Below, in pieces: positions 1-64,000 of a DNA stretch of 64,000 nucleotides. The notes beneath the pieces were generated by a model, which worked only from the letters and a program-made list of their open reading frames with translations, was not told the DNA's origin and did no database searches. The stretch spans positions 1,888,001-1,952,000 of the forward strand of contig OY760175.1 of the NCBI GenBank assembly GCA_963663165.1, given 5' to 3'. The position numbers and the translations under genes are program-made. The DNA comes from an uncultured Desulfospira sp. GTDB lineage: Bacteria; Desulfobacterota; Desulfobacteria; Desulfobacterales; Desulfobacteraceae. Numbering within the stretch: the first letter of the stretch is position 1; each line of letters starts with the position of its first letter.

Positions 1-165
1 GTGGGTCAGAAGCCACTGGAGGGCCTTGGCCCGTCCGTATCTTCCTTCTTTCACAGCCTTTGCGATACGCATTTGCAGTCTTTTAACAGCTTCATAAATG
101 GCTTTCCAATGAATGGACTTCCAATTCCTGAAACTGCCGATGGGCGCACCAGCTGTTGCCGTCAT
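1..165 (-). CDS. ltrA: Group II intron reverse transcriptase/maturase, N-terminus (RVT_N-like), partial
   Basis: Manual translation from ATG 165: MTATAGAPIGSFRNWKSIHWKAIYEAVKRLQMRIAKAVKEGRYGRAKALQWLLTH. The W..I.W...V.RLQ.RIAKA...G...K.LQ.LLT pattern is typical of CL-class intron proteins. RBS GGAAGG upstream. Confidence 0.88.
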   Translation of the reverse strand, partial: MTATAGAPIGSFRNWKSIHWKAIYEAVKRLQMRIAKAVKEGRYGRAKALQWLLTH

Positions 166-829
166 TTGCCTTCCCATCTTCAAAGATTCTCCAGACTCTC
201 TCGCAAAGAAACACCTGCCCGGGTGTGCCTGTAGCCACACCCGCCGGACGTCAGCTCCCTTTCGGGCCGGATAATGTTGGGATGTTCTCCTCAATCCGTA
301 TCCACCTCATTACAAGATGGCCTTCGCTTTTTCCTGCATCTTACTCCAGCACCTCCATCAGTGTGCCTTACGGTTTCACCTGCCGAATACTCCCGGCGAA
401 GATACGGGGTTTCCACGTTCCACACTATTGCCAATTAGTGGATGACTTAGGCCTGCCCTCTGCACCGGCGGCGCAACATCTCCGTGCAGGCAGTTAGGAA
501 ACCGGCAGCCTGACCGCTCACCTTTTGGTCCAAGCTTACCAGCCTCTTTAGCTTGTTCTCCCTGACGGTACTTACGGAACATTCAACTACTTTGACCATA
601 TCATCCAAACCCTTGCCCTCACCCGGATTGAGGCTTCCAGGAGGGTATCTGCCTCACGGCTTCCACCCCTTCCGCAGTTGCGGAATTCGGTACGTTGTCG
701 GTTGGGCTTCACACCGTTGCCGGATGCACCGACCACCGCATGCCACCTAGGGTACCGGCAGGAGAATGCCGGGTTTGGTCAGGACCGACTGGCCCGCCAA
801 ACAGCCAATAATGCGACTTCGTGTCGCAC
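1..829 (-). mobile_element. Group II intron, 5' part (CL/IIB-like); continues past the window edge
   Basis: The minus strand starts GTGCGACACG at 829 (GUGYG 5' consensus). About 660 nt of non-coding RNA follows, then an RT ORF start. Confidence 0.85.
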
Positions 830-937
830 CACAACGGGGAGCTCAGCCGAGCAGATTGTCGAAGCCAAGTTTTTTCGAAAACCAGGAGCTTCCGAAAAGC
901 CGCTATCCCCCGGGTCGGCTGCAGCGTTTTGTTGGCT
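830..937 (-). repeat. attC site 1 (internally shortened)
   Basis: R'' AGCCAAC ... L boxes CTGCAGCCGA/TCGGCTGAG ... R' GTTGTG. Near-identical to the attC at 29796 but missing about 17 nt. Confidence 0.85.
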
Positions 938-947
938 TGTTATTTGA

Positions 948-1172
948 TTAAATCTTCCGTGAGCGTGAATCCCGAATAGCATCGAGAATATCATCAGTAG
1001 AGGCTTTAGTCTTTATTCCAGGGACATCAAATGGAGAGGATTTTTTCTCCTTTTTAAAAAGCACAGTATACATTTCTCCTCCTCGACGCTTTATGACCAC
1101 TTCTTCAGAACGTGCCATATCTAAAACCGTTGAAAGCTTTTGTCGAGCTTCTGAGTATGTGAATACTTTCAT
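948..1172 (-). CDS. Phd/YefM-family antitoxin (cassette)
   Basis: MKVFTYSEARQKLSTVLDMARSEEVVIKRRG is a Phd-like N-terminus; adjacent to a PIN gene. Confidence 0.85.
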   Translation of the reverse strand: MKVFTYSEARQKLSTVLDMARSEEVVIKRRGGEMYTVLFKKEKKSSPFDVPGIKTKASTDDILDAIRDSRSRKI

Positions 1173-1176
1173 TTTT

Positions 1177-1569
1177 TTATACCTCCAGAGTCTGGATACC
1201 TAAATCATTTGCGACTTCAAACATTCTGCGATCAAGGGTAAGCAATGGGCTATGCAGAGAAAGGGCGCATGTTAGAAAATAGGCATCATATGCATAGATG
1301 TTAAATTTAGAGGCAATCTCAAGTGCTTGGGGGATATCAATCATACGCAAATCTACAGGTATCTTTTGAGTTGCATACCAAATATCGGGGAGTTCCTCTT
1401 TGGTTATTCTTTGTCTTTTGAGCATGGCAGATAAAGCATTGCCAATTTCAAACGGTAACACTTCAGGCGCGATCAGTTCATGCCCAATGGAAAGGTCGAT
1501 TATGCGGTCTCTTTCCGGTTCGTACAAAGTGACGGCCAAAAATGTATTTGTATCTGCTGTTATTTTCAT
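1177..1569 (-). CDS. vapC: VapC-like PIN-domain toxin (cassette)
   Basis: ITADTN...PFEIGNAL...YAYDAYFL...LLTLD PIN acidic motifs; likely start MKITAD at 1569. Confidence 0.88.
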   Translation of the reverse strand: MKITADTNTFLAVTLYEPERDRIIDLSIGHELIAPEVLPFEIGNALSAMLKRQRITKEELPDIWYATQKIPVDLRMIDIPQALEIASKFNIYAYDAYFLTCALSLHSPLLTLDRRMFEVANDLGIQTLEV

Positions 1570-1656
1570 ATGTACAATTGTACGTTTATTTCGCATTCTG
1601 TCAAGAAGTTAAAGCAAAAAAATGATTCATGATTCTATGCCGGATTTTTGAACGCT

Positions 1657-1788
1657 CTCGCGGTAGGAACGCCGGTTACCCGACGCCCGCCCGCACAGAC
1701 CCGGACGTGCGGTTTTCCCGCATCCGGTTCCTCGGTTATACTCGCTTTCGTGTAAGACATCCGTTTATGTAAACGCTCGATGTCGCCT
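1657..1788 (-). mobile_element. Group II intron 3' remnant (domains V-VI), truncated by IS1380
   Basis: Minus strand GAACCGGATGCGGGAAAACCGCACGTCCGGGTC (DV hairpin, 1698-1730), then TGTGCGGGCGGGCGTCGGGTAACCGGCGTTCCTACCGCGA (DVI with bulged A). Confidence 0.85.
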
Positions 1789-1794
1789 GTTAAC

Positions 1795-3640
1795 CCCAAA
1801 ACAAGCGCGTTTTCAAAAAAGATATACTCATGAGCAACCCGCCGTTTGAGGTATTATTTTGGCCACCAACTTGCCATCCAGTAGAAACACGAGTCCCCAG
1901 TTTTTTTGAGTATTGCCAGTTGTCTTGTGTTTCATGTTTTTGTCATTCCTTTTTTGAGACTGCAGGGTTTGGACTCGCCATTGCAACCCGTTTGCAATAA
2001 CTATCCGGAGAGCAATGGCATCATGTAACCCGGACGGTCCTTATAAAATCAAAATATTTGAACATGCTTTGGAGCCGGTTGTTATAGCCAATAATTCGAT
2101 ATTTTATAGCCCTGCCAGATTTCAAAATTAAACAGGGGATGTTTATAAATGTCTGGATAAAACGCTTGAATTCCATGCGGATGATGGAAAGCCCTAATGC
2201 ACGATATGGCATCAGCAGCCCATACCAGGCTTTCAGATCCCATGCCATGGAGGTAATAACCATATAGGCCCAGTTGGCATTCAAAGAGTCTGAAGGATTA
2301 TCCATAGCACGTACGCCATGTTTCAACTGTTCAATATCATTTTCGTGGTCAGCCCGTTTCCGGTAAAAGGCTACCAGTTGTTTGGCCGGTTTTTTCCAAT
2401 CATTGGTAATATAAAAAAAGTAGCGGATATCATCGAACAGTAGTAATTCTCCCTTGAACTCGTTTATTGTTTTACGCAAAACGATCATTCTGTATGGTTT
2501 TTGACATTTTCCCGGTTTGTATTCAAACTCGGCTATATGTTCATACGCAGTCTCTATGCGTTTGAATTTGCGCTTTTTCACCACTTGAAGTTTGATATTC
2601 TCAGGACGTTTCCGGGGCTGAGTTTTAATTTTCGCAGACAGTTTTTCAAGCCTGACCCAGTCGGTTTCAGGAAGAGCATTTGCACGTTTTGTTAGATTTG
2701 ATCTGGCATCCATGCCAAAAATAAAGGAACAACGTTGATCCCATTTGTCAAAGTGCGTGGTAAGGCTGAAATCCGTATCTCCCCGAACGTATAATTTTTT
2801 AAAAGTGCCTTCCGTCAGATCAAGAGCCTTATCCACCCACCGGGCAGAGTCAAGGTGGGACGGGGCATTGCCCGAGCGGTTGATGACATAAAGAGGTTCC
2901 CTTGTTCTCTCCAGTGAAACAACCAGCGGGGCATACCCCCACTTACCATTGTAGGAGATGTCCATACCCTGTTTGCACTTGCCGCTTGTCTCACTGATAG
3001 TTCCGTCAATATTGATGATGGCTGATTCTTTGAAATTTTGAGGCTGCTTTTCCCATATTTTTTTCCGTATGGTATTTTTCACATCCATCAGGGTAATGAT
3101 ATTTTCCTGGGAAAACCGGCGCAAAAAATCCCCTGCCGTTGTCGGATCAGGGATCATTTTTGCGTCCAGAGCATTAAGCCAAGCATCATTGTTTCTTTGC
3201 AATTCAATGTCCTGAAGACAGGTTCCGCCTGCAAGAATATTGTATGCCATATTGGCGACATGATCAGATTCATGATATGGCAAATGGCGCTTGAGCAGCT
3301 CAAGTTCTTTATCGATTTCTTTCAAAAGGCCGGTCTTTTTGGCCAACATATGGATCAGGCCAATGCCTCCATGTGATATTCCCTGAAGGCGACCGTCGAT
3401 CTCATACTGGATATTGGATGCCTTTAGCATGGGAGTTGGCTGCTCAGTCCAATCTCTTTTGTTCAGTTTTTTGCTTATTTTTTTCTTGCGTTTTGCCAAT
3501 TTTTTGATGATATTCTTATTCACTCGAAACGCCCTTTCAATTTGGTATAGTTCGTTTTGCCAAACTCATTATACTCTTTATTGATAGGCGTTTCGAGACT
3601 TTTTTCTCATTTTTATTACTTATTTCACACTTATTTTGGG
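1795..3640 (-). mobile_element. IS1380-family element, copy 1 (1846 bp)
   Basis: IRs CCCAAAACAAGCGCG / CCCAAAATAAGTGTG; flanked by GTTAAC at 1789-1794 and 3641-3646; same element as 24421-26266. Confidence 0.93.
2021..3523 (-). CDS. IS1380-family transposase (500 aa)
   Basis: DDE-type motifs NIDGT, VRGDTDF, YRKRADHENDIEQLKHG, ANWAYM. Confidence 0.92.
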   Translation of the reverse strand: MNKNIIKKLAKRKKKISKKLNKRDWTEQPTPMLKASNIQYEIDGRLQGISHGGIGLIHMLAKKTGLLKEIDKELELLKRHLPYHESDHVANMAYNILAGGTCLQDIELQRNNDAWLNALDAKMIPDPTTAGDFLRRFSQENIITLMDVKNTIRKKIWEKQPQNFKESAIINIDGTISETSGKCKQGMDISYNGKWGYAPLVVSLERTREPLYVINRSGNAPSHLDSARWVDKALDLTEGTFKKLYVRGDTDFSLTTHFDKWDQRCSFIFGMDARSNLTKRANALPETDWVRLEKLSAKIKTQPRKRPENIKLQVVKKRKFKRIETAYEHIAEFEYKPGKCQKPYRMIVLRKTINEFKGELLLFDDIRYFFYITNDWKKPAKQLVAFYRKRADHENDIEQLKHGVRAMDNPSDSLNANWAYMVITSMAWDLKAWYGLLMPYRALGLSIIRMEFKRFIQTFINIPCLILKSGRAIKYRIIGYNNRLQSMFKYFDFIRTVRVT

Positions 3641-3646
3641 GTTAAC

Positions 3647-4266
3647 CCCAAAACAAGCGCGTTTTCAAAAAAGATATACTCATGAGCAACCCGCCGTTTG
3701 AGGTATTATTTTGGCCACCAACTTGCCATCCAGTAGAAACACGAGTCCCCAGTTTTTTTGAGTATTGCCAGTTGTCTTGTGTTTCATGTTTTTGTCATTC
3801 CTTTTTTGAGACTGCAGGGTTTGGACTCGCCATTGCAACCCGTTTGCAATAACTATCCGGAGAGCAATGGCATCATGTAACCCGGACGGTCCTTATAAAA
3901 TCAAAATATTTGAACATGCTTTGGAGCCGGTTGTTATAGCCAATAATTCGATATTTTATAGCCCTGCCAGATTTCAAAATTAAACAGGGGATGTTTATAA
4001 ATGTCTGGATAAAACGCTTGAATTCCATGCGGATGATGGAAAGCCCTAATGCACGATATGGCATCAGCAGCCCATACCAGGCTTTCAGATCCCATGCCAT
4101 GGAGGTAATAACCATATAGGCCCAGTTGGCATTCAAAGAGTCTGAAGGATTATCCATAGCACGTACGCCATGTTTCAACTGTTCAATATCATTTTCGTGG
4201 TCAGCCCGTTTCCGGTAAAAGGCTACCAGTTGTTTGGCCGGTTTTTTCCAATCATTGGTAATATAA
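3647..4266 (-). mobile_element. Partial tandem second IS1380 copy (transposase 3' end), truncated by ISAzo13
   Basis: Repeats 1795-~2414 directly after the GTTAAC junction and stops where the ISAzo13 IR begins. Confidence 0.92.
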
Positions 4267-4294
4267 GGGATGTGGTAAAATTAAAACCCACAAT

Positions 4295-4981
4295 TCATTC
4301 CTCATAGCATGGAATATCAACAGCCCATTTTTCAATCCCTGGAATCCGAATAATTTTGTTTTCTATATTATTCACGGCGGACTTGACCAAACGTACCCCT
4401 GTCGGGTAAACACCTTTGATTAATTTGACGACAGGATTTTCTCCTTTCCATGTCATTGTTCGACATAGACCGAGAACCTTTTCAATTTTGTTCAGCAATT
4501 CGCCTTTCCAATGATTTTCCAAAACACCCCAAACTCGCTCTATTGGGTTGTATTTACTGTGGTACGGGGGATAGTACACCAAACTAATATTTACAAATGC
4601 TGATTTGGCAAAGTCCACGAGGCGACTAATGAATTGGCTCCTTCGGCTACTATTTTCCGGCCCATTATCAAGATTGATCACCAGTGTATGTGGGGCGAAT
4701 CTTGCGTTCAAAGAAGGCCAGAGTGATTCCAGCGCATCAATCATGAAATCAGAGGTGATGTTGCTTTCAGTGAAGTACATATAATTTTCATCCAGAGCAG
4801 GTATGTTGATACCGAAAAGTTTCAAAAGGGAATCGGGTTTAAAATCATGGTCCGCCGCTTTAAGATTGCAACGACTATATCCGCCTCGGGAATAAGGCCC
4901 TATTTTAATAGTGGCTTTTGCGTCCATTGAGATACGTAAAACGCCATCTGTTTCATCGGCTAGTTGGTTTGTCCTATGCAC
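4295..4981 (-). pseudogene. ISAzo13 transposase C-terminal (DDE) part; N-terminal part split off at 9402-9812
   Basis: RISMDAKA, NLDNGPENSSRRSQF, YYPPYHSKYNPIER motifs. Confidence 0.85.
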
Positions 4982-5434
4982 ATATTCAAAAATGATGTCT
5001 GTTTCAGGAATTTTTTTTTACCTTGGCTTTGGCGACCTTCTTCAGTTTAAAACCCAATTTATTCATTATGGTGGATAGAGTCCGTACTGTTGGCATATTC
5101 TCAGGGTCATATCCCATGTCGTCTGCTAAGATTCAAAAAATGTAACGCGGATACGCCAAATCAGCTACAAAATAATATAACGGGAAGATATCCCGCCGCT
5201 TTACCCCGCCAATAAAATATATAAACCTTACCTCGCTTACCCCGCAGTTATCCCGCCGCGAATTTTTTCGAAAAAAGCTTTGCCAATCTATTTGGAAGAA
5301 GTCAATACTTCCTTGATAAAAAAGGCTCGAAGCTGCAACTTCGAGCCTTCAATGTAGACATCCGAGTAGGTTACGGAAGCCACACCACCGTTTTTATCTA
5401 ACCACGGCTTCCGTAATTTAGCAAGAGCGGAAGC

Positions 5435-5824
5435 ATGGAAATCGTTTTATTAAAACGTATCGAGTGTAAGCGATGTTTCCAAATTTTCTATGTGTGCCGC
5501 AGTTGCTGGCGGGGGCAGGCATATTGCTGTCAAGAATGCCGCCAGGAGGCCCGCAAAGAAGCGCACTGCAAAGCTCAAAAAAAATATCGACAAACGCCAA
5601 AAGGTAAAGAGGCCCACCGTCGTCAAGAAAAAAACAAAAGATTACGTCAAGCTGAAAAAACCATGGATGATACATCTACTATACCCGGTGTAACCCATGA
5701 TAGTGTCTCTCCCAAGCCATTATGTTCCGGCCCCTGTTGCCATTTTTGTGGGAAAATTGGTTGGGTTGTAGAGCATTTTCCCTGGCGCGGATATGCAAAA
5801 CGACCTGTAAGGGCCAATCAATGA
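5435..5824 (+). CDS. Cys-rich zinc-binding basic protein (transposon accessory)
   Basis: CKRC..VCRSC..YCCQEC, a basic helix, and a C-terminal CHFC. Confidence 0.75.
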   Translation: MEIVLLKRIECKRCFQIFYVCRSCWRGQAYCCQECRQEARKEAHCKAQKKYRQTPKGKEAHRRQEKNKRLRQAEKTMDDTSTIPGVTHDSVSPKPLCSGPCCHFCGKIGWVVEHFPWRGYAKRPVRANQ

Positions 5825-5833
5825 AACATCTTA

Positions 5834-6238
5834 ATGGAGGATAAGACAATGAAAAAAGAAATATTGACAGGCCATTGCAACAAAATGAAAAACAGATTTT
5901 CATCCCGGGAGCTATTTAAACTGAGAAACGATATCCCTGTGGATATGCTGATCCGTGACCATTTACAGATTCCATCCAAAATCAGGGATGGTGTTTTCCG
6001 GTTTTTATGTCCTTTGTGCAATGAGTTTCAAACCGCTGTAAATCCAGCCACCAATCTGGCCAGGTGTTTTCGGTGTGAGAAGAATTTCAACACCATTGAT
6101 CTGGTCATGGAAGTCAAGGGATATGGATTCAGGGACAGTGTATTTTTTTTGAAAGAACTGGATGCGGTCTCCTATGTCCCGGCAAATGTGTTGACGTCTC
6201 TTGCCACCGGTATCGGTCAACCCTGGCCTGGGAAGTAA
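5834..6238 (+). CDS. CHC2-type (DnaG primase-like) zinc-finger protein
   Basis: FLCPLCNE...ARCFRCEKNFNTIDLVMEVKGYGFRDSV resembles the primase zinc-binding domain. Confidence 0.78.
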   Translation: MEDKTMKKEILTGHCNKMKNRFSSRELFKLRNDIPVDMLIRDHLQIPSKIRDGVFRFLCPLCNEFQTAVNPATNLARCFRCEKNFNTIDLVMEVKGYGFRDSVFFLKELDAVSYVPANVLTSLATGIGQPWPGK

Positions 6239-6240
6239 AG

Positions 6241-6795
6241 ATGAAACGGCTGCTTCAACTGGAGACCCTTATTGCCCGTAATCAGGAGAGTTTCTATAAG
6301 ATCGGTCAGGCGTTAAAAGAAATCCGTGACAGCCGCCTGTACAAACTGGCCCTGTTTGAGACATTTGAAGCATATACCAGGGAACGGTGGGATATGGGCA
6401 AGTCCCATGCATACCGCCTGATCAAATCTTATGAAGTGATCTATAATTTGTCCCCAATTGGGGACAAAACACCTGCCAATGAATCCCAGGTCCGGCCTCT
6501 TGCTCAATTGGACCCCCTGGACCAGCGCAACACCTGGAAGGCAATCATAGACAACGGTATTGAGTTAACCGCACGGAACATCAAAAAATTTGTAGAGGCC
6601 CAAAAAATACCCCCGGAGAACAAACCGGATTTGGCGGAACGGATTTCGGCTGAATACATGGCAGCCGTACATGCAATGATTGAACAGGTGCGGGTGGCCC
6701 AGCATGATCATTGGCAGCAAACGTCCCGGCAGGCTGCATTGTTGTGGCACAGGGTGATCCGCGAAAAAATTTTATCAAAAGGGGCAAGACAATGA
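6241..6795 (+). CDS. Helical putative DNA-binding protein (transposon accessory)
   Basis: IGQALKEIRDSRLY...TFEAYTRERWDMGKSHAYRLI...PANESQVRPL, a motif common in mobile elements; abuts neighbouring ORFs. Confidence 0.7.
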   Translation: MKRLLQLETLIARNQESFYKIGQALKEIRDSRLYKLALFETFEAYTRERWDMGKSHAYRLIKSYEVIYNLSPIGDKTPANESQVRPLAQLDPLDQRNTWKAIIDNGIELTARNIKKFVEAQKIPPENKPDLAERISAEYMAAVHAMIEQVRVAQHDHWQQTSRQAALLWHRVIREKILSKGARQ

Positions 6796-8459
6796 AGAAC
6801 CTGAGCCTTGATGACCGTTTTTATTTGCTGCTCCATAAAAAAATCATGAATAAAACCGGATCAGCCAAAAGAAGGTCCAAAAAATATTACAAAGACCAGT
6901 ACAGGAAAACCGGCATTATCCCGACGCCCCTTCTACTGGTTGAAAAAGGGATTATGGACGGCCGCAAATGCAGCGGCCGGCCCCGGTCCATAGATGAACA
7001 AACCAAAAGGCGGTTTATCGAAATGGTCAAGGCCTCCTGTGACCCGTCATCCCAGGGGTTTATTTTTATTACCCGAAAAGCCAGAACCATTAAAAATTAC
7101 CACTATTGGCTTGAAAGAGAATTGGGAAAAACCATCAGCCTTCCGGCACTCAGGCGATGTGCCCAAAGGGAAGGCCTTAAATTTTACCTGGAAAAAGAAG
7201 ATTTTGAAGAAAATGCCCCGGTGAAAAACGCATTCAAGCCTGTTCCGGTGTTTGGCCTGATACAGGTAGACGGTTGCAACTTTCGATATTTAAAAATCAA
7301 AAATGAGGCTGGCCACTGGCAAAAACCCCAAGTCATTGAAACGTTTGATACCGGTTCCCGGTACATGTTTGAACTTGATGCCTATTTCGATGAAAGCAGC
7401 TTAAGCTCAGTGGATTTGTTTAACCGGTTTTTGCTTTCCACCCCATTTCCCCAGAAGAAAGTCCGGTTCAGGCCGGATAACGCCACAGGATTTGTAAATC
7501 TCAAAAGAGTCATCAACGCCTTGAATATAAAACATTCCGTTCCCGGAGGATTTTATCTGGCGCCGGATTTTTCAAGGGTAAGTGCCCCCAGGGACAAGGC
7601 CCATCTTGAGTCCTCCCATCGCAGTCTTCATAATTTTGAAATCCGAATCATCAAGGCGTTTGAAGACAGGATTGTAAAGACCGTTCCAGGGGTTATCTTC
7701 AATAATAAGAAAAAAGAAAAAATCACTGTGACACTCCTTGATATTACACTCCGGGATTTAAGACACAGCCCCCTGATAAAAGAATACCGCCACGAACATA
7801 ACCACACCAAACATTATTTTAGCGAAAATGGAAAGATCAGTGCATGGGTTCCGGCACAAAAGCTGGAAGAATTTTTATCAAGGCAAGCCGATATCCTTAC
7901 CTTTTCACCGGATGAGGTGCAGGAATATATGAAGTATGGCTACAGGAAAATAAAAGCCACTGTATCTAACAAAAGAACCATTCGCCATGACAACCGGATC
8001 TATTGTGTAACCAGTGGTACAGACCGGTTCAGCAGGCATAAAAGTACACCGGTGCAAATATCAGTATATAAGGGCAAGCTGTTTATTTTTGAACGGGGGG
8101 AAGACGGCATACTATTGGGCGAAGCCCTTGCCACAAAGCCGTTTGACAAACCACCTGACCCAAAATCTGTACCAGTGGCCCCGGATGAACTCGACATGAT
8201 GATCATTTTTCTGGAAAAGCACAACATGGCCGTCGACCGGCGAGTCTTAATTGAAGCTTATCATAGCGGCCTCACTCTGGCCCGGGCTCAACAAGTGCTT
8301 CATCATAATCAATCCAGGTACAAGAATTATATGAAAAAGATGCGGCAACCTGAAACACAGAAAAAGCAGGCGGTATTCAATGCCTTTATGCTTGACTGCC
8401 GGAAATTGATCAATACAAACCATGTGGCCACGTATGCATCCTGCGGAGATTTAACATGA
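6792..8459 (+). CDS. DDE (rve-type) transposase/integrase
   Basis: Candidate triad IQVDG / RPDNA / KAHLESSH; ATG at 6792 overlaps the upstream stop (ATGA). Confidence 0.85.
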   Translation: MKNLSLDDRFYLLLHKKIMNKTGSAKRRSKKYYKDQYRKTGIIPTPLLLVEKGIMDGRKCSGRPRSIDEQTKRRFIEMVKASCDPSSQGFIFITRKARTIKNYHYWLERELGKTISLPALRRCAQREGLKFYLEKEDFEENAPVKNAFKPVPVFGLIQVDGCNFRYLKIKNEAGHWQKPQVIETFDTGSRYMFELDAYFDESSLSSVDLFNRFLLSTPFPQKKVRFRPDNATGFVNLKRVINALNIKHSVPGGFYLAPDFSRVSAPRDKAHLESSHRSLHNFEIRIIKAFEDRIVKTVPGVIFNNKKKEKITVTLLDITLRDLRHSPLIKEYRHEHNHTKHYFSENGKISAWVPAQKLEEFLSRQADILTFSPDEVQEYMKYGYRKIKATVSNKRTIRHDNRIYCVTSGTDRFSRHKSTPVQISVYKGKLFIFERGEDGILLGEALATKPFDKPPDPKSVPVAPDELDMMIIFLEKHNMAVDRRVLIEAYHSGLTLARAQQVLHHNQSRYKNYMKKMRQPETQKKQAVFNAFMLDCRKLINTNHVATYASCGDLT

Positions 8460-9118
8460 AGGCAGATTTTATCAGTGACAAACGAAGGGTATCATACCTG
8501 AGCGCCACTTATAGCCGGATCTACCGGGGCCGGAGCGTACTCATTGAGGGAGATTTTGGAGCGGGAAAAACCAGGTTTTTAAAACTGCTTCGTCCCAAAA
8601 AACTTCATGCCGTATGGGTAGAGTCCCTGTTCAACATACACGAAACCCTGGCATCCATACTCAAAGAATTGAACTATGACACCACAGCCACATATCGCAG
8701 AACTCCCCAGTACCTGAAAATGATCTGCAACCTGTCCAACTGCTTTATTATTATTGATGAGGCCAATGATCTGGATACCAGGGTCTGGCCATATCTTAAG
8801 CGGATCATTGATGCCGGTGTTCCTATTGTTTTTGCAGGGCTTCCAAAGGTCAGGACCTATTTGATTCGCAATCACCCTGATATCCTCAGCCGGTTGAAAA
8901 CCCTGATTTTATATCCCATAGAGGTTGAGGGCTTTATCGAACAATATAAAGATATCCAGCAGGAAGCCGTTGAGCAAATTTATATGGCGGTCAAAGGCGA
9001 CATGCGTAAATTTAAAGAAATCTGTACTGACTGCCGGGACAAGGCAAAGGAATTGAACCACCAATTTGTTGACATTAATCTTGCCCTGGAGTTTATATCT
9101 GACCTTCCTCCCCAGTAA
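8456..9118 (+). CDS. AAA+ ATPase (transposition helper, IstB/TniB/MuB-like)
   Basis: Walker A GDFGAGKT and Walker B IIIDEA; overlaps the transposase stop. Confidence 0.88.
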   Translation: MKADFISDKRRVSYLSATYSRIYRGRSVLIEGDFGAGKTRFLKLLRPKKLHAVWVESLFNIHETLASILKELNYDTTATYRRTPQYLKMICNLSNCFIIIDEANDLDTRVWPYLKRIIDAGVPIVFAGLPKVRTYLIRNHPDILSRLKTLILYPIEVEGFIEQYKDIQQEAVEQIYMAVKGDMRKFKEICTDCRDKAKELNHQFVDINLALEFISDLPPQ

Positions 9119-9930
9119 TCCCTGAAAAGTAGATCCGTAAAAACAGGCCACTTCTGATTTAACCGGAAGATGGCCTGTTTATATTTTGACCTTAATTGAT
9201 TAACGCAATTTTTCGCCTGGATATACCTGTGAAAATCAGGGAACCACAGATTGTTTTTGAATCTTTTTTGAACCGTTACATTAATTTGCAACTTTCAATA
9301 TTTTTGACTGCCAACCTAACCTACTAAATTTATATGAAAAACCATTTCTTTTTTGAAATAATGAACGAAAAAAAATCCGTTACATTATTTGAATGTGAGC
9401 AGTCGTCAACTAATCGACGGAATACTTCATTCGCAGATATTGGGGAATATAAATTCTGGGTACGGAATGTAGGATCAGTCTGACATATAGGGTTTACAAT
9501 ACGAGTTATGTCCTCTTTTAAATTCGGAAAATGTTCTAAACACGATTTCCGGCCTCGTCCGGAAAAATTATCAACACAGGTAACTCCGCTTTCTATTTCC
9601 CGTCGCCCTTTGATTATTGTTTTCCGATCCCAACCCAGTTCTCTTTCAGCCTTTAGTTGTCCGCCGTGCCCCATAAGGGAGACAACGCGTGCCATGAATT
9701 GGCGCCGTTCATGGCCTTTTAATTTGCTTCGAGTGGTATTCAGAAAATCCTTTAGTGGTGGCGTTAATTCCGATATAGTTTTGGGTAAATTGTGCTTAGA
9801 ATGATCAAACATGGTCCTCCTGTATTTTTTATGTAATCTTCCATGTTGACCATAAACTATCGATTCCATGTTGTCTATAGAAATCAGAATTCAGACTATG
9901 GAATTGTGGATATTAATTTTTCTGAGGCCC

Positions 9931-10528
9931 TTATTCGTTCCAGAGAGTTGAGATATGCCTCTGGGTCGGTAGATGGAAAATAAGCAAATAGCGTATCTTT
10001 ATAAACTAGATCACCTGTGAAAAGAAAACCATTTTCTTTTTCCCATAAACACATATGCCCTGGAGAATGACCTGGGGTATGCAGTACTTGAAGACTACGT
10101 TCTCCTATATTAATACTTTCGTTCCCTTTTAATAGTTTTTTTGGCGTACCTTGAAAGAACTCATACTCCTCAACGTTGTAGCCTTTTGGCAAGCCACAGC
10201 GATCAACAACCATTTCTTTTATTTGTTCAATCGTTAATGGGAATTCTCCTTTGAGCCAGTTGAGTTCTGCTTTATGAGCATAAAAATTTGGGAAATGCTT
10301 ATGTCCGCCAATGTGATCCCAATGGATATGAGTGGCTATAGCGATTATTGGTTTGTCTGTTAGTTTAATGACCTCATTATAGATATTGCATATTCCAAGG
10401 CCTGTATCAATTAGTAAACTGCATTCAGTGCCATTCAAAAGATAGCAATGTGTTTCTTCCCAGTGTCGATATTCACTAATAATATATGTGTTTTTATTGA
10501 TTTGATCTATTGTAAACCAGTCGTTCAT
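9931..10528 (-). pseudogene. MBL-fold metallo-hydrolase cassette gene, 3'-truncated by ISAzo13
   Basis: THIHWDHIGG, HTPGHSPGH, FTGD. The C-terminus runs into the IS end (RASEKLISTIP is IS-derived). Confidence 0.88.
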
Positions 10529-10584
10529 CCCAATGGCCTTTCTGATTCTTAAGCGAAGTACTTTTTTGCTGTGGCGTTTTGTAC

Positions 10585-10713
10585 ACCCAACGGGGAGCTA
10601 ACCCGCCGGGAAAGTAACGGCGACAAACCTTAAAAAAACCAAGGGTTTTGGTTAAAATCACACCGTTTCAAAGCGGCTCAGTTTTCCCGGTCGGGTTCAG
10701 CGTTTGGTTAGTG
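10585..10713 (-). repeat. attC site 2
   Basis: R'' CACTAAC ... R' GTTGGGT; body identical to attC 4. Confidence 0.9.
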
Positions 10714-10716
10714 GCT

Positions 10717-11166
10717 TTATAATCCCCAAACCTCTTCCATATCGTCTATTGATAAATCATCATATCTGTTCATTGTTGCAAGCCATTCAGGCATATCCTC
10801 TTTGACACGTATTTTGAGATCATCGAGATCTTCTTTATCAATTTCACCGAGTTCGAAAAGAAACTGATAAAATTTTTTCAAGCTAGTAGCATTGCTTTTG
10901 ATTTGAGCAGGGCTTGACCATGATGCTTTTTTGATAAACCAGTACCCTAAAAACATCCCAATGTCTGATGAACCATCTTTTGCTTCAACCGCATCTTCAT
11001 AAAGAAGAAAGTCATTTATATAAAAATCGACATTTTCAATATGCTTTCTTATCGTCTGAACTTTAAGTCCTGAACTTTCCAGCCAATTTTCAAAATCTTT
11101 CAGCAGCTTTTTATTTTTTTTCCGAATTTCATTACATTCGGTTTCATATTTTTCATAATTATCCAT
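10717..11166 (-). CDS. Stand-alone tyrosine-recombinase core-binding (SAM-like) domain protein, copy 1
   Basis: LLKDFENWLESSGLKVQTIRKHIENVDFY...SLKKFYQFL; no catalytic RHRY domain. Confidence 0.7.
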   Translation of the reverse strand: MDNYEKYETECNEIRKKNKKLLKDFENWLESSGLKVQTIRKHIENVDFYINDFLLYEDAVEAKDGSSDIGMFLGYWFIKKASWSSPAQIKSNATSLKKFYQFLFELGEIDKEDLDDLKIRVKEDMPEWLATMNRYDDLSIDDMEEVWGL

Positions 11167-11195
11167 TTCATATTCCTATTCGGTGGTGGTTTCAC

Positions 11196-11324
11196 CCCTA
11201 ACGGGGAGCTCAGCCGCCCGGAGACTATAACCGAGGACTTCCCTAAAATTAAATTCTTTTCAAAAACCAAGAGCTTTCAAAAAGCCGCTAGCTCTCCGGG
11301 TCGGCCTGCAGCGTTTTGTTATAT
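11196..11324 (-). repeat. attC site 3
   Basis: R'' ATATAAC ... R' GTTAGGG; long imperfect palindrome. Confidence 0.9.
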
Positions 11325-11575
11325 GTATAATTGTTGAATTCACCTTGTCTTTCTTGCCAGCGGACTTCAGAGTAACACATATGCCCAGTTTTCCTTAAAC
11401 TTAAGAAATCCATCATTAAGAGTCATAGAAATTCGTTGAGAATAAATTACACTGGGAGTTCATAATTAAATTCTTCAAGTTTTATCATTGTCTCTCTAAC
11501 ACTCATGGTCACTTTACGCAAATCTTCTTTATCTATTTGGGCTTTTGACGCCACCTGCAAATATTTTAAAAAAAT

Positions 11576-11941
11576 TCAACTCTTGGTCTTTATTTTGTCC
11601 TTTGCATATAATCCAATATACAAGCCCATAGCGAACAAGATCACCGAAAAACTCTTTAACGCAATTGATAATCCAAATTTTAAATAAAAAAAGTAAATCA
11701 ATGTCGAAAAGATAAGCCCGCCTATTATCGATACTAAAATCTTAAACGCCAAATCAGAAAATGAACTGTAATTAGAAAGCATCTTTTCAGATATGACTAT
11801 TACTATTAGTGAAATAATAGCGAATACAATACAACCAATCAGGTTGGCTATAGATTGTTCCGCCATAAAAAAAACTATTCCATTCAAGACCATGAACAAA
11901 AAAGATAGAATAAACGCCAAGTAAAGCAATTTTCGTTTCAT
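11576..11941 (-). CDS. Hypothetical 4-TM membrane protein (cassette)
   Basis: Four hydrophobic segments; likely start MKRKLL just after the R' box. Confidence 0.7.
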   Translation of the reverse strand: MKRKLLYLAFILSFLFMVLNGIVFFMAEQSIANLIGCIVFAIISLIVIVISEKMLSNYSSFSDLAFKILVSIIGGLIFSTLIYFFYLKFGLSIALKSFSVILFAMGLYIGLYAKDKIKTKS

Positions 11942-11956
11942 GGGATTCTCTCTAAA

Positions 11957-12085
11957 ATATAACGGGGAGCTAACCCGCCGGGAAAGTAACGGCGACAAAC
12001 CTTAAAAAAACCAAGGGTTTTGGTTAAAATCACACCGTTTCAAAGCGGCTCAGTTTTCCCGGTCGGGTTCAGCGTTTGGTTAGTG
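11957..12085 (-). repeat. attC site 4
   Basis: Same body as attC 2; R' GTTATAT. Confidence 0.9.
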
Positions 12086-12088
12086 GCT

Positions 12089-12538
12089 TTATAATCCCCA
12101 AACCTCTTCCATATCGTCTATTGATAAATCATCATATCTGTTCATTGTTGCAAGCCATTCAGGCATATCCTCTTTGACACGTATTTTGAGATCATCGAGA
12201 TCTTCTTTATCAATTTCACCGAGTTCGAAAAGAAACTGATAAAATTTTTTCAAGCTAGTAGCATTGCTTTTGATTTGAGCAGGGCTTGACCATGATGCTT
12301 TTTTGATAAACCAGTACCCTAAAAACATCCCAATGTCTGATGAACCATCTTTTGCTTCAACCGCATCTTCATAAAGAAGAAAGTCATTTATATAAAAATC
12401 GACATTTTCAATATGTTTTCTTATCGTCTGAACTTTAAGTCCTGAACTTTCCAGCCAATTTTCAAAATCTTTCAGCAGCTTTTTATTTTTTTTCCGAATT
12501 TCATTACATTCGGTTTCATATTTTTCATAATTATCCAT
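12089..12538 (-). CDS. Recombinase core-binding-like protein, copy 2 (identical protein)
   Basis: Same 149-aa sequence as 10717-11166. Confidence 0.7.
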   Translation of the reverse strand: MDNYEKYETECNEIRKKNKKLLKDFENWLESSGLKVQTIRKHIENVDFYINDFLLYEDAVEAKDGSSDIGMFLGYWFIKKASWSSPAQIKSNATSLKKFYQFLFELGEIDKEDLDDLKIRVKEDMPEWLATMNRYDDLSIDDMEEVWGL

Positions 12539-12565
12539 TTCATTCCTATTCGGTGGTGGTTTCAC

Positions 12566-12625
12566 CCCTAACGTCGCTAATCAGCCGCGCGGCTTTTTGC
12601 GTCGGCTGAATTAGCATTGTTATAT
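12566..12625 (-). repeat. attC site 5 (short, ~60 bp)
   Basis: ATATAACAATGCTAATTCAGCCGAC...CGGCTGATTAGCGACGTTAGGG. Confidence 0.88.
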
Positions 12626-13276
12626 CATTTCTATTTGTATTGCATCCTTGTTTGCCCTAACAAATTCAAAAATTTTACGTATATCAGGGAATGGATCATC
12701 ATAAAAAGCAGTATCATGCTTATCAAAATGTTCCCACATTTGATCTTCGTTGATATTTTCGATTTCTTGCAGCTGTTTCCAGCGTTCGCCTCTATCAGTC
12801 GAGGGGCCTTCTTTTCCAAAAATACTAATCACGGACTTAAACCTTTCCTCAGCTACCGAATCACCACTCAAGGCGATTATATCATACAGGTCTTTCCAGT
12901 GATCACTTGCTGAATTGAAAAAGTATTGATGAAAACCACCATTATAGATTTCTGGTTCGAAAGCAAATAGGCCAGTAATAGCACTTTCTAATTTGGTGAT
13001 GGGTTTACCATTTAGAATTTTCCATGAAATGATTGTATTGAAAGCATCAAGAACAATATCCTCGCCTTCATCAAGGTCGACATCAAAGAAAGCATCTATA
13101 TCTGAACCAAATTTAAATCGTATTTCTGAAAAGGCCTTTTTGTATTCTTTCCGTGCTTCTTCCGAAATAGGTTCAATACCCTCTCCATAGGGAGATGTCT
13201 TTTCCATCATCTCGTGAATTAAATCTTTGTAAGACCCGACCTTATATTCCATTTCAGTGATTTGTTCCTTATACAT
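12620..13276 (-). CDS. DMP19/DUF4375-like acidic protein (cassette)
   Basis: EIYNGGFHQYFFNS motif; very acidic; the stop codon lies in R''. Confidence 0.75.
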   Translation of the reverse strand: MYKEQITEMEYKVGSYKDLIHEMMEKTSPYGEGIEPISEEARKEYKKAFSEIRFKFGSDIDAFFDVDLDEGEDIVLDAFNTIISWKILNGKPITKLESAITGLFAFEPEIYNGGFHQYFFNSASDHWKDLYDIIALSGDSVAEERFKSVISIFGKEGPSTDRGERWKQLQEIENINEDQMWEHFDKHDTAFYDDPFPDIRKIFEFVRANKDAIQIEMI

Positions 13277-13282
13277 ATTGAG

Positions 13283-13412
13283 ATATAACGGGGAGCTGAG
13301 GGGCCAGGCTTTTAAACCACAAAAGCTCCGATAAAAGTTTTAATTTTCCTAAACCAGGGACTCCCAAAAGGCCGCTCTGTAAGCCTGGTCCCTCTCCAGC
13401 GTTTTGTTCTTT
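13283..13412 (-). repeat. attC site 6
   Basis: R'' AAAGAAC ... R' GTTATAT; similar to attC 12. Confidence 0.88.
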
Positions 13413-13468
13413 TCTATTTTTATAGTGCCTTTCAATTTGACTACCGTTTTCATCTAAAGGATATTATC

Positions 13469-14966
13469 CAATGTCATTAACTTAAGAAGATTTTGTGTTT
13501 AACTTGCTGATATTAATGATAAAATCATTGAAAAAATGAAATCGACATGATATACTCAATTCTAATAATAACAGCCAATTATCATAAAAAAAGGAGCATA
13601 TCATGTCGAAATTTGATAACAATTTTACACCGGTTGGCACGGAACCTGCTTTCCAATATATGTGCCAAACTAATTGATTTTCTTAAAAAAAATATCAATT
13701 CTTCAAATTTTATCAATCAACACCGCCAAAGTCCAAAAAATTTCACCCGTAACAGAAAACTGTCCTTTTCAATACTTATATTTTTCCTGATGAATTTGGT
13801 CAAGGGTTCATATCAGGATGAACTCGACCATTTCTTTAAAGCCATATTCGGGTTTGATGTTATAAGGCGATTTATCTCCAAGCCAGCCTTGACCAAAGCC
13901 AGGATGAAATTAAAATACGAGGCATTCTCCGAGCTTAATGATCAGCAGATAGATTTTTTCTATCAGAATTTTGCCCCCTTGAGATGGGAGGGTTTTAATC
14001 TGCTTGCTATAGACGGGTCGACAGCTCAACTGCCCCGGATTGAATCAATATTAAAACATTTTGGAGCATGGAATCCACGCCAGGGAGAAAAATGCCCCAT
14101 GGCCCGCATTTCTCAGATGTTCGATCCACTCAACAAAATAACTGTTGACGCTCAAATTGTCCCCAAAGAAACTGGAGAACGTGAACTGGCCGCCTTCCAT
14201 TGTTTAAAAATGGTACCAGGTGACCTTATACTTCTGGACAGGGGCTATCCAGCATATTGGCTGTTTAATCTCATTCTCAATCAAGGTGCCGATTTTTGCG
14301 CCCGGATTCAGCTAAAAAGATGGAAAATAGTCCGGCAATTTTATAATTCAGGCAAGAAGGAAAAAATCATATCTTTGACGCCATTCCCCAGTTCAATAAA
14401 ACAATGCAAAGAAATGGGGCTTGATTTAAAGCCATTAAAACTACGATTGATTCGGATTGAGTTAGAGACAGGCGAAGCTGAAATCCTCATTACATCCATC
14501 ATTGACAAACAAACCTTTACGCATAATCAGTTTTCTGAACTTTATCATTTGAGGTGGCCTGTAGAAGAAGACTACAAGACTATGAAACAATGGATAGAAA
14601 TAGAAAATTTCACCGGAAAATCAGTCCTGTCCGTTTACCAGGATTTCCATGCGAGAGTGTTCTCAAAGAATCTGACATCAATATTAGCTTTTCCCACTCA
14701 GACCATTATTGACAAAAATACTGAGGATCGGATGTATAAATATAAGCCGAATTTTGCACAGGCTTTATCAAAAATGAAGGACGTTCTTCCGCTATTGTTC
14801 GTTCGCTCAGGTGAAAAGGTTGTTGAGTTGATATCAGCTATACAAGACATTATTGTCAGGACTATAGAACCGGTAAGACCGGGCAGAAAATTTCCAAGGA
14901 ATTTCAATAATCGAAGCGGTCGTTTCCATTGCTGTTATAAACCACTTCGTTAAGTTAATGACATTG
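13469..14966 (+). mobile_element. IS4-family element (1498 bp), copy 1
   Basis: IRs CAATGTCATTAACTTAA; 10-bp TSD GGATATTATC. Confidence 0.93.
13547..14953 (+). CDS. IS4-family transposase
   Basis: LAIDGS, LLDRGY, LYHLRWPVEEDYKTMK (YREK motif); true start uncertain. Confidence 0.9.
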   Translation: MIYSILIITANYHKKRSISCRNLITILHRLARNLLSNICAKLIDFLKKNINSSNFINQHRQSPKNFTRNRKLSFSILIFFLMNLVKGSYQDELDHFFKAIFGFDVIRRFISKPALTKARMKLKYEAFSELNDQQIDFFYQNFAPLRWEGFNLLAIDGSTAQLPRIESILKHFGAWNPRQGEKCPMARISQMFDPLNKITVDAQIVPKETGERELAAFHCLKMVPGDLILLDRGYPAYWLFNLILNQGADFCARIQLKRWKIVRQFYNSGKKEKIISLTPFPSSIKQCKEMGLDLKPLKLRLIRIELETGEAEILITSIIDKQTFTHNQFSELYHLRWPVEEDYKTMKQWIEIENFTGKSVLSVYQDFHARVFSKNLTSILAFPTQTIIDKNTEDRMYKYKPNFAQALSKMKDVLPLLFVRSGEKVVELISAIQDIIVRTIEPVRPGRKFPRNFNNRSGRFHCCYKPLR

Positions 14967-15019
14967 GGATATTATCCAAAACTATGGCAGCCAGCAAACA
15001 TACCCTTCTACAAGTTAAA

Positions 15020-15870
15020 TCAATACATTGTTATAAGTCGGATAGTTTTTTCAACATTGTTTACCTGGAAAGAAATAAGGTATTTTTTAGCTCGACCTCT
15101 CGCTTCACTGAACAAATCAACAACCGTATTAAACTTAATACATTCATAATCTTTATTGTAATCCATATTGAATATATAATTGGTGTTTATAGTATTTCGA
15201 ATGATGTCCCTAAACTGATTAAAACTTAAACTATCAAGTCCAATTATTTGCAAAGCTCCAAGTTTGTTTTCCAATAAATATAAATATTTTTTTTCATCAA
15301 TTTGTACATCAAAATCTTTAATAAGGGCTGGTTGCCTTGTAACTGTGTTAAGAGAAAATATCTGGTCATCGTTATCAAACTCAGAATACCTTCTTTGAAT
15401 TTTAAAAGTTAGAAAGCTGTGATATGCGAACTCCTTTATGTTTCTAATTTTGTATCCATATTTTTCATAATCAATGAAAGAATAGTTAATTGGACTTGAA
15501 TCGTCTATTTCTTCATCTTCGTTGACCGGTAAAATAGCAATTTTTTTATAAAATAAGCATTTCTGTGCTATTGATGAAGCAACTATATCCTTGAGATGGC
15601 AACTATAAGTTATATCGGTATATCCTACGTAGAAAGGCATTTTTTTTAAGCCGCTATCTATATCGGCAAGTTTCGTAGAAGAAATATTATTTATAACTAT
15701 AACGAAATATTGAGAACTGTTTCTATAGTTCAGAGGGGCATTGAAATTTATACTTCGTAGCATTATTTCTTTTACAGCTCTCTGTCCATCTCGATCTTTG
15801 GGGCCGATGAGATCCCCATAAAACATCGCCGTTTTTTCTATACCAACAAGAAGTGGTATAAATCCTCTAA
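15020..15870 (-). pseudogene. 3' part of a ~370-aa hypothetical cassette gene split by ISAzo13 copy B (5' part at 21463-21718)
   Basis: Removing the IS and one TAA joins ...YGSAIF-RGFIPLL... in frame. Confidence 0.85.
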
Positions 15871-16104
15871 GGGATGTGGTAAAATTAAAACCCACAATTC
15901 ATTCCTCATAGCATGGAATATCAACAGCCCATTTTTCAATCCCTGGAATCCGAATAATTTTGTTTTCTATATTATTCACGGCGGACTTGACCAAACGTAC
16001 CCCTGTCGGGTAAACACCTTTGATTAATGAGAGCAATCACGATAATTCATGGACAACGTTTCATGGTAAATAAGGGCTTTCCCGGAGGCCAAGAGAGCCC
16101 GATT

Positions 16105-16893
16105 TTAACTGATAATTTTTTCAGCTTTTTGTAATGTCCTGATCAGATACTGTGTTTTTTTTCGTTCATCCGCATGATTAATCCAATCCTGCCTTTCATT
16201 GATAATGCGATTGTAAATTTCCATTCGTGAAAAACCTCTTCTATAGAGGGCCAGAGCATATGCAAAATCAGTGGCAGATTCGTCACCCTTATCATAGAGG
16301 GAGCGGGAAATATTACCGTTATGGCACACTCCCCCCCGGGGTTGATGGGAAAAGACTTCTTGAGGTCGGGAGGATAATTCTATTTCAGGGACAATAGCCT
16401 GGCATTTCCAGTCCACCCATAATAGCTTTGCCAAAGGGTATTGTCCTGAAGGCGTTCTATGTTTTGCTTTTCTGTTCCTGAACCCGGGGCATCTGCCCCA
16501 CCTGTTTTTCGGGTCGGCGCCGGGATCACTGTGCATGTTTTCCAACCAATACTTTTTTTCGGGAAGGCTTAACGGACGGTCACTGTGAATCCAAATTTGA
16601 TAATTGCCGGGAGATGTTTCCATAACCATCCTGCCTGGTTTAAAGCGGTTTGATATGGATTGATGATGCCGGATAAGCAGGTCAATGTTTAAATCGTCGG
16701 CAAGAAAATAATAAGGCTCAATAACAGGATCAGGTCTGATCAGGATGTGCCTTCCTCCGGCATTTTCAGCTTTAAGATAAGGGATGTTTTTACAAGAGGG
16801 GAGAACGGGCCACCGGCCCTTAATTTCATCAAGAACTGCCAGGCTGAAGCGGTGCTTAAAATAATTGCCGATTTTCCATAGTATTTTTTCCAT
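16105..16893 (-). CDS. RepB'-like (AEP superfamily) DNA primase-domain protein
   Basis: YFLADDL, VMETSPGNYQIWI, SDPGA...WGRCPGFRNRK, and C-terminal DESATDFAYALALYRRG helices. Confidence 0.8.
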   Translation of the reverse strand: MEKILWKIGNYFKHRFSLAVLDEIKGRWPVLPSCKNIPYLKAENAGGRHILIRPDPVIEPYYFLADDLNIDLLIRHHQSISNRFKPGRMVMETSPGNYQIWIHSDRPLSLPEKKYWLENMHSDPGADPKNRWGRCPGFRNRKAKHRTPSGQYPLAKLLWVDWKCQAIVPEIELSSRPQEVFSHQPRGGVCHNGNISRSLYDKGDESATDFAYALALYRRGFSRMEIYNRIINERQDWINHADERKKTQYLIRTLQKAEKIIS

Positions 16894-16930
16894 TGAGGCA
16901 GGCCCGGACCTTTAGAGTCCGGGCGTACGT

Positions 16931-17113
16931 TTAAAACGGCTCGTGTTCTTTATGACGGTTCTTTTCCGTGAGCCTTTGTTTCTGGAATTGCCTGAAGGCC
17001 CGATATTCCATATTCAAGTTTTCAAGTCCGGCAAGGACCATATCCAGGATAAAATGTTCCAATTCCTGTGTAATTTCTTCCAGTTTCATGTCCGGATCAT
17101 CATAAATACCCAT
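16931..17113 (-). CDS. Small hypothetical protein (60 aa)
   Basis: AGGAG RBS; sits in an operon position between the ATPase and the primase. Confidence 0.6.
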   Translation of the reverse strand: MGIYDDPDMKLEEITQELEHFILDMVLAGLENLNMEYRAFRQFQKQRLTEKNRHKEHEPF

Positions 17114-17122
17114 ATTGTTCTC

Positions 17123-17950
17123 CTATGATTTTTTATTGGGCGGCTGTCTGGAATAGACTTCCATAAAAAGTTTTTCGTCCAATTGATTGAGTTCTTTCTC
17201 AATCCCCGCAGCCAGCAGGTCTGCGGCCATACTGTTAAGAACCCGCAGGTTGCCGGCGCAATGGTCTGCAAGGGTCCTGATCAGAGTTTTCGTCATTAAG
17301 TGCGGGGCGCCGGCCTGGTTCAGGCTGTGATCCATGTAATCCAGCAGGTCATCCCGGACATAGGGAAGCAGCGTCAACCGGAACTGCATCCGGCTTCCCA
17401 GCGATACCAGGGATCTTGATCTGAACCGTTCCGGGAGCCGGTCATCGCCGCAAATCACGGTGGTCAACAGGTTTTGGGAGTCAAAGTCCGCGCTGTTCAA
17501 CAAACGCAGTTCATTTAAGCATCCGGTCAGCATCTCCTGGGCTTCATCTATGAGCAGGATGGGCCGGAACAAGGTGGTTTTTACATGATGCCTCCAGCGC
17601 TCCCGAAGATCCTTGAACCCGCCATACCGGTTGGCAGGGCTTAAATTGACACCAAACAAAACTCCCATTTCCCGGTAAAAGTCTCCGACACTGCTTTGGG
17701 GACGTTCCATTACCCCGACAACTACCTCGTCAAGTTTACCGAACTTTTGGGCAATCATCTGCAACGCCTTGGATTTGCCAAGGCCAGGGTCCCCGCTGAT
17801 CAAAGCAAAGCCCCCGTTCAGGGTCATATTCTCAAGACGAAAAATAAAACTGTTCATCAATGGCGGATGCCATAAAGCCTCCACGGGGATATTGGACAAA
17901 AAAGGATTCCATTTAAGGCCGTAATAAGCCAGAAGCTGTTTGTTGTTCAT
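17123..17950 (-). CDS. ExeA-like AAA+ ATPase (transposition helper)
   Basis: YYGLKWNPF, Walker A GDPGLGKS, Walker B LLIDEAQ. Confidence 0.9.
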   Translation of the reverse strand: MNNKQLLAYYGLKWNPFLSNIPVEALWHPPLMNSFIFRLENMTLNGGFALISGDPGLGKSKALQMIAQKFGKLDEVVVGVMERPQSSVGDFYREMGVLFGVNLSPANRYGGFKDLRERWRHHVKTTLFRPILLIDEAQEMLTGCLNELRLLNSADFDSQNLLTTVICGDDRLPERFRSRSLVSLGSRMQFRLTLLPYVRDDLLDYMDHSLNQAGAPHLMTKTLIRTLADHCAGNLRVLNSMAADLLAAGIEKELNQLDEKLFMEVYSRQPPNKKS

Positions 17951-19392
17951 GATTCTCCTTTGGGCAGATAGGCTGGGGGCATGCCGCTTTGGGCATACTC
18001 GGCCATCAGTTTTCTTAATAATGCAGGCTCGGATTCTTTCAATGTTTCATCCGGTAGAATGGTATGTTCAGGTCTCGACTTGATCTTTCGTTTTCCTGAA
18101 GCATTTTTGATTTTGTCTTGGGGGTAGATCGGCGCAATCTGTTTGCCGGTTCTCTGGTCCATGAGCCAGGCCATGGATTTATCCCAATTGGCAAAGCAGA
18201 CATGTAACCGAGGGATATGGTGAAACCGGGAAGGGATCTCAAATCTTACCCCGTTGATGGACACGGTACCGTCAGACTTGCGCTGATTTCTGACTTCGCA
18301 AACTGTAAAGGCGAAACGTAATTGTTCTTCATCCGGTGCCGGCCGGGAAACATCTTTGCCTTCAAGCATGCGTTGAACAGGAGATGTGCCGATGTCACTA
18401 TGCCTGGTTTTGTTATATTCCATCTCGACCCAAGCCTGACTGCGGTGATTGAGATATTCCAGTGTCAGAGGGTCCACCCGGGTCAGCATGGCCATCAATC
18501 TGCCTTCAAGGGTGCCCCAAAAGGCTTCCTGCTTACCGTTTTGATAAGGGCTGTAGGGCAATGTCGTTTCATGAAGTATCCCTGTTTTCTTAAGCCCGTT
18601 GCAAAACTCATGGGAGGTCATGGCAGATCCGTTGTCCGTCATCAGTGCCCTGGGAAGCCCCCTTTTGAAAAAGGCCTGGGTCAATCCATGAATCAAATCC
18701 TGGGTGGTTTCTCCTGAATACCATTGGATGTGGCAGCACAGGCGGGAGTGGTCGTCAAGAATACATAAGGCTTTGGGCGTATACCAGTTACCGTTGTTAT
18801 CCACCACCCGCAGACTGCCTTCATGAAAATCCAGATGCCACAGGCTGTGAACACATTCTGCTTCATATCCACGGATCTCATGGCTTTCGAACCGCGTTGC
18901 GGCAGTTTTCATGCCCGCTGTCTGTTTTTTCTTGGCTGAGGGTTTCCTGGTCCACCCTCTTTCGACCATCCGCCGCCGGACACTGGCATAGGATGGTATC
19001 GATACTGAATTGGCTTTTTCTTGAAGTTCTGCTGCGAAATTATCTGCGTGCAGTTTGTAGCTCCAGTTCGGATAGGTCCGGTATTGTCTGCCCAGCATCC
19101 GGATCAGTTCAGGCGTGAATACAATTGAACCGCCATAGTCTGAACGAACTTTCCGTCCTAAAGCAATGATGGGGTCCTGGGCATTTTTTGCCTTGTAATA
19201 CCAGCTTTCAATAGTTGAAAAATGAAATACCGTCGATTCGTTCGTGATGGGATGGGTGTAAATCTGATTGGAAAGCTTTTCCAGTTCCTTACGCAGCTCA
19301 CCCTTGGCCGGCGGATTTGCCAGCAAACCACCAACGACTGAGAAGCGAAACAAAGCCCATTTATCAACCGGACTTTGGTTTTTACTGTTCAT
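17947..19392 (-). CDS. DDE (rve, Mu-like C-terminus) transposase
   Basis: WHLDFH / MTDNGS / NGKQEAFW triad, YNKTRHS, RKSDGTVSING; likely start MNSKNQ. Confidence 0.9.
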   Translation of the reverse strand: MNSKNQSPVDKWALFRFSVVGGLLANPPAKGELRKELEKLSNQIYTHPITNESTVFHFSTIESWYYKAKNAQDPIIALGRKVRSDYGGSIVFTPELIRMLGRQYRTYPNWSYKLHADNFAAELQEKANSVSIPSYASVRRRMVERGWTRKPSAKKKQTAGMKTAATRFESHEIRGYEAECVHSLWHLDFHEGSLRVVDNNGNWYTPKALCILDDHSRLCCHIQWYSGETTQDLIHGLTQAFFKRGLPRALMTDNGSAMTSHEFCNGLKKTGILHETTLPYSPYQNGKQEAFWGTLEGRLMAMLTRVDPLTLEYLNHRSQAWVEMEYNKTRHSDIGTSPVQRMLEGKDVSRPAPDEEQLRFAFTVCEVRNQRKSDGTVSINGVRFEIPSRFHHIPRLHVCFANWDKSMAWLMDQRTGKQIAPIYPQDKIKNASGKRKIKSRPEHTILPDETLKESEPALLRKLMAEYAQSGMPPAYLPKGES

Positions 19393-19507
19393 AGGCCGGG
19401 GTCCTTTCAATTTTAAGTTAAAATTTTCAGCGGAATGCTGATAAAAATCCCGGCCCCTTTGATAGAACAGTTGATCGCCCAAGGCCACGCCCATCTTCTG
19501 CGTGAGA

Positions 19508-20095
19508 TTACCCGGCCCTTATTTTTTGTGATATTTCATTGCCTTGAGACAAGAATGACAAACAGGAGATCAACGTTTCTTTGATGGATGCCTGTTGATG
19601 CAGATAGAAGTTGACCAAACTTGCCGGAAGACTGTCATTTTTCACGCTTGCAGGCACTCGGCCCCGGATTTTCTTCCATTGAGCGCTTGTTGGAAATATT
19701 TCTTTAAACAAACCGACCCAGCGTCTAAGGGTGTTGCGGGAGATACCGATTGTTTCAGCAAACCTGGACATCGTGATACCTACAGATTGGTTCTGCCAGT
19801 CGGACACAATCGTCAGAATGGCCGCATACCAGTAAATGTTTTTACCAAGGAAACGGCAGGTTGGCGGGATCAAACGCCGTCGGCAGCCTTCCCTTCCGCA
19901 GCATAAACTGAATTGTAAAAAACATTCTTCAGACAACCCTTCAGGCTCCCCCCTGGGTTTGCGCAGATAATTGGCATAATACAACGGTCCCTGGCAGTGG
20001 GGGCACTTCATCTGTCTATAACGTTCGGCTGTTGCCAGATCTATTTTGTATAGATTCCAAAAAAGACTTTCGCTTTTTAGAACTTCTGATAGCAT
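19508..20095 (-). CDS. Zn-ribbon + HTH protein (DUF6431-like transposon accessory)
   Basis: CPHCQGPL, CCGREGCRRR, ISRNTLRRW. Confidence 0.72.
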   Translation of the reverse strand: MLSEVLKSESLFWNLYKIDLATAERYRQMKCPHCQGPLYYANYLRKPRGEPEGLSEECFLQFSLCCGREGCRRRLIPPTCRFLGKNIYWYAAILTIVSDWQNQSVGITMSRFAETIGISRNTLRRWVGLFKEIFPTSAQWKKIRGRVPASVKNDSLPASLVNFYLHQQASIKETLISCLSFLSQGNEISQKIRAG

Positions 20096-21462
20096 ATCTC
20101 CTGCCCTGTTATTGGGTGGGGAGGCAGGAGTTTCACGATTATTTGCGAGATAAACAAGGGAACTTCTGCCTCAAACCTGACATATCTTGCAAATTATCTT
20201 CAATTTTTCCATGATTTTCTGTGACCATTCTCAATTAATTTGACGACAGGATTTTCTCCTTTCCATGTCATTGTTCGACATAGACCGAGAACCTTTTCAA
20301 TTTTGTTCAGCAATTCGCCTTTCCAATGATTTTCCAAAACACCCCAAACTCGCTCTATTGGGTTGTATTTACTGTGGTACGGGGGATAGTACACCAAACT
20401 AATATTTACAAATGCTGATTTGGCAAAGTCCACGAGGCGACTAATGAATTGGCTCCTTCGGCTACTATTTTCCGGCCCATTATCAAGATTGATCACCAGT
20501 GTATGTGGGGCGAATCTTGCGTTCAAAGAAGGCCAGAGTGATTCCAGCGCATCAATCATGAAATCAGAGGTGATGTTGCTTTCAGTGAAGTACATATAAT
20601 TTTCATCCAGAGCAGGTATGTTGATACCGAAAAGTTTCAAAAGGGAATCGGGTTTAAAATCATGGTCCGCCGCTTTAAGATTGCAACGACTATATCCGCC
20701 TCGGGAATAAGGCCCTATTTTAATAGTGGCTTTTGCGTCCATTGAGATACGTAAAACGCCATCTGTTTCATCGGCTAGTTGGTTTGTCCTATGCACATAT
20801 TCAAAAATGATGTCTGTTTCAGGAATTTTTTTTTTACCTTGGCTTTGGCGACCTTCTTCAGTTTAAAACCCAATTTATTCATTATGGTGGATAGAGTCCG
20901 TACTGTTGGCATATTCTCAGGGTCATATCCCATGTCGTCAACTAATCGACGGAATACTTCATTCGCAGATATTGGGGAATATAAATTCTGGGTACGGAAT
21001 GTAGGATCAGTCTGACATATAGGGTTTACAATACGAGTTATGTCCTCTTTTAAATTCGGAAAATGTTCTAAACACGATTTCCGGCCTCGTCCGGAAAAAT
21101 TATCAACACAGGTAACTCCGCTTTCTATTTCCCGTCGCCCTTTGATTATTGTTTTCCGATCCCAACCCAGTTCTCTTTCAGCCTTTAGTTGTCCGCCGTG
21201 CCCCATAAGGGAGACAACGCGTGCCATGAATTGGCGCCGTTCATGGCCTTTTAATTTGCTTCGAGTGGTATTCAGAAAATCCTTTAGTGGTGGCGTTAAT
21301 TCCGATATAGTTTTGGGTAAATTGTGCTTAGAATGATCAAACATGGTCCTCCTGTATTTTTTATGTAATCTTCCATGTTGACCATAAACTATCGATTCCA
21401 TGTTGTCTATAGAAATTAGAATTCAGACTATGGAATTGTGGATATTAATTTTTCTGAGGCCC

Positions 21463-21718
21463 TAAATATTGCAGAACCATAAATAGTATTTTCAATCCTC
21501 ATCGAATCGAAAATAAAACAAACTTCCATTTTGTCTGTTTGTGGGGTAAGTACATTCTTCAGTTTTTCATATGGCACACCAATTTCTTTTAGCCTTTCAA
21601 CCATTGGCCTAAAAACACCCTTTATTTCATTTGAAATCTGGTCATTATCAAGTTTCAAATGATTCTTTAGCATATCCCAAATTATCAAGTTGCGTGTATC
21701 GAATGTGTATACTTTCAT
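21463..21718 (-). pseudogene. 5' part of the split hypothetical cassette gene
   Basis: RBS GAGG; ORF runs into the IS end; joins 15020-15870 in frame. Confidence 0.85.
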
Positions 21719-21843
21719 TCAACCTCATATAGTCGAATAGGTGATTTTATTCATATTTATAATAAAAACTTGATTGTTATCCAACAGTTATTCTATTGGA
21801 GAACGCCAATATTTTATATTTCGATTTCTTCGGGTCATTCAAA

Positions 21844-21971
21844 AAAGAACGACAAGCTCAGCCGACCGGGGGTAAATCGCCGAGTACGTTGTAAAAGCAA
21901 AATCCTTTCATAAATCAAGGCCTTTTAAAAGTCGCTAAGCCCCCCGGGTCGGCTGGAGCGGCTTGTTCGAC
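21844..21971 (-). repeat. attC site 7
   Basis: R'' GTCGAAC ... R' GTTCTTT; same subfamily as attC 9 and 10. Confidence 0.9.
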
Positions 21972-23540
21972 GCTTTCCAAAACATCCTTTGTAAGAATAA
22001 TGCGCCGAATACTTCTCTTATCATCAAAGGGGACAATCATATCTCTACCTTGCTCTTCATTTATAAATTTGAGGTCTATATCTGGTTCTTTTGATGTCCC
22101 CATAAGATCAACGTATGTTCCATAATCTAAATTATAAATATTATATCTTACACCTGGATTATCTTTATCTGCGTATCCTCTTTGCATATGATGAATGACT
22201 CTCGCATCAAAAAGTTTTAAAATCATAAAATGTTTTTCAAGATCTCGTGGAAGAAGAAAAGAACGAGAGTTTTTATTTCCAATAACTTCTTCAATTATTT
22301 TTCTTAATGATGTTTGCATCGACTCATCAAGGTGTTGGGCTTTGTCTTGTTCGAACCATTGTCTTGATGATTCAAGAATTGATTTTTTGTCAATAGTTGA
22401 TCGTGACCGTTTTTGTGCATAAAAAAAAGAAATGGTGAAAATATTTATCAAATCTCGAATTACACCTTCGGCTGCTCTGCTTAATTCAAAAAATGTCTTT
22501 TTTTCTGTGAACATTTTTGACATAAAGTGAGAGCCCCCATTTATTTTGTAATTGTCATGAAGATAATTTTCTGGAAGCTCAATTTCCAAATGTCGCAGAA
22601 TGATATCACCATAAAAGTTTGAAATAACTTCAGGATTTCTATCATAGACATATATATCATCAAGATCTTGAGTCATTGATATATCTGCCCCTAACTCAAA
22701 ACCAATGATGTCATGTTCCCCAGTCAATGAAAATAATGATCTTTGTTCAAGAGCTGCAATTTTTAAGGTCGCATTTGTTACAGGAAGAAAGCCTCTTTTC
22801 AAAAATTCGGCGAGATATGGTTGTATATCCCTTGGCAAAGAAGACCACTCATCAAGAAGCACGACCAATTTAAAGCCTGAAAATTTTAGGGCTTCCGTTA
22901 GAAAATGATGAATAGCTGGAAATATAATTTTATCCTCTGTAGTCACAGAGATTTTTTTATTTTGTTGTATTGCCGACTTTGAACTTCCACTGAGATCAAA
23001 ACCACTTCTGAAGGAAGCTTTTGATAAATCAGAGAAAACGTTAACTCCAACATTGCCTTCTGATTCTTCTGACTTTGAGATTTCAAACTCTTTAGTCTCA
23101 AATACTTGAAATGGTTCAGTTATTGCCTTCATCAGTTCGTCAATTGCTTCAAGAGCTTTTTCACCGTCTTCGGGATAATATTCAATAATATCTTCCAGCA
23201 AGCGATTATAAATAGGCGACAAAATGTCACGAAACAAAGCAAGACAGCGACGGTTTATTGGCTGTTCCCTGTCTGTAAATTGAGAAGAACTCCCTAAAGT
23301 TCTGCAATCTATATAAATAACGCAATAATTTTCTTGTTCAAAATTGTTACGTAATACTTGAAATACGTGTGTTTTACCCGTTCCCCTTCTTCCGTATAAG
23401 ACTTGATGATTCTCATTATGTAATTGTGGAACAATTCCGGAATCAACATAAGATTCCAATAATTTTTGAAAATCAGATTGTCTTTCAGCACGCTGTCTAA
23501 TTCTTGAAACCGCTTTTGCAATTTCTCTATCTTGAATCAT
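21915..23540 (-). CDS. Large P-loop NTPase (ORC/CDC6- or STAND-like), cassette
   Basis: Walker A GRRGTGKT, Walker B VVLLDEW; likely start MIQDRE; reads into attC 7. Confidence 0.8.
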   Translation of the reverse strand: MIQDREIAKAVSRIRQRAERQSDFQKLLESYVDSGIVPQLHNENHQVLYGRRGTGKTHVFQVLRNNFEQENYCVIYIDCRTLGSSSQFTDREQPINRRCLALFRDILSPIYNRLLEDIIEYYPEDGEKALEAIDELMKAITEPFQVFETKEFEISKSEESEGNVGVNVFSDLSKASFRSGFDLSGSSKSAIQQNKKISVTTEDKIIFPAIHHFLTEALKFSGFKLVVLLDEWSSLPRDIQPYLAEFLKRGFLPVTNATLKIAALEQRSLFSLTGEHDIIGFELGADISMTQDLDDIYVYDRNPEVISNFYGDIILRHLEIELPENYLHDNYKINGGSHFMSKMFTEKKTFFELSRAAEGVIRDLINIFTISFFYAQKRSRSTIDKKSILESSRQWFEQDKAQHLDESMQTSLRKIIEEVIGNKNSRSFLLPRDLEKHFMILKLFDARVIHHMQRGYADKDNPGVRYNIYNLDYGTYVDLMGTSKEPDIDLKFINEEQGRDMIVPFDDKRSIRRIILTKDVLESVEQAAPADPGGLATFKRP

Positions 23541-23553
23541 ATTTTCCTTTGTT

Positions 23554-23685
23554 GTCGAACGGGGAGCTAACCGGCCGGGCGTTAACACCACAAAAGCTCC
23601 GGTAAAAGTTTAAAATTTCATTGACCAAGCACCTTCAAAAAAACCGCGCAGATAAGCCCGGTCGGGTTCAGCGGCTTTGTTATGC
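23554..23685 (-). repeat. attC site 8
   Basis: R'' GCATAAC ... R' GTTCGAC. Confidence 0.9.
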
Positions 23686-23688
23686 TGT

Positions 23689-24072
23689 TTATTTAAATTG
23701 GTTGTCGTAGTTTTCACTATGATGAGGAAACGCCTCCTCATAAAAAGGGTATGGAATGCCAAAAACATCGATTTCAAACCCCTCTGCATCAAACCCTCTG
23801 ACACAGACCCCTAAACCTTTTATTATATTACCATCTTCACTTTCAACTGAGATTTTTTCTATGTTTTGAGTATCTAAGAACCTGTGTTCTTTGTCATCTG
23901 TGTTAATGGGAGTGCCGCTTCTTTGGCAATAGGTTCTAAAGAACTCATATCCAGATTCGATTTCCTTGAAATGAATATCTCCCATCACTACACCCATTGG
24001 AGCGTCAGCCCTTTCAAAATAGGTGTATCCGATAACCTTTCCTTCTAGCTTGATGATATATTTTTTTTGCAT
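23689..24072 (-). CDS. Hypothetical protein (cassette, ~127 aa)
   Basis: ATG lies inside the R' box GTTATGC; ends YEEAFPHHSENYDNQFK. Confidence 0.7.
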   Translation of the reverse strand: MQKKYIIKLEGKVIGYTYFERADAPMGVVMGDIHFKEIESGYEFFRTYCQRSGTPINTDDKEHRFLDTQNIEKISVESEDGNIIKGLGVCVRGFDAEGFEIDVFGIPYPFYEEAFPHHSENYDNQFK

Positions 24073-24197
24073 AACGATAAGCTCAGCCGACCGGGGGTGA
24101 GTTGCCGAGCGCGTTGTAAAAGTCAAATCCTTTCATTAATCAAGGACTTTCGAAAAGTCGCTAAGCCCCCCGGGTCGGCTGGAGCGGCTTGTTCTTT
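24069..24197 (-). repeat. attC site 9
   Basis: R'' AAAGAAC ... R' GTTATGC. Confidence 0.9.
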
Positions 24198-24420
24198 TCC
24201 ATTACGTTGGGGAACATAGGAGCCTTGCCCCTTTTTCTCCGACATTGCCCAATGAGGTCTTAGGGATGTGGTAAAATTAAAACCCACAATTCATTCCTCA
24301 TAGCATGGAATATCAACAGCCCATTTTTCAATCCCTGGAATCCGAATAATTTTGTTTTCTATATTATTCACAGCGGACTTGACCAAACGTACCCCTGTCG
24401 GGTAAACACCTTTGATTAAT

Positions 24421-26266
24421 CCCAAAATAAGTGTGAAATAAGTAATAAAAATGAGAAAAAAGTCTCGAAACGCCTATCAATAAAGAGTATAATGAGTTTG
24501 GCAAAACGAACTATACCAAATTGAAAGGGCGTTTCGAGTGAATAAGAATATCATCAAAAAATTGGCAAAACGCAAGAAAAAAATAAGCAAAAAACTGAAC
24601 AAAAGAGATTGGACTGAGCAGCCAACTCCCATGCTAAAGGCATCCAATATCCAGTATGAGATCGACGGTCGCCTTCAGGGAATATCACATGGAGGCATTG
24701 GCCTGATCCATATGTTGGCCAAAAAGACCGGCCTTTTGAAAGAAATCGATAAAGAACTTGAGCTGCTCAAGCGCCATTTGCCATATCATGAATCTGATCA
24801 TGTCGCCAATATGGCATACAATATTCTTGCAGGCGGAACCTGTCTTCAGGACATTGAATTGCAAAGAAACAATGATGCTTGGCTTAATGCTCTGGACGCA
24901 AAAATGATCCCTGATCCGACAACGGCAGGGGATTTTTTGCGCCGGTTTTCCCAGGAAAATATCATTACCCTGATGGATGTGAAAAATACCATACGGAAAA
25001 AAATATGGGAAAAGCAGCCTCAAAATTTCAAAGAATCAGCCATCATCAATATTGACGGAACTATCAGTGAGACAAGCGGCAAGTGCAAACAGGGTATGGA
25101 CATCTCCTACAATGGTAAGTGGGGGTATGCCCCGCTGGTTGTTTCACTGGAGAGAACAAGGGAACCTCTTTATGTCATCAACCGCTCGGGCAATGCCCCG
25201 TCCCACCTTGACTCTGCCCGGTGGGTGGATAAGGCTCTTGATCTGACGGAAGGCACTTTTAAAAAATTATACGTTCGGGGAGATACGGATTTCAGCCTTA
25301 CCACGCACTTTGACAAATGGGATCAACGTTGTTCCTTTATTTTTGGCATGGATGCCAGATCAAATCTAACAAAACGTGCAAATGCTCTTCCTGAAACCGA
25401 CTGGGTCAGGCTTGAAAAACTGTCTGCGAAAATTAAAACTCAGCCCCGGAAACGTCCTGAGAATATCAAACTTCAAGTGGTGAAAAAGCGCAAATTCAAA
25501 CGCATAGAGACTGCGTATGAACATATAGCCGAGTTTGAATACAAACCGGGAAAATGTCAAAAACCATACAGAATGATCGTTTTGCGTAAAACAATAAACG
25601 AGTTCAAGGGAGAATTACTACTGTTCGATGATATCCGCTACTTTTTTTATATTACCAATGATTGGAAAAAACCGGCCAAACAACTGGTAGCCTTTTACCG
25701 GAAACGGGCTGACCACGAAAATGATATTGAACAGTTGAAACATGGCGTACGTGCTATGGATAATCCTTCAGACTCTTTGAATGCCAACTGGGCCTATATG
25801 GTTATTACCTCCATGGCATGGGATCTGAAAGCCTGGTATGGGCTGCTGATGCCATATCGTGCATTAGGGCTTTCCATCATCCGCATGGAATTCAAGCGTT
25901 TTATCCAGACATTTATAAACATCCCCTGTTTAATTTTGAAATCTGGCAGGGCTATAAAATATCGAATTATTGGCTATAACAACCGGCTCCAAAGCATGTT
26001 CAAATATTTTGATTTTATAAGGACCGTCCGGGTTACATGATGCCATTGCTCTCCGGATAGTTATTGCAAACGGGTTGCAATGGCGAGTCCAAACCCTGCA
26101 GTCTCAAAAAAGGAATGACAAAAACATGAAACACAAGACAACTGGCAATACTCAAAAAAACTGGGGACTCGTGTTTCTACTGGATGGCAAGTTGGTGGCC
26201 AAAATAATACCTCAAACGGCGGGTTGCTCATGAGTATATCTTTTTTGAAAACGCGCTTGTTTTGGG
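24421..26266 (+). mobile_element. IS1380-family element, copy 2 (1846 bp)
   Basis: Same IRs as copy 1; 6-bp TSD ATTAAT. Confidence 0.93.
24538..26040 (+). CDS. IS1380-family transposase
   Basis: Identical protein to 2021-3523. Confidence 0.92.
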   Translation: MNKNIIKKLAKRKKKISKKLNKRDWTEQPTPMLKASNIQYEIDGRLQGISHGGIGLIHMLAKKTGLLKEIDKELELLKRHLPYHESDHVANMAYNILAGGTCLQDIELQRNNDAWLNALDAKMIPDPTTAGDFLRRFSQENIITLMDVKNTIRKKIWEKQPQNFKESAIINIDGTISETSGKCKQGMDISYNGKWGYAPLVVSLERTREPLYVINRSGNAPSHLDSARWVDKALDLTEGTFKKLYVRGDTDFSLTTHFDKWDQRCSFIFGMDARSNLTKRANALPETDWVRLEKLSAKIKTQPRKRPENIKLQVVKKRKFKRIETAYEHIAEFEYKPGKCQKPYRMIVLRKTINEFKGELLLFDDIRYFFYITNDWKKPAKQLVAFYRKRADHENDIEQLKHGVRAMDNPSDSLNANWAYMVITSMAWDLKAWYGLLMPYRALGLSIIRMEFKRFIQTFINIPCLILKSGRAIKYRIIGYNNRLQSMFKYFDFIRTVRVT

Positions 26267-27579
26267 ATTAATTTGACGACAGGATTTTCTCCTTTCCATG
26301 TCATTGTTCGACATAGACCGAGAACCTTTTCAATTTTGTTCAGCAATTCGCCTTTCCAATGATTTTCCAAAACACCCCAAACTCGCTCTATTGGGTTGTA
26401 TTTACTGTGGTACGGGGGATAGTACACCAAACTAATATTTACAAATGCTGATTTGGCAAAGTCCACGAGGCGACTAATGAATTGGCTCCTTCGGCTACTA
26501 TTTTCCGGCCCATTATCAAGATTGATCACCAGTGTATGTGGGGCGAATCTTGCGTTCAAAGAAGGCCAGAGTGATTCCAGCGCATCAATCATGAAATCAG
26601 AGGTGATGTTGCTTTCAGTGAAGTACATATAATTTTCATCCAGAGCAGGTATGTTGATACCGAAAAGTTTCAAAAGGGAATCGGGTTTAAAATCATGGTC
26701 CGCCGCTTTAAGATTGCAACGACTATATCCGCCTCGGGAATAAGGCCCTATTTTAATAGTGGCTTTTGCGTCCATTGAGATACGTAAAACGCCATCTGTT
26801 TCATCGGCTAGTTGGTTTGTCCTATGCACATATTCAAAAATGATGTCTGTTTCAGGAATTTTTTTTTACCTTGGCTTTGGCGACCTTCTTCAGTTTAAAA
26901 CCCAATTTATTCATTATGGTGGATAGAGTCCGTACTGTTGGCATATTCTCAGGGTCATATCCCATGTCGTCAACTAATCGACGGAATACTTCATTCGCAG
27001 ATATTGGGGAATATAAATTCTGGGTACGGAATGTAGGATCAGTCTGACATATAGGGTTTACAATACGAGTTATGTCCTCTTTTAAATTCGGAAAATGTTC
27101 TAAACACGATTTCCGGCCTCGTCCGGAAAAATTATCAACACAGGTAACTCCGCTTTCTATTTCCCGTCGCCCTTTGATTATTGTTTTCCGATCCCAACCC
27201 AGTTCTCTTTCAGCCTTTAGTTGTCCGCCGTGCCCCATAAGGGAGACAACGCGTGCCATGAATTGGCGCCGTTCATGGCCTTTTAATTTGCTTCGAGTGG
27301 TATTCAGAAAATCCTTTAGTGGTGGCGTTAATTCCGATATAGTTTTGGGTAAATTGTGCTTAGAATGATCAAACATGGTCCTCCTGTATTTTTATGTAAT
27401 CTTCCATGTTGACCATAAACTATCGATTCCATGTTGTCTATAGAAATCAGAATTCAGACTATGGAATTGTGGATATTAATTTTTCTGAGGCCCTTATCGT
27501 TTAATTTGACATCAATAAAAGCTAATGAGCAATTATAATATTGGGTATTTAAAAGTATATCCATGTGTTTTGTTTATTC

Positions 27580-27707
27580 AGCGAACGACAAGCTCAGCCG
27601 ACCGGGGGCAAATTGCCGAGCGTGTTGTAAAAGCTAAATCCTTTCATAAACCAAGGTCTTTCAAAAGTCGCTAGGCCCCCCGGGTCGGCTGGAGCGGCTT
27701 GTTAGGT
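27580..27707 (-). repeat. attC site 10
   Basis: R'' ACCTAAC ... R' GTTCGCT. Confidence 0.9.
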
Positions 27708-27909
27708 TTTTGTAAACGATGTTTCCTCCAATTCCTCCTATTACAACGGATACACATAATACGAATAGGAACACTAAGTAGATAATACTGATATCTTCAT
27801 CACTATGAATATATCGTTCCCCGTACCAATTAGCGAAAAAAATCAGGAAAAAATATGCAACAATTCCAAAAACAGCAGAACCACTCAGCATAAAAATCAA
27901 TCTTTTCAT
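27661..27909 (-). CDS. Small 2-TM membrane protein, candidate partner/immunity protein of the Tae4-like amidase
   Basis: Start MKRLIF overlaps the amidase stop; two hydrophobic helices. Confidence 0.65.
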   Translation of the reverse strand: MKRLIFMLSGSAVFGIVAYFFLIFFANWYGERYIHSDEDISIIYLVFLFVLCVSVVIGGIGGNIVYKNLTSRSSRPGGPSDF

Positions 27910-28143
27910 AGCAGCTTCCAAAACCAAACTTGTTCAGATTTTCTATAGTCAGACCACACACCTTCCCATGAAAGAAATAGATGAATACGCACCCACGATT
28001 TCCAGTCAGTTAACCGACTTCCATTCCACAAGTCGATATGGTCTCCCTGATGCCCTGGCCCCCAATAATTCTGAAAAAATATAATACCTCTCCTGCCATT
28101 TATTTCCTCAAACACCTCATTTCCGCTGAATTTTTCTACTTTA

Positions 28144-29524
28144 GGGATGTGGTAAAATTAAAACCCACAATTCATTCCTCATAGCATGGAATATCAACAG
28201 CCCATTTTTCAATCCCTGGAATCCGAATAATTTTGTTTTCTATATTATTCACGGCGGACTTGACCAAACGTACCCCTGTCGGGTAAACACCTTTGATTAA
28301 TTTGACGACAGGATTTTCTCCTTTCCATGTCATTGTTCGACATAGACCGAGAACCTTTTCAATTTTGTTCAGCAATTCGCCTTTCCAATGATTTTCCAAA
28401 ACACCCCAAACTCGCTCTATTGGGTTGTATTTACTGTGGTACGGGGGATAGTACACCAAACTAATATTTACAAATGCTGATTTGGCAAAGTCCACGAGGC
28501 GACTAATGAATTGGCTCCTTCGGCTACTATTTTCCGGCCCATTATCAAGATTGATCACCAGTGTATGTGGGGCGAATCTTGCGTTCAAAGAAGGCCAGAG
28601 TGATTCCAGCGCATCAATCATGAAATCAGAGGTGATGTTGCTTTCAGTGAAGTACATATAATTTTCATCCAGAGCAGGTATGTTGATACCGAAAAGTTTC
28701 AAAAGGGAATCGGGTTTAAAATCATGGTCCGCCGCTTTAAGATTGCAACGACTATATCCGCCTCGGGAATAAGGCCCTATTTTAATAGTGGCTTTTGCGT
28801 CCATTGAGATACGTAAAACGCCATCTGTTTCATCGGCTAGTTGGTTTGTCCTATGCACATATTCAAAAATGATGTCTGTTTCAGGAATTTTTTTTTTACC
28901 TTGGCTTTGGCGACCTTCTTCAGTTTAAAACCCAATTTATTCATTATGGTGGATAGAGTCCGTACTGTTGGCATATTCTCAGGGTCATATCCCATGTCGT
29001 CAACTAATCGACGGAATACTTCATTCGCAGATATTGGGGAATATAAATTCTGGGTACGGAATGTAGGATCAGTCTGACATATAGGGTTTACAATACGAGT
29101 TATGTCCTCTTTTAAATTCGGAAAATGTTCTAAACACGATTTCCGGCCTCGTCCGGAAAAATTATCAACACAGGTAACTCCGCTTTCTATTTCCCGTCGC
29201 CCTTTGATTATTGTTTTCCGATCCCAACCCAGTTCTCTTTCAGCCTTTAGTTGTCCGCCGTGCCCCATAAGGGAGACAACGCGTGCCATGAATTGGCGCC
29301 GTTCATGGCCTTTTAATTTGCTTCGAGTGGTATTCAGAAAATCCTTTAGTGGTGGCGTTAATTCCGATATAGTTTTGGGTAAATTGTGCTTAGAATGATC
29401 AAACATGGTCCTCCTGTATTTTTTATGTAATCTTCCATGTTGACCATAAACTATCGATTCCATGTTGTCTATAGAAATCAGAATTCAGACTATGGAATTG
29501 TGGATATTAATTTTTCTGAGGCCC
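28144..29524 (-). mobile_element. ISAzo13-family element, copy D (uninterrupted, 1381 bp)
   Basis: Both IRs and TTA TSD present; two overlapping ORFs (28837-29406 and 28172-28858) joined at an A10 tract. Confidence 0.92.
28172..29406 (-). CDS. ISAzo13-family transposase (probable -1 frameshift at A10)
   Basis: Slippage gives ...AKVKKKIPETDIIF...; DDE motifs are in the downstream frame. Confidence 0.8.
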
Positions 29525-29795
29525 TTAGCTCCCGTAAGTGTGCCTGGACGAGCAAGCCAGTTCGCAAGTTCCTGCGCACGGATCGCATACTTTGGTTTGT
29601 TTTTCTGCCAAGATACCACTCCGTGAAATGTAGTGACATCCAATCCAGACCGTTGGAGTGCAGCATAAAGGTTAATGGCGCATTGGTTAGGATAGGCGTT
29701 GTGATCCAGTAAAGGGGCATCACCTTTTATTGTTGGATGATTTTCCCAAAGCTGAAAAAATGATTGCATTTAAAACTCCTTATCAATCTTGAATA

Positions 29796-29922
29796 CCCTA
29801 ACGGGGAGCTCAGCCGACCGGGGCATATAACCGAGCAGGTTGTCGAAGCCAAGTTCTTTCGAAAACCAAGAGTTTTCGAAAAGCCGCTAGCCCCCCGGGT
29901 CGGCTGCAGCGTTTTGTTATCA
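29796..29922 (-). repeat. attC site 11
   Basis: R'' TGATAAC ... R' GTTAGGG. Confidence 0.9.
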
Positions 29923-29932
29923 TAATTTTTGA

Positions 29933-30223
29933 TCAAGCATGAAGGGCTTCAAGTACCGCTTTAGGGTTTTTGGAGGCGATACGTAACAAGGCTTTTGCAG
30001 GGCCTTCTGGTTTCCTCCTCCCTTGTTCCCAATTTTGAAGAGTTCTTACGCTTACTCCTATCATCATGGCAAATTCAGACTGTGAAACGCTTAAAGTCTT
30101 CCGAACCATTTTAATTTCAGGAGCTTCAATCTCAAAAACTCGGCTTGGTTTCTTTTTTCCGGTTTTTATATCGCCAGCTTCTTTTATGCTTGAAAGCAAC
30201 ATATCAAAAGCTTCTTTTTTCAT
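29933..30223 (-). CDS. higA: HigA-like XRE HTH antitoxin (cassette)
   Basis: SQSEFAMMIGVSVRTLQNWEQGRRKPEGPA. Confidence 0.88.
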   Translation of the reverse strand: MKKEAFDMLLSSIKEAGDIKTGKKKPSRVFEIEAPEIKMVRKTLSVSQSEFAMMIGVSVRTLQNWEQGRRKPEGPAKALLRIASKNPKAVLEALHA

Positions 30224-30534
30224 AATAAATTCTCCTTTAATGCTTTTTTCAAGATTTTGACTTGTTCGAGGGTTAAATCTTCTTGTTCGTTTTTCTTGTA
30301 CATGAACAGCATGTAGATCGTTTCGGGTTGATCAAAATAGTAAATAACCCGTAAAGCCCCTCTTTTGCCTGCACCAGGTAATTTCCAACGAATTTTACGA
30401 ATTCCTCCACTTCCTTTAATAATTGCCCCTGCACCTGGATTTAACATTAAAGCAGATTGCAATACTCGATAACTCGAGTCGGGTAGAAGCTTCAGAACTT
30501 GCTTGGTAAATATTGATGTTTCAATGAATTCCAT
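30220..30534 (-). CDS. higB: HigB/RelE-family toxin (cassette)
   Basis: MEFIETSIF...GSGGIRKIRW...GKRGALRVIYY...YKKNEQEDLT. Confidence 0.88.
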   Translation of the reverse strand: MEFIETSIFTKQVLKLLPDSSYRVLQSALMLNPGAGAIIKGSGGIRKIRWKLPGAGKRGALRVIYYFDQPETIYMLFMYKKNEQEDLTLEQVKILKKALKENLL

Positions 30535-30587
30535 AACACAACAATACGCCATTGACGTATTTAAGTCAAGATGGAGATGGTTTTAAA

Positions 30588-30717
30588 TGATAACGGGGAG
30601 CTGAGGGGCCAGGCTTTTAAAACCCTAAAAGCTCCGATAAAAGTTAAAATTTCATGAACCAGGGACGTCCGAAAGGCCGCGCAGTAAGCCTGGTCCCTCT
30701 CCAGCGTTTTGTTCTGC
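30588..30717 (-). repeat. attC site 12
   Basis: R'' GCAGAAC ... R' GTTATCA. Confidence 0.9.
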
Positions 30718-30721
30718 AATA

Positions 30722-30952
30722 TCATTTACATTTCTTGTAAACAAACTCTGGATCTAAGTCAGCTCCTGACTCCCATTCAATGGTATCAAAAACTACCCGA
30801 ACACGATTGAATGCACTTTGATTTTTAAGGCTTTGAAAAATTCCAAAATCCAAAAGTGGCTTCATATCCAGAATTCCATGCTCTCCGTTATCAAAAATGA
30901 TTGAAAGTATATAATTTTCTTTCGGAGTTACTTCTTTGACGGCCGGATACAT
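30722..30952 (-). CDS. DUF2442-like protein (TA partner)
   Basis: YILSIIFDNGEHG...TIEWESGADLDPE. Confidence 0.82.
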   Translation of the reverse strand: MYPAVKEVTPKENYILSIIFDNGEHGILDMKPLLDFGIFQSLKNQSAFNRVRVVFDTIEWESGADLDPEFVYKKCK

Positions 30953-30962
30953 ATTTTGCCTC

Positions 30963-31229
30963 CTATTGAAGAGGTTGGATGTTAAACGGCTTTTCACCAT
31001 TCATAAGTAGTGTCCAATTAGCCATTAGTTCTTCTTGATGAAGTTCTGCCCACGCAATGACAAGCCTTGATTGCTTTTTGGGCAATTGACCTTGGGTTAT
31101 TTCGCAAGTTTGAATATCGACTGTAGCCCTATGTTTCCCATAGTATACATGAAAATGCGGGGGTGGATGTTCACTTGGGGCATAATACATTCGTATGATG
31201 ATGCCGTAGAACATTGAAATTGTGGGCAT
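30963..31229 (-). CDS. DUF4160-like protein (TA partner)
   Basis: MPTISMFYGIIIRMYY..EHPPPHFHV...WAELHQEELMANW. Confidence 0.88.
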   Translation of the reverse strand: MPTISMFYGIIIRMYYAPSEHPPPHFHVYYGKHRATVDIQTCEITQGQLPKKQSRLVIAWAELHQEELMANWTLLMNGEKPFNIQPLQ

Positions 31230-31347
31230 AAATTCTCCTCGGTAATCAGGGGTATTTCATGTTTTTGGCGCTTTCATTTTTTCAGCATAGCCATAATATA
31301 TGTATATCATCATTGTACCCGTTTACCAATTCGGTTTTGTTTTGAAA

Positions 31348-31420
31348 GCAGAACGTCAGCATCACCAGCCGGTGTGGAGCGGCAGCGTAACACCGGTCTG
31401 AGTGAATGCAGTTGTTCTAT
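31348..31420 (-). repeat. attC site 13 (short, ~73 bp)
   Basis: R'' ATAGAAC ... CAGACCGGTGTTACGCTGCCGCTCCACACCGGCTG ... R' GTTCTGC. Confidence 0.85.
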
Positions 31421-31421
31421 T

Positions 31422-31691
31422 TTATTTCTCTTCAGACAATCCTATACTGTCCATAAAGTTTAAGAAAAATTGAATCCGATCTTGTTGTTCAAATGTTCTT
31501 TCATCGCCACTTTCAACAATTTCCTGACGGATAGCTGATTTCAAGTATTCTATCTCCCCAGATGATGCTTCATTTAAATCAGAAGCTAACTGTTCCAAGG
31601 CATTAACAGCAGAATCAGGGTCAATCACTTCATCTGATGAAAGTTCAATAAATGCTGCCAAGTTTAATATAGCTCTTGCTAATGCTTTCAT
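31422..31691 (-). CDS. Small acidic helical hypothetical protein (first cassette)
   Basis: MKALARAIL..FIELSSDEVIDPDSAVNALEQ; the stop is adjacent to attC 13. Confidence 0.7.
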   Translation of the reverse strand: MKALARAILNLAAFIELSSDEVIDPDSAVNALEQLASDLNEASSGEIEYLKSAIRQEIVESGDERTFEQQDRIQFFLNFMDSIGLSEEK

Positions 31692-32260
31692 ATATTTCTC
31701 AACAGTGAAATAGGCAGAATGGGCCAATAGTATAATAGGCAGATTCTGTCTATTGTTTAAAAATATTCCATTTTAATTTTAATTTACCTGTATATACATC
31801 CTATGGAACCTTAATATACAGATTTCAGATTAAAAATACTCAATTTTTATCCCAATAAATCATGTGAAGTCGGTTAAGTGATCATTCAATGTCATTAACT
31901 TAACGAAGTGGTTTATAACAGCAATGGAAACGACCGCTTCGATTATTGAAATTCCTTGGAAATTTTCTGCCCGGTCTTACCGGTTCTATAGTCCTGACAA
32001 TAATGTCTTGTATAGCTGATATCAACTCAACAACCTTTTCACCTGAGCGAACGAACAATAGCGGAAGAACGTCCTTCATTTTTGATAAAGCCTGTGCAAA
32101 ATTCGGCTTATATTTATACATCCGATCCTCAGTATTTTTGTCAATAATGGTCTGAGTGGGAAAAGCTAATATTGATGTCAGATTCTTTGAGAACACTCTC
32201 GCATGGAAATCCTGGTAAACGGACAGGACTGATTTTCCGGTGAAATTTTCTATTTCTATC

Positions 32261-33571
32261 CAGTAGTGTCCGGTTAGGTTCTTGCATATAAAAACCCATT
32301 AAATTTATTGAAAATTTTTTATTTTTTCTATTGACAAATGTGCGCAAAAATTTTTGCGCGCCTTGAAAATTTTTCTTTCAAGGAGGCCAATATGGCGCAC
32401 ATTTCAGTCCCGAAAAAACCAATACAGTCCCTGAATTTTGACAATTTCTTCTTTCCTTTGATAAAGTTGCATCCCATGGCACCAGAATTAAAATCACGAG
32501 GTGATCGGCCTCTGAAAATGACATTTGAAGACCAGCTAAAAGCGTTGGTATATTTTCATCTTCAAGAACACAAATCTGCTCGACACCTGATCCAGGATCT
32601 CAAAGAGAATGTTTTTGCTAAAGAGTATATTGCTCCAGATGGTGGTATCAGCCGTAGCAGTTTTTCTGAGGCGATAAATCACCGGGGTCTTGAACAGCTG
32701 CAATTCCTTTTTGAAAATCTTTATAAACAAGCCCGCAAGGTACTCCTCAAAGAACATGCGCAATTGGGAGAGTTAGTTTCCATCGACGGCAGTTTAATTG
32801 ATGCGGTTTTATCAATGCACTGGGCTGATTACAGAAAAGGAGCTAAGAAAGCAAAAGCGCATTGTGGGTTTGATATCAACCATGGCATCCCAAGCAAAAT
32901 ATTCCTTACAGATGGCAACGGTGGAGAGCGTCCTTTTGTAATGCGTATCCTTTCCAAGGGGCAAACCGGTGTGATGGATCGAGGGTATCAATCGCATAAA
33001 GACTTTGATCTGCTTCAGGAAGAAGGCAAACATTTTGTTTGTCGTATTAAAAGCAAAACAACCCGAACCGTAATCGAAAAGCATGCGGTAAACCCTGACA
33101 GCCATATTTTTTATGATGCATTGGTCCTGCTTGGTACTCCTAATCAGAATCAGACCGTCAAACCTGTTCGAGTTGTCGGTTATGAAATTGCAGGGGTCAA
33201 ATACTATGTGGCCACTGATCGACATGATTTAACAGCAGAACAGATAGCCAGTGTGTATAAACTCAGATGGACTATTGAAAATTTTTTCAAATGGTGGAAA
33301 GAGCATTTAAAGGTGTACCATTTGATTGCCCGCAGTGAATATGGGCTTATGGTTCAAATCCTTGCAGGCCTTATCACTTATCTCCTGCTGGCAATCTACT
33401 GCCGGGAACAGTTTAACGAGAAAGTCTCCATCAAAAGAGTCCGGCAGTTGCGTACTGCAATTCTTAATGACCTTTTCACCGGCCACAATGGACCACCGGA
33501 TTCAGACAGGGACAGTATTGTCAAAGAACAAAAAAAATTATCACAAGCAAAAACCTAACCGGACATTACTG
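32261..33571 (+). mobile_element. Second IS4-family element (1311 bp)
   Basis: IRs CAGTAGTGTCCGGTTAGGTT / AACCTAACCGGACATTACTG; 9-bp TSD ATTTCTATC. Confidence 0.93.
32392..33558 (+). CDS. IS4-family transposase
   Basis: SIDGS, MDRGY, YKLRWTIENFFKWWK; AGGAGG RBS before MAHISV. Confidence 0.9.
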   Translation: MAHISVPKKPIQSLNFDNFFFPLIKLHPMAPELKSRGDRPLKMTFEDQLKALVYFHLQEHKSARHLIQDLKENVFAKEYIAPDGGISRSSFSEAINHRGLEQLQFLFENLYKQARKVLLKEHAQLGELVSIDGSLIDAVLSMHWADYRKGAKKAKAHCGFDINHGIPSKIFLTDGNGGERPFVMRILSKGQTGVMDRGYQSHKDFDLLQEEGKHFVCRIKSKTTRTVIEKHAVNPDSHIFYDALVLLGTPNQNQTVKPVRVVGYEIAGVKYYVATDRHDLTAEQIASVYKLRWTIENFFKWWKEHLKVYHLIARSEYGLMVQILAGLITYLLLAIYCREQFNEKVSIKRVRQLRTAILNDLFTGHNGPPDSDRDSIVKEQKKLSQAKT

Positions 33572-35310
33572 ATTTCTATCCATTGTTTCATAGTCTTGTA
33601 GTCTTCTTCTACAGGCCACCTCAAATGATAAAGTTCAGAAAACTGATTATGCGTAAAGGTTTGTTTGTCAATGATGGATGTAATGAGGATTTCAGCTTCG
33701 CCTGTCTCTAACTCAATCCGAATCAATCGTAGTTTTAATGGCTTTAAATCAAGCCCCATTTCTTTGCATTGTTTTATTGAACTGGGGAATGGCGTCAAAG
33801 ATATGATTTTTTCCTTCTTGCCTGAATTATAAAATTGCCGGACTATTTTCCATCTTTTTAGCTGAATCCGGGCGCAAAAATCGGCACCTTGATTGAGAAT
33901 GAGATTAAACAGCCAATATGCTGGATAGCCCCTGTCCAGAAGTATAAGGTCACCTGGTACCATTTTTAAACAATGGAAGGCGGCCAGTTCACGTTCTCCA
34001 GTTTCTTTGGGGACAATTTGAGCGTCAACAGTTATTTTGTTGAGTGGATCGAACATCTGAGAAATGCGGGCCATGGGGCATTTTTCTCCCTGGCGTGGAT
34101 TCCATGCTCCAAAATGTTTTAATATTGATTCAATCCGGGGCAGTTGAGCTGTCGACCCGTCTATAGCAAGCAGATTAAAACCCTCCCATCTCAAGGGGGC
34201 AAAATTCTGATAGAAAAAATCTATCTGCTGATCATTAAGCTCGGAGAATGCCTCGTATTTTAATTTCATCCTGGCTTTGGTCAAGGCTGGCTTGGAGATA
34301 AATCGCCTTATAACATCAAACCCGAATATGGCTTTAAAGAAATGGTCGAGTTCATCCTGATATGAACCCTTGACCAAATTCATCAGGAAAAATATAAGTA
34401 TTGAAAAGGACAGTTTTCTGTTACGGGTGAAATTTTTTGGACTTTGGCGGTGTTGATTGATAAAATTTGAAGAATTGATATTTTTTTTAAGAAAATCAAT
34501 TAGTTTGGCACATATATTGGAAAGCAGGTTCCGTGCCAACCGGTGTAAAATTGTTATCAAATTTCGACATGATATGCTCCTTTTTTTATGATAATTGGCT
34601 GTTATTATTAGAATTGAGTATATCATGTCGATTTCATTTTTTCAATGATTTTATCATTAATATCAGCAAGTTAAACACAAAATCTTCTTAAGTTAATGAC
34701 ATTGAGTGATCATTCACTAAAATTTTAGGTGTATGGCCCTACTTTCGAATCCCCCTTTCTCATATTCTTGCACTCTACCCAGAATATCGAAAGTATAACA
34801 TTCTAAAATTTGCATAGCCAAACAACACGCGGCACCAAATCCCCTTTTGATCATCATGGCACCAATGGGACACAGGCCATTCACTGGGCATGTCTTGACG
34901 CAAATTCGAAATTCAGCCCATGCATTGAAAATTATATTCAAAGCAGGGGCTTTTACTCTAAAAACAAATTGAACAAACGCTGGTATTGTCTTAGATTATA
35001 TGCAAGTTCTATGCAAAAGGAACCGATTGCGAATAGGGTGTAGGAAAGAAAATCCGGGGAAAATATGGAAACCTTTTCCAGTTCAGCTTTTTTGGCTGAA
35101 AAATAAATTATAATTATTTTGTGAATCTAATTTATGGAATTGTAAGATCCCATATTTAAAGCATATATCAGGGTTGGTGTGTAATCCTGGTAATAGTTTT
35201 GGGAAATAAATGTAATAGTGCTATGTAAAATTTTTCCTAGCAAAGGGATCGCGGTCCTTGAGACCGGACGGCCAAGGATGGACAATGGGAGAATAACCTG
35301 ACAGGGGGCG

Positions 35311-35736
35311 CTATTCTATATTTTTCCAAGGATTTAATATGGTAACATTGGTGGGGGAAAAGTCTTTCTCATTTCTTGTTACAACAATTAAATTGTGGGC
35401 TTGAGCCACTGCCGCGATCAAGCTGTCTGCGGTTGCAACCGGCGTTCCGTTATCTTCTGCTTTTCCTTGAATACTCCCCCAACTTTCTGCAACGGCTAAA
35501 TCAACAGGGTAGATTCTTGCCTGGTAATCCTCCAAAAGGGTATTCAGCCAGTTTGTGAGCTGATGTTTCTTATTTGAGTTCTGTAGTTTTGTGATGCCTT
35601 TGCGTATTTCCCCAATGGTTATAACAGATAAAAAAAGTCTCTTATCAGGTATCTGGTTTATCCAATTGATGACTTTTTCATTAGGCGTTGCCCTGACCAA
35701 TTCTGATATCACACAGGTATCTAGTAAATAATTCAA
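35311..35736 (-). CDS. vapC: VapC/FitB PIN toxin
   Basis: YLLDTCVISE...SVITIGEI...DSLIAA...VTRNEKDF. Confidence 0.92.
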   Translation of the reverse strand: MNYLLDTCVISELVRATPNEKVINWINQIPDKRLFLSVITIGEIRKGITKLQNSNKKHQLTNWLNTLLEDYQARIYPVDLAVAESWGSIQGKAEDNGTPVATADSLIAAVAQAHNLIVVTRNEKDFSPTNVTILNPWKNIE

Positions 35737-35984
35737 AGTTCAATATCCCTGGGATAGTCTTTTTGTCTTTCAAACTCAAAATCGTCATCCATCTTGGGGC
35801 AACTTAAAAGAAATTCTTTTAATGTCGGTTTTTTGGTGGTGATTTTTTGATATTCTTTAACGGACAGGATAACCACAGCTTCTTGACCTCTGCGGGTTAC
35901 GAATTGTGGTCCTGCTTTCAATGCATTTTCAACAACCTGACTGAATTTCGCTTTGGCATCTTGTAATTTCCATGATTTTTTCAT
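35733..35984 (-). CDS. Phd/YefM antitoxin
   Basis: WKLQDAKAKFSQVV...GPQFVTRRG. Confidence 0.9.
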   Translation of the reverse strand: MKKSWKLQDAKAKFSQVVENALKAGPQFVTRRGQEAVVILSVKEYQKITTKKPTLKEFLLSCPKMDDDFEFERQKDYPRDIEL

Positions 35985-36080
35985 ATCCCCCCCTGTATAT
36001 GTTGTTACTAGTCAGTCTAGTCTATTTAAAATGCTGAGTCAATTTTTTTTCTGGTTATGGCAGGGTGGAATACAGAGGGA

Positions 36081-36830
36081 TCACATGATCAGTGATGACA
36101 GGCCTTTGAGAATCAGGCGGGCTGATACAAAAATCAGCAAAAGGCCCAGGATTCGCCGGAACATGGTTTCGGATATGGATTGAAAGGTTCGGTTGCCCAG
36201 AAAGATGCCCAGAAACATGGCCGGGATCATCAAAAGCCCGTAGCCCACCAGCTGGAAGGTTAGCAGCCCGTTGGCCATGAATGTTGCTGTCTGGGCCATG
36301 GCGGCCGGGATGAAAATAAGCACCAGCAGCCGTCGCAGGAACCGCTTGTCCAGGTACCGGCCGAAGTGAAGGATCAGGGGCGGGGCATTGATCCCCACAA
36401 ACCCGCCGCAGAATCCGGCAAAGGCGCCCACCCCAAGGTCCATGGCCCCGGCCTTTTGGGGCGTTTGCCGCCGCGTTTTGGGGCTGGGGGCGCGAAACAG
36501 GAAATAGAAAGCTGTGAGAAGGAAAACCCCGCCGAGAACCAGCTGAAACGGTTGATTGGGGATGATGCCAAGGGTAACGGCCCCGACAACGGAGCCTAAA
36601 ACCATAAAAACCGATACCGGTATCCAGTAATACCGGGAAAGGGGCAAGGGATCCACCCGAAGCATGCTCAGCCCGCCGAAAATGTTAATAAAGGAGGCCA
36701 GAACAATGGTGAGCTTCGGATCAATCACCAGGGACCCCAACGCCACAATGACCATGGTGGTGCCGGTTCCCGTCACCCCTTTTAGAAAAAAGGCGGTCAG
36801 GGCAACCAGGGGAATGAACAGGTATTCCAT
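36081..36830 (-). CDS. TauE/SafE (TSUP) family exporter
   Basis: About 8 TM; FFLKGVTGTG and GFCGGFVGINAPP repeats. Confidence 0.85.
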   Translation of the reverse strand: MEYLFIPLVALTAFFLKGVTGTGTTMVIVALGSLVIDPKLTIVLASFINIFGGLSMLRVDPLPLSRYYWIPVSVFMVLGSVVGAVTLGIIPNQPFQLVLGGVFLLTAFYFLFRAPSPKTRRQTPQKAGAMDLGVGAFAGFCGGFVGINAPPLILHFGRYLDKRFLRRLLVLIFIPAAMAQTATFMANGLLTFQLVGYGLLMIPAMFLGIFLGNRTFQSISETMFRRILGLLLIFVSARLILKGLSSLIM

Positions 36831-36995
36831 AATTTTTTTAAAAGAACCTGGGATTTGAGACTTGGGATCTGGGGTTCCCCTGCGGTTCTTTTCGCAAATC
36901 CCAAGTCCCAAATCCCATATCCCGATCTTTCAAGCCTATGTTGTGGACGAAGTGTCTTTCAAGAGATAAATTCACCCGATGGTTGAAAAGTCAAA

Positions 36996-37772
36996 TCACC
37001 CCAGTATCAACCGCTGGGGATCGCAAGTGTTCCTGAGAATGTCCAGTTCTACTTTGGTGGGCGGTTCGGCCTGCACGGCACTTGCCACATCCATGTCAAA
37101 CCCGGTGTTGTCCAGGATATCCTCCGGGGTAACTCCGGGATAAAACCGGTCCAGGATCATTTTCTTTGTATCCGGATCAAAACGCATGACCCCGAGGTTG
37201 GTCACCACCACAGAAACCCCGCCGGGCCTGAGGCCTGCTTCTTCCCGCTCATTGCCGCCGCCAAGCTGGCCCGGGCTGGTCAGGTAATCCAGTTTCGGGA
37301 CAAACTTTCGTTTCTCATGCTGCATAAAGGCAATGCAGCGGGGAACAAAGCTGGCCACATCGCACCCGCCGCCGGACCCGGAAAACCGGATGTCCGGGGA
37401 ATAATAATCCCCGATGCAGGTGGTGTTCAGATTGCCGTACATGTCGATCTGGGCCGCGCCCAAAATGGCGATGACCTTGCTGCCGGTGATGGGGTTCTGC
37501 ATGGTGGCAAAGGCATCGGTCAGCCGTGAATTGGCCGCCGCCCAATACATGATCCGGGGATCGGCCACGGCAAAGGGCAGTTCTTCGAGCAACGAATCCA
37601 TGGCCCCGGTTTCAAAAAAAATCACGCTGTCCGGCGCGTTGATGTTTTTGGCGGCCATGGCCGCGAGCATGGAAATGCCGGTGCCGGAAAACACGATATC
37701 CCCGTTCCTGATTTCCCGGGCCGCCATGATGGTCATGATTTCCCGGGGGGTATAGTCTTTGGCCTGTTCCAT
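36996..37772 (-). CDS. Family I CoA-transferase beta subunit (glutaconate/3-oxoadipate type)
   Basis: FFETG (catalytic Glu), GAAQIDMYGNLN, GSGGGCD. Confidence 0.88.
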   Translation of the reverse strand: MEQAKDYTPREIMTIMAAREIRNGDIVFSGTGISMLAAMAAKNINAPDSVIFFETGAMDSLLEELPFAVADPRIMYWAAANSRLTDAFATMQNPITGSKVIAILGAAQIDMYGNLNTTCIGDYYSPDIRFSGSGGGCDVASFVPRCIAFMQHEKRKFVPKLDYLTSPGQLGGGNEREEAGLRPGGVSVVVTNLGVMRFDPDTKKMILDRFYPGVTPEDILDNTGFDMDVASAVQAEPPTKVELDILRNTCDPQRLILG

Positions 37773-37773
37773 A

Positions 37774-38751
37774 TTAGTCCCTTTTCATGTTGACGCTGTA
37801 GCCGGTTCTCTTGTCCGCACGGATGGCCGCAAGCCGCTCTTCTCCCACAAGGGCCATGAATTCTTCATGGTCACGGGGGCCGTAAATGTACTTGTCCTGG
37901 TAGTTTTTGAAGGCTGCGTCGTCCCGGGCCGCATCGGCAAATTGTTTCAGGTATTGGGCATCATAGTCATAATGGCCATATACCGCCGAGGGGTACCCGC
38001 CCAAAGGCACATGGCAGACCGCAGACACATGGATAAACGGGATCTGGTTTAAATCCGGGTTTTCCCTTAAGGCCTCTTTTTCAACCAGTTCTTCGCAGGT
38101 AACGATCACGGCCCTGGACGCCTTGACCTGTTCAATATCGGCAAAGGTCAGGCCCTTGATGCGGCAGGTGCCCATGGCATCGGCCTGCTGGACATGGATA
38201 ATGGTGACATCCGGGGTAATGGCCGGGACCAGGACCACCTTGGAGGCCCCGGCAAGGTTGCCGAAGGGGTTGTCCATGACCACCAGTTTTTTGTCCACGA
38301 TTTTGGGGTCCTTTTCTCTTACAGCGGACGGGATCCCCCATTGGGTGATGATCTGAGAGCCCAGCCCAGACAACGTGGGCAGAAACGGCACCCCCATGGC
38401 ACCGGCCAGGAACCTTAAGCTCATCATATAGTTGGAATAATCTTCAAACAAAATCTCGTTGTTCCGGCAGGCCCGGGCAAACCGGATACAGGTCGGGGCG
38501 GCCTTGCCGTTGCCGCCATAGGCGATTTCAAGCTTGGATACGGCGCCTGCCCCGATCAGCTCATCAAGGCCGGTACCGTTGGAATGGGCATAAAGGTGGA
38601 GGTCTGTTATCCCCTGCCGGATAATTTCATACACCGCGGCCATGGGATTCCGGTTAAGGGTAAACCCGCCGATGGAAATATGGGATCCGTCTTTGACGTA
38701 TGTTTCAATGGCCCGGGCCAGGGGGATTACCTTGTCGTTCTGGTTGGTCAT
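37774..38751 (-). CDS. Family I CoA-transferase alpha subunit
   Basis: IGGFTLNRNPMA, RFLAGAMGVPFLP, PDVTIIHVQQAD. Confidence 0.88.
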   Translation of the reverse strand: MTNQNDKVIPLARAIETYVKDGSHISIGGFTLNRNPMAAVYEIIRQGITDLHLYAHSNGTGLDELIGAGAVSKLEIAYGGNGKAAPTCIRFARACRNNEILFEDYSNYMMSLRFLAGAMGVPFLPTLSGLGSQIITQWGIPSAVREKDPKIVDKKLVVMDNPFGNLAGASKVVLVPAITPDVTIIHVQQADAMGTCRIKGLTFADIEQVKASRAVIVTCEELVEKEALRENPDLNQIPFIHVSAVCHVPLGGYPSAVYGHYDYDAQYLKQFADAARDDAAFKNYQDKYIYGPRDHEEFMALVGEERLAAIRADKRTGYSVNMKRD

Positions 38752-38770
38752 TATGAAGTCCTTTTTCAAC

Positions 38771-40762
38771 TCAAGCACTGGGGTTCACTTTTTGAAGTCC
38801 GCAAGCCAGACATAACGCCGCAAATCCTGCCGCATCCGCCCAATAGGCCGGCCAGAGCAGGCCGGCGGCCGCCCCCCAGAAAAGCAGGGTTTCCAACACG
38901 GTGGCCTTCCTTAAAAAGTACCGCTCCAGGGCCGAGGCAAAGGCAAACAGCCCCAGGGTCGTGGTGACCATGGTCAGGCCCACCTCCCAGTGAAACAGGT
39001 CATAGGTCTCCCCCATGCCCAGCAAGGGGCGGTAAGCCATGACAATGGGGATGATGTAAAGCCCCTTGGCCAGTTTCCAGGACACAAAGGCCGTTTCCAT
39101 GGGATTGGCCCTGGCAATACCGGCCCCGGCAAAACTGGCCAGGCTGACCGGCGGGGTCACATTGGCATCCTGAGAATACCAGAAGACGATCATGTGCGCC
39201 ACCAAAATGGGAACCCCCATGTCCATCAGTGCGGGCCCGGCCAGAGTGGCCAGAACAATATAGCTGGCCGTTACCGGCAGTCCCATGCCCAGGACCAGGG
39301 ATGCGCCGCCGATGAGCAGGATGGCCAGCACCTCAATGCCGAAACTCAAGTCAAGGACCAGGCTGGAGAACTTGAGCCCCATGCCCGTAAGGCTGACCAT
39401 GCCCACGATAATGCCCGCCGCCGCACAGGCCACCGACACCATGACCGCATTTTTGGCCCCGTTATCAAAGGCCGATATCACGGATTTTCCCTGGTCAAGA
39501 CCAAACCGGAATAAAGAGGGTTTGGCTTCCCGGGTCGTGGACCACTTGACCAGGTTGGCGGCAATGCTGATGAGCAGTGTGCTGACCACGGCAATAAATC
39601 CGGCCATCATAGGCGAGTAGTTGGAGACCAGGACATAGATCAGGATCAGCACCGGAATAATAAAATGAAGCCCTTCCTTGATAACGTTCATCAGTTTGGG
39701 AAGGCTTTCCTTGGGCTGTCCCTTGAGGCCGTATTTCTGTGCCTCATAATGGACAAAGATCAGAACCGTCAGGTAATACATGATGGCCGGGACCAGCGCC
39801 ACCTTGATGATGGTCAGATAGGGGGTGTTGGTGAATTCGGCCATTAAAAAAGCGCCGGCCCCCATGATGGGGGGCATGAGCTGGCCGCCGGTGGAGGCGG
39901 CCGCTTCTATGGCGCCGGCCACATGGTTCCGGTACCCCACTTTTTTCATCATGGGGATGGTAAAGGATCCTGTGGCCACCACATTGCCCACGGCTGAGCC
40001 CGAGACAGATCCCATAAATCCAGACGCCACTACGGACGCCTTGGCCGGCCCCCCTGAAAAGCGGCCGGTCAGGGCATAGGCAATGTTGATGAAAAAGGCC
40101 CCGCCCCCGGTGGTTTCCAGGATGGCACCAAACAGGACAAACACGAACACAAAGGTGGCGGCCACGCCGATGGGGAGTCCGAAAATCCCTTCAGTGGTCA
40201 GCCAGAGGGTGGTGGTGATCCGCTCGATACTGTATCCTTTGTGCATGATCAGTTCGGGCATATAGGGACCGTACATGGCATAGAGTATGGCCACGGCACA
40301 GATCCCGCTCATGATTCCCCCGATTACCCGCCGGCAGGCTTCCAGCACCAGCAGGGTGCCGATTAAACTGACCACCCGGTCATGCATCAGCCAGTCGCCC
40401 TGGCGTTCAAAAATAGCGGTCAGGTTGACGCAGATGTAAGCCGTGCAGTAGATGGACAGGGCCACCAGGACCCAGTCCAGAAAAAGGAAAAAGGAAAACC
40501 GGTCCTTTTGGGCTTTCTTATGGGCCGGCCGCAGTAAAAAGGTCAGGGTCAAAATCGCCCCCAGGTGGACGGCCCGCTGCACAATGGCCGTCATGGCCGT
40601 CACCCCGGCCGTATAAAGCTGGTACAGGCTTAAACTCACGGCCACCACCATCACCACCCAGGCCGTTATCTTTACCAGGTTCAGATTAGCTGATGAAATA
40701 TGCGGGGCAACCTCGACATCATTTGCTATGATTGTATCTGCTGTGATTGAATTATCGACCAT
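38771..40762 (-). CDS. TAXI-TRAP fused 4TM/12TM permease
   Basis: GGPAKASVVAS, SGSAVGNVVATG, EAAASTGGQLMPPIMGAGAF, TPPV. Confidence 0.93.
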   Translation of the reverse strand: MVDNSITADTIIANDVEVAPHISSANLNLVKITAWVVMVVAVSLSLYQLYTAGVTAMTAIVQRAVHLGAILTLTFLLRPAHKKAQKDRFSFFLFLDWVLVALSIYCTAYICVNLTAIFERQGDWLMHDRVVSLIGTLLVLEACRRVIGGIMSGICAVAILYAMYGPYMPELIMHKGYSIERITTTLWLTTEGIFGLPIGVAATFVFVFVLFGAILETTGGGAFFINIAYALTGRFSGGPAKASVVASGFMGSVSGSAVGNVVATGSFTIPMMKKVGYRNHVAGAIEAAASTGGQLMPPIMGAGAFLMAEFTNTPYLTIIKVALVPAIMYYLTVLIFVHYEAQKYGLKGQPKESLPKLMNVIKEGLHFIIPVLILIYVLVSNYSPMMAGFIAVVSTLLISIAANLVKWSTTREAKPSLFRFGLDQGKSVISAFDNGAKNAVMVSVACAAAGIIVGMVSLTGMGLKFSSLVLDLSFGIEVLAILLIGGASLVLGMGLPVTASYIVLATLAGPALMDMGVPILVAHMIVFWYSQDANVTPPVSLASFAGAGIARANPMETAFVSWKLAKGLYIIPIVMAYRPLLGMGETYDLFHWEVGLTMVTTTLGLFAFASALERYFLRKATVLETLLFWGAAAGLLWPAYWADAAGFAALCLACGLQKVNPSA

Positions 40763-40864
40763 TGTATACCTTCTTGTTTAGGGACATGGGATTTGGGACC
40801 TGGGACCTGTGGGTGCTCTGCAGCTATTTTCCGCAAGTCCCAGGTCCCATATCCCAAGTCCCCC

Positions 40865-41389
40865 TTAAGTCCATTCTTTCTTTAACGTGAACCACCATTG
40901 GTGGAGCAGGCTCACCGGACGGCCGGAGAACATGACCGCCTCATGGGCCAGGGTTTCAGACAGGTTAAACCGTTTATCCCGCCAGATCAGGGTATGGTCC
41001 ACACCGGGGCTTCCCACCCTGAGGATAAACTCGCCCACGGGCATGTGCATGTCCGTAATGACTTCGTAAATGCCCTGTTTCACCATCCGGCCCACCCCCG
41101 GCATCTTTCCCATGCCGGCGCCGAATTTTTCATATTTCTCCTCTTCGATATAGATATGGCCGCTGGCATCCATGCTGTGGGACTCCCAGATCGGGGCGTT
41201 TTCCACAGAATGGTAATAGTGGATAGTAAAGCGTTCTCCAGGTTCCAGGGGCAGCACCATAACGGTGCCGCCCCCGTTGACCTTTGTCAGCTTGAGCCCA
41301 AGGCCGCCCGGGGTCAGCCGGGCGGTCAGGAGCATGGAAAACAAAAGGCCCAGAACGCAAAAGGCAATTAAAGAAAACCGACGGATCAT
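40865..41389 (-). CDS. DUF1850-like protein
   Basis: FTIHYYHSVENAPIWE...FGAGM; typical TAXI-TRAP neighbour. Confidence 0.8.
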   Translation of the reverse strand: MIRRFSLIAFCVLGLLFSMLLTARLTPGGLGLKLTKVNGGGTVMVLPLEPGERFTIHYYHSVENAPIWESHSMDASGHIYIEEEKYEKFGAGMGKMPGVGRMVKQGIYEVITDMHMPVGEFILRVGSPGVDHTLIWRDKRFNLSETLAHEAVMFSGRPVSLLHQWWFTLKKEWT

Positions 41390-42354
41390 GGTTTCAGGCG
41401 GTCAGGAACCGGGATGCCTTTTTCTTCCAAATATTTGAGGGTTCCCGGATGCAGGGGAATGGAGGAATACTTAACCGTGTTTTCAGGCGTTGTATAGGCG
41501 GCTGACGGGTGGATCTTGACCAGGTAGTCGTTGTTTTCAAACAGGGCTTTGGCCAGCTTGTACACCAGGTCCGTATCCAGAGATTTCTGGCAGATCATCA
41601 CGTTCCACACCCCGATGGTGGGAACGGGCTTGGCAACCCCGCGGTAAATGCCGCCGGCCAGTTCCACCCCGGCATAGGTCGATTTGGCGGCCAGTATTTT
41701 ATTGGTCTGCTCCGGGGTAAATCCTAAAATATTGATCTCATGGGTGGTGGCCAGATCCAGTATGGAGCTGGTCCCGGGGCCCACAGACCAGATGCCCACT
41801 TCGATGGTGCCGTCCCTTAAGGCATTGGCACTTTCGGTAAAGGACAGGCGGCTGTCTTTAAAGGAATCCGTGGTGATTCCCAAGGCATTAAGGACGGCTT
41901 CCGCCATGAAGTTGGTGCCGGAACCCGGGCTTCCCGTTGAAATGTTTTTGCCGGTGACCTGCTCGATATTGGTGATGCCGCTTTTCTTTAAGGCCACCAC
42001 CTGGAGCAGGTTCGGATACATGATGGCCATGGACAGGATGTCATGTTTTTTGCCTTTGAATTTCCCGTCACCGTTGTAACCGGCCACGGCCACATCCCCC
42101 ATAACTTCCCCGATAACGGTTTCGCCCTTGTGGGCGAGTTTGACGTTTTCAACACTGGCACCGGTCACTTCGGCCACCGCCTTGACCCCGTCCACCTTTT
42201 TGGACCAGACTTCAGCCACGCCACCGCCGTAAGGGTAGTAAATACCGCCGGTACCGCCGGTGCCGATACTGATGAAAGTGGTTTTAGCGTAAGCTGTGCC
42301 CATAACGGCCAGCCCGAAGATAAGCGCGGAAAAGAGGATAATTCTGGTTTTCAT
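41386..42354 (-). CDS. TAXI-family TRAP solute-binding protein
   Basis: Signal peptide; IGTGGTGGIYYPYG, TGASVEN, PLHPG. Confidence 0.93.
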   Translation of the reverse strand: MKTRIILFSALIFGLAVMGTAYAKTTFISIGTGGTGGIYYPYGGGVAEVWSKKVDGVKAVAEVTGASVENVKLAHKGETVIGEVMGDVAVAGYNGDGKFKGKKHDILSMAIMYPNLLQVVALKKSGITNIEQVTGKNISTGSPGSGTNFMAEAVLNALGITTDSFKDSRLSFTESANALRDGTIEVGIWSVGPGTSSILDLATTHEINILGFTPEQTNKILAAKSTYAGVELAGGIYRGVAKPVPTIGVWNVMICQKSLDTDLVYKLAKALFENNDYLVKIHPSAAYTTPENTVKYSSIPLHPGTLKYLEEKGIPVPDRLKP

Positions 42355-42375
42355 GGATCTTTTCTCCTTTTTTAG

Positions 42376-42487
42376 AGACTTGGGACATGGGACTTGAGAC
42401 CTGGGACTGCCTTACGAAACGTCTTCTAAAGTCTAATGTCTAATGTCTACAGTCTAAAGTCTATAGTCTAACGTCTACAGTCTAATT
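42376..42487. repeat. Intergenic heptamer tandem repeats
   Basis: GRGACHT-type units, then about 8 GTCTANN units. Confidence 0.8.
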
Positions 42488-42916
42488 TTACTTACTGAGG
42501 GTTTTAATCACTAGATCAATCTTGCCCGGATAGCCGTTAACCCCTTTTACAGGGTATTCAAACTCCATGGCTTCCCCGGGTTTCATTAACCCTTTTTTGG
42601 TCGTCCGGGGCAGGAGGCCGCCCACGGCCTTACCGTTTTCAAGAAAAATGTTGACTTTGAACCGTTGGTCTTCCGCGCTGATGTTTTTCACTGCAACCTT
42701 GAAATGAAGGGTGTCTTCACCTTCCCACGGTTTGAGAACACATGAAAAATCTTCCAGGGATGCCTCCGGTGCAATGGTTTGATTGATGTCTGATGCCTTT
42801 GCACATGAGAAGCTTTCTCCGGGTTTGGGTTTCGGTGCTGAACAGCCTGCCAGGACCATAATCCCGACGATGATCACCAGCCATGCCCACGCAAATTTGT
42901 GTTGGTGCTGACGCAT
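42488..42916 (-). CDS. Lipoprotein, hypothetical
   Basis: Lipobox LAGC. Confidence 0.75.
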   Translation of the reverse strand: MRQHQHKFAWAWLVIIVGIMVLAGCSAPKPKPGESFSCAKASDINQTIAPEASLEDFSCVLKPWEGEDTLHFKVAVKNISAEDQRFKVNIFLENGKAVGGLLPRTTKKGLMKPGEAMEFEYPVKGVNGYPGKIDLVIKTLSK

Positions 42917-43139
42917 AACGCTTTCCCCTTTTTTGGTTCACCGTGAAAGTCAAAAAAAACCTGCAACAGCTTAACCTTCATCGGCTGTCAGGTCGGCCCT
43001 TTGGCGCCCGACAGGTTAATGGATGTGATGCTGATTCCCGGGGGGCAATGATCTTGCAGTGGTGCCTGCAGCAACCATGGCCCGGGGTGTTTCTTATTTT
43101 CAGGGTATTGCCTAATTCCAGGGTACTCACTCGTACAAT

Positions 43140-43155
43140 TGCAAGCATGATGCCA
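43140..43155 (-). promoter_or_regulatory. Sigma54 -24/-12 promoter for the TRAP/CoA-transferase operon
   Basis: TGGCATCATGCTTGCA; an NtrC-type regulator is adjacent. Confidence 0.75.
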
Positions 43156-43386
43156 GGTCAAAGAAAAATATATCTGGCTTTAATTTAAATGGGTTACATC
43201 AGGCCAAAAAGACGATAAAGAACGGGAAAGTCTATCTTGTGCGGATTCTGAACGCCATCACCGTGCGAATTTCGCACAGCCTCCCATAAATAGTGTATGA
43301 CCGAAAACCCGTGTTTGGACGAAAAGGGCCCAGATGCAGATTTTTCTGCAACGCAGCAGATGGGTGACGTTTCGTTCAAACACAAA

Positions 43387-44364
43387 TTACCGAACAATCT
43401 GGCCGGCCATCACCAGTATGGACATGGGAATCTGCACATTAATCTGCCGGGCGGTTTTCATATTGACACAGATATGGGTGTGATCGAGCATGGAGGAGGG
43501 AATATCCCAAGGATGGGCCCCCTCAAGGATTTGAACGGCTTTTTGGGCGGCGATCCGGCCCAGCTCATAGTACTTGGGGACAAATCCAAGAAGGACCCCG
43601 TCTTCAGGCACCATACTCCCCACCGAGGAAATGGAGGGGATGCCATAGGCGTTGACCTGTTCCATGATTTTTTTGCCAATGGATTTAATCATGGAGTCCG
43701 ACGGCAGGAATACGGCGTCTACCTGGCCCTTAAGCCCGGGCAGAACGCCGGGGATATCGGTTTCACAGGATATCCTAAACTCTTTGAGCAAAAACCCGAG
43801 CTGTGCCTGGAGACCTTTGACCGTATGACACTGGATCACAGAATTTTGTTCTTTGGGATTATAGATGATCCCGAGCTGTTTGAAGTTTACCACCTTTTTC
43901 AGGGTTTTAAGTGAATTGACGGCCGACACCTTGTTGCTGGCACCGGTGGCATTATTTTTTGAGCTTTCCCAACCCGCAATGATGCCGGAGTCCACGGGCC
44001 GGCTGACAATGTTGAAAACCACCGGGGTTGTCTTGATTCTGGAAAGGACGGCTTTGGATGCGGTGGTCCCGAACACATAGATCAGGTCCACCCTTTGTTT
44101 CTCAATCATGGAAATAATATCGTGGAGTTTTTCAATATCCTGGCCGGCATGGTACGGTGTTACCCCAACCGTCAGGGGACAGGCGTTCAATTCTTCCATA
44201 AACCCTTTTTCCGCCGGGGTTTCTCCCCGCCAGGTGATCATGGCCACCTGGTATGTTTGGGCCTGCACCATGCTGCAATAAAGCATCAGCAACAGGCCCG
44301 GCAGGGCCATGGCTGTTTTCCTGGAGAACCCCATCTGCGGTATGGTCAGCCTTAACCATTTCAT
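43387..44364 (-). CDS. Periplasmic ABC-type substrate-binding protein (sensor accessory)
   Basis: VDLIYVFGTTA, PVVF, NATG, GIIYNPKEQNS; in an operon with the two-component system. Confidence 0.85.
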   Translation of the reverse strand: MKWLRLTIPQMGFSRKTAMALPGLLLMLYCSMVQAQTYQVAMITWRGETPAEKGFMEELNACPLTVGVTPYHAGQDIEKLHDIISMIEKQRVDLIYVFGTTASKAVLSRIKTTPVVFNIVSRPVDSGIIAGWESSKNNATGASNKVSAVNSLKTLKKVVNFKQLGIIYNPKEQNSVIQCHTVKGLQAQLGFLLKEFRISCETDIPGVLPGLKGQVDAVFLPSDSMIKSIGKKIMEQVNAYGIPSISSVGSMVPEDGVLLGFVPKYYELGRIAAQKAVQILEGAHPWDIPSSMLDHTHICVNMKTARQINVQIPMSILVMAGQIVR

Positions 44365-45755
44365 TGGGTGTTGGCAGCCACCCCTTTCTGCAGCCGGTTA
44401 ATGCGCCGGATCAGGGCATACCGGCTGATGCCCAGCATCTTGGCGGCCCGGGTTTTGTTCTGGTTGGCTTTTTTCAAGGTGGTGTCAATGATCTGCTTTT
44501 CGGTCCGGCTTAAAATTTCATCAATATCCCCGCTGCCGTTTGGCGGCTCTTTGAGGGGCGCTTCCGGCACAGAAACGGTATCCCGCATCTGTTCAGGCAA
44601 AAGGCTTTCATCCACCACATCGGCCTTGCAAAAGATCACGGCCCGTTCAATAACGTTTCGAAGCTCCCGGACATTGCCGTACCAGGGATAGGCATTAAAA
44701 ATCTCCTCCACCTCCGGTGCCAGGGGCCTTGCTTTTTTCCCCATGTCTTTGGAAAATTCTTCAATAAAATAGTTGCTCAAGGTAAGGATATCATCCCGTC
44801 TTTCCCGCAGGGGCGGGGCATGGATAGAGACCACATTCAGCCGGTAGTAAAGGTCTTTTCGAAATCTTTTTTGTTCAATGGCCTTTTCCAGATTCTGGTT
44901 GGTGGCCGCAATGATCCTCACATCCACCTCAATATCCTTTCCGCTGCCCAGCCGTTTAAACTGTTTTTTCTCCAGAAAGGTCAACAGCTTGGCCTGGATG
45001 GACAGGGGCATTTCCCCGATTTCATCTAAAAAAACCGTCCCGTTGTCCGCGATTTCCAGCAGCCCCTTCTTTTTTTGCCGGGCATCGGTAAACGCGCCTT
45101 TTTCATATCCGAACAATTCACTTTCAATGAGGTTTTCCGGTAAAGAGGCACAGTTGATCTCCATAAACGGGGCGCTGCTGCGATTGCTTTTATAATGGAT
45201 GGCCCCGGCAATCAGCTCCTTGCCCGTGCCGCTTTCCCCAAGGACCAGGACCGTTGTCCGGTCGGTTTTGGATAAAATTTCAATCTGTTTGTAGATTTCC
45301 ATCATTTTATCGCTCTCACCCACCAGGTCGCAGAACCGGTAAATCTTGCGCTGCTGGTATCTTAAGAAGGCCACTTCCTTTTTAAGGGTATGGTCCTTGA
45401 CCGCCTGATGAACCAGTTTTTTGAGTTCCTCTAAATCAAAGGGTTTGTTGATAAAGTGGAACGCGCCGCATTTAACGGCCTCCACCGTTATCTTGGTGTC
45501 GCCGAAGGCGGTCATGATAATGACGGCAATATCCGTATCTTTTTCCCTGATTTTTTTTAAGACATCAATCCCGTTCATCCCCGGAAGCCTTAAGTCCAGA
45601 AGAACCACCACCGGCTCAAAGTGGGACAGCGCGGCCAGGCCCTCCTCTCCGGTATGGGCCACCTGAACGTTGAATCCGCCTTCTTCAAAGTCCATTTTAA
45701 GAGACCGGCACAATATTTTTTCATCATCAACTATCAGTATTTTTTCCTGGGACAT
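44361..45755 (-). CDS. Sigma54-dependent response regulator (NtrC family)
   Basis: REC domain, GESGTGKE, GAFTDA, WYGNVRELRN, Fis-type HTH. Confidence 0.95.
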   Translation of the reverse strand: MSQEKILIVDDEKILCRSLKMDFEEGGFNVQVAHTGEEGLAALSHFEPVVVLLDLRLPGMNGIDVLKKIREKDTDIAVIIMTAFGDTKITVEAVKCGAFHFINKPFDLEELKKLVHQAVKDHTLKKEVAFLRYQQRKIYRFCDLVGESDKMMEIYKQIEILSKTDRTTVLVLGESGTGKELIAGAIHYKSNRSSAPFMEINCASLPENLIESELFGYEKGAFTDARQKKKGLLEIADNGTVFLDEIGEMPLSIQAKLLTFLEKKQFKRLGSGKDIEVDVRIIAATNQNLEKAIEQKRFRKDLYYRLNVVSIHAPPLRERRDDILTLSNYFIEEFSKDMGKKARPLAPEVEEIFNAYPWYGNVRELRNVIERAVIFCKADVVDESLLPEQMRDTVSVPEAPLKEPPNGSGDIDEILSRTEKQIIDTTLKKANQNKTRAAKMLGISRYALIRRINRLQKGVAANTQ

Positions 45756-45767
45756 CCTGGATTTCCT

Positions 45768-48059
45768 TTATCCTGCCGCCGGGATGACCAGTTCCCGGGT
45801 TTCGGGGACCAGTCCGCCGGCCGCTGTTTTGTCGTTGAATACCGGGATAATCAGGGTGACCCGGCAGCCTTCACCCGTCTTGCTGTCAATATAAATAAAG
45901 GCATTGTTTTTTTCCATGAGCTTGTGGGCGATGGAAAGCCCTAAACCGGTACCGTTGGGATCCGTGGTAAAAAAAGGATCAAACACCCGGGACAGGTTTT
46001 CCTCTTTAATGCCCGTGCCGGTATCTGAAAAGGAGATGGCCATGTAATCGGTGTCCGCACAGAACAAAGGGCCCAAAGGTTTGGCTATTTTTTCCCGGAT
46101 CAGGTCCTGGTCCATCACCCTGGCCGCTTCTATGGTGAGGCTGCCGCCGCCGGGCATGGCGTTGACGGCATTGAGGATCAGGTTTAAAAACACCTGCTGG
46201 ATCTGTTCCCGGTCAATAAAGGCCTGGGGCAGATGGGATTCAAATATCCGGGCGATCTGGATCTGGCGGTTCTTGATCCGCTCCATCAACAGGTCCAGGG
46301 TTTTTTGAATCACGCCGCTGATGTCCACGGCCGTGGGAAAGTTGGGGGAAGGGCCTGAAAATTTAAGCAGATCGCTGACGATCTCATTGAGCCGGTCGAT
46401 TTCACTGAGGACCCCGTTGGCCAGAATCAGCTGGGATGGGCTTGACAGCCGTTTGGCCAGCACCTGGATACTGGTTTTCATCCCGGCCAGGGGGTTTCGG
46501 ATTTCATGGGCAATACCGGCGGATAATTCGCCTAAGGATGCCAGCTTGTCCACCCGGATCATGAGCTGGTCAATCCGCTTTCGGGTGGTGATATCCCGGA
46601 TATCGGCAATGGCGCCGATGATTTTGCCTTTGCCGTCGTAAAGCAGGGCCGTGTTAATCTCCATAAAAATGGGTTCGCCCATGCCATTCTCAAAGTCCAC
46701 CACCTGGTGTTCCAGCATCTTTTTTTCTTCAAGGGTTTCCATGAGCAGTGCCATGGTTTTTTTAATGCCCGGGGGAGCACTTTCAGGGTCACCCAGATCC
46801 TGCCGGTCAAAGGACAAAATTTTTCTGGCGCTCTGGTTAATGGAAGAAAGACGGCCTTTGTTATCCACCGTGATGATGCCGCTGGAAACGCTTCGCAGGG
46901 TATTGTCGCTGAAGGTTTTCAGATCCACGATTTTCTGCATGGAGGTTTTGAGCCGGGCCGCCATATTGGTAAACTCCAGTGCCAGCAGCTGAAACTCCTG
47001 GGTTGAGGTCACCGTGATTTTCTGGTCCAGGTCCCCGGCGCCAATGGCCCGGGCCCCCGTGACCAGCTGGCCGATGGGATGGGTCAGGCTTCGGGCAAAC
47101 AAAACAGAGACCAGAACAATCAAAAGCGCCATCAGGGCACTAAAGGTCACGATGCTGCGGCGCAGTTTGAAAATATCGGCCATAAATTCGGATTTCTGCA
47201 AGGTAATCCCCACGCTCCAGTTTTTGATGCGGCAAGGGGTGAACACCATGAATTTGCGGGTGTTTTTAAACCGGTAATGGCCGAACCCGGGAGCGCCTTC
47301 CCGTATTTTTTCCGTAAGCATTCTCAAATCGGCATCCGTGCTGTTTAAAAAAAAATTTTCCAGGTTCAAGGCCGGGTCCGGATGAAATAACAACACGCCT
47401 TTCTGGTCGATCAAAAAGGCGTGTCCCTTTGTGCCGATGGTCAGATCCGAAACAAAATCCGTAAACGCGGCCAGCCGGATTTCAAACACCAGAAGCCCTA
47501 CCGGCTTGGAGGGATCTTCAAAATCATAAATTTTTTTGGACAACACCAGATAGGAGTTCCCGTTCCCTTTTTCAAAGAAGACATCAGACAGGAAAACTTC
47601 CTTTTTCATGGCGTTTTCAAACCAGTCGGCATCTTTAAATGAATGACCGGCATTGGGAAGGGATTCAGGAAGGCTGAAAAGGGAGCGGCCGTCCAGGGCA
47701 ATCAGATGTATCCGCCGGTAAAACCGGTTGTTGTTCTCGTATTCATCCAAAAGCCGCCGGGCCGTGTCCAGCCGCTGGCCGAATTCAAACTGGAGAAAGG
47801 ACAGCTGGATAAAGGGAAAATTGCTCAGCAGCTTGATATCCTTTTCACAGACGTCACAGAAATTGTCGATCTGCTGGGCGGTTTTCTGGGCCAGGTTCCC
47901 GAGCTGTTCCCGGGTCTGGATCAACAGCGCGTTGGATGCGGTTTTATAGACGAAAAAACCGACTATGATCAGGGGGATGACGCCCAGGATGACAAAAATG
48001 GCAATGGATTTGGACCGGATACTGGAAAAGAGATGCTCAAGTGAGAATACGTGCTTCAA
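45768..48059 (-). CDS. Sensor histidine kinase (Cache-HAMP-PAS-HisKA-HATPase)
   Basis: AHEIRNPL, NLILNA, DTGTGI, FDPFFTT, GTGLGL. Confidence 0.95.
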   Translation of the reverse strand: MKHVFSLEHLFSSIRSKSIAIFVILGVIPLIIVGFFVYKTASNALLIQTREQLGNLAQKTAQQIDNFCDVCEKDIKLLSNFPFIQLSFLQFEFGQRLDTARRLLDEYENNNRFYRRIHLIALDGRSLFSLPESLPNAGHSFKDADWFENAMKKEVFLSDVFFEKGNGNSYLVLSKKIYDFEDPSKPVGLLVFEIRLAAFTDFVSDLTIGTKGHAFLIDQKGVLLFHPDPALNLENFFLNSTDADLRMLTEKIREGAPGFGHYRFKNTRKFMVFTPCRIKNWSVGITLQKSEFMADIFKLRRSIVTFSALMALLIVLVSVLFARSLTHPIGQLVTGARAIGAGDLDQKITVTSTQEFQLLALEFTNMAARLKTSMQKIVDLKTFSDNTLRSVSSGIITVDNKGRLSSINQSARKILSFDRQDLGDPESAPPGIKKTMALLMETLEEKKMLEHQVVDFENGMGEPIFMEINTALLYDGKGKIIGAIADIRDITTRKRIDQLMIRVDKLASLGELSAGIAHEIRNPLAGMKTSIQVLAKRLSSPSQLILANGVLSEIDRLNEIVSDLLKFSGPSPNFPTAVDISGVIQKTLDLLMERIKNRQIQIARIFESHLPQAFIDREQIQQVFLNLILNAVNAMPGGGSLTIEAARVMDQDLIREKIAKPLGPLFCADTDYMAISFSDTGTGIKEENLSRVFDPFFTTDPNGTGLGLSIAHKLMEKNNAFIYIDSKTGEGCRVTLIIPVFNDKTAAGGLVPETRELVIPAAG

Positions 48060-48476
48060 AATCGGTCTCCAAAGGCGGTGGTCGGATTTGCAGCAAACTT
48101 TCAGTGTTCAGTTACCGGCCGTTGGGTGGCAGTTGGATGATGTGACCTGTGAAGTAGAATATGCCAACGGCGTTCACAATTTGTTGCGGGCTTGCGGGCC
48201 CTTGTGCGTTTTCTAATCGTTACATTCTCCAGCGAATCGTGTCAACCCCAGTCTCGCACACCTTCAGGGTAAACCAAGGAAAGCTGTCCAAAGCACTGAT
48301 GTCAATTTTGAATAGATTGTGAGGATAAAAAACGCAGACCGGAGGAAGGGAGACGGGAGACCGGATCGCGCATCCTTAGGGGATTAGGCTGAAGGCTGAA
48401 GGGGTTTAGGGTTTCGAATCCCTAAGGATGGTGCATCCCTTCAGCCTAAACCCCTAAACTCAATTAGAGATTATCT

Positions 48477-48920
48477 TTACTCCGGCACAGCAGAACGGCT
48501 GTTCTCATCCCCTGTCACCAGGGGCTTGATATCCAGGATTGGTGTGCCGTCCATCATGTCAATGTGCTTGACCGTGATGCGGGCACCGTCCATGCCAATG
48601 ACCTTAACCACGCTCATGCCGATGGCATTGGGCCGTTTGGGAGAACAGATGCTGAACACCCCCCGGGGGGCCGGATGGTGGGCCGGGGACTGGACAAGAT
48701 TATCAGAACTGAATGCCGGGCTTTTGTGGAAGTGGAAAAGTACCACGATTTTCTGGCCGGGCTCAATATCCTGCAGCCCTTTTTCAAATTCCGGGTGAAT
48801 GTCCAGTACACCGGTTTCCTGTGACACGGACCAGTGTCTTGGCAGTGTTTCGGCCTGGGTTCTCACATATCCGATGGGGCTCAAAGAAATCGGTTTTTCA
48901 TTTGTCATCATATTCACCAA
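48477..48920 (-). CDS. tsaA: TsaA/TrmO tRNA m6t6A37 methyltransferase
   Basis: PIGYV, LFHFHK, RGVFSICSPKRPNAIG, DGTPILDIKP. Confidence 0.88.
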   Translation of the reverse strand: MVNMMTNEKPISLSPIGYVRTQAETLPRHWSVSQETGVLDIHPEFEKGLQDIEPGQKIVVLFHFHKSPAFSSDNLVQSPAHHPAPRGVFSICSPKRPNAIGMSVVKVIGMDGARITVKHIDMMDGTPILDIKPLVTGDENSRSAVPE

Positions 48921-48946
48921 AATTTATTCTTTCAAAGGTTTCCGGA

Positions 48947-49414
48947 TTAAAAATGAAACAAGAAATACTGCCCTAGATTGTCATAATGGTCATATGATGT
49001 AAATTCACATCCATATTGGGTTTTGGAAAACCCTTTGATGATCTCAACCTCCCGCAAAACCGAAGAGTGGGTTTTATCATCCAGGGTAAACCTGACCCGG
49101 ACCCGGTCCCCGTCTTCTAAAGGAACCGGTTTATGGATATTCATCTTTATGCCGTTTTTTGACAAATCTTCTACGGTAGCGGGGATCTTTTCCCCCGATA
49201 CCAGTACGGTAGCGTCAAAATTTGTTTTTTTTCTGAAGTTTTTTCTTCTCTGCAAAACCACATGGTCAATATTGCCGCATTTGCATTTTACTTTCAGTTG
49301 TACGGTTGCCTGGTGCGAGATAAAACTGGATACATCTTTTTTATTTGTTTTGCCGCATTTTGAACAGGTAAATGTAGCCGACAGATCCGGTCGCACAAAA
49401 ATTTGAGTTTTCAT
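48947..49414 (-). CDS. Zn-ribbon + PilZ-domain protein
   Basis: CSKC/CKC; RKNFR and DLSKNG c-di-GMP-binding motifs. Confidence 0.85.
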   Translation of the reverse strand: MKTQIFVRPDLSATFTCSKCGKTNKKDVSSFISHQATVQLKVKCKCGNIDHVVLQRRKNFRKKTNFDATVLVSGEKIPATVEDLSKNGIKMNIHKPVPLEDGDRVRVRFTLDDKTHSSVLREVEIIKGFSKTQYGCEFTSYDHYDNLGQYFLFHF

Positions 49415-49569
49415 TGGGTTGGGGTAATTTTATGTTAAAAAATAAATATGTCATCATTCTGATTCAACCATAGGTCAAATATAGTACCCTACTATAATAA
49501 GCATTATTCTGATTTCAAGGGGTTCGGTTCCACCCCGGCCCCAGAGGCTATAAAACCCACAAAAATCCC

Positions 49570-50811
49570 TTAGAGCTGCCATACCCATTTGATCCCCAGA
49601 AACAGGGTCACCAGCAGGGCCGCCCCGCCCCCGGCGTTTAAAAGCCACCCGTTTTTATGGTCTCCGGCAAAGGCGCGGTCATTGAGCAGCTTTAAAAAAA
49701 TAGCCACAAACAGCGGGGTCCCCATGAACGACAGGGCCAGCATGATCAGCAAAAGGTTAACGGGCCGGCCTGACAAAAAGGCCCCGGGCAGGGCAATAAG
49801 GCAGCCCAAAAGTACTGTCAGCCGGTATTTGGGACTTTGAGGCTGCATGTCCCACTTCATCTTATCCCCCACCACATAGGCAGCGGCAATAAAGGTGGGC
49901 ATGATGGTTGAAAATACGGCACACCAGATGCCAAGGCAGAAAAATCCATGGGCATAGCCCCCCAGCAGCGGGGCAATGGCATCGGCCATCTCAAACAGGG
50001 TGTTGACGCTGATGCCCGCTGGATGGAGGACACAGGCCCCGGTAAGGTAAATGGCCGTGCAGTAGATCCCGAACGCCCCCAGAAGAGAGATGGCCGTGTC
50101 GGTCAGGGCAAATTTCAAGTCCGCTGTTTTCCAGCCCTTTTCATGAACGGTATAGGTCTGCATGGACAAGATGGTCACGTGGATGGACCCACCCATGATG
50201 GCGGTCATCATCAGCACCTCGGACCTGCCGAAATGGGTGAGATCCGGCACCAGGCCGGCCAGGGCCAGGCCCAGATCCGGCCTGGCGATGAACAAGGTGC
50301 CGATAAAACAGACCACCAGCAGTGAAACAATAATTTTGCACAAAATTTCTATGGCCTTGTATCCGCCGTGGGCCACAAGGCCGTAGAACACGGCGGCAAA
50401 CAAAAGTCCCCACCAAGGGGTATCCACACCGGTGACAAATCCGGTCACCGCCACCAGAATTTTCAACAGCACCACATTGCACAGCCAGATAACGATAAGG
50501 GCGTCCAGGGCCACCACCCAGGCCGGCAGGCCCCCCCATTTTTCTTCCACAATGGAGACGATCCCTTTTTCGCCGATCAGTGCGGTTTTGGCCGCCATGT
50601 ACTGGCAGACAAAGGCCAGGACCACACTGAGTACCACCACCCACAGGAAATCATACCCATAGGTCCCCCCGGCTTTGGCCACACTCAGGGTAGTGCCGGG
50701 GCCGGCCGCCACGGCGCTGATGACCCAGGCCGGGCCAAAAGAAGCTGCAATCCGGCCAATAGAAAAAGATTTTTGATGAGACGAACGAATGCTATCTTGT
50801 GAATATGCCAT
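49570..50811 (-). CDS. Nramp/APC-superfamily transporter
   Basis: GPAWVISAVAAGPG, AGGTYGYDFLW; about 11 TM; lacks the DPGN motif. Confidence 0.82.
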   Translation of the reverse strand: MAYSQDSIRSSHQKSFSIGRIAASFGPAWVISAVAAGPGTTLSVAKAGGTYGYDFLWVVVLSVVLAFVCQYMAAKTALIGEKGIVSIVEEKWGGLPAWVVALDALIVIWLCNVVLLKILVAVTGFVTGVDTPWWGLLFAAVFYGLVAHGGYKAIEILCKIIVSLLVVCFIGTLFIARPDLGLALAGLVPDLTHFGRSEVLMMTAIMGGSIHVTILSMQTYTVHEKGWKTADLKFALTDTAISLLGAFGIYCTAIYLTGACVLHPAGISVNTLFEMADAIAPLLGGYAHGFFCLGIWCAVFSTIMPTFIAAAYVVGDKMKWDMQPQSPKYRLTVLLGCLIALPGAFLSGRPVNLLLIMLALSFMGTPLFVAIFLKLLNDRAFAGDHKNGWLLNAGGGAALLVTLFLGIKWVWQL

Positions 50812-50828
50812 GATGTCTCCTAAGGCCT

Positions 50829-51722
50829 TCAGGCCTGATTCTGGTTCATATGATGGATGTCTGCCTTCAGACGCCTGCAGATGGTTTGTTCATCAAGGGC
50901 GTACAGGCTGTCAAAAAAATGTCCCATGAAGAAGCCGGGACCGCTGGTTTTTTCTCCGGCAAGCTCACCGGCAATCCCGGTAACGGCCACGGCTGCAGCA
51001 GCCGCATCAACGGCATTGTCCGCCACAGCGTAAAATGCAGCGCAAATGGCAGACAGCATGCACCCGGTGCCGGTGACCATGCCCATGAGTTCAGACCCGT
51101 TGAAGATCCGGATCAGCCGCGACGGCCCCAGTACCAGGTCGGTTTTCCCCGAGACAACCAGGGCGGACGCCGATGACATCAGCCGGTGGGCCCGGTCCGG
51201 AACCTCTTGAGCAGCGGCAGCCGGCCGGCCGTGGTGCAAAAGGATTTCTTTGGCCTGTTCCGGTGACACCGTGTTGTCCACCCCTTTTGAAGGCAGGCAG
51301 GTTCCGGCAAGGGCGCAGATTTCCGATGCATTTCCCTTAATTATCTTGGTTGGTGCTGCGGTGTTAAGGTCTTTGGCCAGGTCTGTCCGGTAGGGTCCGG
51401 CACCCGCCCCTACCGGGTCCAGGACCACTGGTTTCCCCGTGTCTCCGGCCATGGCCATCAACGTCTTCATCACGGACACGCGGTCTTCCACAGGGGTTCC
51501 CGTGTTGATACACAGGGCATCAGACATCCCGGACAGATATGGTGCATCCGGTCCAGCCCAGGACATCATGGGAGAGGCACCCAAGGCCAGGAGTGCGTTG
51601 GCGGTCTGGTTCATCACCACAAAATTGGTGACCACATGAACCAGGGGCCTGCCCTGTTTCACCCGGGCAAAAAGGCTGTAAATTTCTTTGGCAAGGTCAT
51701 CGGTTTTCATCTTATGGCACAC
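50829..51722 (-). CDS. thiM: Hydroxyethylthiazole kinase
   Basis: PLVHVVTNFV, ANALLALGASPMM, VLDPVGAG, KGNASEI, VTGTGC. Confidence 0.93.
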   Translation of the reverse strand: MCHKMKTDDLAKEIYSLFARVKQGRPLVHVVTNFVVMNQTANALLALGASPMMSWAGPDAPYLSGMSDALCINTGTPVEDRVSVMKTLMAMAGDTGKPVVLDPVGAGAGPYRTDLAKDLNTAAPTKIIKGNASEICALAGTCLPSKGVDNTVSPEQAKEILLHHGRPAAAAQEVPDRAHRLMSSASALVVSGKTDLVLGPSRLIRIFNGSELMGMVTGTGCMLSAICAAFYAVADNAVDAAAAAVAVTGIAGELAGEKTSGPGFFMGHFFDSLYALDEQTICRRLKADIHHMNQNQA

Positions 51723-51835
51723 CTTTCCTTAAAAACTTTCCGGGGAAAGCATAAACGGCAGTGCCACAGCATGCGGAACGGATTTACAGGAATTTTAAAA
51801 GCCGTGATCAAAATGGCAGAAAAACCATTTTGGTA

Positions 51836-51930
51836 TCCGCTTCCCTGCGTCGGTATTATCCGCATCAGGTTCCAAGGGTCGGAAAACTTGAATGTTCCCC
51901 TCTCAGCCGTTTAAAGCGCCCCCAGCAAAG
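51836..51930 (-). ncRNA. TPP riboswitch
   Basis: GGGGCGC...GGCTGAGA...GACCCTTGGAACCTGATGCGGATAATACCGACGCAGGGAAGC, upstream of thiM. Confidence 0.93.
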
Positions 51931-51977
51931 ATTGTGTTCAGCGCCATAATATGGCGGATATTTTAGAATCCGTCAAG

Positions 51978-52101
51978 CAATGCCATTAACTTAAGAAATT
52001 TGGCATACCGCGCAGGGGTTATGAAATGGGCGCCAACGGCGCTTCACCCTCTTGTCTCTTGTTTCCAGTTTCTTGTATTAACGCTTAAGTTAATGACATT
52101 G
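51978..52101. mobile_element. MITE (124 bp) with the ends of the resident IS4
   Basis: CAATGCCATTAACTTAAG...CTTAAGTTAATGACATTG; 10-bp TSD ATCCGTCAAG. Confidence 0.9.
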
Positions 52102-52345
52102 ATCCGTCAAGCCTGAAAGAAAACCGGAGGAATTGGGAAATTATTTTCCCATATGTGTTACATTTTTTGCCTAATTTGTGTCATTTTTTGCCCAAATTCG
52201 TGCATTTTTTGCAACCCACCCCGGTTCATGTTCCTGGTACGGCTTTCCCAGGCCGGCACACAACATACACCAACCATTTAAAATGACAGGATTTAACACG
52301 GACCATCGGCATTTCATTCCTTTATACGGGCCTTTTCACAACAAC

Positions 52346-52361
52346 TGGCACTGTTGTTGCT
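52346..52361 (+). promoter_or_regulatory. Sigma54 -24/-12 promoter upstream of the S8 protease
   Basis: TGGCACTGTTGTTGCT. Confidence 0.75.
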
Positions 52362-52508
52362 TTTATTTTTGATCAGGTTTTATTATAATAGTTGGCGTGG
52401 TTTGCAGTAAATTTATCCGTGAGGCGACCTAACACATTGCTGTCTTCGGTGCACCCACCTTGTTAACAGATGGACCTCTATTGAATTAAAATCAAAAGAC
52501 GAGGGATC

Positions 52509-54821
52509 ATGCGAAATTTTAGTTTATTTTTCCGTTCCTTTCTGGCGGTCATTGCCGGGCTCACCTTTCAATGGGCAACACCGGCATGGGCAGGCGCTTC
52601 TCCCGGACAAAGCCAGCCAAACCGATTATCCGCTTCCGGGACAACCGGTCATCACCAGATGGATTTTACCGGGATTTTCGGAAAAAATAAGGCCCAGAAG
52701 GCCAGAGCGGTTTTCGCCAGCCCGAAACTCACCGCACCGGATACCATGCTAAACGATTTTATGAATAACAAAACCCGAACCCGGGTCATTATCAACTTAA
52801 AAAACACCGATAAGGCCGCCCACAGAAAACGGATAAAAACCACGCAAGGCCGAAAGCTGGCCGGCCAGCTGGCCAGGCAGGCCCAGGACACGGTATTGTC
52901 CAGAATGGATGCCAATGAAGTCCGGACCCACACCCGGTTTACGTTAAATTATGGGTTTGCCGCCAGCGTGACCCTCGAAGGCCTTTCCCAGCTTGAAGAT
53001 GATCCGGATGTCGTTTCCATTGAAGCGGATAAAATTCATTACGCCCAAGGGGCTCAGGCCATCCCTTTGATGAGCGCAGCCCCGGCCAGAAGCGAATATG
53101 GCGGTGCCGGTATCGGTATTGCCATTCTGGATACCGGTATTGATTACACCCATCCCATGCTGGGAAACGGGGCGTTTCCCAACGACAAAGTCATCGGGGG
53201 GTATGATTGCGGGGATAATGACAGTGATCCAATGGATGAGCATTACCATGGCACGGCCTGTGCCGGAATCGCAGCCGGCGGCATACCGGCTTCCATCACC
53301 ACCGATTATATCGGGGGAGTGGCCCCTGAAGCCAAGCTGTTTGCCCTTAAGATAAGCGCCGGATCCAGCAATTCGGCCTATACGTCAGACATGGTAGAAG
53401 CCATTAACTGGTGCGTTACAAACCAGAACACCTACAGCTGTCCCATTATGATCATCAGCCTGAGTTTTGGTTCGGGGAAATATTACAGTGTCTGTGATGG
53501 GACGGACTCATCAATGGCAACAGCGGCACAAAATGCAAACGATGCCGGCATCACCCTTTTTGTCTCTTCGGGAAACGATGGGTATTGTGATGCCATATCC
53601 TCTCCGGCCTGCGTATCCAACATGATTTCCGTGGGGGCTGTTTATGATAATTATCTGGGCAGTCTTGCCTTTTGCGTTAATGAAGATTCCTGTGCAAATA
53701 TTTCATCCAACAGCGGGTGTTCTACAGGATACGCCGCCACGGATAAGGCCAGCGAAGATGTGGTTACTTCCTATTCCAACACGGCGTCTTTTCTTGACCT
53801 GCTGGCCCCATCCCATAACAACTACACCACGACCATCGGCGGTGCCTATAAATCAACCTTCGGCGGCACCTCTGCAGCCTGCCCCAATGCCGCCGGTGCG
53901 GCGGCGGTCCTGCAAAGTGCGGCCAAAGCCCTTTTAGGAGACTACCTGACGCCGGACCAGGTCCGGGCCATTATGACTCAAACCGGGGATGCATTAACCG
54001 ATGGAAAAGTGGCCATCACCAAACCCCGGGTAAACCTGGAAGCAGCTGTTGCCTTGGCGTCCATGGGGGATGTTGAATTCACCGCAGAACCCGAGGCCCT
54101 CTGCTTTCATGAAGACAATGCCGCCACCTTTACCGGCATTGCCCAGGGCACCCCGGCCACATGGGAATGGACCTTTTCACCGGATACGGTAACCTTTTTG
54201 GACGGCACATCCGAAAGCTCCCAGAACCCGACTGTACAGTTTGATGAACCCGGCACGTATTCGGTTTCATTATCTGTGGCATATGAAAGCGGGGCAGAGG
54301 CCATGCATACCAGAGAGGACTATATCACGGTTCACAACCAGTGCCAGGATGTTGTTTTTGAACTGGAAACCAACCGGAGCAGATCACAAATTTCCTGGAC
54401 CCTGGAAAATGCCGATGAACAAATCCTGTATTCCGACGGCCCTTATACCTTATCTTTTGGTGACACCCTGGAAATAACCGAATCCTTTTCCCTGCCTTCA
54501 GGGACCTATACCTTCACCATCTCCGATGATGGCGGCACTTACATGTATAGCCCGCCTTCGATTGCAACCAGTTACCGCCTGGGAAACGAGGACCGGGATA
54601 TCACCATTGTTTCCAACCCGGATTTCACAGGCGAAGAATCCACTGCGTTTACCCTGATCCGGCTGACCGATACGGACACCGACGGTGATGTGGACGGCAA
54701 GGACCTGTTCACCTTTATCCAGAATTACGGGGCCGGCAATTTCCCGGATGCGGATGTGAACAGTGATGAAGTGATCGATGAGCTGGATATGGAAACCTTT
54801 GTTTCGGATTTTGGCAACTGA
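52509..54821 (+). CDS. Secreted S8 subtilisin-like protease with PKD and C-terminal dockerin/EF-hand-like repeat
   Basis: Signal peptide; triad ILDTG / HGTACAG / GTSAA; WEWTF..NPTVQFDEPGTYSV; DTDGDVDGKD...DVNSDEVIDELD. Confidence 0.9.
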   Translation: MRNFSLFFRSFLAVIAGLTFQWATPAWAGASPGQSQPNRLSASGTTGHHQMDFTGIFGKNKAQKARAVFASPKLTAPDTMLNDFMNNKTRTRVIINLKNTDKAAHRKRIKTTQGRKLAGQLARQAQDTVLSRMDANEVRTHTRFTLNYGFAASVTLEGLSQLEDDPDVVSIEADKIHYAQGAQAIPLMSAAPARSEYGGAGIGIAILDTGIDYTHPMLGNGAFPNDKVIGGYDCGDNDSDPMDEHYHGTACAGIAAGGIPASITTDYIGGVAPEAKLFALKISAGSSNSAYTSDMVEAINWCVTNQNTYSCPIMIISLSFGSGKYYSVCDGTDSSMATAAQNANDAGITLFVSSGNDGYCDAISSPACVSNMISVGAVYDNYLGSLAFCVNEDSCANISSNSGCSTGYAATDKASEDVVTSYSNTASFLDLLAPSHNNYTTTIGGAYKSTFGGTSAACPNAAGAAAVLQSAAKALLGDYLTPDQVRAIMTQTGDALTDGKVAITKPRVNLEAAVALASMGDVEFTAEPEALCFHEDNAATFTGIAQGTPATWEWTFSPDTVTFLDGTSESSQNPTVQFDEPGTYSVSLSVAYESGAEAMHTREDYITVHNQCQDVVFELETNRSRSQISWTLENADEQILYSDGPYTLSFGDTLEITESFSLPSGTYTFTISDDGGTYMYSPPSIATSYRLGNEDRDITIVSNPDFTGEESTAFTLIRLTDTDTDGDVDGKDLFTFIQNYGAGNFPDADVNSDEVIDELDMETFVSDFGN

Positions 54822-55259
54822 TCCGGCCAATGCCGGCGTCAATGAAGGGCGCTGCTGCGCTCCCTGCACCTGCTATTGCGCAGCAGCTTCAAATTTATCA
54901 AGGTTTTCCCCCAAACACAAAATACGGTTAATCAATATAATGTAGGGATTTAGGCTGAAGACTGTAGGGGTTTAGGGCTGTGCATCCCTTCAGCCTGACC
55001 ACCTTCAGTCTAATGGCCTTTTCTACAAACTTAACCGGTTCCTAATATTCTCAAACCCCAAGTCCCAAGTCTATACATCAGGGTCTACCCGGGCAAAGGC
55101 ACTTTTCTTTTGCCCGGTTTTTTTATATGATCCCTTCTTGGTCTTCCCCTGCCTGACCGCTGTTTTTGAGGGCACAATTGCCGGGGTATCAAAGGACCAC
55201 TTGATTCTTTGCTGGAAACGTGTAGAATTTTAAAAATTTTTAAGCGTTAGGGGAGCCCC

Positions 55260-56849
55260 ATGTCGTTACAAAATAAATTTTTAATGATCTTCGGAATGCT
55301 CTTTCTATTCTTTGGGCTATCTTTATTTGCCATTAACCGGGGGATTATTCTGCCCGGCTTTATCCGGCTTGAGCAGGATGAATCCCTTCAAAACCTGAAC
55401 CGGGTGAACGCAGCCATAATTAATGAAATTTCAAAGTTGGATGCATTGTGTCAAAGTTCAGGGGCCCGGGACTATGCCTGTGATTTTATGGCAACCGGTT
55501 CCCAGGTGTATAAAGACTCATTTTTGGGCCTTGAATCATTTGTCACCGGCAACCTGAATATGGTCTGCTATTTAACCCCGGACGACAGGCTTTTCTGGGA
55601 AAAAGCCTATGACCTGACAAAACGGGAATCCATCCCCCTGCCCGCTCTTTTCAGGAACCATTTTCCCAAACAGTTTACCCCGCTTAAATGGCCGGCCACA
55701 GACCTGGCCCATGCCGGTAAAAAAGGGATTTTATTAACCCCGAAAGGGCCGTTGATGATTGCGGTCCGGCCCATCATCCCCTCAGACAGAACCGGCCCGG
55801 CCCGGGGAACCCTCATTATGGGCAGGTTTTTAAGTGATCCCCTGATCAATAAAATCAAGGCCGACACAAAGGCGGATTTTGGACTTCATTTCTGTGATGA
55901 GGACCTTCCCTTGAATTTGGCCGAAATCAGCCAACAGTTGAAACCGCCGTTAACCCATCTGATCAAAAAAAGCCGGAACGTTTTATTCTTTTACAGCGCG
56001 TTTTTGTCCCTTGATAACACCCCGGCGTTTCTCATTGAAGTCAAATTTCCCAGGCAGATGACCCAGCAGGGATTGATGGCCATCCGGCATGCCTTGCTGC
56101 TGCTGATCGGCGCAGGGTTTTTTATTGTGGCCATCGGCCTGATCCTGGCCAGGAAAACCATGATCACACCGCTCGTTGAAATGTCCCGGAAAACAACGGA
56201 GATTGAAGACGGCCACTACGAATCCCGGTTAGCGACAACCCGCAAAGATGAGATCGGCAAGCTTTCCTTCGGCATCAATACCCTGGCCGCCAAAATTGAG
56301 GAGCAGTCCCTTGAACTTGAAAGATTGTCATACCTTGACGGCCTGACAGGGGTCCACAACAAGCGGTTTTTCGACCAGGCCCTGGACCGGGAGTGGAAAC
56401 GCAATTTCCGGGAAAAACAGTATTTATCCACCCTCATATGTGATGTGGATTATTTTAAATTGTTCAACGACAAATACGGTTATATTCTGGCAGACAAATG
56501 CCTTCAACTGGTGGCCGAGGCGATCCAGGCCGCCCTTAAAAGGCCGTCGGATCTGGTTGCCCGGTATGCGGGCGAAAAATTCATCATCCTGCTTCCGGCC
56601 ACCCCGCCTGAAGGTGCCCTGACCCTGTCCGACACCATCAGAAAAAAAATCCATGAACTGGGGATAAAGCATGAGGCCTCCCCCATTGACAAGTATGTGA
56701 CCTTAAGTTTAGGGGTTTCCAGTACGGTCCCGCACCAGCTGCGGACCCCGGCCGACCTGGTCAACGCCGCCGGCAAGGCCTTGCAGGAGTGCAAAGACAA
56801 GGGCCGCAACAGGGTTGTATTAAACACCTTGTCCCAGAAAGATGCCTGA
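55260..56849 (+). CDS. CHASE4-HAMP-GGDEF protein with degenerate active site
   Basis: DGLTGVHNKR, DVDYFKLFND, RPSD...RYAGEKF. Confidence 0.88.
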   Translation: MSLQNKFLMIFGMLFLFFGLSLFAINRGIILPGFIRLEQDESLQNLNRVNAAIINEISKLDALCQSSGARDYACDFMATGSQVYKDSFLGLESFVTGNLNMVCYLTPDDRLFWEKAYDLTKRESIPLPALFRNHFPKQFTPLKWPATDLAHAGKKGILLTPKGPLMIAVRPIIPSDRTGPARGTLIMGRFLSDPLINKIKADTKADFGLHFCDEDLPLNLAEISQQLKPPLTHLIKKSRNVLFFYSAFLSLDNTPAFLIEVKFPRQMTQQGLMAIRHALLLLIGAGFFIVAIGLILARKTMITPLVEMSRKTTEIEDGHYESRLATTRKDEIGKLSFGINTLAAKIEEQSLELERLSYLDGLTGVHNKRFFDQALDREWKRNFREKQYLSTLICDVDYFKLFNDKYGYILADKCLQLVAEAIQAALKRPSDLVARYAGEKFIILLPATPPEGALTLSDTIRKKIHELGIKHEASPIDKYVTLSLGVSSTVPHQLRTPADLVNAAGKALQECKDKGRNRVVLNTLSQKDA

Positions 56850-59800
56850 CAAAGATATCCCCCCATTCCCGCCCCCCAAACAATCCGGATGTCTTTTGCG
56901 CCTGGCTTTCATCGGGGTCTGCCTGTTGGCCGGCCTGGCGGCCGCCGGCACGGTTTACCTTGAGAGCGGCCGGGCCCAGCGGTTTATCCAGAAAACCATC
57001 AATGACATCATTCCGGGCAGCCTGGCATGGGAAAAGACAGACCTTTCCCTTTTGGCCGGAAAGGTCAAAATCTACGGCCTTACCCTGTCCCATGGCCCGG
57101 AAAATGTCCTGGCAAAGATTCCCCTTCTTGAGGTGGATCTTTCGTTGAAACAACTGGTTAAGGGACAATTAAACGTCACGGCCGTGTCGGTGGACCAGCC
57201 CCGGCTGTCCCTGATGGTTTCCGAAAAAGGGGAGATCAACCTGTTAAAGGCCCTGGTCCCGGAAACCGGCGGGGATGAGGATTCCAACGCGGTCCCCTTT
57301 ACACTGGCCGTGGGGCAGATTCGGGTCCATAAGGCTATCTTCAACTTGAAAGCGCCCGGTATGGCCCTGGACATCCCCTGCCTCGACCTTGCCATAACCG
57401 ATGTTGATATAGAAACCCTGGCGGCATCGGTCAATACATCGCTCCAGGCCGGACAGCTTCATTACGGCGACACCGATATGTTTCTGGAATCCATGAAGGC
57501 CCAGGGACGCTTTGACCAGGACAGGCTTACGGACCTTTTTCTGGCCGCAACGCTCCCGGGCATTGACGTCAAGGCCCGGGGAAGCCTTTCGAATTTATTT
57601 GGCAATCCGGTCCTGGACCTGACGGCAGCCCTTGATATAAAGGCCCTTGAAGCCGCAAAAGCCTGGGGACTGCCCCCGGATCTGGTCCAGGGAAAGGCCG
57701 GGATTAATCTGAGCGTCAAAGGCCGGCTGGACAACCCCGACGCAGACATCCGCATAGAGTCCAGCCAGTGCCGTATCCAGAAAACAGCGGTGACAGACAT
57801 CCATATTTCAGCCGCCCTGAAAGACCGGCAGATCACCATTGACCAATTCGGGTTTGACCCGGGATCAGGGCCTGTAACCATCACCGGGAAAGTGGATCTT
57901 TCAAACACCTTTCCCAAAGGCTTTACCAACAGCCCGGCCGGTCCTGAAACCATCCGGTATGACCTGGCGGCCCGGCAGGATTCCCTTTCACTGGCCGCCC
58001 TGGGCCTGCCCGAAAATGCCCCTGAAGGCACCCTGTCCGCCCGGGTGACGGTCACCGGCCAGGGCGTGGTTCCGGGCAACATATCGGCAAATGCCCAGGC
58101 CGACATTCAAAGCAATGATCTCACCTATCCCCGGCTGGCGGCGCCGGCAGCCCTTCGCCTTCAGGGCCGGGCCGATCTTATGGGAACGGTGTTGTCCCTC
58201 TCGCGCCTTGACATTGAAGGCCCCGGCTTTTCAGGTAACGGAACCGGCCGCCTTGATTTAGCATCCCTGGATCCGGGAACCATGACACTGGCCGGCAGCC
58301 TTGATCTCAATCTATCGGACATGGCCCTGTTATCGGAACGCCTGGGCCAAACCATTTCCGGTACCGGACAGGCCCGTCTCGATGTGGGGGGGGCCTTATC
58401 CGCTCCCACCCTTACCCTTGACCTTAAGGCCGAAGGCATCGCGGCACAGGGGATACCGGTTAACGAGCTGTCCTGTCTTGCCGCAGCCGATGGGAACGGA
58501 ATTCGTCTCAAGAGCCTTGAGGCCAGGCAAGGCAAGGGGCTGGTAACAGCCCAAGGCACTCTTGACACCGCCCGGGGACTTGATGCCCTGATCCGGTTTG
58601 ACAACATCAACCCGGAGGATATGGCATTGGATGTAGACGCCCAGGGGGTTTTCACCGGGAAAATCAAAATTTCAGGAACATTGGACCAGCCGGAGCTGTC
58701 CGCTGAAATTGCCGGAACCGGTCTGGCCGTCCGTGACATTGCCATAGGGGATTTGAATGCCGGCCTGAACTTTAAGGACAGCCGGCTGACCATCGAACAG
58801 GCCCGTATCCAACAAAACAAGGCAAAGGTTACCATGACCGGCGCGGTAAACCTGAAAGACCAGACCCTTGACATCCGGGTCCTGGCCCCCAAATTTGATA
58901 TGACCCAGCTGGAGGGGGTCCCGGAATCCGGCCTGGCTGCGGGAAAAGCGGCCTTTGAGCTGACCGCATCCGGCAGCCTGTCCGAGCCCCGGGTTTCCGG
59001 CTGGATAAAGGCTGACCATGTCGGTCTGTCAGGCTATTCAGACATTGCTGTGAATATGGATGCCTCGTTTCAGACCCAGGGTCCTTTTAATGATCCGGCC
59101 AAGGCCTGTGCCCAGGTCAATTTGAAAAAAGTCTTCCTGTTTCAGCAGGACAAACCCCTGATCCGGATCAGCGATGCTGAGGCCAGGCTTTCGGAAGGAG
59201 GGATCCTGCTGCCCCCGGTTCCGGTGAAAATCCTGGATCAGGGCATCCTGACCCTGTCCGCCAACGGGGACCTTGACAACAACCTGACCGCCCAGGCCTC
59301 AGGCAATATTCCCGTGGCCATGCTGGCCCCCCTGTCTCCAAAAATCAGTTCGGCAAGCGGGGATATCAAGGTCTCTTTGTCGGCTCAGGGCAGCTTCCTG
59401 TCACCCCGCCTTCAGGGGAGCTTTGACTTTTCAGACCTGACCCTGGGGCTGGCCGTTTTAGAAGAACCCTTAGAACATATCACCGGCCATGTCCTGTTCA
59501 CCCCCCAGAGCGTTGAAATCAAGGAGATTACCGCATCACTGGGACAGGGACAGATCAAGCTTTCCGGCCGGTCCGCCCTGGTGCAGGGCCAGCCAGACCA
59601 ATTTTCCCTGTCCATCTCGGCCCACCAGGTGCCAATGGACATTCCGGACACCATGACCCTGACCCTGAACAGCAGCCTTGACCTGACCGGCACCCTGAAA
59701 CATTCCACCTTATCCGGCAAGATCGATATCCTGGAAGGCCTCTATTATAAGGATGTGGACCTGAGCCTGATCAGCCTGGCCGCGGGCCAGATCAAAAAAG

Positions 59801-60567
59801 TCAGGCCGGAACCGGTAAGAAAAGGGCCGGATTTCCTCAAAACCATTGATTTAAACATTTACGTTACCCGCCAGGAGGCCATCCAGGTGGACAATAACCT
59901 GGCCGACCTGACCATCAGCCCCAACCTTACAATCAGGGGAACGGCCTATTCACCGGGCATAGACGGCCGGGCCGTGGTGGACGACGGCACCATCACCTTT
60001 AAAAAGGCTGAATTTGAGGTTTCAGAAGGCACCATTGACTTTATCAATCCCTATAAAATTGAACCGGAAATCACCCTTGAAGGGGAAACCACCATTTCAT
60101 CGTGGACCATCACCCTTTCCGTCACCGGCACCCCGGACAACTTAGATGTGTCTTTTTCTTCAGATCCTGAAGAATCTGATGCCGATATTCTTTCCCTGAT
60201 TGCCTTTGGCAAAACCACTCAGGAGATGGGCTCGGACCAGGGAGACGGCCAGACCCTGCCGGCCGGCGCCATTGCCCAGATGCTGGCTGATCCTCTGGGC
60301 AAAAAAATCAAGCAGACCACCGGCTTAAGCGAAGTGGACATCAGCATGGCAGAAGATGATAACGGAAACACCGGTGTGACGGTCAGCCTCGGGGCAGACC
60401 TTTCCCGGCAGATAAGCGTGTCATACGGAATGGAAATCAGCGACGGGGAAACCGTCCAGCAGGTCACCACCCACTACAAGCTGTTGGAAAATCTGATTTT
60501 AAGCAGCTTTCAAAATACCAGCGGCGAATTCGGGGGCGAACTCAAATACAGGCTGGAGTTCCGGTGA
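56842..60567 (+). CDS. tamB: TamB (AsmA-like) protein
   Basis: N-terminal TM, repetitive beta structure, DUF490-like C-terminus (FSSDPEESDADILSLIAFG...YRLEFR). Confidence 0.88.
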   Translation: MPDKDIPPFPPPKQSGCLLRLAFIGVCLLAGLAAAGTVYLESGRAQRFIQKTINDIIPGSLAWEKTDLSLLAGKVKIYGLTLSHGPENVLAKIPLLEVDLSLKQLVKGQLNVTAVSVDQPRLSLMVSEKGEINLLKALVPETGGDEDSNAVPFTLAVGQIRVHKAIFNLKAPGMALDIPCLDLAITDVDIETLAASVNTSLQAGQLHYGDTDMFLESMKAQGRFDQDRLTDLFLAATLPGIDVKARGSLSNLFGNPVLDLTAALDIKALEAAKAWGLPPDLVQGKAGINLSVKGRLDNPDADIRIESSQCRIQKTAVTDIHISAALKDRQITIDQFGFDPGSGPVTITGKVDLSNTFPKGFTNSPAGPETIRYDLAARQDSLSLAALGLPENAPEGTLSARVTVTGQGVVPGNISANAQADIQSNDLTYPRLAAPAALRLQGRADLMGTVLSLSRLDIEGPGFSGNGTGRLDLASLDPGTMTLAGSLDLNLSDMALLSERLGQTISGTGQARLDVGGALSAPTLTLDLKAEGIAAQGIPVNELSCLAAADGNGIRLKSLEARQGKGLVTAQGTLDTARGLDALIRFDNINPEDMALDVDAQGVFTGKIKISGTLDQPELSAEIAGTGLAVRDIAIGDLNAGLNFKDSRLTIEQARIQQNKAKVTMTGAVNLKDQTLDIRVLAPKFDMTQLEGVPESGLAAGKAAFELTASGSLSEPRVSGWIKADHVGLSGYSDIAVNMDASFQTQGPFNDPAKACAQVNLKKVFLFQQDKPLIRISDAEARLSEGGILLPPVPVKILDQGILTLSANGDLDNNLTAQASGNIPVAMLAPLSPKISSASGDIKVSLSAQGSFLSPRLQGSFDFSDLTLGLAVLEEPLEHITGHVLFTPQSVEIKEITASLGQGQIKLSGRSALVQGQPDQFSLSISAHQVPMDIPDTMTLTLNSSLDLTGTLKHSTLSGKIDILEGLYYKDVDLSLISLAAGQIKKVRPEPVRKGPDFLKTIDLNIYVTRQEAIQVDNNLADLTISPNLTIRGTAYSPGIDGRAVVDDGTITFKKAEFEVSEGTIDFINPYKIEPEITLEGETTISSWTITLSVTGTPDNLDVSFSSDPEESDADILSLIAFGKTTQEMGSDQGDGQTLPAGAIAQMLADPLGKKIKQTTGLSEVDISMAEDDNGNTGVTVSLGADLSRQISVSYGMEISDGETVQQVTTHYKLLENLILSSFQNTSGEFGGELKYRLEFR

Positions 60568-63335
60568 TGTTGAAACAAAGCCTTATCGTTTTAACGGCCC
60601 TGCTCCTTTTTGCGCTGCCGGCAACCGGTGTTTTTGCAACAGATCCGGACACGGTTGCGGACATCCGGATCATTGTTCATTGTGCGCCTGAAAAACAAGA
60701 CCTCTGGACCAGCGTGGCCCGCAGCACGATTCCCCTCCAGACAGGGGACCCGTACAGCCTTGATAAAATCAGCGAAGCGGTCACGGCGTTAAAAAACAGC
60801 TTGTTTTTTGAACATATTCATGTGCCGGACCCCCAGAAACAGGCCAACGGTATGGTTCTCTTTTTTGAACTGACCCCCTTTTCCCGGATCAGCGAGATCA
60901 AGGTTAATCACGCCTTTCCCCTGTTTGAACAGGAAGTGTTAAACGTCATGACCATCCGGACCGGGGGCATTTATCAAGAAGACAAGGTGGCCCCCCAGGC
61001 CCAGCGGGTGGAAAAGCTGTTCAAAGAAAGGGGGTTTTACGATCCCAAAGCAACGGTCACGGCAACCCCGGACCAGAATCAGGTCCGTATTGTTGTGGAC
61101 ATCCAGAAAGGCCCCTTTTACCGGATCAGAAAAATTGTGTTCAAGGGAAACCAGAATCTGTCATCTGCCCGGCTCAAATTATCCTTGAAAACCTGGCGGA
61201 CCTCCCTGCTTCCTTTCCAGGGAAACCGGTTCACCCAAAAAGAGATGGATGAGGACATTAAAGAACTGACCCGCATCTTTCGCCAAAAAGGGTATGCCGA
61301 AGTTCTGGTAACCGCCCGTCAGGCCGTCGTTGACGGCACCCATGAAGTGGATGTGGTCTTTACCATAACTGAAGGGCCTTTGTACCGGATCTCCTTTACG
61401 GGCAATGAGACCCTGTCCCAAAGAAAGCTCAATAAAGAACTGCTGCTCAAAAAAGACGGCAACAAGAACAATTTTGCCTTAAGAAGAAGTTTAAGAAACA
61501 TCAAAAAACTTTATGCCCAGCACGGGTTTCCCGATGCAAGGATCAAGGAAGAAAAAGGGCCGGATTCACCGGACACCGGTTGGCGGCAAGTGGACATCCG
61601 GGTGAACGAAGGTCCCCGGTACCGGGTATCTGAACTCACCCTTCCCGGTGCCACCACCCTGCCCTTAAAACAAATTAAAAAAAATATTCTCACGTCTGGC
61701 AAAGGCGGAATATTTGATGCCGGGGTATTGGAAGAGGACCTGGCGGCCATCACCGCCCTTTACCTTAAAGAAGGGTTTACCCGGGTGAAAGCGGACAAAA
61801 AAGTCACGGTGTCCGATGGGGAAGACAAGGCCCAAAAAGCCGTTATCATTGATATCACAATAAAGGAAGGCCCCCGGACAACCGTGGAAGACATCGAGCT
61901 GTCAGGGATGTCCGCCCTGGCCCCCGATGATGCCCTGGCGATCCTGTCCTTAAAACAGGGCCAGTGGTATGACGCATCCCTGATTGAAGCGGATACGGCA
62001 GCCCTGCAGCAGGCTGTGGCCCAGCAGGGATTTCCCCATGTCGAGGTAACCTGCGACACCATATTCTCAAAAGACTTAACCCGGGTAAAACTTGACTTTC
62101 ATATCGATCAGGGGCCAAAGGTTTGTGTGGGCCGGATCTTTTATGCGGGCCACACCCGGCTAAGGGAGAGCGAACTTGCCGAGGAAATGGAAATTGGTCC
62201 GGGTGATCCGTTTTCCCTGTTAAACATCGTGGACAGCAGACGGAACATCCAGGGGATGAATGCCGTGGACACGGTAAGGATCAGAAGCGTGGGGTTAAAA
62301 ACCCGGGAGCCTGAAGCGGACCTGGTGGTGGAGGTTACCGAAAAAAAGCCTTATTTTGTTGAACTTGCCGGCGGCTATGATACAGAACGCCACCTTTATA
62401 CGGAAGGCCGCATCGGGGATAAAAATTTTACCGGCCGGAACCTGAACATCGAAGCAGGCCTTGAATTAAGCCAGGTGGGTTACCAGGCAGACATTGCCCT
62501 GACCGAACCGCGCTTTTTATCCAGCCGCCTTATTTCCCACTCCCGGGCATTTACCCAAGAACAGGAGGAGTTCAACAAAGACTACGGCATCAGCACCTAT
62601 GGGCTGTCCCAGGATTTTTCAAAAGATTTCTTTGATAAAAAACTGAAACTGACCTTTGGGATCGGATACGAATTCAGGGACCAGTACCTGAGGGTTGACC
62701 GGGCCCTGACCGATGACGAAGAAGACGATTACGGGGTCCGCCACATCGGCCAGTTTTCCACCGGCGCAACCTTCAGGACCACGGATTCCTATGTCCACCC
62801 CAAAAAAGGAATGTTCGTATCCTCAACCCTGGACATCTTTAAAGGAATAGACGACACCCTGGACGACTTTTTCAAAATCCGCCTGGATGCCCGGTACTAT
62901 TACCCGGCCGCGGACAGCCTGACCCTGGCCTTCAGGGGGGGGTACGGTTATATGCAGTCCTATGGCGGCAACACCCACATCTCCGACGACCAGCTGTTTT
63001 ACCTGGGCGGCACCTCAACCATCCGGGGATTTGATGAAAACATGCTCCGGTTTGACGAGGACGGCAACGCCATTGGCGGCCGGGCCGCAGCCATCTTCTC
63101 GGTTGAAGCCCGGTACGAATTTTTCAAAGACTTTGAAGCGGCCCTGTTCTTTGACACCGGTGCGGTCCGGCGAATCCAGGAGGGGGTTGATGAATCCTTC
63201 AGAAGCAGCATCGGTGTCGGCATCCGGCGGCAGACCCCGGTGGGACCCTTAAGCTTTCTGTACGCCTGGAAGCTCGATCCTGAACCGGGCGAAGACCCGG
63301 GCTGTTTTCACTTTTCCCTTGGGTATACCTTTTGA
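60564..63335 (+). CDS. Omp85 (TamA/BamA) family outer-membrane protein with multiple POTRA domains
   Basis: Repeated POTRA motifs, FYLGG..TIRGF, TPVGP, terminal FSLGYTF. Confidence 0.92.
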   Translation: MMLKQSLIVLTALLLFALPATGVFATDPDTVADIRIIVHCAPEKQDLWTSVARSTIPLQTGDPYSLDKISEAVTALKNSLFFEHIHVPDPQKQANGMVLFFELTPFSRISEIKVNHAFPLFEQEVLNVMTIRTGGIYQEDKVAPQAQRVEKLFKERGFYDPKATVTATPDQNQVRIVVDIQKGPFYRIRKIVFKGNQNLSSARLKLSLKTWRTSLLPFQGNRFTQKEMDEDIKELTRIFRQKGYAEVLVTARQAVVDGTHEVDVVFTITEGPLYRISFTGNETLSQRKLNKELLLKKDGNKNNFALRRSLRNIKKLYAQHGFPDARIKEEKGPDSPDTGWRQVDIRVNEGPRYRVSELTLPGATTLPLKQIKKNILTSGKGGIFDAGVLEEDLAAITALYLKEGFTRVKADKKVTVSDGEDKAQKAVIIDITIKEGPRTTVEDIELSGMSALAPDDALAILSLKQGQWYDASLIEADTAALQQAVAQQGFPHVEVTCDTIFSKDLTRVKLDFHIDQGPKVCVGRIFYAGHTRLRESELAEEMEIGPGDPFSLLNIVDSRRNIQGMNAVDTVRIRSVGLKTREPEADLVVEVTEKKPYFVELAGGYDTERHLYTEGRIGDKNFTGRNLNIEAGLELSQVGYQADIALTEPRFLSSRLISHSRAFTQEQEEFNKDYGISTYGLSQDFSKDFFDKKLKLTFGIGYEFRDQYLRVDRALTDDEEDDYGVRHIGQFSTGATFRTTDSYVHPKKGMFVSSTLDIFKGIDDTLDDFFKIRLDARYYYPAADSLTLAFRGGYGYMQSYGGNTHISDDQLFYLGGTSTIRGFDENMLRFDEDGNAIGGRAAAIFSVEARYEFFKDFEAALFFDTGAVRRIQEGVDESFRSSIGVGIRRQTPVGPLSFLYAWKLDPEPGEDPGCFHFSLGYTF

Positions 63336-63434
63336 TGGGAGATCGAAAACGGGAGACGGGAGACCGGATAGCAAATTCGGGGATTGGCATCTTGCTCTTA
63401 CTCTAAATAGTTTGAGCAAGAGTAAGAAAACTAG

Positions 63435-63709
63435 ATAGGGGTCGGGAAGAGTTGGATCAGCTCAAGCAGTCTTCCGTCGCTGATATGGATCTTCACCAGT
63501 TCCATCAAGCGGTCATGTGGAATCGTATCGAAGTAGCTCGCCAAGTCGGCGTCCACCACATGTGTGTACCCCTCTTTGATCAGGCGATCCACTTCTCGAA
63601 GGGCGTCCTTGCAACCGTGCTGGGGCCGGAACCCGAAGCTTGTTTCCTCGAATTCCTTTTCGAAAATCGGCTCTATCACCATCTTCAGCGCCGTCTGAAC
63701 GATGCGGTC
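63435..63709 (-). pseudogene. Group II intron relic: internal RT fragment fused to an intron 3' terminus
   Basis: DRIVQTALKMVIEPIFE..SFGFRP..VVDADLASYFDTIPHD, followed directly by TTCCCGACCCCTAT. Confidence 0.82.
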
Positions 63710-63792
63710 TTAAATTCGGGGACATCTTCTTAAATTCGTTAAATTCGGGGACATCTTACATAATTCCAAATAATTAAGTAAGGGGTCCCCCC
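63710..63792. repeat. REP-like repeat/palindrome (TTAAATTCGGGGACATCTT x2 plus inverted arm)
   Basis: Direct repeat, then GGGGACATCTTAC...GTAAGGGGTCCCC. Confidence 0.6.
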
Positions 63793-63850
63793 CCCGATAT
63801 TGGCTGAACCTGTCAGGATATTGTAACCACCATGCTTCGATATATAAAAT

Positions 63851-64000
63851 TCAGATGGTTTTGCAATTATATTTAAGAATTTTTAAATCATCGGTCATCA
63901 GCGTCAATTGATTTGTCATGGATTGTACGATCAGCATCCGGTCAAATGGATCTTTGTGAACAAAGGGCAGTTCCCGCAGCAACAGCGCATCCTCTCCTGA
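63851..64000 (-). CDS. vapC: VapC PIN toxin, C-terminal part (runs off the window)
   Basis: Manual translation: LPFVHKDPFDRMLIVQSMTNQLTLMTDD...*. Confidence 0.85.
   Translation of the reverse strand, partial: SGEDALLLRELPFVHKDPFDRMLIVQSMTNQLTLMTDDLKILKYNCKTI

Follow-up and report, generated by a model that had tools for sequence, protein, structure and literature searches.

Insertion-sequence-sized DDE and AAA+ transposons of an uncultured Desulfospira sp. with putative modules for second-strand replication

To our knowledge, the known copy-out insertion sequences (IS) leave copy-out replication to the host, and the conversion of the displaced strand to double-stranded DNA is unsettled and left to host factors. 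These copy-out-paste-in elements (IS21 and others such as IS3, IS30 and IS256) share with the two elements analysed here, A and B, a pair of a DDE transposase and an AAA+ ATPase, TG...CA ends and variable target-site duplications (TSDs). According to a preprint, IS21 is listed as a circle former, and IEE (insertion sequence excision enhancer) acts at the copy-out replication step of IS (bioRxiv 10.1101/2023.06.07.543989). Like the primase of element B, IEE is of AEP type, being a PrimPol-helicase. IEE is, however, a separate 780-aa protein that acts on many IS and brings about their loss, whereas the primase of B lies inside the element with a private candidate site. For single-strand DNA of plasmids and ICEs, a further source gives three ways of priming the second strand, namely through the RNA polymerase of the host, through its primase or through a primase that is encoded (PMC4595007). 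These correspond to the three kinds of helper described below. Single-strand origins (sso, Frpo) belong to rolling-circle plasmids and ICEBs1, while the carriers here are 4-kb IS-like elements without relaxase or Rep. Strand-biased circularizing elements circularize with strand bias, but they are about 15 kb long and tyrosine-recombinase based, and no primase is named in the abstract (PMC10214605). Our literature search found no paper on elements of the present kind.

Tn6049 of Cupriavidus metallidurans CH34 has the gene order of element B, a similar right inverted repeat (IR), imperfect TG-starting IRs and a short TSD (3-6 bp in B). In the accessible parts of the sources, it is present in its host in 12 copies, frequently associated with genomic islands (PMC2864759), and has a 4-bp direct repeat in pHS87a (PMC4739549); a mechanism is not given there. 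The fourth ORF has the same position in both elements, with no detectable similarity. Unlike B, Tn6049 is about 3.5 kb long and lacks both a primase and an ssi-type site (top profile score 5.7); the primase slot contains a simple hairpin only. Since Tn6049 reached 12 copies without a primase or ssi, a RepB' primase such as that of B is not universally needed. The transposase gene of Tn6049 is labelled IS481 in RefSeq.

The window, the whole stretch of DNA that was analysed, comprises 64,000 nucleotides (GCA_963663165.1 OY760175.1:1888001-1952000). Both elements in it are real and recently active, as judged from their multiple identical or near-identical copies. Their boundaries and hosts are as follows.

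4266..9931, minus strand: host ISAzo13 copy split by element A into the pieces 4266-5123 and 9402-9931
5118..5123, plus strand: left TSD of element A, GTCGTC, 6 bp; right copy at 9402-9407
5124..9401, plus strand: element A, 4278 bp, TG...CA; a DDE and AAA+ transposon whose transposase family has no Pfam match
5124..5147, plus strand: left IR of element A, 24 bp, 21/24 identical with the right IR at 9378-9401
15870..21463, minus strand: host ISAzo13 copy split by element B into the pieces 15870-16027 and 20234-21463
16023..16027, plus strand: TSD of element B, ATTAA, 5 bp; second copy at 20234-20238
16028..20233, minus strand: element B, 4206 bp, TG...CA; a Tn6049-like core (rve and ExeA) with a RepB' primase
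20208..20233, minus strand: left IR of element B, 26 bp, 18/26 identical with the right IR at 16028-16053

Element A has six identical copies in the genome, in addition to five copies of two relatives about 77% identical to it, and element B has 11 copies of 97-100% identity. Each element contains five co-oriented ORFs. The preliminary description placed both five-ORF elements in the same IS. Both indeed interrupt ISAzo13, and the empty sites of A and B each agree with 20 other ISAzo13 copies; the hosts, however, are two different copies, located in an IS-crowded, attC-like cassette array. The TSD lengths of 6 and 5 bp given for A and B are correct for the window copies but do not extend to all the others: the 11 copies of B, all with matching flanks (11/11), have TSDs of 3-6 bp (5,5,6,6,5,3,3,5,6,4,5), and the TSD of A is 6 bp in 4/6 copies, the remaining two having no matching TSD. 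A primase-related ORF had also been assigned to each element. This holds for B, which has an intact RepB', whereas A has a 134-aa zinc-binding domain without a catalytic domain.

The genes of element B and its candidate priming site are listed below.

19508..20095, minus strand: B1, 195-aa ORF with Cys and HTH, sharing 31% identity with the first Tn6049 ORF
17947..19494, minus strand: B2, DDE transposase of the rve type (exceeds the Pfam rve cut-off), with 47% identity to that of Tn6049
17123..17950, minus strand: B3, ExeA-like ATPase (AAA_22), with 50% identity to that of Tn6049
16931..17113, minus strand: B4, 60-aa ORF found in part of the B lineage
16105..16893, minus strand: B5, two-domain RepB' (AEP) primase
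16323..16354, minus strand: ssiA-like candidate priming site in the linker codons of the primase, on the sense strand of the element, at a distance of 327 bp from the right end

Assignment to known families was examined with the transposases and ATPases. Membership of the IS21 family was rejected, since B2 scored 38 bits against the NCBIfam IS21 cut-off of 160, the transposase of A (A4) gave no match, and both ATPases are AAA_22, with IstB not among the families at E 0.05. The IS481 family was also rejected (B2, 106 bits against a cut-off of 224; five ORFs, not a single ORF). Element A is not Tn6049-like: A4 had no rve match and no tblastn match to the B copies at E 1e-4.

The catalytic/helix-bundle pair of PF16793 and PF22448 was found in one chain of B5, both above cut-off, and B5 matched PDB 3h20 with an E value of 1e-11. 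The residues D77, D78, D134, R145, D238 and R285 of RSF1010 RepB' correspond to D66, D67, D123, R134, D204 and R252 of B5, and at the position of W50 the aromatic residue is replaced by another, Y39. These residues are essential by experiment in RSF1010 RepB', as stated in the source (PMC8567376). Among 50 homologues of B5, Y39, D66, D67, D123 and R134 are conserved in 50/50, D204 in 40 and R252 in 45.

The candidate site consists of 32 bases within the primase gene and is conserved at the DNA level. Across 52 non-redundant primase genes, G occupies the third position of the V189 codon in 41/41 (GTG) and that of the G187 codon in 40/43, while the remaining 40 four-fold sites have entropies of 1.35-2.0 bits. 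A profile of 39 element motifs, the gap range of which was chosen with ssiA already in view, ranked ssiA first on an IncQ plasmid (23.0; top of 300 control shuffles, 19.7) and an opposite-strand ssiB-like site, likely ssiB, second (14.4; next 1.4). Plain local alignment of ssiA with A or B was not significant (for B, 48/200 shuffles were as good). The B site and ssiA share a layout of a pyrimidine-rich 5' part, a C/G hairpin and then GTG. By sequence, B5 appears to have a cognate ssi-type site with a hairpin and a GTG start. Element B resembles IncQ RSF1010 in its two-domain primase and in a cognate-type site of the same layout. It differs in having one site rather than two, located inside the primase gene, shorter and with a weaker stem (-3.0 vs -8.7 kcal/mol), in lacking the RepA helicase and RepC initiator, and in being a transposon. 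The profile found no site in A, A', A'', C, D, E, F and Tn6049 (top score 7.1). The ssi pattern matched in 4 of 301 genomes of the order, and the module is therefore patchy. In viral contigs, neither a relative of the B5 primase nor the ssi or junction pattern was found.

The pairing of a helper gene with a matching DNA signal suggests that these elements start their own second-strand copying rather than leaving it to the host. We consider that A and B are probably IS-sized DDE and AAA+ transposons which copy out via a single-strand circle and carry a second-strand replication module, that is, a cis-site and usually a protein that would read it. In element B, the transposase would link the sense strand, through its 3' end, to the opposite end, and host synthesis from the freed flanking 3'-OH would displace the sense strand as a single-stranded circle. 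RepB', which like the ssiA-like site is present in the element, would then prime at this exposed site, and host polymerase would finish a double-stranded circle with abutted ends. The transposase and ATPase would finally integrate this circle, producing the observed TSDs of 3-6 bp.

A candidate for a circle of the predicted form was seen in one relative (L175), a 4299-bp circular contig in which the right end, 4 bp and the left end follow each other. This observation, which bears on the abutted-end circles of copy-out IS, comes from one sample, two identical contigs (L175/L169) of one assembly, for which a collapsed tandem dimer is possible. A junction of A'' and A with a 2-bp spacer is present in the genome. 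For B itself, four Logan contig sets, of a kind that drops rare forms, contained no end-to-end joint, and a junction pattern so narrow that the L175 ends would escape it gave 0 matches in metagenome contigs. Mini-elements were also found. A gene-less element of 373 bp, with three copies in this genome and 5-bp TSDs, retains the ends and the site, as does an unrelated element of 391 bp (L198); six more of about 230-410 bp have the ends of primase-bearing tyrosine-recombinase elements (RITs) and retain the site. The second-strand step is directly testable, since B offers an enzyme, a site of 32 bases and a minimal element of 373 bp that occurs naturally.

Replicative transposition of the Mu/Tn5053 type, in which the primase and its site would restart or prime synthesis at the Shapiro intermediate and yield cointegrates without a free circle, is an unlikely alternative. 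It accords with the TG...CA ends, the MuA/TnsB-like transposases and MuB-like ATPases (PHROG 310, 296; TnsB fold matches), and with the two A copies whose flanks do not match, as after rearrangement. In B, moreover, a fork from the left end would displace a strand that has the site close to its right end. In L106, L109, L166 and the RIT mini-elements, however, the site is close to the left end, still on the same strand. There it would prime only a short stretch of a linear element, and priming copies the entire element only if it is circular. The abutted-end junction of L175, the presence of the same module on tyrosine-recombinase RITs, the lack of a resolvase among the ORFs of A and B and the matching TSDs in all B copies also argue against this alternative.

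Element A contains the following genes and a repeat cluster.

5189..5256, plus strand: TA(C/T)CCCGC cluster, four repeats enclosing an AT-rich spacer; putative cis-site for the zinc-domain helper
5435..5824, plus strand: A1, 129-aa Cys-rich ORF; homologues are also first in IS21 and RIT elements
5834..6238, plus strand: A2, stand-alone primase-type zinc-binding domain, CxxC-x15-CxxC, 134 aa, without TOPRIM or AEP domain
6241..6795, plus strand: A3, 184-aa helical protein belonging to the A core; retained in L174, an A-type element that carries RepB'
6792..8459, plus strand: A4, 555-aa DDE transposase; D160, D229 and E273 invariant in 32 sequences
8456..9118, plus strand: A5, 220-aa AAA_22 ATPase

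A4 defines a transposase family missed by Pfam, with 683 relatives among 8000 candidates scored. Its fold matches to TnsB and IstA are weak because the predicted model has a pLDDT of 60 and is low within the catalytic core. The model of A3 (pLDDT 58) had no PDB match, and atlas searches with A1 and A3 returned unnamed or auto-named clusters only. A2, most homologues of which begin at the Met of position 5885, scored 29.2 bits against Pfam Zn_ribbon_DnaG (cut-off 24.9). Its zinc ligands are four invariant Cys, not the CHC2 pattern of DnaG-type primases; T7 primase has the same Cys spacing. Domain models for an RNA-polymerase/TOPRIM domain found none in A2. All 15 zinc-domain elements of the genome have a TA(C/T)CCCGC cluster at one end, and 15 of the 18 clusters in the genome are at the ends of these elements. 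The cluster is lacking in elements B, C, E and F and, as an exact pattern, in the zinc-domain loci L272, L275, L280/L281/L290 and L288. A synonymous-site test within 25 zinc-domain genes found no DNA-level motif. The most likely reading, which we put forward tentatively, is that the non-catalytic zinc domain reads the cluster and that a priming activity of the host is thereby recruited or licensed. If true, a primase zinc domain that stands alone and has a DNA address of its own would represent a novel type of replication adaptor.

The proposal of a broader class of primase-associated transposons became stronger than first stated: among the 70 RepB' loci that have 1.3 kb or more of upstream sequence, 53 follow an rve transposase and an ATPase. 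RepB' with ssi and the zinc domain with repeats are each found on four cores that are unrelated to one another (Tn6049-like, A-type, IS21 and tyrosine-recombinase RIT), and each helper gene is accompanied by its own cis-site. IS21 relatives proper, as distinct from the window elements, carry RepB' (L192, L209) or the zinc domain (L279-L283). Primase-less Tn6049-like relatives of B have a conserved 200-nt hairpin in the primase slot. Among 14 B-type loci found via the ATPase, 6 had RepB' with ssi, 8 the hairpin and 0 neither; the compared sequences are related, and the counts given here and elsewhere thus overstate independence. Folded in part with RNA parameters, the hairpin has folding z scores of -3.1 to -6.4 and compensatory changes in 16/36 pairs, consistent with a conserved folded single-strand structure. 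It would serve as a host-primed single-strand origin; given its place after the last gene, it could alternatively be a terminator or an RNA (Rfam gave no match for three hairpin loci). It is conceivable, at somewhat less than an even chance, that three DDE kinds and RITs all move via a single-stranded circle with mutually exclusive origin modules. These would be RepB' with ssi, the zinc domain with the TA(C/T)CCCGC cluster redirecting host priming, the hairpin primed by the host and, perhaps, a winged-helix protein that has a site of its own. Mini-elements would parasitise the system, retaining ends and origin only. Exchange of modules among Tn6049-like, A-type, IS21 and RIT elements is already part of the preferred, more probable reading. 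The same module on RITs predicts single-strand excision by these poorly understood recombinase trios. One locus, L093, is mislabelled in the tree; it belongs to the X lineage and has a RIT inserted.

It is quite unlikely that the primase and zinc domain are passengers from plasmid or ICE replicons, the site being kept through RepB' binding to its own gene or by hitch-hiking. Related primases do occur in ICE- or plasmid-like loci outside IS (9 tree rows), L114 with an IncQ-like site pair, one within the primase gene, is a plausible donor, and Tn6049 has no primase gene. The 73 element-borne primases, however, form one clade over the four cores (quick tree, SH-aLRT 97), and gene-less mini-elements of several independent origins keep the site and no other interior. 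The helpers are, in addition, mutually exclusive: the full hairpin was found in 0/52 zinc-domain loci and behind 0/144 RepB' genes (half-remnants behind 2).

It had further been supposed that A and B may prefer other mobile elements as safe targets. That they choose such targets, ISAzo13 above all, now seems rather improbable. We compared 17 insertions of A and B with 121 insertions of other IS in one genome. Only 2/17 were in ISAzo13, both being the window copies, and three other IS types also insert there; specific targeting of ISAzo13 was thus rejected. Insertion in or against another IS was seen in 7/17 cases, against 17/121 for other IS (p=0.012) and an IS coverage of 5.4%, and B entered A-family elements twice. 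Excluding the window copies, however, the proportion was 5/15 (p=0.069), and 4/15 (p=0.25) when one abutted, non-nested case was also removed. The median local IS density was alike (0.18 for A and B, 0.16 for other IS), and 10/17 insertions were outside the IS families defined here. Other IS, too, lie in IS more often than the genome share would give (p=0.0003), which is expected from purifying selection and recent activity. The insertion of A and B into ISAzo13 is probably incidental to an IS-rich, dispensable cassette array.

That the excised circle is instead a short-lived replicon, or single-stranded DNA passed between cells, with modules for amplification or establishment rather than copy-out, is quite improbable: RepB'/ssi and single-strand origins act so in plasmids and ICEs (PMC4595007), the AT-rich spacer between the A repeats resembles an iteron origin and close relatives are spread across many genera, but B has one site without an ssiA/ssiB pair (next-best score 4.9), and domain-model searches of the five ORFs of each element identified neither a helicase nor an initiator or relaxase. 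Under the preferred reading of copy-out with a second-strand module, private priming could release the elements from host-specific replication factors and broaden their range. The synonymous and non-synonymous differences between two variants of B were too few to be informative.

Two transposons, A and B, lie at 1888001-1952000 (the window) of the uncultured Desulfospira sp. genome (G000, a single 6.74-Mb contig). Their description in the preliminary account, namely the ends, the imperfect IRs, the TSDs of 6 and 5 bp, the five ORFs and the ISAzo13 hosts, was borne out, and the empty site of each ISAzo13 host copy was matched by 20 other ISAzo13 copies. The features are as follows (window coordinates).

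5124-9401, plus strand: element A, a DDE + AAA+ transposon; TG...CA ends, IRs 21/24, TSD 6 bp, five co-oriented ORFs (A1-A5), within an ISAzo13 copy
5189-5256: TA(C/T)CCCGC repeat cluster of A
16028-20233, minus strand: element B, Tn6049-like; TG...CA ends, IRs 18/26, TSD 5 bp, five co-oriented ORFs (B1-B5), within an ISAzo13 copy

The genome carries six identical copies of A, five copies of two relatives at about 77% identity (A', two copies; A'', three) and 11 copies of B (97-100% identity, TSDs 3-6 bp).

As to their transposase cores, both elements belong to kinds that are known or nearly so. The rve transposase B2, the ExeA-like ATPase B3 and B1 showed 47%, 50% and 31% identity, respectively, to an element on the Cupriavidus metallidurans plasmid pMOL28, which we identify as Tn6049 by the size, ends and distribution given in the accessible parts of PMC2864759 and PMC4739549. 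Tn6049, however, is without a primase, whereas B carries a RepB' primase (B5). The transposase A4 matched no Pfam family, and neither A4 nor B2 reached the IS21 and IS481 cut-offs. D160, D229 and E273 of A4 are invariant in 32/32 aligned homologues, and the best fold matches of its model, which is of low confidence, were TnsB and IstA (E 6e-6 to 1e-3). A further rve + ExeA element was seen at G000:5653287-5657503; an IS splits its ATPase end, and a 200-nt hairpin lies in the 3' slot.

The primase of B is intact. B5 matched both RepB' Pfam domains as well as PDB 3h20, and the tested residues of RSF1010 RepB', as defined in excerpts of PMC8567376, map to Y39, D66, D67, D123 and R134 (each in 50/50 homologues), D204 (40/50) and R252 (45/50). 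A scan of GTDB genomes for B5 relatives confirmed 126 and returned 80 loci, some of which are copies from one genome. Of the 70 loci whose upstream sequence reached 1.3 kb or more, 53 had transposase and ATPase, two the transposase only, one the ATPase only and 14 neither; the primase is common to two transposase lineages about 25% identical to each other.

The linker motif P-x-G-G-V-C of B5 is conserved at the DNA level. In 52 non-redundant primase genes, V189 was GTG in 41/41 and G187 was GGG in 40/43, and the remaining 40 four-fold sites were near random. This linker site (window 16323-16354 in B) bears a likeness to ssiA, a priming site of IncQ plasmids. The position of ssiA on an IncQ plasmid was set by published criteria, and plain alignment of ssiA with B was not significant (48/200 shuffles as good). 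A two-block profile built from 39 element motifs, the gap range of which was picked with ssiA already known, ranked ssiA first on the IncQ plasmid (23.0), followed by an opposite-strand site 73 bp away (14.4), probably ssiB; the next score was 1.4. The best of 300 shuffles scored 19.7 (mean 5.0). In genome G000 the profile found the 11 copies of B and three more sites at 41.3, and nothing else above 20.2. These three are copies of a 373-bp non-autonomous B-type element (L297) with B-type IRs, the ssi site and 5-bp TSDs in 3/3 copies:

G000:2726987-2727359
G000:4409221-4409593
G000:5266572-5266944

Its likeness to B is confined to the ends and the ssi site, and no primase remnant was found in it.

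A metagenome scan for the ssi site gave 91 loci, of which 70 lay within RepB' genes: 51 after rve/ATPase genes, three after a recombinase trio and 16 without an upstream core. The last group includes 12 short loci, and one A-type and two IS21 elements with a downstream core. The 21 sites outside RepB' genes comprise a relative of the 373-bp mini-element (L184) and an unrelated 391-bp one with B-lineage ends (L198), a TSD being seen in neither; six minis whose ends are those of RITs (tyrosine-recombinase trio elements) that carry a primase and three with ends like those of RIT D; four loci with another repeated end; one site at the left of a full element (L166); and five unclassified loci. That independent minis retain the ends and the site only is, in our view, the strongest sign of a need for the ssi site in cis. 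Three RIT minis with the site (L153, L173, L231) stand directly 5' of attC-like sequences. In L195, L216, L223 and L235 the site stands beside an end sequence and a small ORF; L271, L272 and L275 have both of these too, 3' of their zinc domain.

The ssi site is missing from most non-IS primases; L123 has one site upstream. In L114, two ssi-like sites (4102 and 4955), one on each strand, are arranged as in IncQ, and one of the two is within a RepB' gene outside any IS; a locus of the L114 type may have donated the RepB'/ssi module. RepB'-like primases without an internal site were seen in L113, L115-L119, L127 and L129, in a gene run like that of ICE or plasmid leading regions; their neighbours were labelled Ssb-like and RadC-like from reading of the ORFs alone.

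A second helper belongs to A. The ORF of A described earlier as primase-related (A2) does have a primase-type zinc-binding domain, but the word primase overstates the case, for A2 is that domain alone. Its four cysteines are invariant, and its synonymous sites are free. Zinc-domain elements, whatever their recombinase, carry a second cis-site, a TA(C/T)CCCGC repeat cluster set in by 40-130 bp from one end. The genome has 18 of these clusters; 15 of them coincide exactly with the 15 zinc-domain elements, and none was found in B, the IS21 element C, the RITs E and F or L174, an A-type element. RepB' loci were at background, with eight exact matches to TACCCCGC in 486 kb (7/152 loci). By exact pattern, the zinc-domain loci L272, L275, L280/L281/L290 and L288 lacked a cluster; in L271 the left end is missing.

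The third module is a non-coding hairpin of about 200 nt (L305:2375-2580 is one example). A search from the ATPase side in 45 other genomes gave 14 B-type loci in 10, with RepB' and ssi in six and the hairpin in the same slot in eight. The hairpin occurred in 20/46 genomes, and 19 of 30 fetched loci had it directly 3' of an ExeA-type ATPase gene, the ATPases being of several lineages. Compared with shuffled versions, it folds much more strongly (z -3.1 to -6.4 in 5/5), with compensatory change at 16/36 consensus pairs among 14 related sequences. No Rfam match was obtained; it was present in 0/52 zinc-domain loci, and after RepB' genes only its 3' half was found (2/144). Single-stranded circles are primed in three known ways according to excerpts of PMC4595007, and by analogy RepB' with ssi, the zinc domain with its repeats and the hairpin would match these three. 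It is also possible that the hairpin is a terminator or an RNA.

The zinc-domain and RepB'/ssi modules have been swapped between cores. The zinc-domain gene comes last in a third Tn6049-like lineage (DUF6431 as its first ORF; five genomes), in the slot that RepB' holds in B, and last again in IS21 elements (three genomes); in RITs it is a leading gene. RepB' with ssi likewise occurs on the A-type element L174, the IS21 elements L192 and L209 and the RITs L077, L149, L202 and L193. In a quick IQ-TREE primase tree of 83 rows, 73 grouped in a single clade (SH-aLRT 97) across which the different cores were mixed, and nine non-IS primases and the IncQ row stood apart. A related winged-helix ORF was found in all of the following:

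G000:12489-17028 (L294): IS21 element C
G000:2833221-2837458 (L295): RIT element E
G000:2323150-2327865: RIT element F

The ORF had a weak HTH_36 match for C and E, both of which also contain a short G/C palindrome, at roughly 610-660 bp counted from the left end; ORF and palindrome may constitute a fourth helper/site pair.

RepB' priming begins at GTG and proceeds toward the template 5' end (excerpts of PMC8567376), and therefore leftward along the element. The ssi site lies 5' of the first gene on the same strand in L106, L109 (some 100 bp inward of the left IR) and L166, and 20-30 bp inside the left end, same strand, in the RIT minis. A primer at such a left-end site would copy the entire element only if it were circular. 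One 4428-bp contig (L175) has a 129-bp terminal overlap, which would make it a 4299-bp circle, in which the right end, four bases and the left end of a B-lineage element are joined; it and L169 represent one sample because they are identical in sequence and from one assembly. A tandem dimer would look like the circle. For B, no end-to-end joint was found in four contig sets, nor by a narrower junction pattern. On balance we lean toward self-primed copy-out via a single-stranded circle. At G000:6328350 only 2 bases separate the left end of an A copy from the right end of an A'' copy.

A full-text search of freely accessible papers gave no description of the RepB'/ssi module or of such helpers in IS. 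The nearest concept is IEE, as presented in the accessible part of bioRxiv 10.1101/2023.06.07.543989. The modular priming system appears to be undescribed so far.

It had also been proposed that A and B favour other mobile elements as safe targets. Among 22 repeat families defined by hand, 7/17 A/B insertions lay in or against another IS versus 17/121 for the 18 other families (p=0.012). The count dropped to 5/15 (p=0.069) when the two window copies that prompted the finding were set aside, and to 4/15 (p=0.25) when the abutted case was removed too. Other IS are likewise enriched in IS, relative to the 5.4% IS share of the genome. A preference for ISAzo13 did not hold up: A and B struck it in the window only, and elsewhere three other IS types entered it. 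B is inserted twice in A-family elements (G000:2584991 and 5560455).

The surroundings of A and B are an IS-crowded attC-like cassette array, with six attC-like sites in the window by our own pattern. The sole integron integrase of the genome is 2.3 Mb away. Three cassettes of the window array are listed.

21915-23591, minus strand: ORC/CDC6-like ATPase cassette, 558 aa, PF24389
12620-13276: DMP19-like cassette, near the ORC/CDC6-like one
1177-1596: PIN cassette, near the ORC/CDC6-like one

The array (window 800-30000) has no adjacent integrase, and group II intron remnants lie at its cassette sites. One cassette is duplicated (10589-11203 and 11961-12573), and the ISAzo13 copies number five.

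Follow-up and report, generated by a model that had tools for sequence, protein, structure and literature searches.

A 4.3-kb transposon of an uncultured Desulfospira with a MuA/TnsB-fold transposase, a MuB-like ATPase, and a leader cassette common to other mobile elements

Mu-like phages, which include Mu, vB_ThpS-P1, vB_PeaS-P1, and a set of uncultured phages (here L140 to L147), have TG..CA ends, a DDE transposase with a MuB-like ATPase, multiple transposase sites at both ends, widely spaced at one of them, and a ParB-like gene before A. The gene order ParB-A-B is given for the two Mu-like roseophages, vB_ThpS-P1 and vB_PeaS-P1, in an excerpt of PMC5488378, and an excerpt of PMC3325207 states that Mu replication requires primosome loading at the strand-transfer fork and that Mu duplicates 5 bp of its target, against 6 bp in the element described here. 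Detailed knowledge of how host replication takes over a transposition intermediate comes mainly from Mu in Escherichia coli. Mu-type transposases with an ATPase also occur outside phages, in Tn552 and in the TnsB-TnsC group of Tn5053 and Tn7. IS21 (istA/istB) has TG..CA ends, repeated end sites, and a transposase gene overlapping the ATPase gene. Tn552 makes 6-bp duplications, and Tn552-related phage transposases have reportedly been noted by Toussaint and Van Gijsegem.

The window, a 64,000-nucleotide stretch of the Desulfospira genome, contains at positions 5124 to 9401 a 4,278-bp TG..CA element that resembles each of these systems in part. It shares the above features with Mu-like phages, the ParB-like gene being a structure-based prediction, but is only 4.3 kb long, lacks repressor, Ner, lysis, and virion genes (none of these, nor any packaging gene, is among its five ORFs), has no N-terminal helix-turn-helix (HTH) extension on its transposase, and carries a leader cassette common to IS21 and RIT elements. 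Unlike the Tn552/Tn5053/Tn7 group, it has three small helper genes instead of resolvase, TniQ, and TnsA; no TniQ/TnsD was found among the five ORFs, the duplication is 6 bp rather than the 5 bp of Tn7-like elements, and no recombinase ORF corresponds to the resolvase gene and res site of Tn552. It is IS sized, as IS21 is, and local IS21s carry the same helper genes, but its ATPase lacks an IstB profile and its transposase does not match IstA. Another transposon of the window, T2 (a DUF6431-like gene, a DDE transposase, an ExeA-type ATPase, and a confirmed RepB primase), resides in the same genome and host IS family and likewise has a replication-type gene inside a DDE-plus-ATPase element; its transposase family is unrelated, however, and its replication-type gene encodes a full primase and sits at the 3' end, whereas that of the present element encodes a zinc finger and sits at the 5' end.

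Borders, copies, and target sites

The original prediction of a TG...CA transposon with 24-bp imperfect inverted repeats, a 6-bp GTCGTC target duplication, and five ORFs (a Cys-rich protein, a CHC2-like zinc finger, a helical DNA-binding-like protein, a 555-aa transposase, and a 220-aa AAA ATPase) is borne out throughout: TG lies at 5124 and CA at 9400-9401, 21 of the 24 terminal positions match, GTCGTC flanks both ends (Table 1), and empty sites and six genome copies exist. The five ORFs, all present, fill the 4,278 bp between the ends. Each end also carries a second transposase-type site (L2 and R2), a point overlooked at first.

The insertion target is an ISAzo13-type IS, which occurs with a single GTCGTC at 20 other places in the genome; the empty-site junction, 5117 to 9402, is present in contigs from three of four public runs. 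Duplications of 5 or 7 bp are ruled out by these empty sites. The six copies differ by 0 mismatches, with a perfect 6-bp duplication at four, and on the reading favored below, the element has spread recently. Across the family, the duplication is a perfect 6 bp at 26 of 46 non-redundant two-ended sites and 5 bp at one. The suggestion that the accessory proteins choose targets found no backing, as family sites show a weak NNCGNN preference and no sign of site-specific choice.

Table 1. Features of the element and its flanks (window coordinates)
Feature	Position	Strand	Remarks
Left GTCGTC target duplication	5118..5123	+	Inside ISAzo13-type transposase gene
Left terminal repeat	5124..5147	+	Putative transposase site L1
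Putative transposase site L2	5165..5182	+	35 bp after L1; spacing kept in most relatives
Four TAYCCCGC repeats	5189..5259	+	Predicted ORF B binding site; co-occurs with CHC2 gene
11-bp perfect hairpin/palindrome	5322..5349	.	Accompanies slot-1 type alpha, in IS21 and RIT too
Second stem upstream of ORF A	5371..5416	.	Less conserved; 67% of cells paired, 18 leaders
ORF A, slot 1, Cys-rich type alpha, 129 aa	5435..5824	+	No family match
ORF B, slot 2, stand-alone DnaG-type zinc-binding domain, 134 aa	5834..6238	+	PF01807 CHC2, E 8e-7; CPxC..CFxC
ORF C, predicted ParB/Spo0J/KorB-type DNA-binding domain, 184 aa	6241..6795	+	No CTPase domain
ORF D, DDE transposase, 555 aa	6792..8459	+	MuA/TnsB-like fold
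ORF E, MuB-like AAA+ ATPase, 220 aa	8456..9118	+	AAA_22, E 4e-7
Putative transposase site R2	9274..9291	-	~103 bp inside R1
Right terminal repeat	9378..9401	-	Putative transposase site R1
Right copy of target duplication	9402..9407	+	6 bp

Transposase, ATPase, and predicted ParB-like protein

ORF D is an RNase H-fold DDE transposase with the MuA/TnsB architecture, and its catalytic residues (D160, D229, and E273) are invariant in 40 sequences. Foldseek, applied to a weak structure model (pLDDT of 65), ranks TnsB first (E 5e-8), followed by IstA (9e-6) and MuA (7e-4). The ORF D profile has a non-significant E value of 0.31 against MuA itself and fails to match an IstA (E 0.03), with which it has only the fold in common; none of the IS21 models of NCBIfam or Pfam matches ORF D, and its best NCBIfam match, IS630, is confined to the HTH region and scores 17 bits where the cut-off is 100. 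Searched with a profile, 1.84 billion representatives returned just 180 matches, and there were none among solved-structure sequences, 72,556 plasmids, or cultured phages.

Relatives at 33 to 38% identity are encoded by eight viral contigs, next to repressor, B protein, terminase, portal, or head genes, and the transposase of one of these phages, L140, matches phrog_310 (E 5e-7); the N-terminal HTH extension missing from ORF D is present in most of them. ORF D belongs to an unnamed family with the A proteins of Mu-like phages as its distant members. Of the label "IS21/Mu-like" given in the original prediction, the Mu-like half stands and the IS21-like half does not: the nearest relatives of the transposase are phage A proteins, and the ATPase agrees. 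ORF E matches phrog_296 (E 1e-11), is 45% identical to the B protein of L140, and has a profile nearer to MuB (7e-5) than to IstB (3e-3); against the Pfam IstB model (PF01695) it gives no match at E 0.1, where a true IstB scores 7e-49. Some relatives have a DnaC/IstB-type ATPase directly upstream of the transposase.

The family, which forms a bridge between insertion sequences and transposable phages at 33 to 45% identity, has 12 matches in the Desulfospira genome and 19 in another, and a phylum-wide deep-alignment search in which only three candidates were scored per genome matched 3 of 401 genomes. Having no Pfam or NCBIfam match, it escapes standard annotation despite these numbers of matches, and we found no description of it, or of the leader cassette, in the open-access literature. 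A mixture-model tree nests the IS elements among the phages, and an LG+G4 tree places the root among the IS elements, where long branches met; phage monophyly is not rejected (p-AU of 0.50). Since the two trees disagree on the phage-to-IS direction, nesting was not retained as a conclusion.

ORF C, originally described as helical and DNA-binding-like, indeed yields an all-helical model with a predicted ParB-type DNA-binding fold. Its structural matches (Spo0J, Z score of 9.0 and rmsd of 2.8 over 104 aligned residues; ParB, 8.9; Raf1 N-domain, 10.8; KorB, 7.6) all fall short of the value of about 13 that the tool asks of helical proteins, and ParB-family chains fill much of both match lists. 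In the model, residue 1 aligns to residue 103 of Spo0J, so that the N-terminal CTP-binding domain would be absent. Homologues of ORF C (E 2e-13, 170 columns) and of the ATPase adjoin the A gene of phage L140, and a Mu-type transposase is the next large ORF after 34 of 45 ORF C homologues scanned, an order seen in many phage contigs; neither ORF C nor ORF E gave a match among cultured phages.

The leader cassette and its repeat array

The accessory slots are kept among homologous elements, but the genes that occupy the first two of the three are exchanged. Type alpha proteins like ORF A (eight invariant Cys in 12 sequences) are replaced in slot 1 of relatives by type beta or DUF6431-like proteins, and the CHC2 protein of slot 2 is replaced in some by an HTH_36 winged helix; on a 33-element tree, slot 1 switches seven times and slot 2 four times. 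Parts of the leader are common to IS21 and RIT elements, and no CHC2 homologue was confirmed in viral contigs. The proposed primase-type zinc finger is a CHC2 domain but not a primase: ORF B is a zinc finger alone, without the catalytic TOPRIM domain. It matches the same profile as the DnaG domain and is 29% identical to that of the host over 49 residues (E 0.19), but it has four Cys in place of Cys-His-Cys-Cys.

Upstream of ORF A, the predicted hairpin is present (arms at 5322-5332 and 5339-5349), both sides change in 3 of its 11 pairs, and region 5310-5445 folds with a z score of -4.8; there was no Rfam match. We dropped an alternative pairing between the second stem and the ribosome-binding region of ORF A, because 429 of 500 shuffles pair equally well.

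The CCCGC-core repeats reported for the left end are likewise there, with cores at 5192, 5205, 5241, and 5252. At least two CCCGC copies occur in 39 of the 40 family members that carry CHC2, whereas the 6 that carry the winged helix have none. In the Desulfospira genome, each of the 15 CHC2 elements, including 4 RITs, has a cluster (19 clusters genome-wide), and winged-helix loci across the order have none (0/23). Within the family, the array tracks slot 2 although the variable slot 1 sits between them, an association that amounts to three independent pairs (sign test, P of 0.25). Where IS21s carry CHC2 last, after istB, the array lies inverted directly downstream, at the right end, in three of six testable cases and is absent from there in the other three. 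The pairing of a small protein with a short cis repeat holds across three unrelated element classes, and ORF B probably binds the array. One CHC2 element, L098, has a single repeat.

Readings of the transposition pathway

Taken jointly, we lean modestly toward an IS-sized transposon that has its predicted ParB-like, DDE transposase, and ATPase genes in common with Mu-like phages, moves by Mu-type replicative transposition, and has ORF B binding the array. The transposase would bind two sites per end and join the CA-3' ends to target DNA with a 6-bp stagger; the end sites and stagger underlying this step are seen directly. By analogy with Mu, the ATPase would capture target DNA with the weak NNCGNN preference noted above, and host replication would, with fair probability, copy the branched intermediate. 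More tentatively, ORF B may help primase or helicase start on the array strand, as the strand with the array is the non-transferred one, the presumed lagging-strand template; recruitment of replication machinery, a role suggested originally, would fit the genes in or near slot 2 and this strand. ORF C is a likely DNA-binding protein that would serve as regulator or as cofactor of the transpososome, and ORF A with its hairpin may be a separate, likely regulatory module. A wider proposal is doubtful as a whole: that sulfate-reducer elements share a plug-in replication-start module (CHC2 plus array, or an initiator-like winged helix plus a T-rich strand) that is swapped among three unrelated recombinase systems (Mu-phage-related DDE, IS21, and RIT elements) and, from within one end, designates the lagging-strand template for host primase or helicase to copy the transposition intermediate, the element being a Mu-like phage reduced to an IS.

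Somewhat unlikely is a purely double-stranded role for the array, as an operator bound by ORF B acting as repressor or architectural factor with no part in priming. The array does stand upstream of the whole operon and of a weak promoter-like site (5280-5309), and the conserved TA brings the motif, TAYCCCGC, to 8 bp, more than the triplet that a primase recognizes (Aquifex primase prefers CCC, GCC, and CGC, according to an excerpt of PMC2532735, which may not be the preference of the host primase). In the three IS21s above, however, the array follows all of the genes, and promoter-like matches are at chance level (two found, 1.5 expected). That the leader genes are mere passengers exchanged among sulfate-reducer elements, with the array hitchhiking and only transposase and ATPase mattering, seems very improbable: the slot switches and the ExeA-type elements with terminal CHC2 (downstream array in none of six testable) suit it, but ORF C is retained in 41 of the 42 non-redundant loci whose upstream DNA is long enough to show it, and the array follows slot 2 across the variable gene and shifts to the other end with it.

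IS21 circles yield end-to-end junctions with a short spacer. Copy-out/paste-in through such an end-joined circle, with the helper module priming replication of that intermediate, is improbable for this element, given an ATPase that is MuB-like and not IstB, although IS21s share the module and, at one place in the Desulfospira genome, the right end of one element meets the left end of a different one across a 2-bp spacer. The spacer is identical to the final two bases in the other flank of that copy, as would fit an adjacent deletion. Contigs of the public runs, in which circles could go unseen, contain no end-to-end joint. As for the replicative pathway we favor, no cointegrate was seen. Flanks are swapped between copies L112 and L113 and between L130 and L132, an arrangement that also arises by homologous recombination.

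Boundaries, copies and target sites

The element is a transposon of 4278 bp that starts with TG, ends with CA and carries 24-bp terminal repeats identical at 21 of 24 positions; its five ORFs (A to E), its four CCCGC cores and its hairpin were all found as the original prediction had described them. The insertion lies inside a transposase gene of ISAzo13 type (PF07592). Because this host IS carries a single GTCGTC at 20 further places in the genome, and because position 5117 is joined to 9402, as in an empty site, in contigs of three of four public runs, GTCGTC is a 6-bp duplication.

Coordinates of the element and of other features (window positions unless a contig or locus is named)
Feature	Position	Remark
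Element	5124-9401	
Hairpin arms	5322-5332 / 5339-5349	upstream of ORF A
Region dense in IS copies	1-36000	nested and broken; ISAzo13-type and others
149-aa ORF, repeated	10717-11166 and 12089-12565	inside the IS-dense region
T2, a neighboring unrelated transposon (its RepB primase)	16105-16893	confirmed
Sister element beside one of the six copies (L002, L008)	G000:C1:6324044-6332628	host genome
Elements sharing helper genes, besides L013-L017	G000:C1:2833456, 8490	host genome
Locus with a 159-aa protein gene	L290:175-4060	

The genome holds six identical copies, four of them with perfect 6-bp duplications, and two sister elements (together about five copies) with 77 to 78% DNA identity to the element. 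When duplication length was compared among homologous elements, as the original prediction had proposed, 26 of 46 non-redundant two-ended sites had a perfect 6-bp duplication, one had 5 bp and 19 had neither, some of these 19 being short collapsed contigs or sites with flanks swapped between copies. Position 4 is G in 21 and position 3 is C in 13 of the 26 targets with a 6-bp duplication, a weak NNCGNN preference, with no sign of site-specific target choice in these 26. The core AA(A/T)ANTGTAAC occurs twice at each end, usually spaced by 35 bp on the left and by about 103 bp on the right. Phage Mu has a long gap between sites at its left end, to which the long gap at the element's right end is similar.

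One of the six copies has the right end of a sister element 2 bp outside its own left end, and this 2-bp spacer repeats the end of that copy's opposite flank, the arrangement that an adjacent deletion would leave. Same-genome copies have swapped six-base flanks among L112, L113 and L114 and between L130 and L132, which points to inversion or replicative rearrangement. In public runs X2 and X8, the element's ends are joined to flanks outside the six copies, so other samples contain further insertions. The G+C content of the window is higher beyond about 36 kb.

The transposase family and its phage kin

Neither Pfam nor NCBIfam gives the transposase (ORF D) a match above cut-off. Homologs numbered 683 among 8000 scored candidates, a genome scan returned 74 loci (mostly labelled Desulfobacterota), matches occurred in 12 of 61 related genomes, and only 180 proteins among 1.84 billion representatives matched the family profile. 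All 40 sequences of an alignment that reaches down to 23% identity share D160, D229 and E273, and TnsB, IstA and MuA hold the top Foldseek ranks for a weak structural model (pLDDT 65). Many distant relatives have an additional N-terminal HTH and a long linker. The element works like the Mu/Tn552 group, but membership tests place it in none of IS21, Tn7 and Tn552; of the predicted "IS21/Mu-like" label, the Mu part is supported, with phage kin of ORFs C, D and E, and the IS21 part is not. Searches of the open literature, ISfinder and subscription journals apart, listed no account of the family or its cassette, and the accessible portion of Faure et al. (PMC10293859) does not mention CHC2 or ParB.

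Eight viral contigs encode relatives of the transposase (33 to 38% identity) with the extra N-terminal HTH and linker. A neighborhood scan of seven of them (60 of 165 ORFs, with L143 left out) found terminase, portal, head or late-activator genes, or a repressor, in all seven, and a phrog_296 B gene in six. In phage L140, an ORF C homolog lies two genes before A, and the B protein is 45% identical to ORF E, the ATPase. ORF C homologs occur at 80 viral loci, with a large ORF close downstream in 50; this ORF is a Mu-type transposase in 34 of the 45 scanned. With a pLDDT of 82, the ORF C model is similar to the Spo0J, ParB, Noc and KorB DNA-binding domain, as well as to the N-domain of Raf1, and PMC5488378 lists the order ParB-A-B for two Mu-like phage isolates. 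Contigs L140-L147 and locus L029 represent an uncultured Mu-like phage group; its transposase only just matches PHROGs and matches nothing in cultured phages. The layout of L029, from the same order as the host, is intermediate: a divergent HTH gene, a small gene labelled Ner-like from its position, a short 552-aa A and a B gene.

Two trees disagree on the direction between phage and IS. In a mixture-model tree, an IS clade of 25 rows (SH-aLRT 100) falls within the phage A proteins, whereas a smaller LG+G4 tree has its root among the IS; this second analysis does not reject phage monophyly (p-AU 0.50) and does reject one IS clade from which L243 and L244 are left out (p 4e-5). At the related loci L243, L244, L141 and L290, ORF C, an uncharacterised 159-aa protein and a DnaC/IstB-type ATPase precede the transposase, with the ATPase immediately before it.

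Leader genes, hairpin and TAYCCCGC array

The conservation of accessory genes on which the original prediction depended holds for the slot layout and fails for the genes in slot 1 (ORF A; alpha, beta or DUF6431-like) and slot 2 (ORF B; CHC2 zinc finger or winged helix), which are exchanged. In the 42 non-redundant genome loci whose upstream DNA was long enough, leaders are beta-CHC2-C (25), alpha-CHC2-C (7), alpha-winged helix-C (4), DUF6431-CHC2-C (1) and truncated (5); the commonest in 48 metagenome loci is DUF6431-like-CHC2-C (29). A 33-element tree implies seven changes in slot 1 and four in slot 2. The slot-2 winged helix matches HTH_36, with RepL and DnaB-type domains as weaker look-alikes that offer a lead; a survey of 251 genomes from the order found homologs of CHC2 in 35 and of the winged helix in 57. 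The same genes lead other elements of the host genome, which we take to be IS21 and RIT types by their gene layout and known motifs (IstB was Pfam-checked at one locus): alpha, winged helix and ParB-like genes precede istA and istB in one, and two three-recombinase RIT-type elements start with alpha plus winged helix and with Cys-rich plus CHC2. The three-leader IS21 is present in 5 copies and the two RIT-type elements in 7 and 4; another RIT-type element, with a winged helix, is present four times.

The hairpin tracks the slot-1 alpha gene across 18 leaders of the family, IS21 and RIT elements, with 11 pairs kept and 99% paired; three pairs have two-sided changes, and there is no G-U, a pattern that fits either a terminator or a palindrome in the DNA. 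Reversed alpha genes have no such hairpin. Loci with a divergent alpha gene on the opposite strand and no hairpin are L241, L258, L264, L277, L293, L298 and L363.

In the array consensus, TAYCCCGC, the T is kept by 113 and the A by 125 of 131 cores. Of 40 CHC2 elements, 39 carry two or more cores within bases 25-200, and 0 of 6 winged-helix elements have any (four more candidate ends without a slot-2 call were excluded); Fisher's p is 7e-7 among kin that are not independent, and a sign test on the only three independent pairs gives 0.25. In place of the array, the top strand of winged-helix elements is rich in T (0.30-0.50 versus 0.14-0.36). Genome-wide there are 19 clusters of at least two repeats; each of the 15 CHC2 elements, 4 of which are RITs, has one of them at its end. 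From 30 CHC2 and 30 winged-helix loci of the order, only the ones with 800 bp or more upstream were counted: an upstream array is present in 8/8 family members (some overlapping the earlier counts), 2/18 other CHC2 loci (both RIT-type) and 0/23 winged-helix loci. In the remaining 16 CHC2 loci, CHC2 is mostly the last gene. Four inverted cores lie within about 120 bp downstream in three of six testable istB-CHC2 loci, three inverted cores follow one lone CHC2 remnant as closely, and a downstream array is present in none of six testable ExeA-type loci with terminal CHC2. Inverted downstream arrays and left-end arrays together indicate that the array, where present, reads CCCGC inward from the nearer end, on the non-transferred strand.

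A proposed replication role for ORF B

The sequences show the ends, the stagger and a target bias, along with recent spread, a catalytic triad, exchanged genes and the tie between repeat and gene. We propose Mu-type strand transfer, with the target probably captured with ATPase help, after which replication would proceed from the fork. Replication of the Mu fork requires primosome loading on the lagging-strand template, according to PMC3325207. In the element, the non-transferred strand would be that template, and the array lies on this strand. The zinc domains of DnaG read single-stranded templates. Given this placement of the array and this property of DnaG, we favor ORF B as a predicted single-strand binder that would help start replication.

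The main rival is an operator role for ORF B and the array. ORF B is without a catalytic domain, and this counts against the replication-start reading, as do the IS21 and ExeA-type exceptions to the array-CHC2 pairing; the replicative reading is further weighed down by the absence of cointegrates among the structures seen and by one 2-bp end-to-end junction.

The ExeA-type transposons L339, L340, L342, L347, L348, L350 and L354 have a terminal CHC2 gene where T2 has its RepB primase, followed by a short hairpin without an array.

Follow-up and report, generated by a model that had tools for sequence, protein, structure and literature searches.

Why would a transposon of insertion-sequence size carry a primase gene of the plasmid type? 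The question is raised by a locus in a 64,000-nucleotide stretch of DNA (hereafter, the window) from an uncultured Desulfospira sp. (GCA_963663165.1 OY760175.1:1888001-1952000). The element concerned belongs to the Tn6049 family, is autonomous and has recently been active, and what has to be explained is the contribution of its RepB'-family primase to a transposon with primase-less relatives.

Boundaries, copies and core genes

The element is a TG...CA transposon of 4206 bp at positions 16028-20233, beginning with TGAGAG and ending with CTCTCA. Its target site duplication (TSD), ATTAA, lies at 16023..16027 on the primase side and at 20234..20238 on the other. The terminal inverted repeats, TGAGAGCAATCACGATAATTCATGGA at the primase-side end (16028..16053) and, as the reverse complement, TGAGAATGGTCACAGAAAATCATGGA at the transposase-side end (20208..20233), are read directly, recur in the copies and agree at 18 of 26 positions. 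The primase-side repeat is invariant in nine of the nine full-length copies shown, and the end motif ...ATTATCGTG...CTCTCA is kept in relatives belonging to other phyla. A subterminal inverted repeat is found at 20132-20152 / 20183-20203.

The ends given in the initial annotation proved exact. An 80-mer for the empty site, built from 40 nt of flank on either side with a single ATTAA, is found in the same genome at 20 places, all of them unbroken ISAzo13 copies. Public contigs from four of four runs join 16022 to 20234, and the 4211 nucleotides skipped equal 4206 + 5. The flanking ORFs are two halves of a match to the NCBIfam ISAzo13 transposase model.

The genome holds 11 copies of the 4206-bp element, 10 intact and one broken (nine full-length matches, one spanning contig ends and one split by two insertions), and recurrence of the full length far exceeds chance. 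Direct repeats are present at all 11 (6, 5, 5, 3, 4, 6, 3, 5, 6, 5 and 5 bp). The 5-bp TSD first described thus holds for the window copy and is the modal length, but it is not constant, ranging from 3 to 6 bp. A 373-bp MITE with ends resembling those of the element occurs in three copies.

As the initial annotation stated, five co-oriented ORFs lie within the ends; they are on the minus strand (195, 515, 275, 60 and 262 aa), the last containing the motifs VMETSPGNYQIW and RCPGFRNRK. The first gene (19508..20095) encodes a Zn-ribbon and helix-turn-helix (HTH) protein of 195 aa that is found in nearly all relatives; C34, C65, C66 and C71 are invariant, C31 is present in most rows by eye, and the HTH spans approximately residues 104-131. 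Its AF2 model (pLDDT 86) has no convincing fold match in the PDB, and a relationship to TniQ was not recognised by profile or fold comparison. The DDE transposase gene (17947..19494; Pfam rve, E 3e-13) has a longest ORF of 515 aa. Relatives' transposases align only from about residue 30 on, and the true start is probably M35 at 19392. The DDE triad (D222, D287, E323) does not vary among 19 relatives. In the PDB, the transposase family profile finds ShCAST TnsB best, a distant match at E 1.3e-7, followed by retroviral integrases, and relatives' transposases give weak Mu-transpos_C matches (E 0.017-0.064).

The third gene (17123..17950), whose first 4 nt are also the last 4 of the transposase gene, encodes a MuB/TnsC-like AAA+ ATPase of 275 aa (Pfam AAA_22, E 1e-16). 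Both Walker motifs, A at G53-S60 and B at D135 and E136, are unchanged throughout 19 relatives. In the PDB, its family profile finds the Mu 'target DNA activator B' (8XVB; positions 34-265, E 4e-7) and, less strongly, ShCAST TnsC (E 4.5e-3); the Pfam TniB model reaches only E 0.042 on the ATPase. Homologues elsewhere are annotated as ExeA/GspA-like. Pfam and NCBIfam searches recognised no TnsA nuclease, TniQ/TnsD, resolvase or DNA polymerase domain in any of the five ORFs.

By these profiles, the core consists of a TnsB/MuA-like DDE transposase, a MuB-like AAA+ ATPase and the Zn-ribbon/HTH protein. Of the IS21/Mu/Tn7-like assignment made earlier, the Mu/Tn7 part is upheld by the TnsB and MuB profiles, but the IS21 part is not: NF033546 reaches 38 of the required 160 bits, and the ATPase has no IstB_IS21 (PF01695) match. 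Assignment to IS481 was also rejected, as NF033577 gives 106 bits where 224 are needed and there are five genes in the element, whereas IS481 members are single-gene insertion sequences.

The RepB'-family primase and its surroundings

The last gene (16105..16893, minus strand) encodes a genuine RepB'-family archaeo-eukaryotic primase (AEP) of 262 aa, as first proposed; HMM, PDB sequence match and predicted fold agree. A catalytic domain (PF16793; 56.7 bits, cut-off 24.3) is followed by a C-terminal helix bundle (PF22448; 32 bits, cut-off 26.1), with helices at residues 197-261 of the model. The sole PDB sequence matches are RSF1010 RepB' (3H25/3H20, E 1e-11), with approximately 28% identity over the catalytic domain. 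The concern that the ORF might lack an AEP fold is dispelled by its AF2 model (pLDDT 83), which matches 3H20 at E 3e-12 and also the fold of 3H25. The catalytic residues of RepB' are given as Asp77, Asp78 and Asp134 in the part of PMC8567376 that describes them, and the helix-bundle domain is required for dinucleotide formation. The AEP motif II Gln and motif IV Arg are defined in sections of PMC8567376 and PMC5862659. Residues D66, D67, D123 and R134 of the element's primase align with RepB' D77, D78, D134 and R145 and are invariant in 32 homologues; Q99 is kept in at least 90% of sequences. The primase is intact, with a full catalytic set and the helix bundle that RepB' requires for priming.

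Inside the genome, the primase ORF and the 60-aa ORF are intact within the ends in 10 of 10 intact copies. The primase also lies within the ends in every closer relative whose contig is long enough, which bears out the expectation that it stays between the inverted repeats. The 10 copies comprise two variants and one mosaic, so that intactness within this genome is weak evidence. Between the two variants, dN/dS is 0.27 for the primase, from 8 differences only, and 0.13-0.22 for the core genes. The small number of sequence types fits an inactive relic, a decaying ORF still open merely through the youth of its copies. This explanation is very hard to credit, as orthologues from other genomes and metagenomes (61-80% identity) are full-length, the catalytic residues are invariant, and there are 563 homologues at E <= 0.001, with both domains in most of the best 120 of the 563.

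Upstream of the primase lies the 60-aa ORF (16931..17113, minus strand), for which Pfam and NCBIfam give no match. It is present in some relatives at 39-65% identity and missing from L058 and L073. An 80-aa ORF at the same position in primase-less relatives has no BLASTP match to it; a residue pattern in common is visible by eye only. Between the small ORF and the primase, a GC-rich hairpin with an 8-bp stem (16902..16924, minus strand) ends 8 nt ahead of the primase ATG. A hairpin occurs at the equivalent place in 11 of 11 folded transposon-linked RepB genes, with at least five distinct stem sequences. Among six alignable sequences, double compensatory changes are seen at 4 of 11 pairs, and G-U pairing is confined to the sense strand. 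Primase-less sister elements have a comparable hairpin with a T-run behind it, so the structure probably acts as terminator or attenuator of the operon, and the primase may consequently be weakly expressed. No RepB'-type initiation site (ssiA/ssiB) was recognised in the element, whose sole conserved hairpin, at 16902-24, is the one shared with primase-less relatives.

The slot after the ATPase and the possible role of the primase

Relatives were sampled as the 80 nearest of one transposase, which is not a random sample. The 78 related loci formed 49 lineages at 90% transposase identity, 39 informative and 10 cut. A replication gene occupies the slot after the ATPase (slot 4) in 29 of the 39: an AAA_25 ATPase in 21, RepB' in six and a DnaG-type primase (Zn ribbon + Toprim) in two. 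Seven lineages have nothing there with the end seen, and three have nothing recognised. By sequence, the AAA_25 protein matches a single PDB protein, the RSF1010 RepA helicase (E 2e-9), and some helicase-carrying relatives also have a DnaG-type CHC2 zinc-ribbon gene. In four other genomes, multi-copy elements likewise enclose the slot-4 replication gene between their ends. In one Acidobacteriota MAG, two sister elements carry RepB' and a DnaG-type primase, respectively (97 SH-aLRT). The initial annotation had named unrelated variable cargo at the primase position in close homologues as a finding that would speak against its view. Instead, the recognised slot-4 genes are replication enzymes in 29 of 29 lineages and belong to three unrelated folds, a pattern suggestive of transposons that contribute to the copying of their own DNA as they move.

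This pattern also weighs against the reading of the primase as cargo from a plasmid or integrative element, outside transposition chemistry. Such a gene might prime the complementary strand when the carrier DNA enters a cell single-stranded, or have a function unrelated to the element. RepB' homologues (46-55% identity) do occur in other mobile settings, beside a tyrosine integrase, SSB and RadC, DUF5906 and HNH, or ParB_N and an IstA-like DDE protein, and relatives without the primase transpose. IncQ RepB' is also produced fused to the relaxase MobA, which counts for this reading, as do the relaxase fusions mentioned in part of an AEP survey (PMC5862659). However, transposon cargo is usually diverse, unlike slot 4, and Pfam and NCBIfam searches of the ORFs found no relaxase or oriT-like gene. 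Moreover, the transposon-borne RepB' proteins of Desulfobacterales form one clade apart from those of other mobile elements (93 SH-aLRT), which implies a long, clade-wide association of primase with transposon. We regard the passenger explanation as unlikely, though it keeps a substantial share of the probability.

The reading that we favour, by a modest lean, is that the primase works for the element itself, in DNA synthesis that accompanies transposition or follows it directly; it is strengthened by the other replication enzymes that relatives have in this slot. In Mu, Tn5053 and type V-K CAST, cleavage is limited to the 3' ends, which yields a branched strand-transfer intermediate needing replication or repair. 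The element, without a TnsA-like second nuclease, would likewise make 3'-only cuts and a branched intermediate. Its primase would then start DNA synthesis on the exposed transposon strand, so that the 4.2-kb element could be copied without waiting for the host restart primosome. By analogy, RSF1010 RepB' allows plasmid replication in leading-strand mode. In sister lineages, a DnaG-type primase or RepA-like helicase might do the equivalent job. The expected effect would be higher transposition efficiency or host independence rather than an essential step.

The Mu-like core and the lack of a second nuclease or resolvase among the five ORFs count for this role. Counting against it are the multi-copy state of primase-less Tn6049, the 3542-bp sister and the 373-bp MITE, and the fact that 11 of 11 copies are simple insertions with matching duplications, whereas intramolecular replicative transposition leaves other products. 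The missing resolvase, the lack of a recognised RepB'-type initiation site, the possibly weak expression of the primase, the lack of a circle junction in the public contigs, the non-random sample of relatives and a primase dN/dS drawn from 8 differences count in the same direction. A Desulfobacter MAG holds the 3542-bp sister at least 12 times and has no PF16793 match anywhere. Because such primase-less relatives (Tn6049 and the 3542-bp sister) are multi-copy, the genomic evidence indicates that the primase is a helper in spread, not a requirement.

Simple insertions at all 11 copies fit another reading, in which the element is excised or copied out as a circle that the primase (the helicase in relatives) replicates temporarily, in plasmid fashion, giving more donor molecules prior to reintegration. 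RepB' and RepA are enzymes of plasmid replication, and the best NCBIfam model of the transposase is IS481, a copy-out-paste-in family that makes circles. Primase-helicase pairs are, moreover, encoded by other integrative elements, as part of PMC7581432 describes. Yet the IS481 score is far under the cut-off, the MuB-like ATPase suggests Mu-type target capture, and neither a RepC-like initiator nor origin-like iterons were seen in the element. Each lineage has the primase alone or the helicase alone, never the full set, and public contigs, in which a rare circle junction would escape, show none. An episomal phase is accordingly improbable.

Synthesis tied to transposition, the favoured role, has a broader counterpart that we put forward tentatively, at a little short of even: that one position in Tn6049-family elements is an exchangeable 'replication slot', dedicated to this use and occupied at different times in the family's history by a primase (AEP or DnaG-type) or by a RepA-like helicase, and that the family is partly self-replicating. 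If so, these bacterial Mu-like DDE transposons could supply their own priming or unwinding step instead of depending on the host restart primosome, and would parallel the self-synthesizing transposons at the size of an IS.

Comparison with known systems

The closest named system is Tn6049, from Cupriavidus metallidurans CH34 and the Pseudomonas aeruginosa plasmid pHS87a. By the annotation of Tn6049, the gene order is the same (a small Zn/HTH-type ORF1, DDE transposase, AAA ATPase ('gspA') and a small ORF), and BLASTP against the pHS87a Tn6049 gives 33% identity for ORF1 (E 3e-25), 47% for the DDE transposase (E 2e-150) and 50% for the ATPase (E 2e-93). The two also agree in their imperfect TG...CA terminal repeats, in short direct repeats and in being multi-copy, going by parts of PMC4739549 and PMC2864759, in which Tn6049 has a 12-bp terminal repeat and a 4-bp direct repeat (PMC4739549) and 12 copies (PMC2864759). 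In contrast, Tn6049 is 3.5 kb long, without primase or helicase, whereas the element has 4206 bp with a 262-aa primase, and the terminal repeats differ (TGTGC... in Tn6049, TGAGA... in the element). PGAP labels the Tn6049 transposase as IS481 family; a passage of PMC6210171 says that its transposition module 'could not be categorized', and the literature searched holds no published mechanism of Tn6049 transposition. The earlier remark that no named family of this architecture was known is answered by Tn6049 for the core and its order; literature searches found no published description of the element with its primase.

The primase resembles RSF1010 (IncQ) RepB' in domain pair, fold and catalytic residues, and the helicase of sister transposons matches RSF1010 RepA. 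Unlike in RSF1010, the gene resides in a DDE transposon without RepC, oriV or recognisable ssiA/ssiB, and each transposon lineage has a single enzyme of RepB' or RepA type. The best solved relatives of the transposase and ATPase profiles are ShCAST TnsB and Mu B, respectively. With phage Mu (MuA/MuB) and type V-K CAST (TnsB/TnsC) the element has in common that its ends are TG...CA, that its duplication is most often 5 bp and that a TnsA-type nuclease is missing. The element differs in its weak matches (E ~1e-7), the absence of a recognised TniQ/TnsD, a duplication of 3 to 6 bp and an unclassified Zn-ribbon/HTH protein as first gene. Mu and CAST depend on host replication and are not known to encode a primase.

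An AEP-family primase functionally linked to DDE transposition is the IS excision enhancer (IEE), described in part of bioRxiv 10.1101/2023.06.07.543989 as a PrimPol-helicase that the host encodes and that acts on insertion sequences of the copy-out-paste-in type. The IEE gene lies outside the IS, and its product is helicase-fused and promotes IS loss, whereas the element's primase is its own part. Casposons, Polintons and SCCmec with its primase-helicase are also mobile elements with their own replication enzymes, combining Cas1, retroviral-type or serine recombinases with a DNA polymerase or MCM-like helicase (sections of PMC4779613 and PMC7581432). The element differs from self-synthesizing transposons in lacking a polymerase and in being Mu-like, bacterial, DDE-based and no larger than an IS. 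While the core is already known from the named, uncharacterised Tn6049, the distinguishing feature here is a primase in the slot of a Tn6049-type element.

Element ends, genomic copies and a related MITE

The element at window positions 16028-20233 is an active member of the Tn6049 family; its core is Mu-like, and an intact RepB'-type primase travels along with it. It is 4206 bp long, flanked by ATTAA on either side, and runs from TGAGAG to CTCTCA; its two 26-nt ends agree in 18 of the 26 positions. It interrupts an ISAzo13-family insertion sequence, both transposase halves of which match NF033519. The flanks joined with a single ATTAA recur 20 times in the genome sequence, which fixes both ends and the 5-bp duplication exactly. 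The empty-site joint, with 4211 bases skipped, is also present in public contigs from all four runs compared, and the boundaries proposed in the initial annotation are thereby borne out. Its five co-oriented ORFs are likewise confirmed: from the ORF reading, proteins of 195, 515, 275, 60, and 262 aa are encoded inside the ends, all on the minus strand. A promoter and terminator scan returned sites no more numerous than in shuffled sequence. An IS4-family transposase gene adjoins the interrupted ISAzo13 copy, and positions 13547-14953 and 15899-21401 of the window form a nest of mobile elements. Further along (21915-23591, minus strand) lies a gene for a 558-aa P-loop ATPase, whose weak matches to Sll1717-family and anti-phage ATPase models all fall below cut-off.

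With the element as query, 17 matches are found in the 6.74-Mb genome. Nine are full-length copies, two represent one copy spanning the ends of the single contig, three are pieces of a copy into which 1901 and 4063 bp have been inserted, and three are short and cover one end. The same 11 bases occur at both contig ends (1-11 and 6741024-6741034), within an element copy, and are most likely a circularisation remnant of the assembly. The 10 intact copies comprise three identical ones (including that of the window), six identical ones, and one mosaic, with 112 sites differing between the three-copy and six-copy groups. All five ORFs are intact in each of the 10, and the primase gene thus stays inside the ends across the genome. 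Between the variants, dN/dS is 0.22 for the Zn-ribbon/HTH gene, 0.13 for the DDE transposase, and 0.16 for the ATPase; the values for orf60 (0.45) and the primase (0.27) come from only three and eight differences, respectively. The mosaic copy (contig positions 3867756-3871961) is a clean B-A-B arrangement of 57 B-type, 38 A-type, and 17 B-type diagnostic sites, which indicates that copies recombine with each other.

Direct repeats flank all 11 copies, with lengths of 6, 5, 5, 3, 4, 6, 3, 5, 6, 5, and 5 bp. Mu/Tn7-like transposases are known for a fixed 5-bp duplication, and a spread of 3 to 6 bp within one family, 5 bp being commonest, is unusual for them; it is seen in these copies and also at loci L062-L068 and L131-L133. 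The three short matches correspond to the ends of a non-coding MITE, 373 bp long, whose near-perfect inverted repeats are of the element's type. Its three copies (contig positions 2726987-2727359, 4409221-4409593, and 5266572-5266944; loci L015-L017) are identical, each with a 5-bp duplication. The first 41 nt share 85% identity with the element's end next to the primase, and this element or a related one probably mobilises the MITE in trans.

The RepB'-type primase and its setting

The 262-aa ORF matches Pfam RepB_primase at 56.7 bits (cut-off 24.3) and RepB_primase_C at 32 bits (cut-off 26.1), and its only sequence matches in the PDB are the RSF1010 RepB' entries 3H25 and 3H20 (E 1e-11). The matches of an AlphaFold model (pLDDT 83) are 3H20 (E 3e-12) and the catalytic-domain structure 3H25_A (TM 0.63), followed by other PrimPols. 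Both the HMM and the structure searches therefore uphold the RepB'-type identity first read from motifs. In RepB', aspartates 77, 78, and 134 are described as the catalytic residues and both domains as required (PMC8567376). Residues D66, D67, D123, and R134 of the primase align with D77, D78, D134, and R145 of RepB' and are unchanged across 32 homologues.

In an AEP survey, 11 RepB' members are on plasmids or in relaxase fusions, and bacterial AEPs are assigned to elements with tyrosine or serine recombinases (PMC5862659). Alongside plasmids and integrase-borne elements, DDE transposons now join the known settings of RepB'-type primases. The article texts searched contain no account of a DDE transposon that encodes a primase. 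On a RepB' tree (quick search, root not inferred), the transposon-borne Desulfobacterales proteins form one clade (93 SH-aLRT). Outside it are genes beside a tyrosine integrase, SSB and RadC, DUF5906 and HNH, or ParB_N and an IstA-like transposase, and the RepB' of an Acidobacteriota transposon is very distant. A metagenome scan with the primase gave only six close loci, identical in layout, and the element DNA had no matches among plasmids. Among 401 sampled genomes of the phylum, 10 have a match, the window's own included, with flanks too short to cover slot 4, the gene place downstream of the ATPase inside the element ends.

Two further loci carry related genes. At L055 (G024:C272:1-4392), a RepB' gene, 55% identical in the homologue alignment, is arranged head to tail with genes for a ParB_N-like protein and an IstA-like transposase on a contig of 4.4 kb, the only such contig in that genome; a second primase-bearing transposon, of IS21 type, may be present here. 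At L053 (G037:C3:5474500-5484500), a broken RepB' gene stands beside fragments of AAA_22 and Mu-transpos_C that share just 24-35% identity with those of the window, and the primase layout seems to be present in a more distant transposon lineage as well.

RSF1010 replicates by leading-strand synthesis only, started at two hairpin sites (PMC8567376). Each of the 11 transposon-linked genes that were folded has a GC-rich hairpin, at 16902-16924 in the window, that ends 6-10 nt upstream of the primase start; the stems are of at least five different sequences. Double compensatory changes occur in four of 11 base pairs, and G-U pairs fit the sense strand only; this comparison uses the six alignable sequences among nine upstream regions, as the stems are too different for all nine to be aligned. 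Primase-less relatives have a similar hairpin after the small ORF, followed by a T-run. From sequence, the hairpin is therefore read as a candidate terminator or attenuator of the operon rather than a primase site.

Slot 4 across the family

With the transposase as query and one genome per species, a scan of its 80 nearest relatives yields 78 loci in many phyla, which group into 49 lineages at 90% transposase identity. The Zn-ribbon/HTH-DDE-ATPase order is common to all except a few truncated loci. In these relatives, other replication enzymes fill the same slot. The recognised ORF after the ATPase is of three kinds: RepB_primase (six lineages), a DnaG-type primase with a CHC2 zinc ribbon and Toprim (two), and an AAA_25 ATPase with a winged helix (21), whose sole solved sequence relative is the RSF1010 RepA helicase (E 2e-9). 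Seven lineages have nothing there, the element end being visible 300-630 nt past the ATPase; three have nothing recognised, and 10 are cut by a contig end. In four other genomes with several copies, the helicase gene lies within the shared sequence, which extends from a TG end to a CTCA end (4696, ~4560, 4167, and 4227 bp). Some helicase carriers have an extra small gene for a DnaG-type CHC2 zinc ribbon alone (L097:8248-8622, L095:8340-8681, and L129:2941-3255; Pfam E 3e-9 to 3e-11), which recalls the zinc-binding domain of primase-helicases. A search of plasmids with the helicase protein found no transposon-borne relative. L078 has a 281-aa ORF in this position that matches nothing in Pfam and has a weak Atlas lead (0.87); it may be no gene.

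In a quick maximum-likelihood analysis of 55 transposases (root not inferred), the tree has two major clades: the helicase carriers, among which Tn6049 is nested, and a second made up of primase carriers and empty elements. In one Acidobacteriota MAG, the slot is filled differently in two sister elements (97 SH-aLRT), with a RepB' primase in L088 and a DnaG-type one in L090. The window's clade (10 rows, 100 SH-aLRT) contains RepB' carriers and the primase-less L061 and L071, whose right end lies 465-479 nt past the ATPase. No primase-gene remnant was found in the primase-less sister elements. One such element, 3542 bp long, has at least 12 copies, flanked by duplications, in a Desulfobacter MAG whose genome contains no RepB_primase match. 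Tn6049 and the MITE have likewise spread without a replication gene, and the family is decaying in the sister genus represented by G037. A 3464-bp primase-less element is 100% identical on two different MAG chromosomes (L084 in CP070694.1 and L085 in CP070697.1), a sign of recent transfer or of close relationship between the populations.

Given that primase-less relatives do well, that the copies are simple insertions, and that the element lacks a resolvase, two other explanations keep some weight. The primase could be a passenger or an establishment gene, which is rather doubtful, or it could serve replication of the element as an episome, which is quite improbable. The recurrence of unrelated primases and a helicase in the same slot of a small transposon family is the setting in which we infer a role in transposition itself. 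DDE strand transfer at 3' ends only would need DNA synthesis, for which the slot gene would supply priming or unwinding, leaving the element less reliant on host restart functions. Mu depends on PriA for restart, type V-K CAST gives cointegrates, and elements of the IS481 type produce circles by copy-out. To our knowledge, the start of DNA synthesis at transposition intermediates is well worked out for phage Mu in E. coli alone, via host restart proteins. Turnover of the slot offers a direct handle on how synthesis starts at such intermediates.

The transposition core and Tn6049

The transposase has an rve domain with an invariant D222-D287-E323 triad, and a profile of 19 relatives has ShCAST TnsB as its best solved match (E 1.3e-7). 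The ATPase belongs to AAA_22; its family profile best matches the phage Mu target DNA activator B (E 4e-7), with ShCAST TnsC next. Of the IS21/Mu/Tn7-like core first proposed, the Mu/Tn7 part thus stands, but the IS21 part does not: NCBIfam models score the transposase far under their cut-offs for both IS21 and IS481. The first gene, a Zn-ribbon and HTH protein, is kept across the family and is unplaced, with no match below E 0.46 in a PDB profile search or in Foldseek and a best VIA-align Z of 3.5. Among the five ORFs, Pfam and NCBIfam models recognise neither a second nuclease nor a resolvase nor TniQ.

A tblastn search of plasmids with the transposase leads to copies of Tn6049, in Cupriavidus and also on pHS87a, at 47% identity across 90% of the transposase. 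No named family with such an architecture was known to the initial annotation; the core is shared with this named transposon, although Tn6049 carries no primase. On pHS87a, its genes are ordered ORF1, DDE, AAA ATPase, and a 90-aa ORF; identities to the window proteins are 33% for ORF1, 47% for DDE, and 50% for the ATPase, and no replication gene lies downstream, unlike in the window element. Earlier work describes Tn6049 as 3.5 kb long and present in 12 copies, with a 'gspA' ATPase always present (PMC2864759). A 12-bp repeat together with a 4-bp direct repeat is given in another account (PMC4739549), and a third states that the transposition module 'could not be categorized' (PMC6210171). The widespread, unclassified Tn6049 family is now placed beside Mu and Tn7-like elements.
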